Shown piece by piece: positions 1-64,000 of a DNA stretch of 64,000 nt. Both the position numbers and the translations under genes were made by a program. Within the stretch, counting starts at the first letter, position 1. Each line of letters opens with the position of its first letter. The DNA is from Bugula neritina. Lineage: Eukaryota; Animalia; Bryozoa. The DNA is taken from assembly GCA_964035545.1 (NCBI GenBank), contig OZ037773.1:4803751-4867750 (forward strand), given 5' to 3'. The notes under the pieces were generated by a model. The model had not been told where the DNA came from. It searched no databases and worked only from the letters and a program-made list of their open reading frames with translations.

Positions 1-112
1 CAATGTAATTTGCCACCAATTTGCAATTGCAATTGCATCTGTATGGATAGTGCTGTCCAGTAGTCATATGAATGCAATGATTGCCAATCTGCAACGGTAT
101 GAGTGAACCTAC

Positions 113-248
113 CGTTGAATGACACATTCCACATTCTATGGGTCACGTCAAGGCCGTTTAAAAGACTACCATTAACCTCTAGAGTCTTGTTCAATGCCAT
201 GGCATACAGCAGTACTGCATCGTGAAATGCTCCAACAAAATAGTTCAC
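113..248 (-). CDS. NPR/receptor guanylyl cyclase-like gene, constant exon 4 (gene continues off the left edge)
   Basis: tag|GTG...AAC G|gtagg; translates VNYFVGAFHDAVLLYAMALNKTLEVNGSLLNGLDVTHRMWNVSFNG, a typical ANF-receptor extracellular motif; phase 0 start matches exon 3. Confidence 0.92.
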
Positions 249-605
249 CTACAGTTGGTATTAGAATGTAAAACTCTAATTCAAAAGACAAGAAAATAAT
301 CAAAATATTTCAAAATAATATAAAAAAAAAGATTCCCAGTAGTTACATGTAGAAGGTGATGTAAGCTAATGTTTTTTCAAGCCCTAATAAGCTACAATTT
401 ATTATATTCTCAACGCAAATGGCATATTGTTTTCAAATATAACTTGATCCATACAAATTATGTTTACATTTTTCAGAATTTATTTTATAGAAAATCTGCT
501 TAATTCCGTCATTATTTTACAAATTCTCAATACTTGATTACTTTTAAAATCAACATTTTTGAACATAGATATAGTTAGAGGCAACAGCTGGTTACACCAA
601 ACTAC

Positions 606-801
606 CTCTTCCTCAGCGTACTGCACATCAGGGAACTCTTCCTTTGCCTTCTCCTTCACTTCCTTTGAGAACTGAATGTATTGTTGGTTGTTGGGTGTCT
701 TCAGAGTTATGGTCAGCACCGACTTGAATGCCTCTTTGGTTTTTTCATTTTCTGCCAATGACTTTGTTGGGTCATACCAAGGCTTGGCCAATTCGTTTTT
801 T
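606..801 (-). CDS. NPR/receptor guanylyl cyclase-like gene, constant exon 3
   Basis: tgcag|A AAA AAC...GAA GAG|gtagt; KNELAKPWYDPTKSLAENEKTKEAFKSVLTITLKTP...YAEEE; 196 nt, phase 2 to 0. Confidence 0.92.
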
Positions 802-1758
802 CTGCAGCACACAAAAATATACATGGGAGATAACTACTACTCAAATATTACATTGAAATCAGTATAAAGTTAGTTTCAGTTAACAGTTTGCTGTGGCGTG
901 TAGGTGGAAAAAGTAACTTTTAAACTTTTGTCTACTAATAATCCTACCAGCTCCAACTCTATATTAAAGTAAGAGCTTTACTAAACTAATATTTCACATA
1001 ATATAACATTCAGTATAACTCAGCAGTCATTGTATATCACCAGGAAATGTCACATTATCAAGACAAAGTGTGTGCATAAAGCCTTGTTGCTAGACGTACA
1101 GTAAATCAGAAAGCCGTATTAAGTTATGCTTTTGTATGCAGCACATGATGCTATTAGCTAAATTAGGTTAATGTAATAGCATGGCTTTAGCGCAGTGCAA
1201 TATATTAAACTTACATTGCAATTACTAAATTAGCTTTAACAAATTAACAGTCATTTTCTCAAACCTTACATTTGGTAATAAGCTGATAGTAGGATTAGTC
1301 GCAGCCAATGAATTAGCCTGGTTTAATTTTATATAATATGACTTAACATCAGCTATATATATACTAAGGCTATATATATATACATTATAAGTGATAATTG
1401 GGTTGACACTTAATAAATTTTAATTGGTTTCATTATTTGTTTGTAAAATATCGGATTAAACTAATTATATTCTTCATGAATTCAGTCTGCATTGCAAACA
1501 TGTCAACTGCCATAGGCAGAGTTGCCACATTTCTATAAGCTGTCATATTTAAGAGCCAATGAATTATTTGAATATACTTTTTTGTCAATAAGTTATCAAG
1601 TTTTCCATTCAACTTAAATACATTGCATTACGTTATTTGTGAACCTTATATATATAGTGCAGGTATTTTTGGCTCTAAATAAAATCTTAAGATAGCCATA
1701 AACCTTTAAGAGGTTTTGAAGAGGCACACCTTTATTTACTGGAATGACACTTTTATAC

Positions 1759-1767
1759 TGCAGCAGT

Positions 1768-1798
<31 letters not shown>

Positions 1799-1801
1799 GC
1801 A
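1759..1801. repeat. (CAG)n microsatellite
   Basis: Imperfect gcagcagtagcagcagcagcaacagcag run. Confidence 0.9.
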
Positions 1802-2361
1802 CTGAAGAGTACAGTTGGTAATACAAGGAGAGTTATAATAACATATATGAGCCATACACCTACACGTAGACAAACAGACAGACAAACAAGCAGTTAGCGT
1901 AGGGCTACACAACGCTGGATTCCCGTGAGAGTACATATTGCAGGAGGGGGGTAAACCGTCCCGGAGCAACCTGCCAGCACAATGCGTGTGTTGTGAGTGT
2001 AAAATTTATTAGCTAATAATCTGGAAGCTTAAATTTACTGCTCGCCTACAGACAATTGTTTTTAAATCTACGTCATAGGCAAAGTGAATTATTATAAAAG
2101 CAAAAATGCAAACTATATAAAACTGTTTTAATGCAGTTCCCTAAAACCTAAAACGTCAACTGAAATAAAAAAATGTCCTCGCTAAATGGTGATCAGCTAA
2201 TTAAATAAAACTGCACAAGCTTTCTGCACTTGAGGCTCAGCATGTCATCTGCATGAAAATCCACACACTATAACACCCCATTTTCAGGCTAGACCAGTTC
2301 CCCTCCGCCACCCCCTGCACGTCACGCACGAGTAATCCGAGTGGTGTTGCTTATACCCACG

Positions 2362-2470
<109 letters not shown>

Positions 2471-3515
2471 CGCGTGTTTACGACATTGCTTTAGTGTTTT
2501 TATGCTGATTTTATAACTTTGATACAAGCATGGGTTGAACATGCCCACTTAACTGAAAGCTACAAACTAGCATTCTAAAATTTGACCTATAATGTATACT
2601 TCTATTGCAGCAGAAGTGGGCATGTACCATAAACATTATATAGCTTAGCATAGCATATAATTGGCAGTAAAATAATAATTGATAGAACTTAATGGCACAA
2701 TTGTCGAATTATCGAGATGCATATAAATATGAGATGTGCACAACAAACTATAATGGACGCAGCAGTTGAATACAGGTAGACACAGGTAGATACAAGTAGA
2801 TGCAGGTAGACACAGGTAGACACAGGTATTGTAGTAATGCATAATTACGGTGCAACAGAGCATATAGCCAAATTTCACCTGTAAAATTGTGATCTCGAAA
2901 CCTCTGATCATTACCCACTGATAAAGCGCCATTGACCAGTACTCCAAGGTCAATCACACCAACACTATCATAGTTACTATACACTGCACACAGTGTTTAT
3001 AATAAACCCTAGGTTTAATGCAGTATAGTTGAGAAGTTACTTATATTGTTATAGAACTCTCTTTTCTTCTTGACAATTTAGTGTCTTAAATGTTTACAGC
3101 GTGTAATCGAGTTGGTTTTTATTACTGCATGAATCAGAAGATGATTAGCAACTGTATGATGTCAACTTCTGTATATATATATAAGATGTGGATTTACAAA
3201 TAAAGATATAGTTTTTAGCCGTCAACCAAGTGTAGTCTTTTCAGTATAAATATAATACCTGCAGCTAACACAACATAAAAGACAATACCTAATTGCTGTG
3301 AAAAATTGTAAAGAAAAGATCTGTTTTGCTATATAAAAATTTATTTCCTGCAGGATGCAGTAAAATTATTTTTTTAATTAAAGATCAAATTTAGAGCTTT
3401 TCTATCATGGATATTAATTATCGATACCACACCTATACTGTTTACTGCACATTGGTGTATTTGCATTTATTCACTGTATGTAGCCTGTTATCTATTGATG
3501 TATGTAGCTGCTTAC

Positions 3516-3627
3516 CTGCCAAACATATCAATACTGAAGAACACATATTCTCCGTTAGTATAACCAAGGCTATGTGCAGAGAGCATTAGTTTTCTCATGG
3601 AATCCGGGCTTGCACACAGGAATATTA
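3516..3627 (-). CDS. NPR/receptor guanylyl cyclase-like gene, constant exon 2 (not in ORF track)
   Basis: ttttag|TA ATA TTC CTG TGT GCA AGC CCG...GGC AG|gtaagc; (I)IFLCASPDSMRKLMLSAHSLGYTNGEYVFFSIDMFG(R); 112 nt, phase 1 to 2, bridges exon 1 and exon 3 in frame. Confidence 0.93.
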
Positions 3628-3649
3628 CTAAAAGTGCAGAAAATACGTT

Positions 3650-3836
3650 AATGACATCACTGAACATTGTATTTATGACATCACTGAGTAATGCGTCTAT
3701 GACATCACTGAGTACTATATTGATGACATCACTAAGTACTATATTGATGACATCACTGAGTAGATACTGTATTTATGACACCACTGAGCACAGTATTTAT
3801 GACATCACTGAGCACTGTATTTATGACATCACTGAA
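3650..3836. repeat. ~21-nt minisatellite with TGACATCACTGA core, about 9 copies
   Basis: Repeated (t)atgacatcactgag units next to the exon 2 acceptor. Confidence 0.9.
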
Positions 3837-4742
3837 TAGCCACTATATACATGTCCCTATATAATGACTAAATGTGCAGCTATGGAGAAATTTCAATAAC
3901 ATAACTTAATTGATTCTATTTGCAGTTTTTAGTTTTAGATTTGGGTTAGAATCATGAAATATATAGCTTTTTGCTACATCTCTATTCTAGAACACTGACG
4001 TTTCTCAGTCATCCTCCAATTACTGCATTTTCCTAACGCGATTGAAGTACGAAAATTAAGAATAACAACATAACAAGTGTGTAATTTCAGCTAGAATCAA
4101 AACCAGAAAGGATGGCAAAGCTAACACCCAAATTTTTGTTGTTGAAAAATTTTATGAACTCTGCTTGACTTTATTCTATGTAGTCAAAAAGGCAAAATAT
4201 TGAAATTGTTTTTTTGGAAGCCTAGAAAATGAATGCAATAAGCAACTGCTTTCTCTTGAGCAAAATTGAAAAACTATCACTCATATAAATGATGCAGGGC
4301 TCCCTACCTACCCCCCCCCCCCTTATAAAAAACTGCAATGTACAAACACACCAAGTGCTGGCTGGAGCTTACGGTGCAGTACATTAGTAAAGCTGGGAAT
4401 CAGTTTTACAAGTCTATCTGTCACGTAGCTTTTATAGTCTGCTATTCACTAATTGGCTGACATGCAGTATAGTAGAAATTGATTCTGACATTTGTCTAAA
4501 AAAATCAAGTGTCTGTAGAGATCAAGTGTCTGTAGAGATGAAACGCAAGTCTCAACAGCTAATTAGAACTCGAAACAACTGCTTGACTTCATCGTCAGAA
4601 TATAAAACCTTTTCTTTCAAAATTAATACACAAAATCAGGCTATGCCGCTGCAAAACATTATGTATTTTACACATGCCAACTCTAAGTAACAATTAAGTG
4701 CAATTAAAACTCGGCCACAAACTAAACTTGTGTAAAAAACAA

Positions 4743-4747
<5 letters not shown>

Positions 4748-4800
<53 letters not shown>
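4748..4800. repeat. (TA)n microsatellite
   Basis: Perfect TA run. Confidence 0.97.
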
Positions 4801-4802
<2 letters not shown>

Positions 4803-5149
4803 ATCAGGTAAATAACTCATTTATTGTAATATTGAGTAACACGTTTTATATCTAATCATAAAGAGCTTTAGAAATATGGTAGACGTATCACATTTTTATT
4901 AGAATGTGCATATCATTATTCTAACTGATGCGCAAAGCTTCAGTAAATTAAATTGTAAAAATAAACAGTGTGAATATAAAATTTTAGATGAATGGAAAAT
5001 CTATCTCATGGCAATACAGGAAAAATCTTTCCGTGTGTACAAATTATAAAAGGGGCTGAGAATAATAGTATGATGATAAGATTAAGAACTCTTATACTGG
5101 CATCTTACACAAAAATTTCTCTGACTGCACTTATAATTCAATATATATG

Positions 5150-5382
5150 TGCACAGTGTATGTAGTGTATAGTATATATAGCATAATGCATATGGTATAT
5201 AGCATATATAGTGTATAGTGTATAGTGCATAATGTAAAGTGTATTATAGCGTTAAACATATAGTGTATAGAATATAGTGTATAGTGTACAGTGTATAGTG
5301 CATAGCATACGGGGTATAGTATAATATAGTGTATATAGCAGATAAGTTACGGTGCATATTGCATTGTGTATAGTATTCAGTA
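5150..5382. repeat. Degenerate (TATAGTG)n tandem repeat
   Basis: Recurrent tagtgta/tagcata 7-mers. Confidence 0.75.
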
Positions 5383-6064
5383 TAAAGATGGTGGAAATGA
5401 AGCCAGCAAAAGTTTAATATACCTATAATTAGCTTGTTCGTTTGTTAGAAACCCGCATTTCTTTTAATTAAATTTGCAATATGAACTTTATAAAACTCAA
5501 AACCTACACTTTATATACCATAAATTCTAAAGCTCTATGTTTGTTTGTGTGAGCTGTAAAACAGGAGTCAACAGCTAACTATCTTCTCTTTGCGGTGTGG
5601 TTGTGTCAGATGTATAATAACTCACTCAGCCCTTCTCAATTATCTAATCAACAAGATGTACTTAGAGAGAGAACATTTAGGCACAATGAATATTGGCATA
5701 TGCAGTCTACACTATAACCTTTAATGGTTTCTGTAATTAACTTTAGCTGAATTCAATATACTGACATAACTGCAAGCCGTAAGCATGAAACTGGTGCCTA
5801 TTGTAGTCTTGATAATGGGGTTCATATACCTTTATTATGCAGCCTTTGTCAAACAATGCGTTTGTATTTCATTTCAGATTTAATACAGCATTGAAAAGTT
5901 GACTCATACAATACCCGGACTTGCTTTGTTTTGATTTGCTGCTAACAGGGCATAATTTTGTGTGCCTCAGCTAGCATGAGTAAAAGTTGTTTTAGATGTT
6001 CTGCAATACATCCTTTGCAGCTTGTCTTAGTAAAGGCTATGCATTTATAACTTTGAAAAAACCC

Positions 6065-6280
6065 ACGTGAGTTTATATAGGTCACTATCTCTCTCTGAAA
6101 AATTCCAGGTGGAAAGAGGTTTTTAGTGTGGTAAAGACTTGTTTTCTGATGTGGCACAGGAGCAGTTGTGACTAGATGCTTTTTCTAATATTACCAATGG
6201 TCTTTGCTGGGGATCAAACTCATATTATTGGGTTTATTAAGCCAACGCTCTAATACCGCTAACCTTAGACTATGGCTGCA
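6065..6280 (-). mobile_element. Degenerate tRNA-derived SINE copy
   Basis: Reverse complement resembles 52813-53028 (cagccatagtctaagg...ttagagcgttggcttaataaac...gagtttgatcccc). Confidence 0.65.
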
Positions 6281-6410
6281 TTTATAACTTGAAGTTTATC
6301 AAAAAAGCAAAAAGTCACAATTAGAATAATTAGTTAAGAAAACCCTAATCATCCTGCTGCGAAACACGAATATTTATTCTCAAGTTTAAATTACAAAACA
6401 AAAAACTTAC

Positions 6411-7077
6411 TGCGAGTAGACAGTGAGGCTTCTAAAAGTAGTTTCGTGGCATTAAATTCTGTATTTTCATCAAACTTTCGTTTAAATGCCACATCCGGTT
6501 TGCCTGTGTATTCAATGATCATTTCTAGCATTGGCCACATGAGCATATAACATACACTCCGGGGTGTGCCTTCTGGATTTCCATGGTATATTAGTGCCAC
6601 ATTCGTCCAATTATACTTGATAAGGATGTGTTTGAATACTGTAGCTGCTTCAGAGTATTGCAGGCCTACTCTGGTTAATGTTTTGTATTCCGACTTTTCT
6701 GAGAAGCTTGTTTCTAGTGCACCGGCTGTTATTACTGGAATGTTCCAGTAAGCAGCGTACCTGGACACAGGTGCGATAGAGTATCCATACACAGGCCCTA
6801 AGAAGAGGTACACTGATCTGTAGATGTCTATGGCGGCTAGAGGCCCATGCACTTCTGAACGCTGAGAATCTCGAGATACTAGTTTTATGGTTAAATTTAG
6901 ACTCGCAAGTTTCTCTTTGTTTACTTTGGCGATTGCCATTTGGACGGCTGGCTTTACCTGACTCATGCTGTAGGAATAGTTGGCATCGTAAGGAAGCAGT
7001 AGCCCAATGGGAATGTCTTTTCCCAGCACACATTTTATGACAAGCAGAGAAACAACAAGCGTTGCCCAGGTTGCCAT
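6411..7077 (-). CDS. NPR-like first coding exon, variant 1a: signal peptide plus N-terminal ANF-receptor ligand-binding domain
   Basis: MATWATLVVSLLVIKCVLG signal; motifs GPLAAID, FLGPVYGYSIAPVSRYAAYWNIPVITAGA, EYKTLTRV; donor CGC A|gtaagt (phase 1). Confidence 0.92.
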
Positions 7078-10000
7078 CCTCAGCTCTGAAATATTATTGC
7101 GGAGTAATTCCTTAGGAGAGAAAGATCACTTACATGTAGCCTTCCCATAAGTCCCTTCTTTGTCCACTCAATAAGAGTAAAACGTCAACTATACCTCGCA
7201 CTTAGCCACAAGTTACTTAAGGCAAGTGTGTTTAAGCTGTGACTAACATATAATCTCGAGGTCATTGGCAGGGAGTAGTATAAGTGTACAGTGGTCAGTA
7301 ATTACTATGATAACAGTTTACTGCTCAATTGGTAACTCTACCAGCAGGCTAACACAGGCAGGCTGTGAGTTTCTATTTCTTAATTTATAGATTGTAGTTA
7401 TAGATCTAAAAACTATTCCGTTTTCTTCAAGTGCTGCGTGCAGGTCGTACGAAAATAAAGAATGGACTGATCAATAACACTGTGAAAAGGCATAGGGCTT
7501 CTATTGGCTAGATGTATAATAGTGTACTATCCATACATAATGAGATTGGATAACCAAGTAAGTTATTATCCACTACTTGAGTAAACTACCCACTGCTAAA
7601 AAAAGTTTTGCTTAAAACATTCAGTGTCATTTTCAAAATTTTAATTTTAAATAGAATTGCTTTCTATACTTAATTTCTCTTTGTAGAGTGCAAAAAGGTT
7701 GACTTGTAAAGGTGCAATTTAGGTTTGCAGCTTTGATTCTGCTAACTTAGGGAAGCAAGCTTTGAAATGGCCAATTAAGAACCAGTTTAATGCTTTGGTT
7801 TAAGTATGTATCAATTCTAATAGTTGTTCAATAGAGTTTCTCTAATATACTTCACCAGCTGCAACCTTCAACCTGCTATGTTACAATTGCGTTACATCTA
7901 CTTCTGGCAAATTAGCCAAACACCCTGCCTTGTTACAATCGCATGCACTACTGATACAACTAGATAACTACATGTGACCATTCTGTTAAATTTACTTTTG
8001 AAAAAATTAAACAACCTATACTGTAAAAATTATGCTACACGCACTTTTGATGCAAATAGCAAGCTGCATGTAATTAAGTTTATATGCTACATCCATTCCT
8101 GGTAGACATAGAAAACTGTGCGTATAATTACATTGTGCATGGTAATTACCAATTCACAAATACTTTGTTTGAGAGGCTTGTCATAATATTGATTATGAGG
8201 CAGATAATTGCATTATAATATAGCATTACCTCAGCATGATATATATGCCATAATACTCAATTCTGTTTTACTCTCTTCATACCAAGAAACACGGATATAC
8301 TTTGTTTTATATGTAGAGTTTATTAATTATTAAACTTATTTGACTCTACTTAATAATAATGTAATATTACTCTTATGCAATGTGTTCAATGGCCTTTATA
8401 CAGACGGTGAATGAGAAGACAACTTCTTGAATAAAATCGACCAATGAATTATTTTGAACATGCACTTGAATAGAGACAGAATTATTTTTTTAAATGTCTC
8501 GAAATCTAAGTGTGTAATATCAGTGTGTTAATATCAGTTGTCTTTAAAAACAGAAAGCAAGAAAATAATTTTGGGACTGATTTTATATCAAAGACCTCCT
8601 TTCTTTGCAACTCAAGTTCATAGAAAAAGCTGGTGATTGGATATTTACGAAACAGATATGTTTAAGATCAACTTTATGTAAATATTATCACATACCATTC
8701 TTTGTATTTTACAACACAAAAGGTGGTATACAGGAATGAGAGATTTATTGCTATGAAATTTACTAACAAAGGCTAGGGCACACTCATTAATTGCATAGTT
8801 TGTAAAATGCAACGGTATATATGGGAACTTTTATATTTCCTAATTGAAAAAGTGAGCATGACTCTGGGGAAGCAACTCCTTTCATTGAAAATATGCCTTT
8901 GCTAATGCAGTCTGTAAGACATATGAAACAAAATCTGGAAATATTTTAAAGGACTCATAGCCTTATAAAAAAATAACTAATACTATTGTTGACCCCAGAA
9001 ATGATATAAAATGATATGATATGAAATGCTATGGCATAACAAATTTTTCATATCATGCAGTAAAGTGCAAACAACCTGCTACCCGAACAGGACAAATCGG
9101 AGATAGGTGAGAATACTAATGTGCAAACAAATTAAAGCCCTATTGTTCAATCTATATTCATATTGGGAAATTTCTTTACATTCTCAACCCAGCAATAAAA
9201 CAAATGTAAACATGAATTATAACTACCACGTTATACGAAGAGAAGAGCTAGAATGATTTTTAAGCAAACTATTATAATGATAATCATTGTTATGTAATTG
9301 AGAAAAACTTTATTTGCAATAAATTTTTAATGCATGATTTCTTTTTTATATTTCGAAAAATGCAAAATAATTTGCACGGCATGCATACTACGACTTTAAA
9401 CATAATATATTTATTACAACGCTCTTTCCGTATATTTCGCCAAGCTGTAGGTTCCCACAACCTCAATTTGTGACACAGTAGAATACCTGATTTAACTCAT
9501 GGATTAGCTATACACACATACGTAAGCCCCAAAAGGAGGGTCCAAGCCTTTCTCGTGATTTATGAATTTGTGAGAAATGGAACCTTGAGATATGGAAGGA
9601 GCACTGTATATGTATTTATATGCAGTTTTATTAGTTCAGTTACATGACTTGTAATCTAATTATATTTGTGGTAGTTGAAAGTTTTCTAGACTCAGAATGG
9701 CAAGTTATAGTCATTGACAGCCATGATAGAACAACTACCACTTGTGTACAGCTTCACAATTGGTTGTCATGGGGACAGACAAACAATTGAAAAATGTGAA
9801 GTTTTGAGTTTTTAGCTTGCCAATATTAGAACTACTTTATGTGAATAAAATACTGGATAAATTAAACAAATTGTATTATGATAGTCACATTTTTTTCGAT
9901 TTATTAGCTTATTAGTATATCACACACAAAATATGTTGTGTTTAAAATGTTGGATTTATACACATTTTTACTCCTTAAAACTAACAAAAGTTAATATACA

Positions 10001-12869
10001 CATTTCAAAAAAGTATACTTTAATATTTTGCCATTTAGGTAATAAAACTTCTATATTCTATGACTAAGCGTCATCATGGAATTTGCTGCAGTGTGGGTGG
10101 TTATATATCTTATGCAAGGAATGCCTTAACTCATCAGCTGTAAATGTTAAAAAGAAAACTGCCAATATTAAACAGGATGTATAAAATTGTATAAAATAGA
10201 AAATTGCAAATGATAGACTCTGTTTTACAACTGCAACTGAAAATCTTTACAGTAGTTATCTCCTCTTTGTGGTATCCCTGTACTGCCTATAAGGAGATTG
10301 CTTGAGACTATCTCTAAGTTCGAAGCAATAAAACACATTCCTATAAAGCTATCTACTACCTATAAGCTTTCTTTATTGTTTACGTTATAAATTACATGCT
10401 GGCACTGCTAAACATAGAATAAAGAGAACAGAAAAACTCTATGACATTAAATAAGCTATTGGTTTTTACTAATTCTTACCAGCTGTTTACAAATTTTCAA
10501 ATTGCAAGTACGAGAATTACACGCTTATGACATTTCAACTGCAGTGCAGACACGTAAATTTTGCCATTTTTAACTATTGCTACTCTAAGTGCGTGGAAGG
10601 CAAATGGACTGCACTAATGCACCCATTAACACTGACTGCTTGTTTTATCTAAATATAGCATCTTGTAAATGTCATGCCTAAAGAGATAGAGAATTGCTTG
10701 AAGTGCATAGAACAGATTTTTACCCTGCTTTGCCCGAATTTTTACAGGACTTGATACCTTCATTAAAAAATGTGTATCAAAGCATATTTAAGTACTTTTA
10801 TATAAGCTTTCAAATTTAATAAGTGATCGAACCAAAAAAGCATCAACAATGCTAAAGACAATAGAAAGAATATTGATATTAATGATGATATTAATAATGT
10901 CTCATATGTTCACAGTAAATAAATGTAGAATCAAGTGAAATAAAGTGACATAGCTTGTCTTCCCCAACTGTGAAAAAGATTTGGATTAAACTATGCAAAT
11001 AAAAGCTACTATAATATATTACTATGTGCGGAAAGCTGACAGAGAATATACACAGGCTAAAATATAGTGGGATTTCTCAATACTGACTAACTAAATCAAA
11101 TATTATAATGAATGATAATGACAAACCGATAACATGTTTATAGTATAGCCAGCTGGTGACAGCAAAATGTATGGAAAAAGAATGACATTCGGTAACTATC
11201 TTAAGAAAACTAAGAAGACATTGAAAATGATGAGACTGGAAGTATTTTAATACGCATGAAACATTCCAGAAACTCAGATATAAAACAGGAAATGGGAGCA
11301 ATAGAACTCTTTGTTTCATTATTGTCTAGAAAAGGTACTACCAGGTCACTTTAGGTTAAGAGCTGAAATGCTGAGTAATGAGAAATAATATTACTAAAGT
11401 CTATTTAGCTACAGCTCTTAGGCTGCATAGCTATGTGCAGTAAGATTTTCTAGTACTTATTGACTAATCAAATTGAAGTATAAATGTAGACACAAATAAT
11501 ACTGTTAGGGTTCAGTTATCAGCCAGAAAACACCTTAAACTAATATGCTTATTATAGTTCAGTAATACTGTTTATTAACTGGATAAACCAGAATACTCAT
11601 TATAATATGTATTGCCTGGGCTAGCTAGAAATAATATTATTCTCGTAATAATTTCATAACTTTGAGCGTAGCTACTGCTTTGTAGTATAATAGTATCTAA
11701 CTATTCTTTAGCAAGCACATCCACTGGTCAATTAATAAGTTAAATTACCCATAATCCATCATGAAATGAGTTGTAACTATTTGCAACTATCAAATGTTTT
11801 CAAAGAAAATTTCTTTGCAAAATTTAAAATGTGGCATCATCCATAATTGAAAATGATTTCAGCCTCTCTTATGTATAAAAAAATTTCTTAAGACAATTAA
11901 ACGTTTTATTACAAAATAAAATAACAATTTTATGAAAAATTTAGCAAAAAATGAAGCAAGTATAACTTTTTATTGCTGCATAACTTTGAAAGTCAATGTT
12001 TGATCTCAGCTAAAAATACAGGCAAATTCCAACCTATGGTCATACAGCTGTAATGACTCTAACTGCAGTGTGGTACTTTTCTTACATCATCAGTATTAGT
12101 AATTAATTGTAAGTATTAAATGATGTTTTCTGCATTCTATTAAATTATTAAGAAATATCGTTGCCTGTTTTATTCAGCTGTGAAACTCTTTCATGGCTGT
12201 TTATTTTGTCAAACTTCAAACTCTTAAGCTGATTGATTATTTTTAGAAACTAATGGAGAACTATATTTAACAAATTAGGGCATTTGAAATAGCTCCAGGA
12301 GCCTTCACCAAATTTCTTACAGTTAGTCTTTTAATTCCAACATAGTTTATGGTCATTCAACCTGAGTTTGCTAACGAAAGAGAGCAATTATTAGCAATGC
12401 CATTTTCTGCTCCGTGACCAAATTTGTAGTAATACTGCAGGTTTAAAAGTTGAAATTACCTCAAATACTGTTGTACTCAGCTTATTAAGTACCATTAGCT
12501 AAGTCATTTACTGGCTGTGTCAATAGCCATTGTAGTTTTATACAGTTGACATCATAAACCAATTATCAGCAAATGATGGTTGCATGTTAGTTTAATTATT
12601 TTAGTAGCACCCAGGCTATACATATGGGTGGTGGGAGAGCTCTTTTTACTGCCTGTAGAAAAGAAATATAACTGATAAACTCATTCTTTCTTCTGCACAC
12701 TACCAAGTTTAAAATGAAAACTTTGAGTAATAATAATTAAAATTATGACAAAAAAAGTAACGCTATGTTAAATAAATGAAATATTTTAGCTAAGTGTTAT
12801 CAAGTATATTGATGATTAATATTTTTTGTGCTAAAAAAGAATTTCAATGAGTAGAGTATAGTATTAAAA

Positions 12870-13008
12870 CAAATTGGTGATATTAAGAAGAGCATCCAGT
12901 TATAATTGCTCCTGTGCCACATATGAAAAATTCCTTAGCCCGATTTAACAAAAACCTCTTTCATTAGGGGCTTCTCACAGAAATGGTGACTGTAAACTTG
13001 CACGTGAG
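12870..13008 (+). mobile_element. 5'-truncated SINE copy (duplicated at ~21075-21211)
   Basis: aagagcatccagt...ttccttagcccgatttaac...atggtgactgtaaacttg shared with 52900-53025. Confidence 0.75.
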
Positions 13009-14256
13009 CTTTGTTATGAACATTTGAGTTAGATGAATTTGCTATCATACATCGTCTCAATTTAAGTCAGCATTCAATTATGTAATATAGGCAGATTGTT
13101 TCAGCGTGAAGTTTGTCTTCCTTCATTAGTATTCAAATGATGGCCCAAAGTTGCCAATAGCCTTGGAAACAAATGTGAACAAAGTCTTAAACGTCTGTAG
13201 ACATATATCGGCTAATGTGTTATGCTTGTAAGATGTGTCAAAAATTGATTAAGAGACGCAAGTAATGTCCAGTGCCTGATAATGATTTTAATATTTTGAA
13301 TTAATTAGTTAAGATGATGTAAACACCATTAGCTGACAGATCCTATTTTCTTGTATTACTACATATTAACAGCAGTCTAGAAAACATAGCTTTACTTCAA
13401 AGTAACTTGCTTACTTTGAAGTATCAGTGTACATCAGTTAAAAAGAAATAAGAGAAGCTGAATTGCAAATAATTGTAAGATTAAAGAGAAATTATGCAGA
13501 TAATACAAATACTGTTTTGTACTGTCGTTTATGAACCACAGCAGCAAATTACTAAAGAACACTTAAAACAGTCACTTTTTATCTTTACTTTACAAGTCTT
13601 TAAAAAGGTTTAGGTTATTTCCATCTAGCAATAAGCAAAGATACAAACAGAAACAGTATAAGCAATGCTAATTGTGCATCACCCATACTTAAAGAGCGAT
13701 CAATATTGTGATATGATTTGTCACAACTTTCTACTACTATTCTATTTTTTATTCCAAGTAAAAGGCTAAGATATGAGTTATTTTTCTATAAAATTTGCTT
13801 TATATTTCTAAATGAACCCAGATGATATGCAATATTTAAGTATATATATTATCTAACATCTGCTCATTATTATCAAGTTGAGATCTGCATATCTAAATGA
13901 AAATATGCAAAATTAAACTTATTACTTTGCTTAATGGCGTTTTTATGTTAGTTTGTTCTAATTAAGTACAAAGGCATCACAAGTACCTCTAGTGTCACAA
14001 ATGTCAGAAGCTAATGTCAGAAATGTTTAGAAGTAACAAGAAAGGTCACGCGCCTATTTTAGAACGTTTAGAAAACAAAAAAGCTCACCTATTCACTTTG
14101 CATCATTGCATTATTCTAATGAGCCTATATATGTTTCTCCCAACATTAAAGTCACTATAGATCACTTGGTCCTCAGGCATGCAAGTATTCAAGTCCAAAT
14201 ACTTTTAAATTTAGCCCCAAGTGTATATATGTTGGAAGATAATTTACTTTACTTAC

Positions 14257-14980
14257 TTGCAAAATCATTTCCAATTTTCTTTTCCATAAAACTTTCAACA
14301 CTTTTGTACTTTCCAGTATTGTTGAACATGCTCGTTTCGAGTGGAGTTATTTCTGTATAAATATTTCCATATTTCTTCTTAAACTGCTTATATATAGCGT
14401 TAAATGCTAAATAGCAAAATTCGGAAGACACGTAATCCTGGCCCTGCTTGTCGAATAAAAGCAATAACCTGTTCCAGCGAAAATGTTCGGCAACGCTTTT
14501 GATGGTGTCACTCATGCTGAGAAAATGTGACAGCACTCTGGTTAGAGTCTTGTATTCCTTCACACCAGTATTCTTTTCAGCGAAACCCTCGGCCAGGCCT
14601 CCGGTAGTGATAACTGGTTTATTCCAGACTGTGGAGTATCGGGCTACGGGAGCGAGGCTGTAGTCACAACACGGACCAAAGAAGACATCAGAAACATTGT
14701 TAATGTAATAGCCAAATGCTGCCAATGGCGCTCCTACACCATCACATTGGGAGTTGCTGTACTGAAATTTAAATTGTACCTTATCTCTGCTAATAATGCC
14801 TTTTTCATATGCCGATTCAAATCCAAGTCTTATTGCTGGTACGCACTTGTCTATAGAGAACAAATAACTTGCGTTTGTAGGCAGAATAATTGCAACATTG
14901 ACTGTAGTCGGCTCATTCCCAAAACTCAAACCTGTGAGATAAGCAGCTGTGATAATGATGCCGATGCCGTTGGCAAACAT
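14257..14980 (-). CDS. NPR-like first coding exon, variant 1b
   Basis: ATG in GCTGCCATG context (ORF track starts upstream at a TTG); hydrophobic signal; FFGPCCDYSLAPVARYSTVWNKPVITTGG, EYKTLTRV; donor GCA A|gtaagt (phase 1). Confidence 0.88.
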
Positions 14981-16763
14981 GGCAGCACGTAACGCAATCT
15001 CCTCCAAACAGCGATCAAAATTCGATAAAAATTTCTGCGTGTAGATAAAGCGTATTCTAAAGTTCAGCAGCTACTGGTTTGAAGACCATTACCTTTATGG
15101 TTTCGTGTTGCATAATAGATCCCAGTGAAGCTATTATATCCGATACAATTAGTCATTTAGCTTATGAATTGTTAGAGTGCTGCCTATTTATTGCTTCCAC
15201 CTTGATAAGAGGGTTCATAATACCTCTTTGCCTTGTTTCTTATCCGGTTGTTGAAAGCTCTCTGAGCTAATCTTGGACTTCACAAGTGCCTGTCACAAAG
15301 TTTTATTCCAGCAATATAGATAAGAAATCCCACTTGAACGAAATATTTACTGTTATTCACTTACTGTTAAATAACTATAGTAATTATCTTCAGTCACAAG
15401 TATATATAGTCATTCAACTTATTGAATATTATTTAAACGAAGATGATAGGCCGGTGTAGCATCTCTATCAGTTTCCAGGTGCTAAATGCTGTACTCATAC
15501 CTTCTTCTTACACTCAAATCAGTACAGCTCCAAGTTTTATTGTTTGTATACAACATAAATGCCTTAACCTTTCACACTGGAGCTTTGTAAGACTGCTGCC
15601 ATTGCTGCCGTTTACAATCTTTGTGCATCTGTAATACCGCTACTTGTTCGTCTACTTTCACTGACTGCTCGAGAGAAAAACCAACTTGGAAGTTGAAGCC
15701 TATCCAACTCTTTCTAATTATTTTCAAGTATAATAAGTTGTAAATGCAGTATAGACTACTTGTATGCGCTTATCTTTACATGCGTGCCAGTGGCAAATAC
15801 TATTATTGGACAACAAACTTTGTAATAGAACCTCATATTGATCGAAGTATTGATAGCAGTGAAATGTAAAACTAATAGCAATGTAAAACTAATGTAGAAG
15901 TAATGCTCTATGTTTGCAAACTGCAAATATTGCGAGCTGCTTGTGCTGCAAATACATATGCTGTAAATGTTTGTAGGAAATAAAATTGGATCCATGATAT
16001 CGATAGTAGACAATATAAATATGCCTATCTTTTACTTTGAATATTACCACCATACCAATACACTGTGTAATGTTACATGTTGTAGCAACATTGTGTTTAC
16101 TGAATAAAATATACGCATTGAGATATATACTATATAGGAAAAATATATTATATGAAAATGTACAATTATATGAACTAAAACATGCCTAACATAGCCACAG
16201 CATATGACTGGAAGCAGGTTATTAACATTTGAATTTTGCTTTAGATTTATCATATTGCATAAACTATCAGAAAAATTCGTCAATTCCAGCTTTTGTTATA
16301 GTTAATTCAACAAGGAAAAATTCATTACATACATGTACTAGGCTTATTGGCCAACTTAATGGGCTACGCACACACACACACACACACACGCGCATGCACA
16401 TATAATATACTACATGAATTTTTCACATAAAAGCAAATTTTTCTGTTTGTATGATTTTAGGAATTTTTTTCAGTAGCCAGTGCAAAATCTGTCCTATGCT
16501 ACAAAGCTAATTGAAGGCCATACAAGTGCAAGCAAAACTTGTTTATACAACTAGGCTAGCTTTGCTGTAACTTGAAGGATTGCTAAGTTAAATGAGTATT
16601 GCTTTGTTTGAACTATGGCTAAAGATAAGCATTATTTGCTGCTGTTAAGCCAAATATTCTATTACCTAGTCAATTAATGGATTATTATAATGTTATTCAG
16701 AGAAATGTTAAGTAGCAAGAGAAGACAACTATAAATAATAATAAGAATTCACATTCACATAAT

Positions 16764-19700
16764 TTAAGTGTGTAAATGTTAAGTCTTTAATATCAGTTGT
16801 CTTTAAAAACAGAAAGCAAGAAAATAATTTCGGGACTGATTTAATATCGAAGACCTCATATCTTTGCAACTCAAATTTACAGAAAAAGTTGGTGGTTGAA
16901 TATTTACAAAACAGATATGTTTAACATCAACTTTATGTAAACATTATATACCTTTCTTTGTATTTTACAACACAAAAAGTGGTATAGAGGAATGAGAGAT
17001 TTAAATTGCTATGAAAGGCTAGGGCACATTCATTAATTGCATAGTTTGTAAAACGCAACAGTATATGGAGACATTCGTATTTCCTAATGGAAAAAAGCAT
17101 AACTCTAGAAAAGACAACTCCCCTCACTGAAAACCTGCCTTTGCTATTGCAGTCTGTAAGACATATGAAACAAAATCTGGAAATATTTTAAAGAACTCAT
17201 AGCCTTATATAAAGATAACTAATACTATTGTTGACCCCAGAAATGATATAAAATGATATGATATGAAATGCTATGGCATAACAAATTATTCATACCATGC
17301 AGTAAAATGCACAACAAATTAAAACCTTATATTATTTTATAATTTATATTCATATTGGGCAACTTCTTTACATCTATAAGTCAACAATAAAACAAATGTA
17401 AGCATTTCCTAACAAGCAATGCAATGCAATACACATGAATTACAATTACCACATTGTACGTACAGAGAAGAGTTGAAATAGCAAACTATTATAACGATAA
17501 TTGTAGATGTAGTGGAGAGAAACTCCATTTGCAATAAATTTCCAATGTATTATTGCTTTTTTGCATTTAAAAGGGCAGAATAAATTGCAGGCATGCATAT
17601 TTCAACTCTAAACATAAATTTATAACACTGCCTCCATATCTCACTAAGCTACGGTCCAAAGCCTCTATTTGTGACATAGTAGAATACCAGATTTAACTCA
17701 TGGATCAGTTAAATTTGGCCATTTTGTTCCCATACACATACAGCTACAATATGGGGGTCCAAAACTCATTCATGGACTATTTATTATGTGTTTTGTCTGA
17801 CGAGTGTGTGGCTGGTCATAATGAGAGGATAACTCACGACAATATTCACACGAATTTGTGTGATTCTCATGAGCTTGAGGCCAGCCAGGCCTTTAGAATA
17901 ACAAATCATAATCACTAACAGGAATGATAAGACAACTACCATTTGTGTATAACTTCATAATTGGTTGTCATGGGAACAGAGATACAATAGGAAATGTGGA
18001 ATCTTGAGTTTTCAGCATGCTAGCGTTAGAACTACTTTATGTGAATAAAATACTTGATAAATTAAACAACTTGTATTTTTAGTTACAGTTTTTTTAATTT
18101 ATATTAAAGCTATTTTTATCACAAAAAAACATATTGTGTCTAAAATGTTGAATGTATACACATTTTTACACCCTAAAACTGACAACAGTTGATATATATG
18201 CATATTTAAAAAAAAAATGTATTTATTATTTTTTGCAATTGGATGATTGAGGTAATAAAACTTCTTTGCTATGGCTAAGTGTCATCATGGAATTTGCTAC
18301 GGTGTGCGTGGTATATCTTATGCAAGGAAAGCCTTAACTTATCAGCTATAAATGTTAAAAAGAAAACTGCCAATATTAAACAGGATGTATAAAATTGTAT
18401 AAAATAGAAAATTGCAAATGATAGACTCTGTTTTACAACTGCAACTGAAAATCTTTACAGTAGTTATCTCCTCTTTGTGGTATCCCTGTACTGCCTATAA
18501 GGAGATTGCTTGAGACTATCTCTAAGTTCGAAGCAATAAAACACATTCCTATAAAGCTATCTACTACCTATGAGCTCTCTTCATTGTTTACGTTATAAAT
18601 TATATGCTGGCACTGCTAAACATAGAATAAAGAGAACAGAGGAACTCTATGACATTAAATAAGCTATTGGTTTTCACTAATTCTTACCAGCTGTTTACGA
18701 ATTTTCAAACTACAAGTACGAGAATTACATGCTTATGACATTTCAACTGCAGTGCAGACCGTAAATTTTGCAAGTTTTAACTATTGCTACTCTAAGTGCG
18801 TGGAAAGCAAATGGACTGCGCTAATGCACCCATTAACACTGACTGCTTGTTTTATCTAAATATAGCATCTTGTAAATGTCATGCCTAAAGAGATAGAAAA
18901 TTGCTTGAGGTGCATAGAACAGATTTTTACCCTGCTTTGCCCGAATTTTTACAGGACTTGATACCTTCATTAAAAAATGTGTATCAAAGCATATTTAAGT
19001 ACTTTTATATAAGCTTTCAAATTTAATAAGTGATCGAACCAAAAAAGCATCAACAATGCTAAAGACAATAGAAAGAATATTGATATTAATGATGATATTA
19101 ATAATGTCTCATATGTTCACAGTAAATAAATGTAGAATCAAGTGAAATAAAGTGACATAGCTTGTCTTCCCCAACTGTGAAAAAGATTTGGATTAAACTA
19201 TGCAAATAAAAGCTACTATAATATATTACTATGTGCGGAAAGCTGACAGAGAATATACACAGGCTAAAATATAGTGGGATTTCTCAATACTGACTAACTA
19301 AATCAAATATTATAATGAATGATAATGACAAACCGATAACATGTTTATAGTATAGCCAGCTGGTGACAGCAAAATGTATGGAAAAAGAATGACATTCGGT
19401 AACTATCTTAAGAAAACTAAGAAGACATTGAAAATGATGAGACTGGAAGTATTTTAATACGCATGAAACATTCCAGAAACTCAGATATAAAACAGGAAAT
19501 GGGAGCAATAGAACTCTTTGTTTCATTATTGTCTAGAAAAGGTACTACCAGGTCACCTTAGGTTAAGAGCTGAAATGCTGAGTAATGAGAAATAATATTA
19601 CTAAAGTCTATTTAGCTACAGCTCTTAGGCTGCATAGCTATGTGCAGTAAGATTTTCTAGTACTTATTGACTAATCAAATTGAAGTATAAATGTAGACAC

Positions 19701-22700
19701 AAATAATACTGTTAGGGTTCAGTTATCAGCCAGAAAACACCTTAAACTAATATGCTTATTATAGTTCAGTAATACTGTTTATTAACTGGATAAACCAGAA
19801 TACTCATTATAATATGTATTGCCTGGGCTAGCTAGAAATAATATTATTCTCGTAATAATTTCATAACTTTGAGCGTAGCTACTGCTTTGTAGTATAATAG
19901 TATCTAACTATTCTTTAGCAAGCACATCCACTGGTCAATTAATAAGTTAAATTACCCATAATCCATCATGAAATGAGTTGTAACTATTTGCAACTATCAA
20001 ATGTTTTCAAAGAAAATTTCTTTGCAAAATTTAAAATGTGGCATCATCCATAATTGAAAATGATTTCAGCCTCTCTTATGTATAAAAAATATTTTTAGGA
20101 CAATTATACGTTTTATTACAAAATAAAATATAAATTTTATGAAAAATTTAGCAAAATATGAAGCAAGTATAATTTTTTATTGCTGCATAACTTTGAAAGT
20201 TAATCTTTGATCTCAACTAAATGTACAAGCAACTTCCAACCTACGGTCATACAGCTGTAATGACTGTAATTGCAGTGTGGTACTCTTTTTACATCATCAG
20301 TATTAGTAATTAATTGTAAGTATTAAATGATGTTTTCTGCATTCTAAAACTATTAAGAAATCGTTGCCTGTTTTATCCAGCTGTGAAACTCTTTCATGGC
20401 TGCTTATTTTATCAAACTTCAAAACTCTTAAGCTAATTGATTATTTTTAGAAATTAATGGAGAACTATATTTAACAAATTAAGGCATTTAAAATAGCTCC
20501 AGGAGCCTTCACCAAATTTCTTACAGTTAGTCTTTTAATTCCGCCATAGTTGATGGTCATTCAACCCGAGTTTGCTATAACGAAATGAGAGTAATCATTA
20601 GCTATGCTATTTTCTGCTCCGTGACCAAATTTGTAGTAATATTGCAGGTTTAGAAGTTGAAATTACCTCAAATACTGTTGCACTCAGCTTATTAAACACT
20701 ATTAGGTAAGTCATTTACTGGCTGTGTCAATAGCCATTGTAGTTTTGTATTGTTGACATCGTAAACCAATTATCAGCAAATGATGGTTGCATGCTAGTTT
20801 AATTATTTTAGTAGCACCCAGGCTATACATATGGGTGGTGGAAGAGCTCTTTTTACTGCCTGTAGAACGAAAATACTAATAAACTCATTCTTTTTTCTGC
20901 ACACTACCAAGTTTAAAATGGAAACTATGAGTAAAAATAATTAAAATTATGACAAAAAAGTAACGCTATGTTAAATAACTAAAATATTTTAGCTACCTGT
21001 TATTGAGGATATTGAGAATTAATATGTTTTATGCTAAAAAAGAATTTCAATGGGTAAAGTATAGTATTAAAACAAATTGGTAATGTTAGAAAGAGCATCA
21101 AGTTATAATTGCTCCTGTGCCACATATGAATAAGTCTTTAGCCCGATTTAACAAAAACCCCTTTCATCAAGGGCTTCTCACAGGAATGGTGACTGTAAAC
21201 TTGCACGTGAGCTTTTTATGAACATTTGAGTTAGATTAATTTGCTATCATACACCGCCTCAATTTAAGTCAGCATTCAATTATCTAATATAGGCAGATTT
21301 TTTCAGCGTGAAATTTGTGTCTTTCTTCATTAGTATTCAAATGATGGCCCAAAGCTGCCAATAGCCTTGCAAAACAAATTTGAACAAAGTCTTAAACGCA
21401 TGTTGACATATATCAGCTAATGTGTTATGCTTGTAGGATGTGTCAAAAATTGATTAAGGGGACTCAAGTAATGTCCAGTGCCTGATAATGATTTTAATAT
21501 TTTGAATTAAGTAGTTAAGATGATGTGAACACCATTAACTGAACAGATCATATTTTCTTGTATTACTACATATAATTAAAAGCAGTCTAGAAAACATAGC
21601 TTTACTTCAAAGTGACTTGCTTACTTTAAAGTATCAATGTACATCAGTTAAACAGAAATAAGAAAAGCTGGATTGCAAATAATTGTAAGATTAAAGAGAA
21701 ATTATGCAGATAATACAAATACTGTTTTATGCTGTCGTTGATGAACGACAGCAGCAAATTACTAAAGGACACTTAAAACAGTCACTTTTTATCTTTACTT
21801 TACAAGTTTTTGAAAGGGTTTAGGTTATTTCCATTTAGCAATAAGCTAAGATACAAACAGAAACAGTATAAGCAATGCTAATTGTGCATCACCAATACTT
21901 AAAGAGCTCAATATTGTGATATGATTTGTCACAACTTTCTACTACTATTCTATTTTTTATTCCAAGTAAAAGGCTAAGATATGAGTTATTTTTCTATAAA
22001 ATTTGCTTTATATTTCTAAATGAGCCCAGATGATATGCAATATGTAGGTATATATATAATCTAAAATCTGCTCATTATTATCAAGTTGAGATCTGCATAT
22101 CTAAAGAAAAATATGCAAAATTAAACTTATTGCTTTGCTTAATGGCGATTTTATGTTAGTTTGTTCTAATTAAGTACAAAGGCATCACAAGTACCTCTAG
22201 TGTCACAAATGTCAGAAGTTAATGTCAGAAATGTTTAGAAGTAACAAGAAAGGTCACGCGCCTATTTTAGAACGTTTAGAAAGCAAAAAAAGCTCACCTA
22301 TTCACTTTGCATTATTGCATTATTTCAATGAGCCTATATATGTTTCTCCCAACATTAAAGTCACTATAGATCACTTGGTCCTCAGGCATGCAAGTATTCA
22401 AGTCCAAATACTTTTAAATTTAGCTCCACGTGTATATATGTTTGAAGATAATTTACTTTACTTACTTGCAAAATCATTTCCAACTTTCTTCTCCATAAAA
22501 CTTTCAACACTTTTGTACTTTCCAGTATTGTTGAACATGCTCGTTTCCAGTGGAGTTATTTCTGTATAAATATCTCCATATTCCCTCTTAAACCGCTTAT
22601 ATATAGCGTTAAATGCTAAATAGCAAAATTCGGAAGACACGTAATCCTGGCCCTTCGAGTCGAATAAAAGCAATAACCTGTTCCAGTGAAAATGTTCGGC

Positions 22701-24960
22701 AACGCTTTTGATGGTGTCACTCATGCTGAGAAAATGTGACAGCACTCTGGTTAAAGTCTTGTATTCCTTCACACCAGTATTCTTTTCAGCGAAATCCTCG
22801 GCCAGGCCTCCGGTAGTGATAACTGGTTTATTCCAGACTGTGGAGTATCGGGCTACGGGAGCGAGGCTGTAGTCACAACACGGACCAAAGAAGACATCAG
22901 AAACATTGTTGATGTAATAGCCAAATGCTGCCAATGGCGCTCCTACACCATTGCATTGGGAGTTGCTGTACTGAAATTTAAATTGTACCTTATCTCTGCT
23001 AATAATGCCTTTTTCATATGCCGATTCAAATCCAAGTCTTATTGCTGGTACGCACTTGTCTATAGAGAACAAATAACTTGTGTTTGTAGGCAGAATAATT
23101 GCAACATTGACTGTAGTCAGCTCATTCCCAAAACTCAAACCTGTGAGATAAGCAGCTATGATAATGATGCCGATGCCGTTGGCAAACATGGCAGCACGTA
23201 ACGCAATCTCCTCCAAACAGCGATCAAACCTCGATAAAAATTTTTGCGTGTAGATAAAGCGTATTCTAAAGTTCAGCAGCTACTGGTTTGAAGACCTTTA
23301 TGGTTTCGTGTTGCATAATAGATCCCAGTGAAGCTATTATATCCGATACAATTAGTCATTTAGCTTATGAATTGTTAAAGTGCTGCCTATTTATTGCTTC
23401 CACCTTGATAGGAGGGTTCATAATACCTCTTTGCCTTGTTTCTTATCCGGTTGTTGAAAGCTCTCTGAGCTAATCTTGGACTTCACAAGTGCCTGTCACA
23501 AAGTTTTATTCTAGCAATATAGATAAGAAATCCCACTTGAACGAAATATTTACTGTTATTCACTTACCATTGAATAACTATAGTAATTATCATCAATCAC
23601 ACAAGTATATATAGTCATTCAACTTATTGAATATTATTTAAATGAAGATGATAGGCCGGTGTAGCATCTCTATCAGTTTCCAGGTGCTAAATGCTGTACT
23701 TATACCTTCTTCTTACACTCAAATCAGTACAGCTCCAAGTTTTATTGTTTGTATACAACATAAATGCCTTAACCTTTCACACTGAAGCTTTGTAAGACTG
23801 CTGCCATTGCTGCCGTTTACAATCTTTGTGCATCTGTAATACCGCTACTTGTTCGTCTACTTTCACTGACTGCTCGAGAGAAAAACCAACTTGGAAGTTG
23901 AAGCCTATCCAACTCTTTCTAATTATTTTCAAGTATAATAAGTTGTAAATGCGGTAGACTACTTGTAAGCGCTTATCTTTACATGCATGCCAGTGGCAAA
24001 TACTATTATTGGACAACAAACTTTGTAATAGAACCTTATATTGATCGAAGTATTGATAGCAGTGAATTGTAAAACTAATAGCAATGTAAAACTAATGTAG
24101 AAGTAATGCTCTATGTTTACAAACTGCAAATATTGCTGCTTGTGCTGCAAATATATATGCTGTAAATGTTTGTAGGAAATAGATATGGATCCATGATATC
24201 AATAGTAGACAATATAATACATATGCCTATATTTTACTTTGAATATTACCACCATATACCAATACACTGTGTAATGTTACATGTTGTAGCAACAATGTGT
24301 TTATACTGAATAAAATATACATGCACATTAAGGTATACTACATAGGAAAATATATTATATGAAAATGTACAATTATATGAACTAAAACATGCTTAAAATA
24401 GCCACAGCAAATGACTGGAAGCCGATGATTAAAATTTGAATTTTGCATTATATTTATCATATTATTGCATAAATTATCAGAAAAATTTGTCAAGTCCAGC
24501 TTTTGTTATAGTTAATTCAACGAGGAAAAATTCATTACATACATGTACTAGGCTTATTGGCTAACTTAATGGGCTACACATGCACGCACGCACATATAAT
24601 ATATTACATGAATTTTTCACAAAAAGCAAATTTTTCTGTTTGTATGATTTTATGAATTTTTGTCAGCATAGCCAGTTCAAAATTTGTCCTATGCTATAAC
24701 AAAGCTAACTGAGGGCCATACAAGTGCAAGCAAAACTTGTTTATACAACTAGGCTAGCTTTGCCGTAACTTGAAGGATTGCTAAGTTATATGAGTATTGC
24801 TTTGTTTGAACTATATGGCTAAAGTTAAGCATTATATTTTGCTGCTGTTAAACTAAATATTCCATTACATAGTCAATTAGTGGATTATTATGAGAAATGT
24901 TAAGTAGCAAGAGAAGACAACTTTAAATAATAATAAGAATACTTAATGGCATTCACATAA
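16764..24960. repeat. Tandem segmental duplication, unit 2 (~8.2 kb)
   Basis: Starts taagtgtgtaa...aatatcagttgtctttaaaaacagaaagcaag like 8507; ends cattcacataa like 16762. Confidence 0.93.
22466..23189 (-). CDS. NPR-like first coding exon, variant 1c (recent duplicate of 1b)
   Basis: 724 nt like 1b, intact frame, about 19 nt differences, same phase-1 donor. Confidence 0.85.
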
Positions 24961-24993
24961 GGCACACAGTACTACATGCAGCGCTGCTACAGC

Positions 24994-24995
<2 letters not shown>

Positions 24996-25071
<76 letters not shown>
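24996..25071. repeat. (TA)n microsatellite just beyond the duplication end
   Basis: Perfect TA run. Confidence 0.97.
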
Positions 25072-25079
<8 letters not shown>

Positions 25080-25529
25080 AAATAGCTTTGGATCTTGCTT
25101 TTTGATTAAGGTTTGCAGGCTTAGAGTATAGGTGGTTTAGCTTATAATATGGTTTAAAAAAGCTGCTCGTAAGAAACTGTGCTATATAAGACCCGTAAAC
25201 CCTGTAAAGATTTTCCTATGCATGTTTTTATTATTTGTTATTAATGATCATATTTGATATAAGTCACTGTGAATTTGACAGTGTTTCCTAAACTATTAAG
25301 AATATAAATGTATGTTAGTATCTTAATAATTTCTAAAAGCAGTATTGAAAAGTAAAAATTGCTGTAGAATTCCTGTGTTTGACCTGCGTAGAAGTCATAG
25401 AATAAAGATTTGTTTGCTCTTGTCTAACCTATATATCTCCCAAATTTGGTTTTTACAATTTTAAATAGATTAATGGGATGGTAAATTGTATTGTAAAATA
25501 GTTTCTCAAGCTTTTAACAATTTTAAAAG

Positions 25530-25800
25530 CCCAACAATAAGAGAAGAAAAGGCAGGGTGACCACGTTGAGTGCTGAAAACGCAACAAAGACATCAGGAGA
25601 GTTTTAGAGATGAAAATAGAAAGAAAACAAATTAGAGGACAATCGACGCAAAGATGCCGTAGCACCATAAAGGCTGACTTTAGATAACTAAATCATGTAC
25701 CTGTGAAGATACGGAAGACAGAGATAGAAAAGTATGGTGGAACTTGGGACTAAGTAGAAACCCATCACCATCAGCATAGGACAGTTGAAAAGGTCCGTGA
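25530..25800 (+). mobile_element. Decayed 3' end of an RTE-clade LINE
   Basis: Translates GDHVEC*KRNKDIRRVLEMKIERKQIRGQSTQRCRSTIKADFR*, resembling the RTE C-terminal motif GHV.R....R.L......KR.RGRP..RW.D....D; in-frame stops. Confidence 0.7.
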
Positions 25801-28800
25801 TTCTCTATATAATCTAGAGGTAACCCATATTATATTGTTATTGACTTAAACTTGTCGAAAACTTGAGCAACTTAGAAAATTCATTAGAATAATGCGTAGC
25901 CATAAAAACGCAGAGAATTTGACTTGCAGTTTCACTCTTTGCAATTCAAGTATAGCTGCTCAATTTATGTTCTATAGTCAAAGTAAATAAGTTAAGAAAG
26001 CATTCAACTATCAGCTGCACTCAATCATCATCGAACAAAAACATAAGTTGTCAATTATATCTCTAGTTAGTGCATGAGTACTTATATTCTATAAATAATA
26101 ATGTGAAGCATATGTTTGAAGAGTAGTGCTCAATGTTTTTGAATCTAAACAACTTTTACATTCTCAGAACTTTTTAAATGCTTGTTGATTAGGTGGTAAT
26201 AATATTTTTATTACAATAGGACAGGTTTGGCATTTCGCCAACTTTTATCTTTAAGTTTTTTCAGTCTTGATATAAAAGTACATGTATAAGTGTTCTTAGA
26301 TGTTTAAAATTCGACTCACAGCAAGAGCTGTAATGAAACTAGTCTATAGTCAATATACTGCAGGTAGCAATAGCCCTAGTTCCAAAGATCAAAGAGAATT
26401 ATTCTTTCGAGTTGAGACCAGGAGATCTCAAACCTTTCCCATGATATAACCAATTACACACAGCTATTTTCAAAGCTTACTGCACGACACTCTAAGCAGA
26501 GATATCTTAAGTAAAGTATTGATGCAGGTGTTTGCTGTGATTTAGTAGTAGTGTTTTTGGTTTTAAGACCGTGGTTGCCTTGTATCCCGTCTCATGCTAT
26601 AAATGTCAGTTAGTGGGAGCTCCATTCAATAACCTGCAGTCTTGCTTCTACATCCACTGCCAAAATAATGTGAACAAATTTCTTTCAATTAATATGTGCA
26701 TAAACTCCATTACATGTAACTCATCTTTCATATCCTTTGGTTTCTCATTGGGCATTGGGGTTATCAACATGCCTTGATTTTGAGAGCCGAAATGGGTTGT
26801 GGTATAACATTCTTTTGATATTGTCAAAGTTGCATGTAAATCCTTATCTTCTGCAACCTCTGCAAAATTAAGAGCAAGATACAGTTAGATTTGAACAGAC
26901 AGAACTCTTCGTCTTTTACTTTAGCCAGTTTAAAGCTGCAGAAATTCATTAATTTCATTGAATATTTCATTTATTTTCACCCAATGTAAAATTAAATTAC
27001 ATTTAGGCTTATAATATACTTGTGATTAACTAGGTCATTTAATACTAATAGTTCGAGTATGTAATGAGATTTTTTATTCATGAGTGTGAAATGTTACTTT
27101 TAAAATTAATGAACGTCCTTTCATTTTAAAAATAAATTTTCATACTTGTTAACAAATCTTACAAATTCCATTCAAAGTGCTTTCTGTTCCAACTATCTAG
27201 AATAGAGTGTAGGCATCAACAGAAGTTGTATCAAAGCAGCTCATGTTGCAGTGTATTGTTTAATTTTTACAGGAAATGTTGCTAGTTTAGACTAGTTTTG
27301 GAATTGGAACCACCCCAAGAATTTTTAGCAAACTTGGCTGAATGCCAGCTATATTATTAAAGCTCCGGCTACTACTTGAAATTCTTGTAAGTTAATTATC
27401 AAGACTTTTGGCACCTATTCAAACATACACCCTCTATTTTACTGGTTATGTCCAGTGTAGTGTTTATCGTTTATTCACTACAATAGAAAGGTCAAACGGT
27501 CATTGATAACGGCTTCCTAGACTCTGACAGTTTGACTGTTGCTGAATATCAGGTTTAAATTTTATGTATTCAACCTAGTTCACGCGTCAACTAAATTTTA
27601 ATGGTTTTTTATCAGTATTTTTTTTCAACATAATAAATTCTTCAATAAGAACTGTTCTAGATATGTACCTAACTCATAATTTTCAGAAGCTGCAGAAAAG
27701 ACTTATATAATGCCAGGTGTTGGTATTTTAAATCCTCACATGCGGCTTATTGTGTTCTAGCACCTTTTATTTCAAGATCAATCAATGAATGAATAAACAC
27801 TCAGCACAAATGAAATATGGCCTTGTTGTCCAGGAACTAGCCATGTAGGCTATCACAGCAATAATAAACAGGGGGAAAAAATTAGCAATGGATGCACAAC
27901 AAGCTAAAGAAGCTAAAAGAAAACTTCAAATATATAATAAAACTATCCCAATTAAATAAAGTTCTAGATACATAATGTAATACTCCAGCATTGTTTGGTA
28001 GCCCATGTAGTAGTTAGCAGGCTATATTGCAAGCTGGAGGTCTGCAGATTCTCAGTGTTGGTAAGTATTTTACACATAGTTTATCAAGTTGATGCTATTT
28101 TTCAAGACTTCCACTCAGCAATACATTTGTTCCTAAAAGGTATGAAGGAAAATAGGTATATTATCACATTTAGGAGCAGTAGTGGAAAATTGAGATAGCC
28201 TAAGTTCTTTAACTTTATTATCAAATTTTGGTTTGTGGAGCGAGTTGAAATTTTTGAAAGAGCACCATTTCTTTTGCTACATTTTTAATCTAGAACACAG
28301 GCTTTTCTCAATCCCTCCATTAGTGCACCTACCTCTGTTATCATACTTCAACGTACATGCTACAATTTTTGGCATTTTAGTGCATTTCTATAACACTCAT
28401 TTCTAGTTTTCAAAGTCAAAGTTGTATGCTTGTTATTCAACTCAAACATGAAACTAAAAATCATAAATAATTTGCTATATATAGAAAACAACCCAACACT
28501 ACAGCAGTAAGCTATTTAGATTGTATTGTGAAATCAATGATCATAGCATTCTATAGAGCTACTTTGTAAAAGAGTTGCCTTTTTAGTTTCTTTGACCATC
28601 CCTAATAAATTTCATTTTGTCTGTTTTAATATTATATTATATTTGCTAACCTAATGTGAAAAATAATTAATTTATTTGATTTCAATTCCTCTAAATAAAT
28701 TTAATATTATTTCCAATGTGCATGGTTCATTTGCTAGAACTAGAAAGACATCTTATGAGTCATGCCGTTAAGTTGGATGCAAAAATGCGGCCCTAACCTC

Positions 28801-31800
28801 CCCATTTTTATCGATTCTAGTCTTTCACAACTTTACTTGGCAACTTTTGTTATGCGTTAGACCACCACTTTTTAGCCTATCTTTTGACACTAGAAAACAT
28901 GTTTTCATCTCTTCTTTCTAAGACCCAGCAATTTTGATAGAGAGATAGCTATATAAATGAAGGGTGCTATCTATAAATACATAGTGCAATACCCCTTCTA
29001 TTTTCAAAACTGATGCTTGGAACTAAGATAGAAAACTGGATTGAACTAGTAGAGAAATCTATAGCAGTGCTATTCACATCAGCCAATCAAAACCTTTGGA
29101 TAATGCCAAGCCCCCAGATCAAAGGAATAGAGGGGTACAACTTGGAGTTGCTAGAAGCAGTTCTGGCTATCCGGTTGTGACTGGAGTGGAATCAGACACA
29201 ATAAAGTTGTCAGCTGAGGTGAGGAAATAGTATTTGAAATTTAAACCTTGTTTGGTAAAGTTCACAGTTGGTTTATTTTTACAAAGTGTTCAGAATTTTC
29301 TACACTACAACACTTGGAAAGCAAATAAAAGGTTTGTTGCTGTTGGTACACTAGAATTCTAACACATTTAAACACTTTTATTGCATTTCGAAACTTGTGG
29401 TAACTTAGAGAGTAAAATGCAGGACAGTTAGTTGCATGCACTTAGCTTAATAAACCCTTAGAGCTAAAAGCTTTTTTCTCTTACGTCTTGTAAACTGGGT
29501 GCACCGAAAACATTTCTCTCTTAAGCTAGAAGTTATTTCTAAAATTGAATTTGATCGGTAAGATATATTATAGAGAGTAAAAGTGCAGTATTGATTACAT
29601 GGCTATTGCCATGTGCTATATTTGCTTATAAATAGATTAATCATTTATGTTGTAATTTATGGTTTAAATAAAACGTTTAAAATGATATATTTTCTAATAG
29701 GTAAGTCTATGTAAAACTGGTGCATTAAGCTAATTACTGAATGCAGCAAGCAGTACCAGTTATCACTATGAACTATTTTGATTGTTAAAATGAATAAAAT
29801 TATACTCTCTATTTAGTATCTGAATAAACTGGACCATTTTGTGATGTTTTGCTAATAAATCATGTTTTTCTAGAGTTAAAAATTAAATTTTTGTCTTCCA
29901 ACCACACCTAAAACAATGGCATTAACTTATCTTTATACTTACATGCATAAATCAATTTTTATTTGATCTTATAATACATTAAATCGTAACTTGATGATGG
30001 TAGAATGTATAATATAAGTCATATATTAGAATAAATAAGTGTTAAATTATATTAATAAAAAAACTGAGCTAAGTTATTTGAAATAATACGTTGGGTAGTA
30101 AAAATTAAAAAAAGATGTTTAAAATCTTTAAGTGACTTATAATTTCTTTTCAGTTTCACTAACACTAATATTTTTTATCAAGTATGATTCATTTAGATAA
30201 GAATTATAAATAGTATTCTACTCTTTAAGTTTGCAAAACTGCTATTAATTTAGAAATGGCTAAACAGCATAAGACTGGTCATATCTCCAAACTTATCATA
30301 GAATACTAGCACAAGACTCTGTTAGTAATAGTTGGTTAATGCCTTGAAACACTCATATTTGTTATTGAAATATATAATATTTTAGTGTATTTATTACAAT
30401 ATTTTTATTTGTTCCATACAGTAGTTTTAAATTTTACAAAATCCAGAAAATAAATGGTCAATTATTTTGAGCAGATTAAAGTATAATGCCTATTGGAGTT
30501 GCCTTAACATAGTTTCATTTGTATTATTCCTAGTGTTCACTTACAATAGACATGACTGCATTTAGATTTATGGAAGAAAGTTTTAAAAGTATGAAGTAAA
30601 AACAATAGTATAATCTATGCGTAAATTTAGCCATTGGAATAATTAGCCTTACTGCTTATATATTCTTATTTTAAGTGACATTTTCAAGTCTTCCAAGTCA
30701 ATAAGTTATATATAAGTTAGTTGCTTGTATGGCCAAGTCATTGCATAAAGGTTTCCTATAACTTCAACCCTCAGTTTTCCTGTAGTAGTATATATAATGT
30801 TAGTGATCAGTGAAGAAAGTCTGGTGTAGCTATTCTTAGTACAACCTTGCTGGTAGACTTTACCTCTGGAATTTACTTATTAAGAACTTCAAACAACTCT
30901 CACACACATTTACACCCTTCAGAATACACCTCTGACTCAACCTGCCCTTATTTTTCAGCTCACCCCACTCTAACACGTGTTAACAACACCTGTTATATAT
31001 TCTTAAGCTTCGACTCAAAGACGGAATTGGTGTGTATATGAAACCAAAATTGCACAACCAAGTATATTTTTTAGTTTGAAGGTTATAAAGTTTTATACTA
31101 GATAGCATTTAAAGACAATATAAAAACGATCACTTTTACCTTTATTAAAATTTCTTCTATCCTCACAATAACTATTGTTTAAATAAGATAATAATGTTTA
31201 CTATTATATTAAAATAAAATACCATGTTGAGAAAATACTTTTCAGATTTTTTAAATAATTTAATTTAAATGAAATAATTATGTGTGTATGTGTTGCAATA
31301 AAAAATACTAGAACTATTATAGTTTATTATTAAACTCACAATAATATGTTAATTAAACATCAAAGATAATTAATAAAGTAGACTTCCATTAAAGTACATG
31401 CAGGCATCTTATAAGCTAAAGCTGGTTGCTATAGTTGCTATAAACTATTCCCTACTTGCTACTTGTGTATGTTTCTACTATGGTTATCTTATTCCTGCAG
31501 TGCTATTTAGTGCTATCATATATAATCAGCATAGACAATATATATCTGTTGTAGCATTAGTTGTTGGCCGCTGACACAGTCCTTGACGCTGACCCTGCCG
31601 TGAGCACTGGCTGTCTCTGTACAATGTTTGTTTTCGTTGCAATGTTTGTAATAACTCATGATGTTTCCTTTCAGCCATACTATACTCTGCATGCACATGG
31701 GTACCAATGCAATGTTGGTCTTTGCTTAGAATATCTTAAGTGTCGTATTTTGTGTTGTAGATAATATCATTTACTTTTATGTATAATAGTAGTTGGTTGA

Positions 31801-32216
31801 AACAGTAATTTTCTTTGAGTTTTTTCCATTTTTACAATTCGACATTAAGTATTTACAGCTTATAGTTTTGATGAAAAATATCGCTAACAGACTTTGATCC
31901 TTGAAAACATGTTAGATTGCAAAAGAACTTATGAATGTGTTAATTTATTTTTTTTAAGCTTTTGTTACGGCAGCAAAATAAAATCAATCATTTTTATCAA
32001 TACAAAAAATTTGCTTTTCATACCACTAACAAAATTTGTTTTTTCTTAACTATTAATAGAACTAATATACTCCTGAAGATTTTGCATAACTTTTGTTGAA
32101 AATTTTACACATGCATTTTGCTATTTGTTGCGATTAGTTTACTCTTCACGACTTACAAACAAAACAAATAAATTTTATTTATTTTAGGAGTCGCAATTCC
32201 ATTCTAAACGCTCAAA

Positions 32217-35200
32217 ATGCTCGGTTCCATGAAAAGCGCCCTCGGCCGCCACAGTGGCAGATCTGCTCTCCGCCTGATGTCCACTACCCCACCCATTGTG
32301 TCCCACATGCCCCCATGTGATTTTGTGCCAAAGAAATATACGGGGCCGTCGAAGGACCGTATCAAACAAATCAGGGGTACAAACCTGACCCCTGCCCTAA
32401 AGCCAATGACCATGTATAGAGAGCCTATGTATATTAATCAAGGTAAGAAAACTTTACATTACTGACCTTGACATTTAATTAATTTACAAATTTGAATTTA
32501 AACTACATCACTTTTAATTTGATTAGAATTTTTTTCACGCAGTATGTTTTAGTTGCTAGTATGTTCTAGTTGCGAGTTACTGATTGTTAGTTATTAGTTA
32601 CCAGTTACTAATTACTACTAACTAGTCCCCCAGTAGCTAGATTAATTGACAGTTATTGCTCAAGTCTCAAACACACTCTGGCAGTTTGTGCTCAGCTCTC
32701 ATAGTCATAACTTTTAATCAACTGTATCCAAAGTTGTGTAAATCTTATTTATGCTCTTCTAGGTCACAAGCAATACTTGTATGATATTGATGGGAACAGA
32801 TATGTGGACATGTTTTGTGGCGTCTCTACCATCATAGCTGGACACTGTCACCCAAGAATAGAAGAGGTAAGTTATAGGCCACAGCATATAGACAGCACAC
32901 AATATAACATTTCGAGCAAATCTAATTTTTGATTTTGTAGCAATTGAGAAAATATTTGTGGATAGTTGAACTGCTCCGTAGTTTAAAACTTTTCAAATTA
33001 ATGGCTCACCATAGACTGAGACTACCAGCTGTTCAACAGTAGAATTTTTTTTTGTCACGAAGTGGTCGTTTATAAAAAAAACTTAGTAAAGATAAGATAC
33101 CTTTTCTCTCTGAGCCAATAAGATGTCGGCTGATTAAAAGCTGCCGGACTATTCTATTTTCAGGCTGCAGCCGAGCAAATGTCTAAACTGTGGCACACGT
33201 CAAACATCTACTGCCTGCCACCTCTCCACGAGTATGCTGAGAAGTTGGCTTCTAAGTTGCCTGATCCTCTAAAGGTACCCATCTATGTGTAATGTAGATA
33301 CAGGTGTAGACATAGGTGTATGTACTGCTGCAGGTATATAGGTGTAGGTATACAGGTGTAGGTAAAGGTGTAAGTGTAGGTGTGGGTGTAGGTATAAGTG
33401 TAGGTACAGGTACAGGTGTAGACATAGATGTAGGTATAGGTATAGATATGGGTATAATAAATTCATGTATGTTTTCAACGTCTTCATCCACGTAAACACA
33501 TTTAATGGATAGAGCTTTTTAAAAGGGAGGGCTAAGGGCTTGTTTTCTATTGTGGCAAAGTTTATTAAGACTGAATGCCGTTTCTAACATCACTAATGGC
33601 TATATTTTACTAAAGATGCTTTTTTTGCACGAGATCAAGCCGCGATCTAGTGTTTAGTAAGCTACTGCTCTAACCACTAAACTACAGCTGCTCTCTGTAC
33701 CTATATAGATAAAGGTGCATAATTAAACAGCTGCTCTTGCTTTGAAAATAATATTTTCAAAATATGGCTATGTAAATTGAGTTAGATATTAGTTATATTA
33801 CTACAATATTATAATATGTATGTATAATTTATGATGTTAGACGCTTGAAAATCCGAACGCAACGTCCAATTTTTGGGCTAAATGGGATTTCTCGTGTAAA
33901 ACGTGTCGTGTGGCCCTACACTAAGTAACTCAACAAAGCCTGTGCTATAAATTAGAAATGTAGAAGAATAAGAAGTCATATTCTAGCGAGAATTTCAACC
34001 TTGTGTCCCAAACTAAAATTAATTAGGAAAATTAAAGAATTGAGGCTATCTCCATTTCTCCACTACTGCTCCTAGATGCATTTCAAGTAATTCAACTTTG
34101 GTTTGACTCGTTTCAGGTGATCTATCTCGTCAACTCAGGAGCCGAGGCTAATGACCTTGCCCTTCTAATGGGTCGACTTTACACCGGTTGTATGGATACG
34201 ATGGTACTGAAAGGATGTTACCATGGAGCCAGTGGTGCCACTATGGGACTCACCTCACTCAGCACCTGGTACTTCAACTACCCTTCGGCTATCACTACAC
34301 ACAAGGTACTGATAACTCCCAACAGTTGTAGCTAAGTTGTAACAGTATTTAGCAATAAAGAAAAGTGCAAATGCTTTTGTGACATTTAAATTCAAATAAT
34401 TGTTATGAATTACAGCAAATATTAACAGTGCTCTCTCTTTTTCAAATGCATGTCTTAGTCCATAGCACCAAACTACGAGACACGTTTAAGTACTTTGGAC
34501 TAAGACAGTACGTTTTAAGCAGTTTCTGAGAGAAAAAAATTTATAAGTGAAATTTCCGCCCTTATATAAACTGTGCAACTAATGTAGAAACTCAAACGCA
34601 GATGATATGCATTGCTTTTATTTCTATGTATGACGCAAACACTTTCAGGTTTAACAATTTCTTCCTATTCTTGTTTTTTGCACCATACACTGTAAAGTAG
34701 TACATAGTACACAAAACTACTATGGTACTATTTTTTCAATCTAATTATAGATATAAAAAGCAAGACATCTATTTTTGTAAGATATACATTATAACAGACA
34801 TTAGTTACTTTGATATCTGTATACCAGCATCTATCCTTGACAGAAATTGCGGTCATGTCGTGATCTATTTAGTGACACCTCTACTGAAACTATTGGCCAA
34901 TAAGCATCTAGATCTACTTTGTTTTAGTTATTTATCTCTGTTTACATAGCTGACAACTCCCGATCCATACAAGGGGCCATGGGGAGGTAAAGGGTGCAGA
35001 GACTCCGTAGTACAAACAGACAGACAGTGTAACTGTGCACCCGGCAAGTGTGAGGCGTCAGAGAACTATGTTAATGAAGTGACAGACTCCTTAAAGTACT
35101 GTGCACCTCAAGGCAAGATGGGACCATTTTTCGCTGAAAGTATAATGGTTAGTGTCCACCAGATTCTTTTCAATAAGTCGATTGCTGATTAAAAGTATGC

Positions 35201-37621
35201 TGCAGTTAGTTTTAATACATATTCTGCAGTATATTATGTATCAAGTAAATAGCAAAATATTTTATCATTACTTCAGCTACGCTTTCTATTAATATAAGTT
35301 TTAGCCTAAAATTAGGTTGGACTGGTGCTGTACACTCCTTCTTTCATGTAGGGTGTTAACGGAATAGTGCAGTTTCCTAAAGGCTATATCAAAGGGGCAG
35401 CAGAAGCCGTGCGAGCTCGTGGCGGAGTAGTCATCATGGATGAAGTACAGACAGGGTTTGGCAGGACTGGAGATAACTTTTGGGGATTTCAAGGACATGA
35501 CGTCGTTCCTGATATTGCTGTCATGGCTAAAGGTATTCTGTTTGTATCAAGAACATATGCTGATGTTACTATCCAATTCGCTATAGTTATGCTGACCTAA
35601 ATTAGGATTTATCTACTCTTGTATATGATCTTTCATATGTGATGATGTTAACCTTACAAGCATTTGCTTTAGATTTATTGAAGTTAGTTTCTATGTTTCT
35701 CACTTTGACACCTTAAAAACATTTAGCAAAAGCAATTTGTGTGTGGTAGGAATTGCCAATGGTTTCCCCATGGCAGCTGTGGTGACAACAAAGGAGATTG
35801 CATCTGTTATGGATAGCGCCATTCACTTCAACACTTTTGGGGGAAACCCTGTAGGATGTGCCATGGCTTCAACTGTGCTTGACGTTATTGAAGATGAAAA
35901 GTTGCAAGAGGTAACCTTGGTGTTTAATGTTGTATTTGAACTAACCAAGCATCTGAAAACCTGTTTTGTATAAATCTGGTTTAAGTTATGAAGTTATAAC
36001 ATCCATGTTAAACTGATTGTTCACTGTATTAACAAAATTGTACACTCATACTTATGGGAGAGATTATTTCTTCACCTGTATTTAAACACTTCTTGATTGT
36101 TATATATTCACATATACTAAACTTTCTTGTAAATCCTGATATTTTAATTATCAAGATATTGATAGTTAGAACTAAAATATAGTAACTTGTAGAATGCCCG
36201 GGAACTTGGATCATACTACCTGATGGGGCTAGCGAAACTCCGCGACCAGTACGAGATTGTTGGTGATGTCAGAGGAAAAGGATTCATGATGGGCATAGAA
36301 CTAGTAACAGACAAAGTAAGAGCTATTGCATTAACATCAATACAAAAAATAGCATTAGTAAAATTTAATATGTAGTACATAGAATAATATTATATAAGCA
36401 CGTTTTCTAATAAACTCGATGTGATTAAATTTAGGTTGCTAATTATGTAATAAAAATTATTTGCAATAATATTGTTGCCACATTGATTGTATATAATACT
36501 AATATAACATGCTATGGTATAATAGCAATAAACACATATTACAAGAATTTATTATTCTGTTATATCTTATAATAATATTAATGTAATGTAGTATATATAG
36601 TATTTTAATAATAGTAGCACAATATTATATTATATTGCCATAAGTTAGCTTACCCTTACTGTTAGCTACTTTTGGCACGTAATAGTCAGCGATGTATTTA
36701 TTAGCCAGTAATTTCAAGTAATGATAAAAGACACTTGATTTGTTCAGTTTTCTAGTGAAAATGACACGCATGTTAATGCTAATGTTTTGTTATATGAATC
36801 TCTCTGCATTTTTAGCCACTATAATATATGTTAGAGTTATCCCCCTTTTCTCTATTTTTTATAGGATTCCAAGACGGCCCTGCCAAAAGAACAAACACTT
36901 GACATCTTAGACGACCTGAAGAACATGAGACTGCTATGTGGTGAGTATAGAAAGTGTATATTGTACTCTTTATATATATTGCATGTTGTATGTTATATAA
37001 CATATTATATTATAATGTTTTATATGTTATGTATATGATAGATTATATGTTGCATATATATTATGTGTTGCATATCATTTGATATATATCATGTTATAGT
37101 ATTATGTTGCATATTGTATGATATATATATTATATGATATACGTTATACATTACATGTTATATATTATGTATTAAAAATTACACATTTTGTTATACAATA
37201 TATATTATATGATATGTAATGTGCATTAAATCTTTCAGGTCTAACTGCCTTTTTTATTCAAATCTGTGGTAGTCTGTATGGTAAACCCCAGGGCACACTA
37301 TCTTCAAGAAAAGATAACTCCAAGTTAACAAATTGTGCAAACTATATTACAACATTGAGCACACCATCTACTCATCATATATTCTAATGTATGTATATAA
37401 GCTTATAACTGTACGTTCTAGACTGACAATGTTTTTGTATTCCAGGAAAGGGAGGAGTTGCGGGTAACATATTGCGAATTCAACCTCCTCTAGTCACCAC
37501 CAAAGCAGATGTCGACTACGCTCTGGGTTGCTTTGACCTTGCGTTTGCCAATCACAGAGACAGACAAAGCAAACAAGAGGCCCAGTTTGGCGAAGAACGA
37601 AAAGCTCACGCATCAATGTAA
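32217..37621 (+). CDS. AGXT2: Alanine-glyoxylate aminotransferase 2-like (class III PLP aminotransferase), copy 1, 10 coding exons
   Basis: Exons 32217-32442, 32763-32866, 33164-33274, 34117-34305, 34950-35147, 35352-35532, 35750-35910, 36193-36315, 36865-36940, 37446-37621, all GT-AG and phase-compatible; motifs [33 protein letters not shown] (PLP Lys), HFNTFGGNP; Arg/Ser-rich mitochondrial-type presequence. Confidence 0.93.
33290..33455. repeat. Degenerate (AGGTGT/AGGTAT)n hexamer repeat in AGXT2 intron 3
   Basis: taggtgtaggtatacaggtgtaggtaaaggtg... Confidence 0.85.
33540..33692 (-). mobile_element. Degenerate tRNA-derived SINE copy
   Basis: Reverse complement cagctgtagtttagtggttagagcagtagcttactaaacac...gccattagtgatgttagaa resembles the SINE head at 52813. 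Confidence 0.6.
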
Positions 37622-39244
37622 AAGTAATAAATCTTTGAATAAAGCTTTGAATCAAAAACGATTTTTGCAATCAAAACCAAACAGATGATATTTTAAGAGA
37701 GCAGTGATCTGTGACAGACATGCATTAAGTTACTCTTGTTTTATTCACCTTTCCCTTTCATTCTATACTCAACCTTACCTTCACAACTGCTTCTTTTTAC
37801 TATTTGCTTATGACTGTGGAGAGTTGTCCTCTCTATGTAAACTTTTGAAACATGTCTGTCTAATGACCTCTGCGATCTAATTATTATTGACAATCATCTT
37901 TTTTAACTGACAGATAAACGGTAACTGTGTTTATTTCGGAGGCCTGAATCCTAAAAAGTAAACTATTAAAAGTTTTTGCGTGATGTTGGCTGAAGCCCCA
38001 ATCTTTGTACATAATACCATGATTAACATCTCTATAATTTCATCCTATAAGTCTAGCAAGCAATTCTCTCAATTGATGGTTGTGCATTGTAGCTAAATAC
38101 AATCATGTGTTTCATATTTATTTATTCTTTACATGGTTATGTAATTTCTTAGGCAATATTATAGTGTGACTTTCTATTGCTTTTCTATTCTTATGAGCTT
38201 AGTCTCCAATAAAAATCAGCATAATATGCAAATAAACAAATTATTTTGTGACACTTTTATAGTGCTTATTTTAATTTTTAAACTATGTACAGTTATAATT
38301 CAAAATTAAAATAATGTCTTTAAACTATAAAGAAAGACAGTAAAAAATCTACACCCTTAAACAGTACTGAAAGTGTTTTGCTGGTCCTAATTATTATTAA
38401 TGCTTTTGATTAGGATCAGTTTTGCATTTAAGATTAAATATCATTTTGATGTATACTATCAAATTAAATGTAAACTTTATGGGATAATAATAATAATAAG
38501 GTGGTAGTCGTTTAAATGTAAGATCAGCTTATTTTTTCATAAAATTTAATACAAATGCTGAATTATTGAGATCATAATTGATTATTCTGTAACTTGAGAC
38601 AACTAAAAAAATTTCATGCCAATAGTTATATGAAATAATAGTCAATTTTTAAATGGTTTAGTATGTAGTTTGTAAGTGATGCTTTTATTAATTATTACAC
38701 ATGTAGCTTAAATTAGCGACTTGTAGTGGCGTCAACTTTGGAGTTACCATTCCATTTAGTGAAACTTGGAGCTGGCAATGTAATTGAGTTAAAAAATCGC
38801 TTGATGCAGCATAAAGTGGAGAGTCATTGGGTGCAATAGTTTGGAGTCCGGCTCGACAATAATGTGTATACATACACTGCACTCAGTGAACCCAAACGTT
38901 GTGTTGCATTTGTCAATCCTCTTTACTCAACTCGAAAGATAGACTTTGATTAGAAGTACATCCAGGGTATGAGTGTAAGAGTTTAACGGGGACCATAGAC
39001 TGACAGTTTAAAACTTTCTAAATAATAGTCATAGTTCGAAGTCTATGACTTTTCACGAGCCAGAAAAGAGTGGAAGCTGCAAGCCGACTGCTGAGACGTT
39101 TGCACATTATCTCAAATTGTGTTGTTCGTCCCACCTAATTGACTTTACTCTTTAGCCACCGAAAAAGCCAGTGTAAGTTTGCTCCTTACTCAACTTTAGC
39201 AACCATTGATACATTCTGTTTTTCACGATCATAAACTAATCACT

Positions 39245-39630
39245 GCAATACTAATACTAATACTAATACTAATACTAATAGTAATACTAATAGTAATTGA
39301 CAATCAACATCACCTGCACTATTAGTATTACTATTAGTATTACTATTACTATTAGTATTAGACTTACTTACTTAGTATTAGTATTAGTATTACTATTAGT
39401 AGGAGTATCACTATCAGTGTCAATGACTGAGTCGGTGATAGTGATACTGGTTACTATCAGTATAACTACAAGTACAAGTAAGGGTATCACTGCTCTGCTA
39501 AGATTTTTACTGACCATACTCATAGTCATGGTATTATGTTTAGTTATACTTTCAAAGTCAATATGACAGAATTTAAAATTATCATTATTTAGTTTAATTT
39601 AATTTCTGTTAGTGTTACTGTTAGTGTTAG
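39245..39630. repeat. (TAATAC/TAGTAT)n low-complexity tract, continuing at 45785-45990
   Basis: ctaatactaatactaat..., attagtattact... on both sides of the LTR element. Confidence 0.8.
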
Positions 39631-39633
39631 CGT

Positions 39634-40107
39634 TGTTATGGTGGGTTTTACTGATTTTGAGTATCGTAAACTCACCGAGTAATATATATAATGTGGCCTT
39701 GGGGTGAGCTCGGGGTCGGTGTGCAGTTGCGGGTTAATAGCTTGGCTGCGAGGTAACTCCAGCTCCTGTCCGTCTGGTAGGGGTGAAGTTGAGACTCCGG
39801 GTTAGAGTAGTTGGCTGGTGGTGCTCCTCGGTCTATGGTCCTGAGCTAGCACTCACAAACGTACTCTAACACATTCTAATTAGGTAGCATACATTCTATA
39901 TAACTATTCTCAATTATTCCTCAATCAGTCTCAAGTCTCCCCATTCTCCCATTTTCACTAGGTTATATAGCTATCACACTCACACAAGCCACACCCACAC
40001 TATAAGTAATATTAATGTCAAACTTAGAGTTGTGCACCCCACACACATGCAACAGCAAGAGATGACAACTACACATATTTATGATACTTATAAATCCAGA
40101 TATAACA
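39634..40107 (-). repeat. 3' LTR (474 bp)
   Basis: tgttatgg...tataaca, direct repeat of 45252-45725. Confidence 0.95.
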
Positions 40108-43100
40108 TTCTCCGTCACAATAAAAATTTACAGTTCCACCTGTAAATACTTGACTAGGGGCATTGCGATTTAAGGATAAATATTGCAGTAACAAGGTTAA
40201 ACTATTAAATATGTAATTACTTTAGGATTACTGGACATATTAGAACTTGCAATATATTAGACATTGGGTATAATTGATATTAATAGACGTATTGGAAATT
40301 ACTACATACATAGTAACCTTTATATAATAGCTGTGAGTGTCTACTAGCCTCACAACTGTTTAATAGGGCTGTGAGATTTACTACTACTATTGACCAAGTT
40401 ATAGAATAGGTAACATACGAGAAAACAGCACAGCAAGAATAAGTTCAACTTCTGTCTATTGAAAGTTGCAAATTTCCTTTTGTTACCTTTTATAAAATAG
40501 AGCCTATCAGATAAAATGCTATAGATGCATGTATGCTATATATGTATGTATATGTATATGTATATGTATATATATATATATTTTTTTTTTTTTTTAATCA
40601 CCTTGTGGATCACTTTATGTTCTATTGGAAGAAATTAGTATATTAAATATTAGTCTGTACTATACCTACACTGTTACTATACCTACACTGTTACTATACC
40701 TACACTTGAAAAAATTAAAAACGTTTATCCAGTAAATATAACCATAATATGTTAGTGCACGTAGCATGTAGCATGCAAGATCTGAACGATGAAACTTGAA
40801 CAAGCCAAGACCTAGGTAGAAAGTAGCTTCATCAGTCAGCGTTTATTTATTTTTTTGCAGTGATTGCATCAATTTCTATTTTTTTTTTAAACTAAATGAG
40901 TTAGCACGACTTAAATCTGAATTTTACAGTTAACTAAGCATTATAAATTAAATCTTAAAATTAAAAATTATGCAGGGTATTTGTAAATGAGTTGTGGCTG
41001 TGTAGCCCTATCTTCAAAGAAAGTATCAATTACTATTTTTCTAGATTATGAGATATTATGAGACATATGCAATTTAATTATAAGCTTACTTCCACATTAA
41101 ATATAATAACCTTTTAATCTGACAGATGTTGCCAGACCAATTATTTTGATTAATGACTTATCTAATTCTAAGTAGCCCCTCTTATTAGTATAAAATCGGC
41201 AAGGATTAGCATAATTAGTATAATTTATTCTATATACCATCTTTGTAACTATAGTGGAAAAACTGTAGTCTGCAATGTTATACACACAGTAATAGCAATG
41301 GCCTTGTATTATATTCTGTTTATGTAGCACTAAACTCATATCAGCGGTTACTCTAATCTGTGGGACTTGAACTAAGGAATTATAATTAATTACTCCTGAC
41401 TTTTGATATTAGCTGTGGTGACTTACATTTATAAGCTTGTATTCAATGGTAATTGCAACTATATACATATCAAGCACATTATATGACGTGGGAAAAGGCT
41501 ATAGCGGAGATTGGAGTATGGTGGTACCAGTCTATACCAATGTAATATGTGATTAAGGATTAGAGGTCTACGTAGATAAGTGTATTTACTGGGGCTAGTA
41601 TATTTCTTTATAAGGATAAGGCTAACATAATTAATATAATATGATGACTGCATGAGCCTGCTGCAAACTAAGATGTATATAAATATGAAGAGAATGGCGA
41701 TTGATCTAGGCAAGAGGCAGTTAGCCTGTGTATCTTTACCACAATAATATAAATGTCTACAAAGTAAAATCCAGGACCCAAAAGAGAATGGAAACACCTT
41801 CATCACACAGAGTTGTGTAATATAATATCTCAAGCAATAATTTCAAGCTGTCTTGCTGGGTAAGGCTTACAGCTCATTAAAGTTTATGTTTGGTCTACTA
41901 TTTCCTAAACTGTCTAGTTTGATTCACTTAGAGCCAGCTATCAGGTTAATTAACAAAACTACTTCCCCTTAGATTATCACCAATTGCTTCCAACCTTCAG
42001 AACTCAACTATGTCAACATTTTCCTAGAGAATAAAAATTAACCTCTGATTACTGCTCCAGCAGCAAGATGATATCAATTAATAAACACAATGAACCTGTA
42101 GATTCACAAGACTATGGTTGTCATACATATTGAACTTTTCCAGTTCATTGATAATACACATCAGTTAGAGAGTAATAGTGGTATGGTGCAGTAGTCACAG
42201 ACGATGACTGACTACCAGCTTGAGTTTGTCAAGGTATATAGGCCTGCGTGGTTGGTAATGAGCTTAATAGATGATTACTTCAAGAGAAAATCTTATAAGG
42301 CGATAAGACGTATTATATATTAATTCGATTAGTAGTTTGACTAAATAGTATTGCACTTAGGTATAAGAAGTTTTAATTAAAGTTAACTAGGGCCATAATC
42401 TGAACAATACATGGGAGTGAATGAGACTGCACGGGTGGCAGCTAACACGCCCCATGCGCTGCAGTAACATGTAGCAATGTCAGCCCCCACCGTGCTTGTC
42501 TCCACATGTATCCTACTAATAAAAGAGCTTATATTCTATTTTCCTTTTGAAGAAGTAATTGCAAACAACATTGATCCCTGGTAACTCTTATATGAGTTTG
42601 GTACACATAACTACAGTATAATATTTTATAGCTAGTTTTATTTATGTTTTCAAATAAGTGGATTACTGGATTACTGTCGCGTCATAGCCTACTAAATGAA
42701 GTCATATACTGTCGTACGTGAGGCGCCAGCACAAGTTGTGCTTAAATGTGCGTCGTGGCCAGGCAGCAGCAGCGCTTTATTAATAGAAAATTCACAACAT
42801 AAAATTATATACATATACCCATCACCAACATATAGAAAGTGGTTAGTATTAATTAGCTAGCATGCAGGATAGCAAAATGCATCAGAGTAATGTGCACTCA
42901 GTCTATTTCATACGTCTATGAAATTTAGTCTAGTCAATGTCAAAGTATAGAGCTCTATGGACGTCCAGTAGTAATTTTTGTTTTATGTAAGGCCTGTAAA
43001 TTTGTTGTATTTCCGTACGGATTTATGCATGCTGTCGGTATACCATTATGAAATTTTATATATTCGATCTGTGTCGGCGTCCCATTTTCTGTAGTGATTC

Positions 43101-43358
43101 TACGTACGTGTTGCCCTACTGACGTGTCGTCATGGCGATATAAATTATACAATTGTTTTTTGATTCGTTTGTTGTTCGGGACAGTTTGTGTTTGAAAGCG
43201 CTTTATATAAATATCGTATGTAGCCTATTTGTTGAAGTAGCCTATATATTATGACAGTATACTGTGTAGCCCTAATTTTTCGATTGAAGTTTAACGTCAT
43301 TCTGGACGAGCCCTGTAATTCCATAAAATTGTTAGTATATGTGCACATACATTGAATG

Positions 43359-43540
43359 ATGGCCTGCAAGCGTCCAACAGCTCGATAGGCTGGGACTACG
43401 GAGTAAATAGTATATCGAGTTGGGCATTAGTGGCCTGCACATGTCCAACAGCCGGATGGGCTGGGACTACGGAGGAAATAGTATATCAAGTTGGGCATTA
43501 ATGGCCTGTACATGTCCAACAGCCGGATGGGCTGGGACTG
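43359..43540. repeat. ~71-nt tandem repeat, 2.6 copies, inside the LTR element
   Basis: tggcctgca..gtccaacagc..gat.ggctgggactacggag.aaatagtatatc.agttgggcatta. Confidence 0.9.
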
Positions 43541-43627
43541 TGAGAAACTAATATGGAGATTTATAGAAACTCTTAGGCTGGCTACATAATGGGCTAGTAA
43601 TTTAATTATATAAATACCTATCTAGAT

Positions 43628-44935
43628 CTAGGTACTGAGGGCTTGTATTTGGGCTAGGATATTGTTATTGTTCAGACTGCCAGGGGGGAGAGGGTCAAGT
43701 CTGACAATAGCTTTTGAGAAGTATCTCAAAAGCTTGTTGGCCAACCTATAAATGTATTTGGTGTGTGAGCCGAATTTTGGCTTACTCAACTTAGGAAAAA
43801 TTATTTTGTAATTTCCAAGTAATAGCACACCGTTATGCCCTTGGGTTTGACATTTAACCCTGCCACTTGAGTAGATGTCTTTACCCAGTTTAAAGATAAA
43901 AGTGACGCCAAAATAAATGCTTGTGATGGTGTACACCAGGTGTTGTAGAGTAGAGAAAAGCATGTATACAAGAAGATATATGGCTGCTGTCACAGGGTGA
44001 TTGCACACATTAAATACCTTATCAGAGGCTTTTGAGCTTGAGTGAAGGTTGGTTGTGGCAGTCATCACATCCTGATGAAAGCTTGCAGCTATCTTCTCTT
44101 CTGGTGAGACTTTGATAGTAGGTCGGACTTGCTCTCCAGTAGCTGAACATGGCGGTGCCGAGGAACAGCTGGGGTTCATACCTTCTGCCTCAGTGGTACC
44201 GTCTGAGGTTGCAGGTATCTCCGTTGCTGGGTTGCAGTGCTGGGTGCTTCCGGCAGGTTGTGAGGTGGAGAATCTGGACTCGGGGGTCCGGATGTTTGAT
44301 TCTTCATCTGCCGGTCTGCACTCTGGACCTACTTTAGTAATAATACTGGCGCAGATATGGCATTTGGTAGGTTTCCTACTCGGACTGTCCACACTGTGCT
44401 TGTAGCAGAGTGTGAACAACTCCTCTATGGTTGGTGGATTTTTAAACCTACCTGCCAGTTGTGGCAGCAAAATGTAACTTAGCTCACGGTTACCTACGCC
44501 AGTAGCAAAAGTCTCACCTATAATTGTAAGTTTTGAGCCACTATCTAGCATATATAGATTATTGCCCTCATTGATAACTCTACATAAAAAGTCTTCTGTA
44601 GACTCATGGGCCCTAATATGGAGGTCTAGGAACTTTTCCATCTTTGTAGAGTGGTTCTTATTAAACTTTTTGTCAAGAACATTAATCAGGGTGTCAAATG
44701 AGATTTGGAAATTTGTAGACCTTACAATGTTCTGATAACTTTGTTTTGCATTACCATAGAGACAAAGGCCTAGGAATTTAACACTTTGCTCATCTGTGAG
44801 GTTGAGAACTTTTGCTCGATAGCTAAAATCAGCTTTGGTTCGATACCAATTGTCAGAAATATCACCAAATTGATGAACAAAAGCCCAACTTTTGGGGCAT
44901 CTAAATAAGTGGCACCAGTCACTACATGTGGCCAT
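43628..44935 (-). CDS. Gag-like protein with extended C-terminus (435 aa)
   Basis: First ORF after the PBS; N-terminal capsid-like pattern (LGLCLYGNAKQSY...SFDTLINVLDKKF...HESTEDFLCRV). Confidence 0.72.
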   Translation of the reverse strand: MATCSDWCHLFRCPKSWAFVHQFGDISDNWYRTKADFSYRAKVLNLTDEQSVKFLGLCLYGNAKQSYQNIVRSTNFQISFDTLINVLDKKFNKNHSTKMEKFLDLHIRAHESTEDFLCRVINEGNNLYMLDSGSKLTIIGETFATGVGNRELSYILLPQLAGRFKNPPTIEELFTLCYKHSVDSPSRKPTKCHICASIITKVGPECRPADEESNIRTPESRFSTSQPAGSTQHCNPATEIPATSDGTTEAEGMNPSCSSAPPCSATGEQVRPTIKVSPEEKIAASFHQDVMTATTNLHSSSKASDKVFNVCNHPVTAAIYLLVYMLFSTLQHLVYTITSIYFGVTFIFKLGKDIYSSGRVKCQTQGHNGVLLLGNYKIIFPKLSKPKFGSHTKYIYRLANKLLRYFSKAIVRLDPLPPGSLNNNNILAQIQALST

Positions 44936-45236
44936 TGTGTGACAGAAAATGATATATAGGCTATTTATATATGAAATTTGTATGAAATTTGTTTATGTAA
45001 ACCTATGTATAGTTAATCATTTTTGCTTGCACAATAAATGATATAATATTTCCACCCCATATTTAAAACAGACACGTCCTCGTGTCAATTTGTGCACAAA
45101 TCAACAGTAAGATAAAAACAAGCCACATGAAAAAAAACAAATTGGAAAAAACTAACTGTACGGGACTTCTATGGCAGTCTCAACTAATAAAACACACAGA
45201 TAGACTGAGAAACTGGAGCGGTGCACGAGATCGAAT

Positions 45237-45249
45237 GGCACCTCCACCA
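45237..45249 (-). promoter_or_regulatory. Primer binding site, tRNA-Ala type
   Basis: TGGTGGAGGTGCC two nt inside the 5' LTR; complementary to the tRNA-Ala 3' end ...GGCACCTCCACCA. Confidence 0.8.
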
Positions 45250-45251
45250 AA

Positions 45252-45725
45252 TGTTATGGTGGGTTTTACTGATTTTGAGTATCGTAAACTCACCGAGTAA
45301 TATATATAATGTGGCCTTGGGGTGAGCTCGGGGTCGGTGTGCAGTTGCGGGTTAATAGCTTGGCTGCGAGGTAACTCCAGCTCCTGTCCGTCTGGTAGGG
45401 GTGAAGTTGAGACTCCGGGTTAGAGTAGTTGGCTGGTGGTGCTCCTCGGTCTATGGTCCTGAGCTAGCACTCACAAACGTACTCTAACACATTCTAATTA
45501 GGTAGCATACATTCTATATAACTATTCTCAATTATTCCTCAATCAGTCTCAAGTCTCCCCATTCTCCCATTTTCACTAGGTTATATAGCTATCACACTCA
45601 CACAAGCCACACCCACACTATAAGTAATATTAATGTCAAACTTAGAGTTGTGCACCCCACACACATGCAACAGCAAGAGATGACAACTACACATATTTAT
45701 GATACTTATAAATCCAGATATAACA
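45252..45725 (-). repeat. 5' LTR (474 bp)
   Basis: Direct repeat of 39634-40107, adjacent to the PBS. Confidence 0.95.
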
Positions 45726-47220
45726 GCGTTGCCTGGTGTATCTAAAATATTAATATTCTTAGACCAAGACTGAAGACTAGTAAACATAGTGATAGTAGTT
45801 ACTAGTTACTAATACTATTAGTATTAGTAACTAGTAATAGTAATACTAATACTACTAACTTTCTCTATCACTGTAACAATAAATTTAACTCTCAAGTCTT
45901 AAAGTCAAACTCAATATGACTATAACTATAAGTATAACTATTATATTTACTATAAGTAAGTATAGGTATAACTATAAATAGTGAACTGTAAGACTATGGC
46001 TATTAGTAGTCTATACTATCTGCTCTGGAATTTCAAAAATTAGGTTAATGATAATATTATTCATACTGATGTTTAAATTCATATTGATATCTAATGCTCT
46101 GATTAAAATTTACGTTTACTTTTATATTAATATTGATTTCGATTTACACTAAGTTCAACAATAACTCATAACTGCAAATGCTTAATATTATGTGTAACTA
46201 ATATAAATATAATATGATCGTTAATTATAAATATAACTATATGACTATGAGTAAGCTGTGCTTAAGTTTTAAGTTCGCGCTTTCAATTACTCATATTTAT
46301 TTGGCTAGTCAGTGTTAACATTTGATTTTTATTTTATACTTAGTATTACTCATAGGTTATTTACTCTTTGCTCAATGATCAGACATTAATCTTGGACATT
46401 TAGTGACTAGTGATTTTGACTCCTATTGACATTGGATTTTGTCTGGGCTAAATTTACAGATCAGCTATAAGCATAACAATGATTAAGGTAAAGTTTAGAT
46501 AGTAAATAAAGTTTAAGTATAAACTTTAGCATGGTCATAATGATAATAATAATATTTAGATTTATGTTATTGTGTTTATCACGAAATTAAATAGTGATAT
46601 TGATGATCAACTATTGAATATGAATGATAGTTAATTATTACAAAGTTTAATTACTACTGAAGTTGACACTAACTTAGTTTCTAACTGTTACTCTAAATGT
46701 TGCAAACACTCACCCTATCATTATTGCTGACTATTTCTGTTATTTACTTTATTATTTTGTGTTTCAAATATTTATCTTAATAATTATTGCTATGTTTGTT
46801 GAATTAGATCTTTATTTGCAACATTCACATTCATATTGGCAGCTTCAGAAAATACCCTAAGTTTACAGTTGACTATTTGAAGCTGTAATGTAAAAATGAG
46901 ATGTCCATGTCAAAAATATTATTATAAGATACAAAACATAACTTAAACTCTAATTTAATATTAGAACAGTAAAATTAGAATTATATTTATGATATTGTGT
47001 CCAATGGATATGGCTATGCAGATGCTATGTCGAGCTGTATGGGTGTACCAAGAGAGGCTGTCATCCATTGCAATAATTGGGTGAGGTTACAGAGGTCAAA
47101 AAGTAACATGATCATGGCATTGCCAGCAAACCGCAGAATTACTGAATAATGATAGCTTTAACATATATAAAGTGACAGCTAAAGTCATCAACTTATTTTG
47201 ATAGACTAGCATGCGACCCT

Positions 47221-47316
47221 GCTGCCAGTTACTGCTGCTGCCAGTTACTGCTGCTGCCAGTTACTGCTGCTGCCAGTTACTGCTGCTGCCAGTTACTGCT
47301 GCTGCCAGTTACTGCT
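47221..47316. repeat. 16-nt minisatellite (GCTGCCAGTTACTGCT)x6
   Basis: Six perfect units, no spacers. Confidence 0.95.
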
Positions 47317-48017
47317 GAGTGGTGATGATTACATTCTCACACCAGTGAAGGTCATACTAGCCATTGGTACTTGCTAGCTACTTTCTATAGCTGAGTTATA
47401 CTCACTGTCTTACTACAATACCTATTCACTGGCTGATAATACATTGTACATAGTTGTAGTGAGTAACAGAAGTGTAGAGTTTCACTTAGCTTAGGTTCAT
47501 AGTTTTTGGCTCGGAATTGGAGTTCGAAATATAACTTTATAGTCTTGTCACTCTGTTGTTATAAAAACTCGCTGGGATTTGGGCTATTCAAATAAATTTT
47601 AATTTTTTTACCAACCTGGTATTTTGACAGTGATACGGCTATGTGTTAGTAAACTAAGGATATTCAAAAAGGGGGTAGAAGAGCTGGGTTTTGGTAACAT
47701 TTGTCACCAGTTTCGCTGTTACCAAAAGCCCCTCTGAGCCATGCTCTAACTATTCCCACAAGTCTTCACTGCAGTGTTGATATGTATATTAAGTATTAGA
47801 ATTCAACAATCTATTTGAAGAGCTCTGGGCTAATAATCCAGCCCTTGTCTAACAGTTGTACACAAAATTATCATTTTTAGTTTTGGATTAAATTTGTGTA
47901 GCCTGTGTACCAAGTGTATAGCCTGTATACCAAGTGTTTAGCCTCGATTTGACGTTTAAAAATATTTCAAACTTAATCGTAAATAATTCTGATGTGGCAG
48001 CAGAAGGATAAAGGTTA

Positions 48018-48281
<264 letters not shown>

Positions 48282-48609
48282 GTTCTAAATAGACTTGTAA
48301 CAAAATGCTACTCTATTATGTAATCACTAAGCATATAAATAAAATTTCAGGTAATTATTAAAGCCTTTTCAATACTGCAGGTAAATTATTTTCTTGGTAT
48401 TCTGCATTTTAGAGTCTTTTTAAATTGCAAGGTGAACCCATGTGTAGGATTAGATAGTATTTTTATGAGTGAAACTGAGCTGAATTTATGAGTGAAACTG
48501 AGCTTATAGTGTCCTGTGTGTCGGTTTCCATAGTAACAGCACAGTTTCTGAGAACATAAAGTTGCTGTGGTCAACTTTGCCATTTATTCTTTTTAGAGTT
48601 GTGTGCACG

Positions 48610-51600
48610 ATGTTGAAGATGTTATCAAAAGTCGGATGCATTAGAAATATGGCTGTAAGGAGTCAGTCAACTGCGTCCTTTATAGCCAATATGCCCCCCT
48701 GTGATTTTGTCCCTGAGAAGTATACTGGACCATCTCATGACGCAATGAAACAGTTGAGGCAAAACCATTTAAGTTCTGGTCAACTTACATACTATAAGAA
48801 TCCCATCTCCCTGTGTCAAGGTAGACCACCATGTTATATTACTTAGAGTTTGAGTAACGCTACACGTGATTGGCTGAAGTCGCGCTGCCATGTTTTTTAA
48901 AAGCTATTTAAAAAATATTGAAATTTTGTTGTCTTTTTTATTAAGCAAAATGGCTGGTAATAAATTTTGAGTAAATAAAAAGCAAAAGAATATAATAATT
49001 TTATTCATATGTGAATTTGGTACTAGATGTCTATGCAGTAAGTTGTGTTGTGAGTAATAATGTTCCCAATGATGTCTAATCTCTTTTGCTAGGTCACATG
49101 CAGTATTTGTATGACTTGGAAGGTAACCGGTATATAGACATGTTTGCTGGTATAGCCACCGTTATAGCTGGACACTGTCATCCTAAGATACAAGAGGTAT
49201 AATTCTTAGTAGAGTGTTTACAAATACATACCCATTAGATTAAGGGATCTCTTTACCCAGCCCATGCTAAAATGCTCATTAGATTTTATGTCAAAGGCTA
49301 AACTGAAGAGTTATCTCATCTTTACGCTGTGTTTCTAGAGTAATAATTGTCTCCTCTTTAACTTCACTAGTCACCATATCTGGCTAGTAAGTGAACCTTT
49401 ATTATAATATTAAAATTACAGGATTTCTATCCTAGGATTTTCATAGAATAATACTATCATAGAATACTGTTTATTTTGATAGCTTACTTTCTCATCTATT
49501 AATTCTTCAGTAAAGACACATTGCATTCCTACACAACCACACTGTGGTATTATAGGCTACACTGAGTCAGATGGGCAAGATGTGGCACTCAACTAACATA
49601 TACTACCACCCTTCTATTCACGAATATGCTGAGAAACTTACTAGCACTCTGCCTGACCCTCTCAAGGTCAGATTTACTGGTTGACTGTTCTGTGTATTTT
49701 GTACTTGCTGTTTCTATTCACTATCAACGGGTTTACATACCACCAATAAAATCATTGTTTAACCAGCTGTGGACCACCCATAGAAGTAGTTAGTAGTAAT
49801 TCTTATAACTAGAAGTGATATTTTCCCATAGCTTTTAACATTTTTGTGGTTGGTGCTCTCTGTATTCACAAATTACACTAAAATGTATAGTTTTGAAGGT
49901 GATCCACCAAATTGCAAAGTTAGCACAAAGCTGCACAGCTGCATAGACTGCAGTAACTGAAAATTATATATATAAAATATTGCTATTTTGGTGGTTCTCT
50001 AAATGCTCAACATTAGTTCACGGTGTGATGATCCTATGCTACTGTATGTGTAATGCAGGTGTGTTACTTCGTCAACTCTGGATCTGAGGCTAATGACTTG
50101 GCACTGCTGATGGCCAGACTCTACACAGGCTGTATGGACACATTTGTGATGAGAGGGGCGTACCACGGCGCCAGCCCTATCACTATGGGTCTCACTTCCC
50201 TCAGCACCTGGTTCTTCAACTATCCTTCTGCTTCTTCAATACACAAAGTGAGGGGACAATTCCAACCTCATACTGTAGTTCGAAATATTTTTTATAGCGA
50301 GTCAAATGCTATCTGTAACTGTAATGCCAGAAATCACCTTCATGGTGTGTGCTGAGAATGCAAGCTTTCTACTTACTAATTCTTCCTCACAGATAAGAAA
50401 TGCAGACCCATATAAAGGTCCATATGGTGGAAAGGCTTGCCGGGACTCCGTAGTTCAGGCAGACAGGTCATGTGACTGCCAGCCCGGCCAATGTATGGCC
50501 TCCGAGCAGTATCTGGAAGAGGTGAAGGACGCTCTGACGTACTGTGCTCCTAAAGACAAAATCGGTGCTTTCTTCGCTGAAAGCATTCAGGTGAGTACAT
50601 AACTGCTAAAGTAACTTAAAATTTTTCTTGACTTGTGGTGTTGTTTTTAGCATGTTGGTTAATCTTGTAATAATTTTTAAAAAAGATATGCATGGAAATT
50701 ATGATGTTTGGAAATAGTTGATCTTTTGACCTGCTCAATACCCGCTGTTTAGAATTTATCTTCTCAAAAATATCTGTTGAAGCATTTCTAAGGGCTGCTA
50801 TGTTAGTTTAAACATTTATGGCAAAGAGAATACAATTCAGGCAGAATACGCTGATAGCATTTCTCGGAGCACCTATGACTTTGTGTTGGCCTATTGATTT
50901 TCAAGCACTTTTTCTCCCAGTTTAATCAAAAAGATCTACAATTATGTGTATGTAGTATTTACAGGAGTGAACATAAAGTTCCAGTGATTACAGGGGTGGA
51001 TAGAAGGTTTCTGTGTTAACAGGGGTGGATTTAAAGCATGTGTCTTTACAGTGGTAAATATAGAGTATGTTATATTTACAGGGGGTGGGTACTAAGTAGG
51101 TAGTGTTTACAGGGGTGGATATAAAGTATAGGTGTTTACAGGGGTTAATATAAAGTATGTGGTGTTTACAGGGGGTAAATGGAACCATGCAGTTTCCTAA
51201 AGGGTTTATAAAGGGAGCTGTGGAACAAGTGAGAGCTCGTGGCGGAGTAGCCATTTTGGATGAAGTGCAGACAGGATTTGGCAGGACCGGAGAACATTTC
51301 TGGGGATTCCAGGGTCATGACGTCATTCCTGATATGGTGGTGATGGCTAAAGGTTGTGGAGATAATATGATTTATTGTTTATTGTCTAATTTTTAGGGAT
51401 GTATTCATGCTTAGTTAATCATTTAGTGATAAGCCATTGGCATATTTTACTTGTGTAAAAAATTATCAACTCTTTATACCGTTAGCCAATGATTGTAGGT
51501 ATTGCTAATGGCTATCCAATGGGTGCCGTTGTAACAACTAAAGAGATAGCCTCAGTTCTATCAAGAGCACTCCACTTCAACACATTTGGAGGAAACCCTG

Positions 51601-53252
51601 TAGCCTGTACCGTTGCATCTTCAGTTATCGATGTTATTAAGGAAGACAAGCTTCAAGAAGTAGGTTTCTATATAATTACTTATAGCATTGATAATCTGCC
51701 ATTTATAATGATTCTGGTAAAAGTGAAGTCGTGAATAAACAGATTTCATTTTATTTTGAAGAATTTCTCTAGATTTTCTAACATTACTAAAGGGTCTTTC
51801 CGAATTTCAATTCAAGGTGTTGTCTTGTAAATTATATCCTGTTGAGTTTAATAATCAGGTTTGATAAAAAACTGTTTAGGCAATGCTAGTGTAACTTCAT
51901 GTAATCATCAGATGTTGCTAGTAATGAATAATTGAAGACATTTTTAATTTTTAAAGCCTATTCCCGAAAAAAGTCTCTTTGAAGTCTAAATATAGTTTAT
52001 AGACTGTCAAACCGTCTCTCGCATTAAGGTTTCTCACCACTAGGCTGCCAAGGGTTACCATTGTGATTCATGTTCTCTATAGAATGCTCAGCAGCTGGGC
52101 TCTTACTTCCTGCTTGAGTTGGCTAAACTGAGGAACGAGTTTGAAATTGTGGGAGATGTTCGTGGTAAAGGGTTCATGATTGGCGTGGAGCTGGTGGCAG
52201 ACAAGGTGGGCGCTTTTTAATTCATATATATATATTTTTTTTATTTATTTGATGAGTATTTACATACAAAACTATTAGTAATAAAATGCCTTTTAAATTT
52301 TAGCCATTGTATTTTATCTATAGTTTTTATGTTTATACACACGCACTCACTCTTTCACTCACTCACTCACACACTCACTCACTCACTCACTCACTCACAC
52401 ACTCACTCACTCACACACGCTCACACGCACGCACACTCACACACACACGCATGCACACGCACACAAATTGCAGACTAGCATCATAATTTTGTGCCAACTA
52501 ACTACAATGACTTCGCTTTGTCACTTAGGAAAGATGTGCTATGTGTTCGAAGCTCTAATGCTGTCGTTCATGACATTTTGCTGTTTTCTGTGTAGGAGTC
52601 AAAAGTAACCTTACCTGCAGACCAGGTGGCAGCCATTTTTGAAGATATGAAAGAAATGAGAGTCTTAAATGGTAATATCTTCAAACCTTTTTCCAACATT
52701 CCTTATCTTATAAAACTCTGATGATATCACTCAATACTTTATGCTGTTTAACTCTATGTGGGAGTTGTGCGCACAATAAAAAAGAAGTGCGAAATATGTG
52801 ATGTGTAAGGAAACAGCCGTGGTCTAGAGGTTAGAGCGTTAAAGCGTTGGCTTGTTAAACACCAAGTCATGGGTTTGAACCCCAGTGAAGGCCATTGTTG
52901 ATGTCAGGAAGAGCATCCAGTCATAGTTGGCCCTGTGTCACATAAATGAATAATTCCTTAGCCCGATTTGAAAGAAAGCCTGTCGACATGGGTTCTCTTA
53001 GGGATGGCGACTATAAACTTGTGTGAATATTTGATGTGTGATAGTATTTGTGTAATTACGCTATCAATCCTTGTGCATGATGTCGCAATTACCAAATATT
53101 TCTAACCTTTGATGCTTGCAGGTAAAGGAGGTGTATTTGGAAATGTGATGAGGTTTAAACCTCCAATGTGTGTGACCAAAGCTGACGTTGACTACACGGT
53201 GGCAGCGTTCCGTCAAGCTCTCACCAATCACAGAGAACGTCAGGCTAAATAG
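48610..53252 (+). CDS. AGXT2: Alanine-glyoxylate aminotransferase 2-like, copy 2, 10 coding exons
   Basis: Exons 48610-48820, 49093-49196, 49556-49666, 50059-50247, 50393-50590, 51172-51352, 51499-51659, 52083-52205, 52596-52671, 53122-53252; same intron positions as copy 1; [51 protein letters not shown]. Confidence 0.94.
50952..51180 (+). repeat. ~30-nt tandem repeat, 8 copies, built from the exon 6 splice acceptor
   Basis: Each unit has TT(T/A)ACAG|G(G)GGT; the last unit is the real acceptor. Confidence 0.85.
52335..52465. repeat. (ACTC)n/(AC)n microsatellite
   Basis: cactcactcactcacacactc... Confidence 0.9.
52813..53028 (+). mobile_element. tRNA-derived SINE (most complete copy), in AGXT2 copy 2 intron 9
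   Basis: A-box-like GTGGTCTAGAGG and B-box-like GGGTTTGAACCCC, followed by a body shared with at least 5 other loci in the window. Confidence 0.8.
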
Positions 53253-54714
53253 ACTTCCCTGTAGTCATGGATACGTGTAAACATATTACTTTAAAATACT
53301 TCTATATTAGTCTAGTCTTCTAGTTAGCTGTTGCATTAGGCAATCTTCTCTATAGCTTTGATTAAGCATGCCTATCATGAATTTATAATGCAATATTTTC
53401 AGAATATTTCAGTAACCTCTATGCTTTTCTATTGGCTAATGTGGTGCCTATTTTTTCATTATTTTCATATATATCATCATTTGGGGTAAATTGGAGTGGG
53501 TAAAGCGTGAATGACTTTTTCGTCATTTACTACTGAAGTATTTGTGACAACTCAATCCAGTTCTCGGGCAAAGGTGCTAGTGTTGTGTTGTTATTTCTAT
53601 GTTGTTGAATTTTATCATGGAAATAATTAATTATAAAAGTAACATTACAATAATTACCGCTGACAATCTTGATTATATTGATTTACAATCATAACTATAA
53701 GACTTAGTTCACTGACTCTTCAGCAGCCGCACCATACCACCTTCGTTAGTGAACACTGATTGGGTGAGGTTAGAGCTGTAATACTATGAGTTTCTTGTTT
53801 TATCATGTTAGAGTTTTTACCTCTGGAGCGGCTGGTTTGAGAAAATTGTGAAAGAATAGGCGAGTTGTATAGAAAACTGGTATAAATCAGTATTCACTTA
53901 TGACTTTTACTTGAGAATTAAGTTTTATATTTTACTGTAATTTGCTAGCTCTTTTATGTATCTGCTTTATTTCTACGATAATTTAGAGGCATTTTAATTC
54001 TGTTTACTTATGTAAAGCTACCGCTATTAGATCTTTTACTAATACTTATATTATAAACACTTAACATATTTTGCAGTTTTTTTCTAATATTCTTTTTATG
54101 AAACCTACATGATGCAATTAGTTATATTATTAATATACTTCAATATGCAAGGTCCAAAACAACTTGTCTTGTATATCTTCATATAGATGTACGTATATAC
54201 CATATTATAAGTGTACATAAGTGCCTTTTGTTGTCAAGCTTGATTTGAATTGTAGTAAGTGTATGCTTTGAGGTTACGAAATTAAAGGCTTAACAGCAAC
54301 TAGTTGTATTGAGATTGACTGGGAGAAATTGGTATGAGAGTATAAGAGTTTGAAGACAGTATAGGTCTCTGTCTAATGGTAGCAAATGCATTGCATCGCT
54401 CTTAGTTAGAATATTATGCATGTTATAAAATTTCTAATTAACAACTTTTATTACTTTAATTTATAATTTTCTAACAAAGCAAGTACATAGACTTCCAATT
54501 AAATTACATAAAACAACACTAAAAATGTCTTTGGCTCTGCTGAAGACAGCAATTGTTACATGAAACTTTTAAATTCAGCTTTGAGTCAAAATAAGAAAAT
54601 TAGATAAAATATAACTTCATGTGCTATTACAAATAACACTTTGAGAATAAGGAATTGTCATATAATCAGAGTTATAACTTCAAAGTACTTGTGTATCTTA
54701 ATATCTCTAGGTAG

Positions 54715-55686
54715 CTAGTTGGGACCAACTTGTGGGGTGACAGAATTGCCTAATTTACACTTGAGTAGTTTCCTTATTTGTTGAATGTATGAGGGGTTTA
54801 AATAAATAAACAAAATAACATTTAGAGTTCCATATACACCCTGGACTATGAAACCACTCATGTCAATCAGTTCAGATTGTGTTTCAGGTTGCTTGCCTAG
54901 TCTTTTTACAACCATGCCAATAAATGTTGGAAAGAATGACAAGTAAAACAAGATGCTTGTAAGCAACACATATTTTCCTGCCTTCTTAAGTTCTTCGTCT
55001 TCTGCAGGTTGAATTGCTCTTCCAGACATTCGTTTTAGTTCCACGCCCACTTTACCCAGAGTTACTATGGTTATTACAGCAGGTACTCCAAAGAGGGGAA
55101 ACTGAATAACACTAACCAGAAGAGACTGTTTAGGCTGTGTCAGTCCCAAGTCATAAATACAGTATTGTATAATATCAAAGGAGTTTATAATCACTGAGAT
55201 CACAAAGCTGACAATCCAGATGATGATGTAGCCAACTGCTAAGTGCTGAACAACTTTGTTGGTCACATATTTGAATGGTGTACAAATTGCAACATACCTT
55301 TCATAACTTGCTAAAGCGAGAACAGAATTTCGAAGTATCATCGACATAATAGACGGAATCATAATTCCAATAAGAAACCTTTCTGAAACATTTTCTTGCT
55401 GTTTCACAATGAAATGTTTCAGTGAACAATCCACTTGCACGGTAAACATTAAACTAGCTAAAATATCAGAGAAGCCAATATTCATCAGAGTCCAGAAATA
55501 CTTGGTATCTCTTAATTTCTTAATAGAAGAAAGAACAATAGTGTGTAAAATGTTTACCAATATTGTCAACACATTGATACCCACAATAGCCTTTGACTCA
55601 GTCTTGTAGCCACATACTTCTGAAACAGTCGAGTTGAAACACAACAGGTCACTTTCTGTTATTCCACTGAAGCCAGTTGAATTCAT
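54715..55686 (-). CDS. Intronless rhodopsin-class (class A) orphan GPCR, copy 1
   Basis: Seven hydrophobic segments; TM1 Asn, TM2 SD, TM3 SYERYVAICTPFKY, TM4 Trp, TM6 FFP, TM7 NVILF; N-terminal NST sequons; first ATG at 55686. Confidence 0.92.
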   Translation of the reverse strand: MNSTGFSGITESDLLCFNSTVSEVCGYKTESKAIVGINVLTILVNILHTIVLSSIKKLRDTKYFWTLMNIGFSDILASLMFTVQVDCSLKHFIVKQQENVSERFLIGIMIPSIMSMILRNSVLALASYERYVAICTPFKYVTNKVVQHLAVGYIIIWIVSFVISVIINSFDIIQYCIYDLGLTQPKQSLLVSVIQFPLFGVPAVITIVTLGKVGVELKRMSGRAIQPAEDEELKKAGKYVLLTSILFYLSFFPTFIGMVVKRLGKQPETQSELIDMSGFIVQGVYGTLNVILFIYLNPSYIQQIRKLLKCKLGNSVTPQVGPN

Positions 55687-56114
55687 GCCTCCGTTATTTA
55701 GTGGCAAAACTAAAAAATGAATTTTCTAAGAACAATGTTTGCTTGAAAAAAAGAACCCCGGAATGCTCAAATGACTTGAGATTTATGATGGTTCATTTGT
55801 TTTACTTTCTCAACATGTATTCATTATTCCATAATGCATTGGATTCCATAAAATTCTATTAAATAAATTGCATGTCATATGTATATTTTATAAAAGTGTC
55901 ATTATACTAAGTAGCCTATATTGTTTTATTTTGAGTCCTTTAGCAGTGTGTAGTGTTGTCATGCGAAAATCTAAACAAAACAAAATGTAGATACTATATA
56001 TATGTCTTACCGCATAATGTGAAGTTTTAGTAATTACATGATATGTGTGATGTACATTTCTTGAAAATCTATTTATATTCAGTAGTTTTATACCAGTCAC
56101 TGACAGCGAACAGT

Positions 56115-57000
56115 GATAAACTCACCATCCCTGTGAGAGACCCCTGATACAAGAGGTTTTTGTTAAATCAAGCTAAGGACTTATTCAGATGAGGTACATG
56201 AGCAATTATGAATGAATGCTCTTTTTAACATCACCAATGGCCTTTATTGGGGCTCAAACCCATGACTTTGTGCTTACTAACCCCTCATTCACACTTACCG
56301 TATCGTACGCCGTAACAGCAAAAATAAAATGGCGACGCTGTTGCATTTTGTCAACGGGTGTTCACACATTACCGTAAAAGTATAATGCATGACGTTGAGC
56401 TGTGACCAATCATAATAAAGCCAACTCTTGTCTGCGGTGATTTGAACGCCTTTGAATATTATTTACAAATTATTCGCAACATTCTTATCAAAAGATGTTA
56501 TATAAATGCTATTTACTAAATTATAAAAGCAATAACATGAAAAGAATCTTTCTTTTAAAGATATCCGTTTTTAAAATAATTGTGCAAACTAATTTAAATA
56601 ATGAATATTTAAGCCGTCCAAATCAGTTTTAAGTTTTTGGTTTGCTCGATTTTGTGATTAGGGAAAGCTAGATTTTTAAGCTGAGTTTAATTCAAACAAG
56701 CCGGATAAGGATTTTTTAATCTTTTAAAACTGTTGAATTGGTTAAATTAAATCAAAAATAAGCGATTAAAATAAACTAGCGAAAATGTTCTTTAAATTTT
56801 AGTACCAGGTCAACTCTACCCAATAGGAGCCCGCCGTGATTTTTTGAATCAAGCACTGCTTGATCAACGCCGCAACGTATACCGGAGTACGATTTAGCCC
56901 GGATGTTAACAAAACTCGCTAAAATTTGCTGTTACGGCGTACGGTACGGTAAGTGTGAATAGGGGGTAAGCAAGCGCTCTAACCCCTAGACCATGTCTGC
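56115..57000 (-). mobile_element. tRNA-derived SINE interrupted by a MITE
   Basis: Head at 56970-57000 and remainder at 56115-56280 rejoin to match 52813-53028. Confidence 0.8.
56281..56966. mobile_element. PIF/Harbinger-type MITE (686 bp)
   Basis: ~42-bp terminal inverted repeats (cccctcattcacacttaccgtatcgtacgccgtaacagcaaa / tttgctgttacggcgtacggtacggtaagtgtgaataggggg), TAA target duplication, no ORF. Confidence 0.9.
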
Positions 57001-58118
57001 TTTATAAGTACAGGGTACAGTGATATCATGTAATATTAAACACAAAGTAAAATGTAGATACTGCATACATGTCTCATTCAATATCAATTTGTTTAATATG
57101 TAAAGGGTACTAACCAATTAGCATACATATTTTATCAGCGCATCTCATTATGTGACACTCTCAACACCTTAGCAGTGATATAATGTGCTTTGTAGGCGTA
57201 CATATTAAATGCATTTCTGTTGTCAAGCATGATTTGAATTGTATGCGTTGAGGACTATGAAATAATATGATTTGACCAACAAACATTTTGAGGTTGACCT
57301 GCATGCAGCACTCTATTTAAAGGTAGAAGGGATGCATCTAAGTCAGCTAAGTTCTATAGTTTTAATGTAATGTGATGAATGCAGAAATTGGTGGCAACAG
57401 TTGAACATAGAAAGGGAAAATAATTGCGCACATTCTGTTTAACAGTTGCGAAATACCAAGGATTACATATTTTGTGCAGCATTCTAGTATAGCAAATCAT
57501 TTAAACTGTTATGTCCTTTTTCTGACAAGAGCTGCAATAGCTTCACTTTGTTATTGTTTTGAAGAATTGACAGTATATCCCTTATTATAATTTTTATAGG
57601 ATGCATGTGCAGATATTGTGAATGGAATGCTAATCTGAAAATCTATACTAACTATAATCAAGTGACAAGCTGTGCAGGTGCTTTTATTATTTGAAAGCTC
57701 CACCATGTGACACATACACACAACACATAGGCCTACTCTTTAATCAGAAGGGTCTGTTATACATTGGTAATTAAGTATTTTCAATGTATTAGTTTATTTT
57801 ACTAGGTAAATAATAATAATATTATTAATCAATAATAATCTATAAATAATAGATATAATAAAAAAACACAATCACTCAAAGTTGTATCTTTTCAAAACAG
57901 CTAACAAATATAAGACGTTTTAAAATTAAGAAATATGAAGAATTGCGAAGCATTCAAATTCAAATACACAGCACAGAAACACAATGGCATATAGCCTGTT
58001 ACACATTTGCTTTTTTTAGAAAGTAAATGAGAAAAGTTTTAAAATTAAAGCTATAGAATTCGTGGGATGATGTTACAACACATTTATGTAAAGAGTCACT
58101 GTCAATATCTAAATGTAG

Positions 58119-59090
58119 CTAGTTGTTGTTCACTTGTGGTGCGACAGCATTGCTTAATTTACACTTGAATACATTCCTCATTTGCTGAATGTAAGATAGG
58201 TTTAAATAAATAAATAAAATAACATTTAGAGTTCCATATAATCCCTGGACTAAGAAAGCGCTTACGTCAATTAATTTAGTTCTGTTCTCTGGCAGCTTGT
58301 CTAGTTTTTTCGCAATCATAGCAATGATTGGCGGAAAGAATGACATGTAAAACAAGATGCTTGTAAGCAACACATATTTTGCTGCTTTCTTAAGTTCTTC
58401 CTCTTCTGCAAGTTGAGCTGCTCTGTGAGACATCTGTTTTAGTTCCACACCCACTTTACCCAGAGTTACTATGGTTACCACAGCAGGTGCGCCAAAGAGT
58501 GGGAGCTGAACGGCAGTTGCCAATGGAGTCTGATTGGAGAATGTCAGGCCAAAACCATTGACACAGAAATTTCCGAAATAAAAGGATTTTATAATCACTG
58601 AAATCACAAAGCTGACAATCCAGATGATGATGTAGCCAACTGCCAAGTGTTGAACGACTTTGTTGGTCACATATTTGAATGGTGTGCAGATTGCAACATA
58701 CCGTTCATAACTTGCTAAAGCGAGGACAGAATTTCGAATTATCACGGATATAAAAGTTAGAATTGCAATTCCCAATAGAAGCATTTTGGAGGCATCTTTC
58801 TGCTGCTTCAGAATGAAAAGTTTCAGTGAACAATCCACTTGTAGAATAAGCATTAAACTAGCAAAAATATCAGAGGAGCCGATATTCATCAGAGTCCAGA
58901 AATACTTGGTACTTCTTAATTTCTTAATAGAAAATAGAACAATAATGTGTAAAATGTTTACCAATATTGTCACTGCACTGATGCTCACGATAGCCTTTGA
59001 CCCAGTTTTGTAACTACATATTTCTGAAACAGTCGAGTTGAAACACAGCAGGCTACTGTCTGATGTTTCGTTAGAGTCAGTCTGATCCAT
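58119..59090 (-). CDS. Intronless rhodopsin-class orphan GPCR, copy 2
   Basis: Paralog of 54715-55686 with the same 7TM motifs; ATG of MDQTDSNETS at 59090. Confidence 0.92.
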   Translation of the reverse strand: MDQTDSNETSDSSLLCFNSTVSEICSYKTGSKAIVSISAVTILVNILHIIVLFSIKKLRSTKYFWTLMNIGSSDIFASLMLILQVDCSLKLFILKQQKDASKMLLLGIAILTFISVIIRNSVLALASYERYVAICTPFKYVTNKVVQHLAVGYIIIWIVSFVISVIIKSFYFGNFCVNGFGLTFSNQTPLATAVQLPLFGAPAVVTIVTLGKVGVELKQMSHRAAQLAEEEELKKAAKYVLLTSILFYMSFFPPIIAMIAKKLDKLPENRTKLIDVSAFLVQGLYGTLNVILFIYLNLSYIQQMRNVFKCKLSNAVAPQVNNN

Positions 59091-59436
59091 GGCCTTTTTC
59101 TCCTCCAGAAAAACTAGAAACAAACTTCTTGTTTTCAAAATAAACTTTTGCTCATAACGTGACAACCCTCTGAGTCTGATAGAGTCACAGAAAGATGTGT
59201 CACTTAACTGTATTCTGTCTGCATGATTTATTCTATATTCTATATATACTGCATTGTATTATTTGAAAAATTAATATGTTATATACTGACACTGTTATTA
59301 CTTTTACTTTTAATCAGGGTTATTTATACTGATGTAATTATTTTAATTAAGCCTATTTTAGAATATAGAGAGTATAGGGTTGAATATACTCATTATAATC
59401 ATAGACCCATTTACACTCATGATAATTATAGACAGT

Positions 59437-59988
59437 TGTCACAAATTCTGAGTGTACATATACCTATAAATAGACTTACCGGGTTTTTCCTAATGATTAT
59501 ACAGGAATGTTCATAAATATTCTAGACTAATCAAAGAGATGGGTCATTGTTCATTATTACTGTTTTCATTAGTCATGTTAACTACTGCCCAGCAATGTAA
59601 ACAAGGTATTGCGCAATAATTGCGAAATAACCATGGAAATTCCAATGTTTTGTTTTGTTTTGATTTTCTATAAATAGTAGTGGCATGTGGGGAATGTTTC
59701 CTACTAGAATCTTCTATACTGGAATGCTTGAGAATGTTCTAGAGTTTTTTGTTTACTATAAATACTGAGGCAGTTGTGTTTACAGTTCAGTTCCTTTTTA
59801 TAAGTTCATTCTCAGAGTTCATTTTTATACATTCATCTGTGCATATCTCACTAGAGAAATAAAGTCTACTTATATCCACAACTCTATTTATTCACAACTG
59901 GATTAGCAAGCTGTATACTACTTGTCTATACACTTCTGACTACCAGACTTTTCGAACTCGTCACACTGCTACCTACAGTTTTGTGACA
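59437..59988 (+). repeat. 5' LTR (552 bp)
   Basis: Direct repeat of 63387-63938; TATAAATA and AATAAA inside. Confidence 0.96.
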
Positions 59989-59990
59989 AT

Positions 59991-60008
59991 TGGGGGCTTG
60001 TCCGGGAT
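59991..60008 (+). promoter_or_regulatory. Primer binding site, tRNA-Pro type
   Basis: TGGGGGCTTGTCCGGGAT, one G-U wobble from the canonical TGGGGGCTCGTCCGGGAT. Confidence 0.9.
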
Positions 60009-60084
60009 GTCTCAGTCGCACACAGGGAAGTTATTAGTTACAACGTGAGTATACACAGGATTAATTAACAGTTGTTGAGACATC

Positions 60085-60762
60085 ATGGCGTTGTTGGAGA
60101 GAGTGACACAAATGGGTAAAGATCTTGGACTGGTGGAGGACAAGCTCGTAGCTTTTGTTGAAAAGAACCTACCCATTGTTGCTGCACAAGAAGAAAAAGA
60201 AAAGGACCGAGAGGAAAAAGAAAAGGACCGAGAGGAGCGGAGATTAGAGCGTGAGGCGGAAAGGATCAGGCAAGAAAATGAGAAAGCCATAATGGAGATG
60301 AAGATAAAAGCTGACCAGGAGGCAGAAGAGAGAAGACAACAACATGAATTAGATATGGAAAAGCTGAAAGCAAACACAAGTTTGGAGCACTCAAGACATG
60401 AGAGCACCAGGTTAGAAATAGCTAACAAACCAAAACCAAAAATACCATTCTTTGATGAGAAGGTGGACGAAATGGATAGCTATTTAGAGCGGTTCGAGTG
60501 GGTTGCCGAAGGATGTAATTGGGACAAGGGAGATTGGCCCTACCATCTCAGTCAGTACCTAAGGGGTACAGCAACAGAAGCTTACATCCGGTTGTCACCT
60601 ACCGATCGTAGAGATTATAAAAAAGTTAAAGAAGCCTTGTTGGAGCGCTTTAACTTGACTCAAGAGGGCTACAGAAAAAAGCTCAGAGAGGCAGAAGCTT
60701 ACGAAGATGAAACTCCTGCCCAACTGTTCACTGAGGAAGGAAGTTCTACAGAAAGCTCATGA
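60085..60762 (+). CDS. gag: Truncated Gag (coiled coil plus SCAN-related capsid region)
   Basis: E/R/K-rich coiled coil, then PFFDEKVDEMDSYLERFE...W...YKKVKEALLERFNLTQEGYRKKLR; breaks after ETPAQL. Confidence 0.85.
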   Translation: MALLERVTQMGKDLGLVEDKLVAFVEKNLPIVAAQEEKEKDREEKEKDREERRLEREAERIRQENEKAIMEMKIKADQEAEERRQQHELDMEKLKANTSLEHSRHESTRLEIANKPKPKIPFFDEKVDEMDSYLERFEWVAEGCNWDKGDWPYHLSQYLRGTATEAYIRLSPTDRRDYKKVKEALLERFNLTQEGYRKKLREAEAYEDETPAQLFTEEGSSTESS

Positions 60763-63340
60763 CTGCATAATGAGCGGACACCTAGGAGTAAAGAAAACCA
60801 CTGATAGAGTGCTTTCCAACTTCTTCTGGCCAGGACTAAACGGAGATGTCGTACGTTTCTGTCAATCATGTGACATTTGCCAGAAGACGGTGAAAAAAGG
60901 CTCAGTCATGAAAGTTCCAGTACAGGAAACTCCACTAATTGACACCCCATTCAAGAGATGTGCAATAGACCTAATCGGACCAATTAACCCTCCAAGTGAG
61001 AAAGGACACCGCTACATCCTAACTTTAGTTGACTATGCTACAAGATACCCTGAAGCTACACCATTGAAGAATATTGACTCAGCTACTGTAGCTGAAGCGC
61101 TGCTTGACATATACAGTCGTGTTGGGATACCAGAGGAGGTGATAAGCGACCAAGGAACTCAATTCATCTCGGATTACATGAAAGAGTTTACCAGATTACT
61201 TGACATGCGACAACTTCCTACCTCACCATACCATGCAATGGCCAATGGACTTGTGGAAAAGTTCAACGGAACCCTCAAGAGTATGTTAAAAAAGTTGTGT
61301 GCTAAAGAGCCAAGACAGTGGCATCGGTTCATCAATGCGGCTCTATTTGCATATAGAGAAGTCCCACAGGAATCAACAGGCTTCGCCCCATTCGAGTTAC
61401 TCTATGGAAGAACTGTGCGTGGACCAATGTACATCCTGCGACAACTTTGGACAAAAGAAGACACTGCCGATGAAATCAAGACCTGCTATCAACATGTTTT
61501 TGAATTGAGAGAGCGTTTAGATGACATGATGGAAATGGCACTAGCTTCGCTAAAAGACAGTCAAAAAAGATACAAACACTATTTTGACAAGAAAGCTAAG
61601 CAGAGAGACTTCAGACCTGGTGACAAAGTGCTCATTCTTTTACCTACGGATGGAAATAAATTGCTGATGCATTGGCAAGGACCATTCAATATTGAGGAGA
61701 AAGTCAGACTGAATGACTACATTATCAACATTAGAGGCAAGAGGAGAACATACCATGCCAACATGCTGAAGAAATATTTTGAGCGGGAGACACCTACCGA
61801 CTCTATGACTGTTGGAGCTGTAATGACTTTAGATGCTGCTGGTACTGGAATTATTGATCATGATGAGGAAAGAGAAGAAGGCCAAGATGATTTGTTGGAC
61901 CTGTACAGTAAGAAACAGCAGACAGAAACAAGCAAAGATGTTATTCTGGGTGAAGAGCTGGAGAATCAGCAAAGAAGACAGCTGGAGGAGTTACTAAGAA
62001 AGTTTGAAGGTATCTTCAGTGACTTGCCAGGAAATGCAACGGGAATAGAACATTCTATCGAGCTCACGACTGATGAGCCAGTGAAATCCAAACCATATGG
62101 ATTGCCCTACAGGGTAAGAGAAACTCTCAAGGCGGACATCGAGGACATGTTGAAGATGGGTGTTATTCGGCCATCTACCTCTCCCTACGCCTCACCAACG
62201 GTGATAGTAAAGAAGCCAGATGGAAGCAACAGGATTTGTATAGACTATCGCAAACTAAACCGAGTCACAGTATTCGATCCTGAACCAATGGTGAAAACAG
62301 ATGACGTTTTCAGAAAGCTCAGTAAAGATAAATACTTTACCAAACTTGATTTATCCAAGGGATACTGGCAAATACCAGTGAAGAAAGAAGATATTCCTAA
62401 AACTGCATTTGTGACACCCGATGGACATTATGAATTCATCAAGATGCCATTTGGGATGGTTAACTCTGGAGCGACACTGGTGAGAGGGTTGAGAAAACTT
62501 TTTGTAAATCTGAAAGGAGTGGACAACTACATTGATGACATTCTAGTGCACACGGAAAGTTGGGAAGAACACGTTAAAATGCTAACAGAAGTTTTCAGCC
62601 GACTTGCCACAGCTGGACTTACCGTTAGACCAAGTAAATGTAGAGTAGGAGGAACAAACATGGAGTTCATCGGACATAAACTTTACAGGGGTGAAATCAA
62701 ACCAATGGATGACAACATTGAGAAAATTAGGGCTGCGCCAAGGCCAACCAATAAGACGCAAGTGAGATCGTTCATTGGACTTACTAGTTACTACAGAGAA
62801 TATATACCTCATTATTCAACTATAGCGAGTCCACTAACAGATTTAACAAAGAAGGGAGAACCAAAGAAAGTCAAATGGCAGGAACCACAAGAGAAGGCGT
62901 ACACCACCTTAAAAACAATGCTGACAAGTGCACCAATTTTAAAATTGCCAGATGTACACAAACCGTTTGTGCTAAGGACGGATGCATCAGATGTTGGGCT
63001 AGGGGCAGTGCTGATGCAGCCTCAGGATGGAAAGCTGTTCCCTGTGAGTTACGCAAGTAGGAAATTACTAGACCGAGAGAGAAACTACTCAGCCATAGAG
63101 AAAGAATGCTTAGCTGTGGTATGGGCGGTCAAGAAATATCTACAGTATTTATATGGTGTGGAGTTCGTGCTGCAGACTGATCACCAACCGCTGGTGTACA
63201 TCAATCAGGCCAAATTTGAGAACAGCAGAGTGATGAGATGGGCTATGTATTTACAGAACTTCAGAATCAAGGTGGAGTCAATTAAAGGAAAGGACAATGT
63301 TGGAGCCGATTATCTAAGCCGAATTGACTCAGAATTTTAA
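60707..63340 (+). CDS. pol: Pol lacking protease: integrase, reverse transcriptase, RNase H
   Basis: HHCC (AHD..GHLG..CQSCDIC); DDE core (IDLIGP, SDQGTQF, NGLVEKFN); GPF; RT (CIDYRKLN, LDLSKGYWQ, YIDD); RNase H (TDASDVGLGAVL, EKECLA, TDHQPL, ADYLSR). Confidence 0.95.
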   Translation: MKLLPNCSLRKEVLQKAHDCIMSGHLGVKKTTDRVLSNFFWPGLNGDVVRFCQSCDICQKTVKKGSVMKVPVQETPLIDTPFKRCAIDLIGPINPPSEKGHRYILTLVDYATRYPEATPLKNIDSATVAEALLDIYSRVGIPEEVISDQGTQFISDYMKEFTRLLDMRQLPTSPYHAMANGLVEKFNGTLKSMLKKLCAKEPRQWHRFINAALFAYREVPQESTGFAPFELLYGRTVRGPMYILRQLWTKEDTADEIKTCYQHVFELRERLDDMMEMALASLKDSQKRYKHYFDKKAKQRDFRPGDKVLILLPTDGNKLLMHWQGPFNIEEKVRLNDYIINIRGKRRTYHANMLKKYFERETPTDSMTVGAVMTLDAAGTGIIDHDEEREEGQDDLLDLYSKKQQTETSKDVILGEELENQQRRQLEELLRKFEGIFSDLPGNATGIEHSIELTTDEPVKSKPYGLPYRVRETLKADIEDMLKMGVIRPSTSPYASPTVIVKKPDGSNRICIDYRKLNRVTVFDPEPMVKTDDVFRKLSKDKYFTKLDLSKGYWQIPVKKEDIPKTAFVTPDGHYEFIKMPFGMVNSGATLVRGLRKLFVNLKGVDNYIDDILVHTESWEEHVKMLTEVFSRLATAGLTVRPSKCRVGGTNMEFIGHKLYRGEIKPMDDNIEKIRAAPRPTNKTQVRSFIGLTSYYREYIPHYSTIASPLTDLTKKGEPKKVKWQEPQEKAYTTLKTMLTSAPILKLPDVHKPFVLRTDASDVGLGAVLMQPQDGKLFPVSYASRKLLDRERNYSAIEKECLAVVWAVKKYLQYLYGVEFVLQTDHQPLVYINQAKFENSRVMRWAMYLQNFRIKVESIKGKDNVGADYLSRIDSEF

Positions 63341-63386
63341 GTAGTTAGGAGAAATGATCAAGATAATTTCTCTTAGAATGGGGGGT

Positions 63387-63938
63387 TGTCACAAATTCTG
63401 AGTGTACATATACCTATAAATAGACTTACCGGGTTTTTCCTAATGATTATACAGGAATGTTCATAAATATTCTAGACTAATCAAAGAGATGGGTCATTGT
63501 TCATTATTACTGTTTTCATTAGTCATGTTAACTACTGCCCAGCAATGTAAACAAGGTATTGCGCAATAATTGCGAAATAACCATGGAAATTCCAATGTTT
63601 TGTTTTGTTTTGATTTTCTATAAATAGTAGTGGCATGTGGGGAATGTTTCCTACTAGAATCTTCTATACTGGAATGCTTGAGAATGTTCTAGAGTTTTTT
63701 GTTTACTATAAATACTGAGGCAGTTGTGTTTACAGTTCAGTTCCTTTTTATAAGTTCATTCTCAGAGTTCATTTTTATACATTCATCTGTGCATATCTCA
63801 CTAGAGAAATAAAGTCTACTTATATCCACAACTCTATTTATTCACAACTGGATTAGCAAGCTGTATACTACTTGTCTATACACTTCTGACTACCAGACTT
63901 TTCGAACTCGTCACACTGCTACCTACAGTTTTGTGACA
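63387..63938 (+). repeat. 3' LTR (552 bp)
   Basis: Direct repeat of 59437-59988, followed by TSD acagt. Confidence 0.96.
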
Positions 63939-64000
63939 ACAGTAATAGCAACACTAATAATATTCAAGTATATTCTTTCCTATTTTACTTTGTTTTAAAG

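What the first reader, a model, noticed from the sequence alone, without database searches (positions are those of the whole stretch)
113..23189. Variable first-exon cassette array on a natriuretic-peptide-receptor/guanylyl-cyclase-type gene (protocadherin/UGT1-like architecture)
Seen: three large exons (6411-7077, 14257-14980, 22466-23189), each with its own ATG, signal peptide and N-terminal ~220-240 aa of an ANF-receptor ligand-binding domain, all ending in the same phase-1 donor (A|GTAAGT). I found only one exon 2 (3516-3627, phase-1 acceptor) and one each of exons 3 and 4; no CASP/GEYVFF-type exon was visible between the variable exons. Exon 1a is deeply diverged from 1b/1c, and the recent 8.2 kb duplication copied only upstream sequence, exon and intron. 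Known: clustered protocadherins and UGT1A splice alternative first exons to constant exons, and NPR-type receptors bind ligand as dimers. Inference: one locus makes receptors with interchangeable ligand-binding heads on a shared body, possibly as combinatorial heterodimers, and the array is still expanding. I do not know of this being described for this receptor family.
Basis: partly seen in the sequence, partly recalled or inferred. Interest (0 to 1): 0.92.

Follow-up and report, generated by a model that had tools for sequence, protein, structure and literature searches.

The report
Receptor guanylyl cyclase with alternative heads
One invertebrate hormone-receptor (guanylyl cyclase) gene carries three interchangeable first exons, each encoding a different front half of its ligand-binding domain; this is real, but the same design is already known in the worm gene gcy-28 and annotated in many molluscs.

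Summary
On the minus strand lie three first coding exons ("heads": 1a 6411-7077, 1b 14257-14980, 1c 22466-23189). Each has an ATG, a hydrophobic N-terminus and the N-terminal half of an ANF-receptor domain, and each ends in the phase-1 donor A|GTAAGT. Downstream there is one set of body exons: exon 2 3516-3627, exon 3 606-801, exon 4 113-248, then kinase-homology and cyclase exons up to 12.6 kb left of the window. Profile searches find exactly three heads and no private exons 2-6. 1b and 1c are an 8.2 kb head-to-tail duplicate.

No RNA data could be reached; the only run holding the exon is DNA. Splicing of 1b/1c to exon 2 is therefore inferred from four results:
- The 1b/1c head is under purifying selection against a related organism (dN/dS 0.14-0.17, donor conserved).
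- In 14 RefSeq isoform pairs from 10 mollusc species and a horseshoe crab, homologous genes swap exactly this head at the same phase-1 junction on a 100% identical body.
- 1a and 1b/1c fall into separate, old head types shared with those species.
- C. elegans gcy-28 isoforms c and d do the same from separate promoters in different cells.

Verdict: a new member of a known kind. The heterodimer idea is untested, and the 1b/1c duplication could not be excluded as a haplotype artefact. The only earlier scan note bearing on this lies on this same window.

The parts
22466..23189 (-). Head exon 1c (coding part): ATG, hydrophobic N-terminus, N-terminal half of the ANF-receptor domain, phase-1 donor A|GTAAGT at 22466/22465
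   Evidence: dN/dS 0.17 against the relative L006
23190..24940 (-). About 1.7 kb upstream of head 1c, conserved 88-97% with a related organism, more than the downstream intron (81-87%); inferred private promoter/5'UTR region
   Evidence: the equivalent block upstream of 1b is 97-98% identical to it. The function is inferred, not shown.
16761..24940 (.). Tandem duplication unit 2 (upstream block, head 1c, about 5.7 kb of intron)
8503..16748 (.). Tandem duplication unit 1 (upstream block, head 1b, about 5.7 kb of intron); abuts unit 2 with no N
14257..14980 (-). Head exon 1b (coding part), 94% identical in protein to 1c; phase-1 donor A|GTAAGT
6411..7077 (-). Head exon 1a (coding part), the 'type A' head, 30-31% identical to 1b/1c; phase-1 donor A|GTAAGT
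3516..3627 (-). Shared exon 2 (phase-1 acceptor TTTTAG|, encodes IFLCASPD...GEYVFF); the only such exon in the region
606..801 (-). Shared exon 3 of the ligand-binding domain
113..248 (-). Shared exon 4 of the ligand-binding domain. The gene continues left of the window: exons 5-6 at about -786..-1520, kinase-homology from about -6817, cyclase from about -10718 to -12645

Best explanation
This is one membrane receptor guanylyl cyclase gene of the NPR1-like / gcy-28-like group. It has three alternative first coding exons and one shared body.

Inferred mechanism: transcription starts at one of the heads, each from its own upstream region. The head's donor then joins the single exon 2 acceptor at 3627, and any head lying downstream is removed as intron because a first exon has no acceptor of its own.

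Each choice gives a receptor with a different signal peptide and a different N-terminal ~220-240 aa of the ligand-binding domain. The rest of that domain, the membrane span, the kinase-homology domain and the cyclase are identical. The likely result is a different ligand or dimer specificity in different cells.

1a is an old 'type A' head and 1b/1c an old 'type B' head. 1b and 1c arose by a recent 8.2 kb tandem duplication.

Shown here: the exons, their shared phase, the single body, the constraint on the 1b/1c head, and homology to genes that make such isoforms. Inferred: promoter use, the splice itself in this organism, and any functional difference between heads.
For: - Exons, domains and donors.
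- A single body, with kinase-homology and cyclase exons only downstream of 1a.
- No hidden exons 2-6 and exactly three heads.
- The 1b/1c head against a related organism's contig (L006) gives dS 0.24-0.27, dN 0.04 and dN/dS 0.14-0.17. There are no indels in the exon, whereas the introns are full of them. The donor is conserved.
- The upstream 1.7 kb is better conserved than the intron.
- The body is 52-56% identical to mollusc and annelid NPR1-like receptors.
- In 14 RefSeq isoform pairs (Mercenaria, Argopecten, Ostrea, Saccostrea, three Haliotis species, Mya, Biomphalaria, Tachypleus) the first ~240 aa are 20-50% identical and the rest is 100% identical. The switch lies 3-5 residues before the Cys of the CASPD motif. 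The junction residue is I or V, as a phase-1 split codon predicts. This is the same junction as here.
- In the head tree, 1a groups with one isoform head of each mollusc (support 100/100), and 1b/1c sit in the other clade (100/100).
- C. elegans GCY-28 canonical and isoform d differ only in the first ~290/265 aa, up to the CASPD motif. They are cloned with different forward primers and the same reverse primer, and driven by separate promoters in different cells (PMC9249223).
- All heads keep the Cys that should pair with the exon 2 Cys.
Against: - No transcript evidence for this organism. The single public run holding the exon is DNA: its contigs cover the introns.
- Between 1b and 1c, dN/dS is 0.75 on only 19 changes, and the 1c branch has 7 nonsynonymous changes to 1 synonymous. 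One copy may be drifting.
- RefSeq isoforms are computed models. I could not inspect their RNA support or their loci: searches found no record, and the gene was too long.
- Promoters are inferred from conservation only.
Confidence: 0.8

Rival explanations
1. 1b and 1c are orphan relics of a partial gene duplication: exons that are no longer used, or never spliced to the body. The gene then makes only the 1a form.
For: No RNA evidence. dN/dS between 1b and 1c is 0.75. There are no private downstream exons.
Against: dN/dS is 0.14-0.17 at dS of about 0.25 against a related organism. The ORF is intact, with no indels, while the flanks have many. The GTAAGT donor and the upstream block are conserved. 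The 1b/1c type is as old as the split from molluscs and is used as an isoform head there.
Confidence: 0.07
2. 1b and 1c are not two paralogous exons but two haplotypes of one exon, wrongly laid in tandem by the assembler. The locus would then have two heads (1a and one type-B head), and nothing would be 'still expanding'.
For: The units are collinear over their full length and abut exactly. Contigs of the one DNA run are mosaics of 1b and 1c letters, and their depths do not settle the copy number.
Against: There is no N or gap at the junction or anywhere else in the window. Divergence of 5-7% with many indels, and only 64-90% identity in the first 1.3 kb of the unit, is high for alleles. The assembly is chromosome-scale, 216 Mb in 321 contigs.
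Confidence: 0.12
3. Heads 1b and 1c are small stand-alone genes. Each would make a secreted ~243 aa half-domain that ends two codons into the 'intron' (...DFASK stop).
For: The ORF closes two codons after the donor. Purifying selection alone would fit this reading too.
Against: The head is only about the first third of the Pfam domain model (positions 2-131 of 353). It leaves unpaired a Cys whose expected partner lies in exon 2. The phase-1 GTAAGT donor is conserved in the relative and lies at the junction used by homologous isoforms.
Confidence: 0.03

Closest known systems
C. elegans gcy-28 (receptor guanylyl cyclase, NPR-like), isoforms c and d
   Same: Two alternative 5' coding parts give N-terminal ~290 or ~265 aa that are only 19-44% identical. 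Both join an identical body just before the CASPD...GEYVF motif. They have separate promoters and different cell types, broad versus AIA interneurons (PMC9249223).
   Different: Two heads are compared here for the worm, three in this window, and one of the three was recently duplicated. The worm heads are too diverged to assign to the A and B types. I did not see the worm exon structure itself. The original papers (Tsunozaki 2008, Shinkai 2011) are not held.
RefSeq 'atrial natriuretic peptide receptor 1-like' isoforms X1-X8 of molluscs and horseshoe crab
   Same: Same gene family: the body is 52-56% identical. The switch point and phase-1 junction are the same. The head types are orthologous.
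   Different: Those are computed models from public annotation, with up to at least 7-8 isoforms per gene by their names. This window is unannotated DNA with three heads. I found no paper that describes the arrays.
Clustered protocadherins and UGT1A (multiple variable first exons)
   Same: A tandem row of first exons, each presumably with its own promoter. Each is spliced to one set of constant exons, and the row grows by tandem duplication of exon plus upstream region.
   Different: Those variable exons encode a whole self-contained module: the entire ectodomain plus membrane span, or the whole substrate-binding domain. Here the variable exon encodes only part of one bilobed fold, so each head must pack against, and probably disulfide-bond to, the shared remainder. 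Stochastic promoter choice, CTCF sites and a conserved promoter element were not tested. The families are unrelated.
Vertebrate NPR1/NPR2/NPR3
   Same: Same domain order (ANF-receptor domain, membrane span, kinase-homology, cyclase) and the same motifs (GPxC, APVAR, CxSPD, EYVFF).
   Different: As far as I know, vertebrates get ligand diversity from separate genes, not from alternative heads on one gene. This rests on general knowledge and was not tested here.

Membership tests
NPR-like receptor guanylyl cyclase | Extracellular ANF-receptor (PF01094) ligand-binding domain | tested here: met
   The heads hit PF01094 at E 4e-24 to 6e-14. Exons 2-6 supply the rest of the domain.
NPR-like receptor guanylyl cyclase | Kinase-homology domain followed by a class III cyclase domain on the same strand downstream | tested here: met
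   PF00211 exons lie at C9:4791930-4793122, minus strand. tblastn with full-length homologs aligns kinase-homology and cyclase exons in order at window -6817 to -12645.
NPR-like receptor guanylyl cyclase | Single membrane span between the ectodomain and the kinase-homology domain | tested here: inconclusive
   The ORF at -1625..-1248 matches the part of my profile that includes the homologs' membrane segment. No membrane-span prediction was run.
Gene with multiple variable first exons (protocadherin/UGT1 type of architecture) | Two or more tandem 5' exons, each with its own start codon and a donor in one common phase | tested here: met
   Three heads, all with A|GTAAGT in phase 1.
Gene with multiple variable first exons (protocadherin/UGT1 type of architecture) | One shared set of constant exons and no private copies | tested here: met
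Gene with multiple variable first exons (protocadherin/UGT1 type of architecture) | A separate promoter/TSS in front of each variable exon | not testable with these tools
   Only indirect evidence: a conserved 1.7 kb upstream block. No CAGE or RNA data were available.
Gene with multiple variable first exons (protocadherin/UGT1 type of architecture) | Transcripts that join each variable exon to the first constant exon | not testable with these tools
   The only run holding the exon is DNA. The feature is met in homologous genes by annotation and by worm cDNAs.
gcy-28 / NPR1-like genes with alternative heads | Head-to-body junction 3-5 residues before the Cys of CASPD, with a phase-1 split codon | tested here: met
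   Window junctions read ...STR|I-IFLCASPD and ...DFA|I-IFLCASPD. The junction is the same in 14 isoform pairs and in worm GCY-28.
gcy-28 / NPR1-like genes with alternative heads | Heads orthologous to the head types of other species | tested here: met
   1a falls in the type-A clade (support 100/100). 1b/1c fall in the other clade (100/100), with the sister relation to the Mercenaria X2 / Octopus type supported at only 85/81.

The most novel reading that the evidence does not exclude
The NPR1-like/gcy-28-like receptor cyclase locus is an ancient 'variable-head' receptor cluster of protostomes, possibly reaching amphioxus. It would keep several orthologous head types (type A plus several type B) for hundreds of millions of years and still gain heads by local duplication. 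Cell-specific promoter choice would then give one cyclase body many ligand specificities, and perhaps mixed dimers. This system sits in public annotation and has been used as a promoter tool in worms, but I found no description of it as a cluster.
Probability: 0.35. Interest if true: 0.6.

Novelty: new member of a known kind. Interest (0 to 1): 0.4.

Why it matters
The window adds a clean, compact example of about 36 kb: three heads and one body, with a fresh duplication caught in the act. The design lets one signalling enzyme carry different ligand-binding fronts.

The broader point comes from the comparison, not from this locus alone. The same junction and the same old head types recur in molluscs, a horseshoe crab and a nematode. 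Several public gene models (Limulus, Lingula, amphioxus) appear to string alternative heads together into one impossible protein. That matters for annotation, and for anyone seeking the unknown ligands of invertebrate NPR-like receptors, because each head may define a separate receptor. As a discovery it is modest, since the principle is already established for gcy-28.

Tried and rejected
- **RNA evidence.** The look-up of sequencing runs with exon 1b returned one run of unknown kind. Laying it on 9301-15300 showed contigs over the introns, so it is DNA. It gave no junctions and no usable copy-number answer.
- **Close relatives in metagenomes.** The scan with head 1b returned only distant heads, at most 45% identical over the whole head. 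The age of the duplication in the relative, and a second copy there, could not be checked.
- **Loci of the isoform genes.** Mercenaria, Argopecten and Mya isoforms are not on record. The Haliotis rubra gene spans 320 kb and no DNA was served. So I did not see the mollusc head arrays at DNA level.
- **Limulus locus.** L009 is a paralogue, not the orthologue, of the Tachypleus isoform genes.
- **Literature.** Searches for variable or alternative first exons in receptor cyclases found nothing specific. One search was badly posed. Tsunozaki 2008 and Shinkai 2011 are not held.
- **Considered and dropped.** A diverged private exon 2 hidden in the introns was rejected by the profile search. Further heads up to the window's right end or 40 kb to the left were rejected.
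Full report
**What is there**

The window is G000:C9:4803751-4867750 of a 216 Mb eukaryotic assembly with about 33% G+C. On the minus strand, three stretches translate without stops:
- 6411-7077 (222 codons)
- 14257-14980 (241 codons)
- 22466-23189 (241 codons)

Each starts with ATG and a hydrophobic N-terminus. Each matches the first third of the Pfam ANF_receptor model (positions 2-131 of 353) at E 4e-24, 5e-15 and 6e-14. Each ends ...A|GTAAGT with one base of the next codon, that is, in phase 1.

Exon 2 at 3516-3627 follows a TTTTAG acceptor. With that extra base it reads I-IFLCASPD...GEYVFFSIDMFG.

Reading the sequence against homologs gives exon 3 at 606-801 and exon 4 at 113-248. I call the three first exons heads 1a, 1b and 1c.

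**The rest of the gene**

I fetched 40 kb to the left of the window. Full-length homologs then align in order. Two more ectodomain exons lie at about -786..-917 and -1344..-1520. Kinase-homology exons start at about -6817, and cyclase exons run from about -10718 to -12645.

A six-frame scan of the whole genome with PF00211 puts cyclase exons at C9:4791930-4793122 on the minus strand and nowhere else near. This is therefore one complete receptor guanylyl cyclase body, lying downstream of 1a.

Its exons are 52-56% identical to NPR1-like receptors of bivalves, gastropods and Capitella. The organism is probably a lophotrochozoan; I did not identify it further.

**Only one body**

- tblastn with the exon 2 peptide finds 3518-3628 and otherwise only noise.
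- The genome-wide PF01094 scan at E up to 10 lists, on this part of C9, only the three heads and body exons.
- I built a profile of the post-head ectodomain from six homologs and searched every stop-to-stop ORF from -3000 to 34000. Five ORFs scored E 1e-11 to 1e-18, which are exons 2-6, each found once. The next best hit had E=3.2.
- A head profile finds exactly three heads in the 104 kb examined.

**The duplication**

Unit 8503-16748 and unit 16761-24940 are head-to-tail copies that abut without any N.

| Part of the unit | Identity between the copies |
|---|---|
| First 1.3 kb | 64-90% |
| Most of the intron | 93-94% |
| About 10700-11900 | about 100% |
| Exon and the 1.7 kb upstream of it | 97-98% |

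The exon has 19 substitutions and no indel. The flanks have 4.75% substitutions and 127 gap columns. Each unit holds about 1.8 kb of upstream sequence, the head and about 5.7 kb of intron, and nothing else recognisable.

**Is the 1b/1c head a living exon?**

A library search with 1b found a 243 aa ORF, 92% identical, on a 7.3 kb JGI contig. That contig, L006, aligns to the 1c unit and to its unique upstream flank at about 86% DNA identity. It therefore comes from a related organism.

Against it, the head shows dS 0.24-0.27 but dN 0.04, so dN/dS is 0.14-0.17. There are no indels, and the GCAA|GTAAGT donor is conserved. The 1.7 kb upstream is 88-97% identical, while the intron downstream is only 81-87%.

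The head is therefore translated and constrained, and its upstream block is constrained too.

Between 1b and 1c, dN/dS is 0.75 on 19 changes. Polarised with L006, 1b has 4 synonymous and 6 nonsynonymous changes, and 1c has 1 and 7. These numbers are too few to say whether one copy is drifting or diversifying.

**Direct RNA evidence**

None could be obtained. The single run that holds exon 1b (86% of sampled words) is DNA: its contigs cover the introns and show no splice joints.

Its variant letters match the 1c unit at 33 of 39 listed places, and the contig over the exon is a 1b/1c mosaic. Both versions are thus present in that sample. I cannot tell paralogues from haplotypes with this evidence.

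**What other genomes show**

Most of the 985 library hits to 1b at E up to 0.001 are ORFs of 230-300 aa that stop just after a ...[FY][AGS] end. They are the same first exon, read into its intron.

Several annotated proteins contain two or three heads in a row: Limulus XP_022238773.1, Lingula XP_013400522.1 and Branchiostoma lanceolatum CAH1254748.1. At DNA level:
- The Limulus locus has two heads 4.2 kb apart, followed by one body.
- The amphioxus locus has four heads at 2.5-3 kb spacing.
- The Lingula locus has two heads 22 kb apart.

Those gene models most likely string alternative first exons together.

**The telling comparison**

A search with the body of a full-length homolog returned many RefSeq entries named isoform X1 to X8 of 'atrial natriuretic peptide receptor 1-like'.

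I compared isoforms within species in Mercenaria, Argopecten, Crassostrea angulata, Ostrea, Saccostrea, Haliotis rufescens, H. rubra, H. cracherodii, Mya, Biomphalaria and Tachypleus. They are 20-50% identical over the first ~240 aa and 100% identical afterwards.

In the 14 pairs checked, the switch lies 3-5 residues before the Cys of the CASPD-type motif. The residue at the joint is I or V. That is what a phase-1 split codon gives when the head supplies A or G.

The window has this same junction: 1a ...STR|I-IFLCASPD and 1b ...DFA|I-IFLCASPD.

**Head types**

I built a maximum-likelihood tree of 50 heads. It puts 1a in a clade (support 100/100) with one head from each mollusc gene, Capitella and the Tachypleus heads. 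1b, 1c and L006 sit in the other clade (100/100), next to unnamed ORFs from other organisms. With weaker support (85/81) they are sister to the Mercenaria X2 / Octopus type.

Type A heads end ...SLxxR, and type B heads end ...VGxx[FY]x. The split between 1a and 1b/1c is therefore older than the split between this organism and molluscs. The multi-head state is inherited, not a local accident.

**The experimental precedent**

C. elegans GCY-28 (1276 aa) and its UniProt isoform d (1238 aa) are 19-44% identical over the first ~290/265 aa. They are identical from just before CASPDTVREIM...GEYVFI onward, apart from a 13 aa internal cassette.

PMC9249223 clones the two cDNAs with different forward primers and one reverse primer. 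It uses a 3.2 kb gcy-28.c promoter (broad expression) and a 2.9 kb gcy-28.d promoter (AIA interneurons). It states that the isoforms are expressed in different cells, citing earlier work.

Alternative heads on an NPR-like cyclase, each with its own promoter, are thus established knowledge. I found no paper that treats them as a conserved multi-head cluster.

**Mechanism proposed**

*Shown:* three heads in one phase, one acceptor, one body, constraint on the heads, and homology to genes that make such isoforms.

*Inferred:* each head has its own promoter in the conserved block upstream. The transcript's first donor joins exon 2, and downstream heads, which lack acceptors, go out with the intron.

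The resulting proteins differ in the membrane-distal part of the binding domain.

The alignment confirms this. 1a has R and Y where most heads have the SxC and GPxC cysteines, as do Mercenaria X3 and both worm heads. All heads keep the later C[YF] cysteine. That the partner is the exon 2 Cys is taken from what I recall of NPR-A structures, not tested here.

Different ligand or dimer specificity per head is a reasonable expectation. Mixed dimers are speculation.

**Rivals**

- Orphan relic exons: unlikely, given the constraint and the conserved donor.
- Head-only secreted proteins: unlikely, given the partial fold, the unpaired Cys and the conserved splice junction.
- A haplotype artefact that makes one type-B head look like two: not excluded. 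I put it at about 0.12. It would remove the 'still expanding' claim but not the alternative-head architecture.

**Verdict**

The core interpretation is very probably right, though unproven by RNA in this organism. The novelty claim is not right. This is a new member of a known kind, with some added value from the cross-phylum comparison.

Noticed in passing
window 3651-3835: A 24-nt unit repeated 7.5 times (82% matches), consensus ATGACATCACTGAGCACTGTATTT. On the gene strand it contains TGATGTCAT, which resembles a CRE/AP-1-like half-palindrome. It lies in the intron about 25 nt upstream of the shared exon 2 acceptor.
   Followed up: partly
window 10700-11900 vs 18900-20100: About 1.2 kb of the two duplication units is practically 100% identical, while neighbouring intron is 93-94%. 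This suggests gene conversion or a young insertion shared by both units.
   Followed up: no
window 12701-13100: This intron stretch has k-mer depth above 100,000 in the DNA run, against about 150-300 around it, with many loose ends. It is a very high-copy repeat.
   Followed up: no
window 54715-55707 and 58119-59165, minus strand: Two neighbouring intronless ORFs (330 and 348 aa) of the rhodopsin-type 7TM receptor family (PF00001, E 9e-17 and 3e-14). They are clearly paralogous.
   Followed up: partly
window 60085-63340, plus strand: A Ty3/gypsy-like retroelement. One 877 aa ORF carries the integrase zinc finger and core before the reverse transcriptase and RNase H, which is an unusual order. 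A 225 aa ORF with no Pfam hit precedes it.
   Followed up: partly
window 43628-44935, minus strand; repeats near 39829-39966 and 45447-45584: A 435 aa ORF without any Pfam hit lies between two stretches that translate to identical peptides about 5.6 kb apart. This may be an LTR-flanked element.
   Followed up: no
window 50053-50355, plus strand: A 100 aa ORF (50053-50355) gives a weak, sub-threshold Aminotran_3 match (PF00202, E 5.5e-4, 19.2 bits against a cut-off of 30.5). It is possibly an exon of a class-III aminotransferase-like gene, unrelated to the receptor. A nearby ORF at 48562-48846 has no Pfam hit.
   Followed up: no
G000:C5:2024162-2062411 (minus) and G000:C2:15666539-15701089 (plus): Two other regions show periodic repeats of the same ANF-receptor profile segments every ~10-16 kb, with no cyclase exons nearby. 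They may be tandem genes of another ANF-domain family, or further cassette arrays.
   Followed up: no
L009 (Limulus) 10142-14885; L008 (Branchiostoma lanceolatum) 7648-16151; L007 (Lingula) 10022-32681: Public gene models XP_022238773.1, CAH1254748.1 ('NPR3') and XP_013400522.1 contain two or three heads in series. At DNA level these are tandem first-exon-like heads: two, four and two. The models are probably mis-joined alternative first exons.
   Followed up: partly
heads of many species (alignment): Two head classes can be told apart by their last residues. Type A ends ...SLxxR. Type B ends ...VGxx[FY][AGS]. Both worm GCY-28 heads end in the type A manner.
   Followed up: partly
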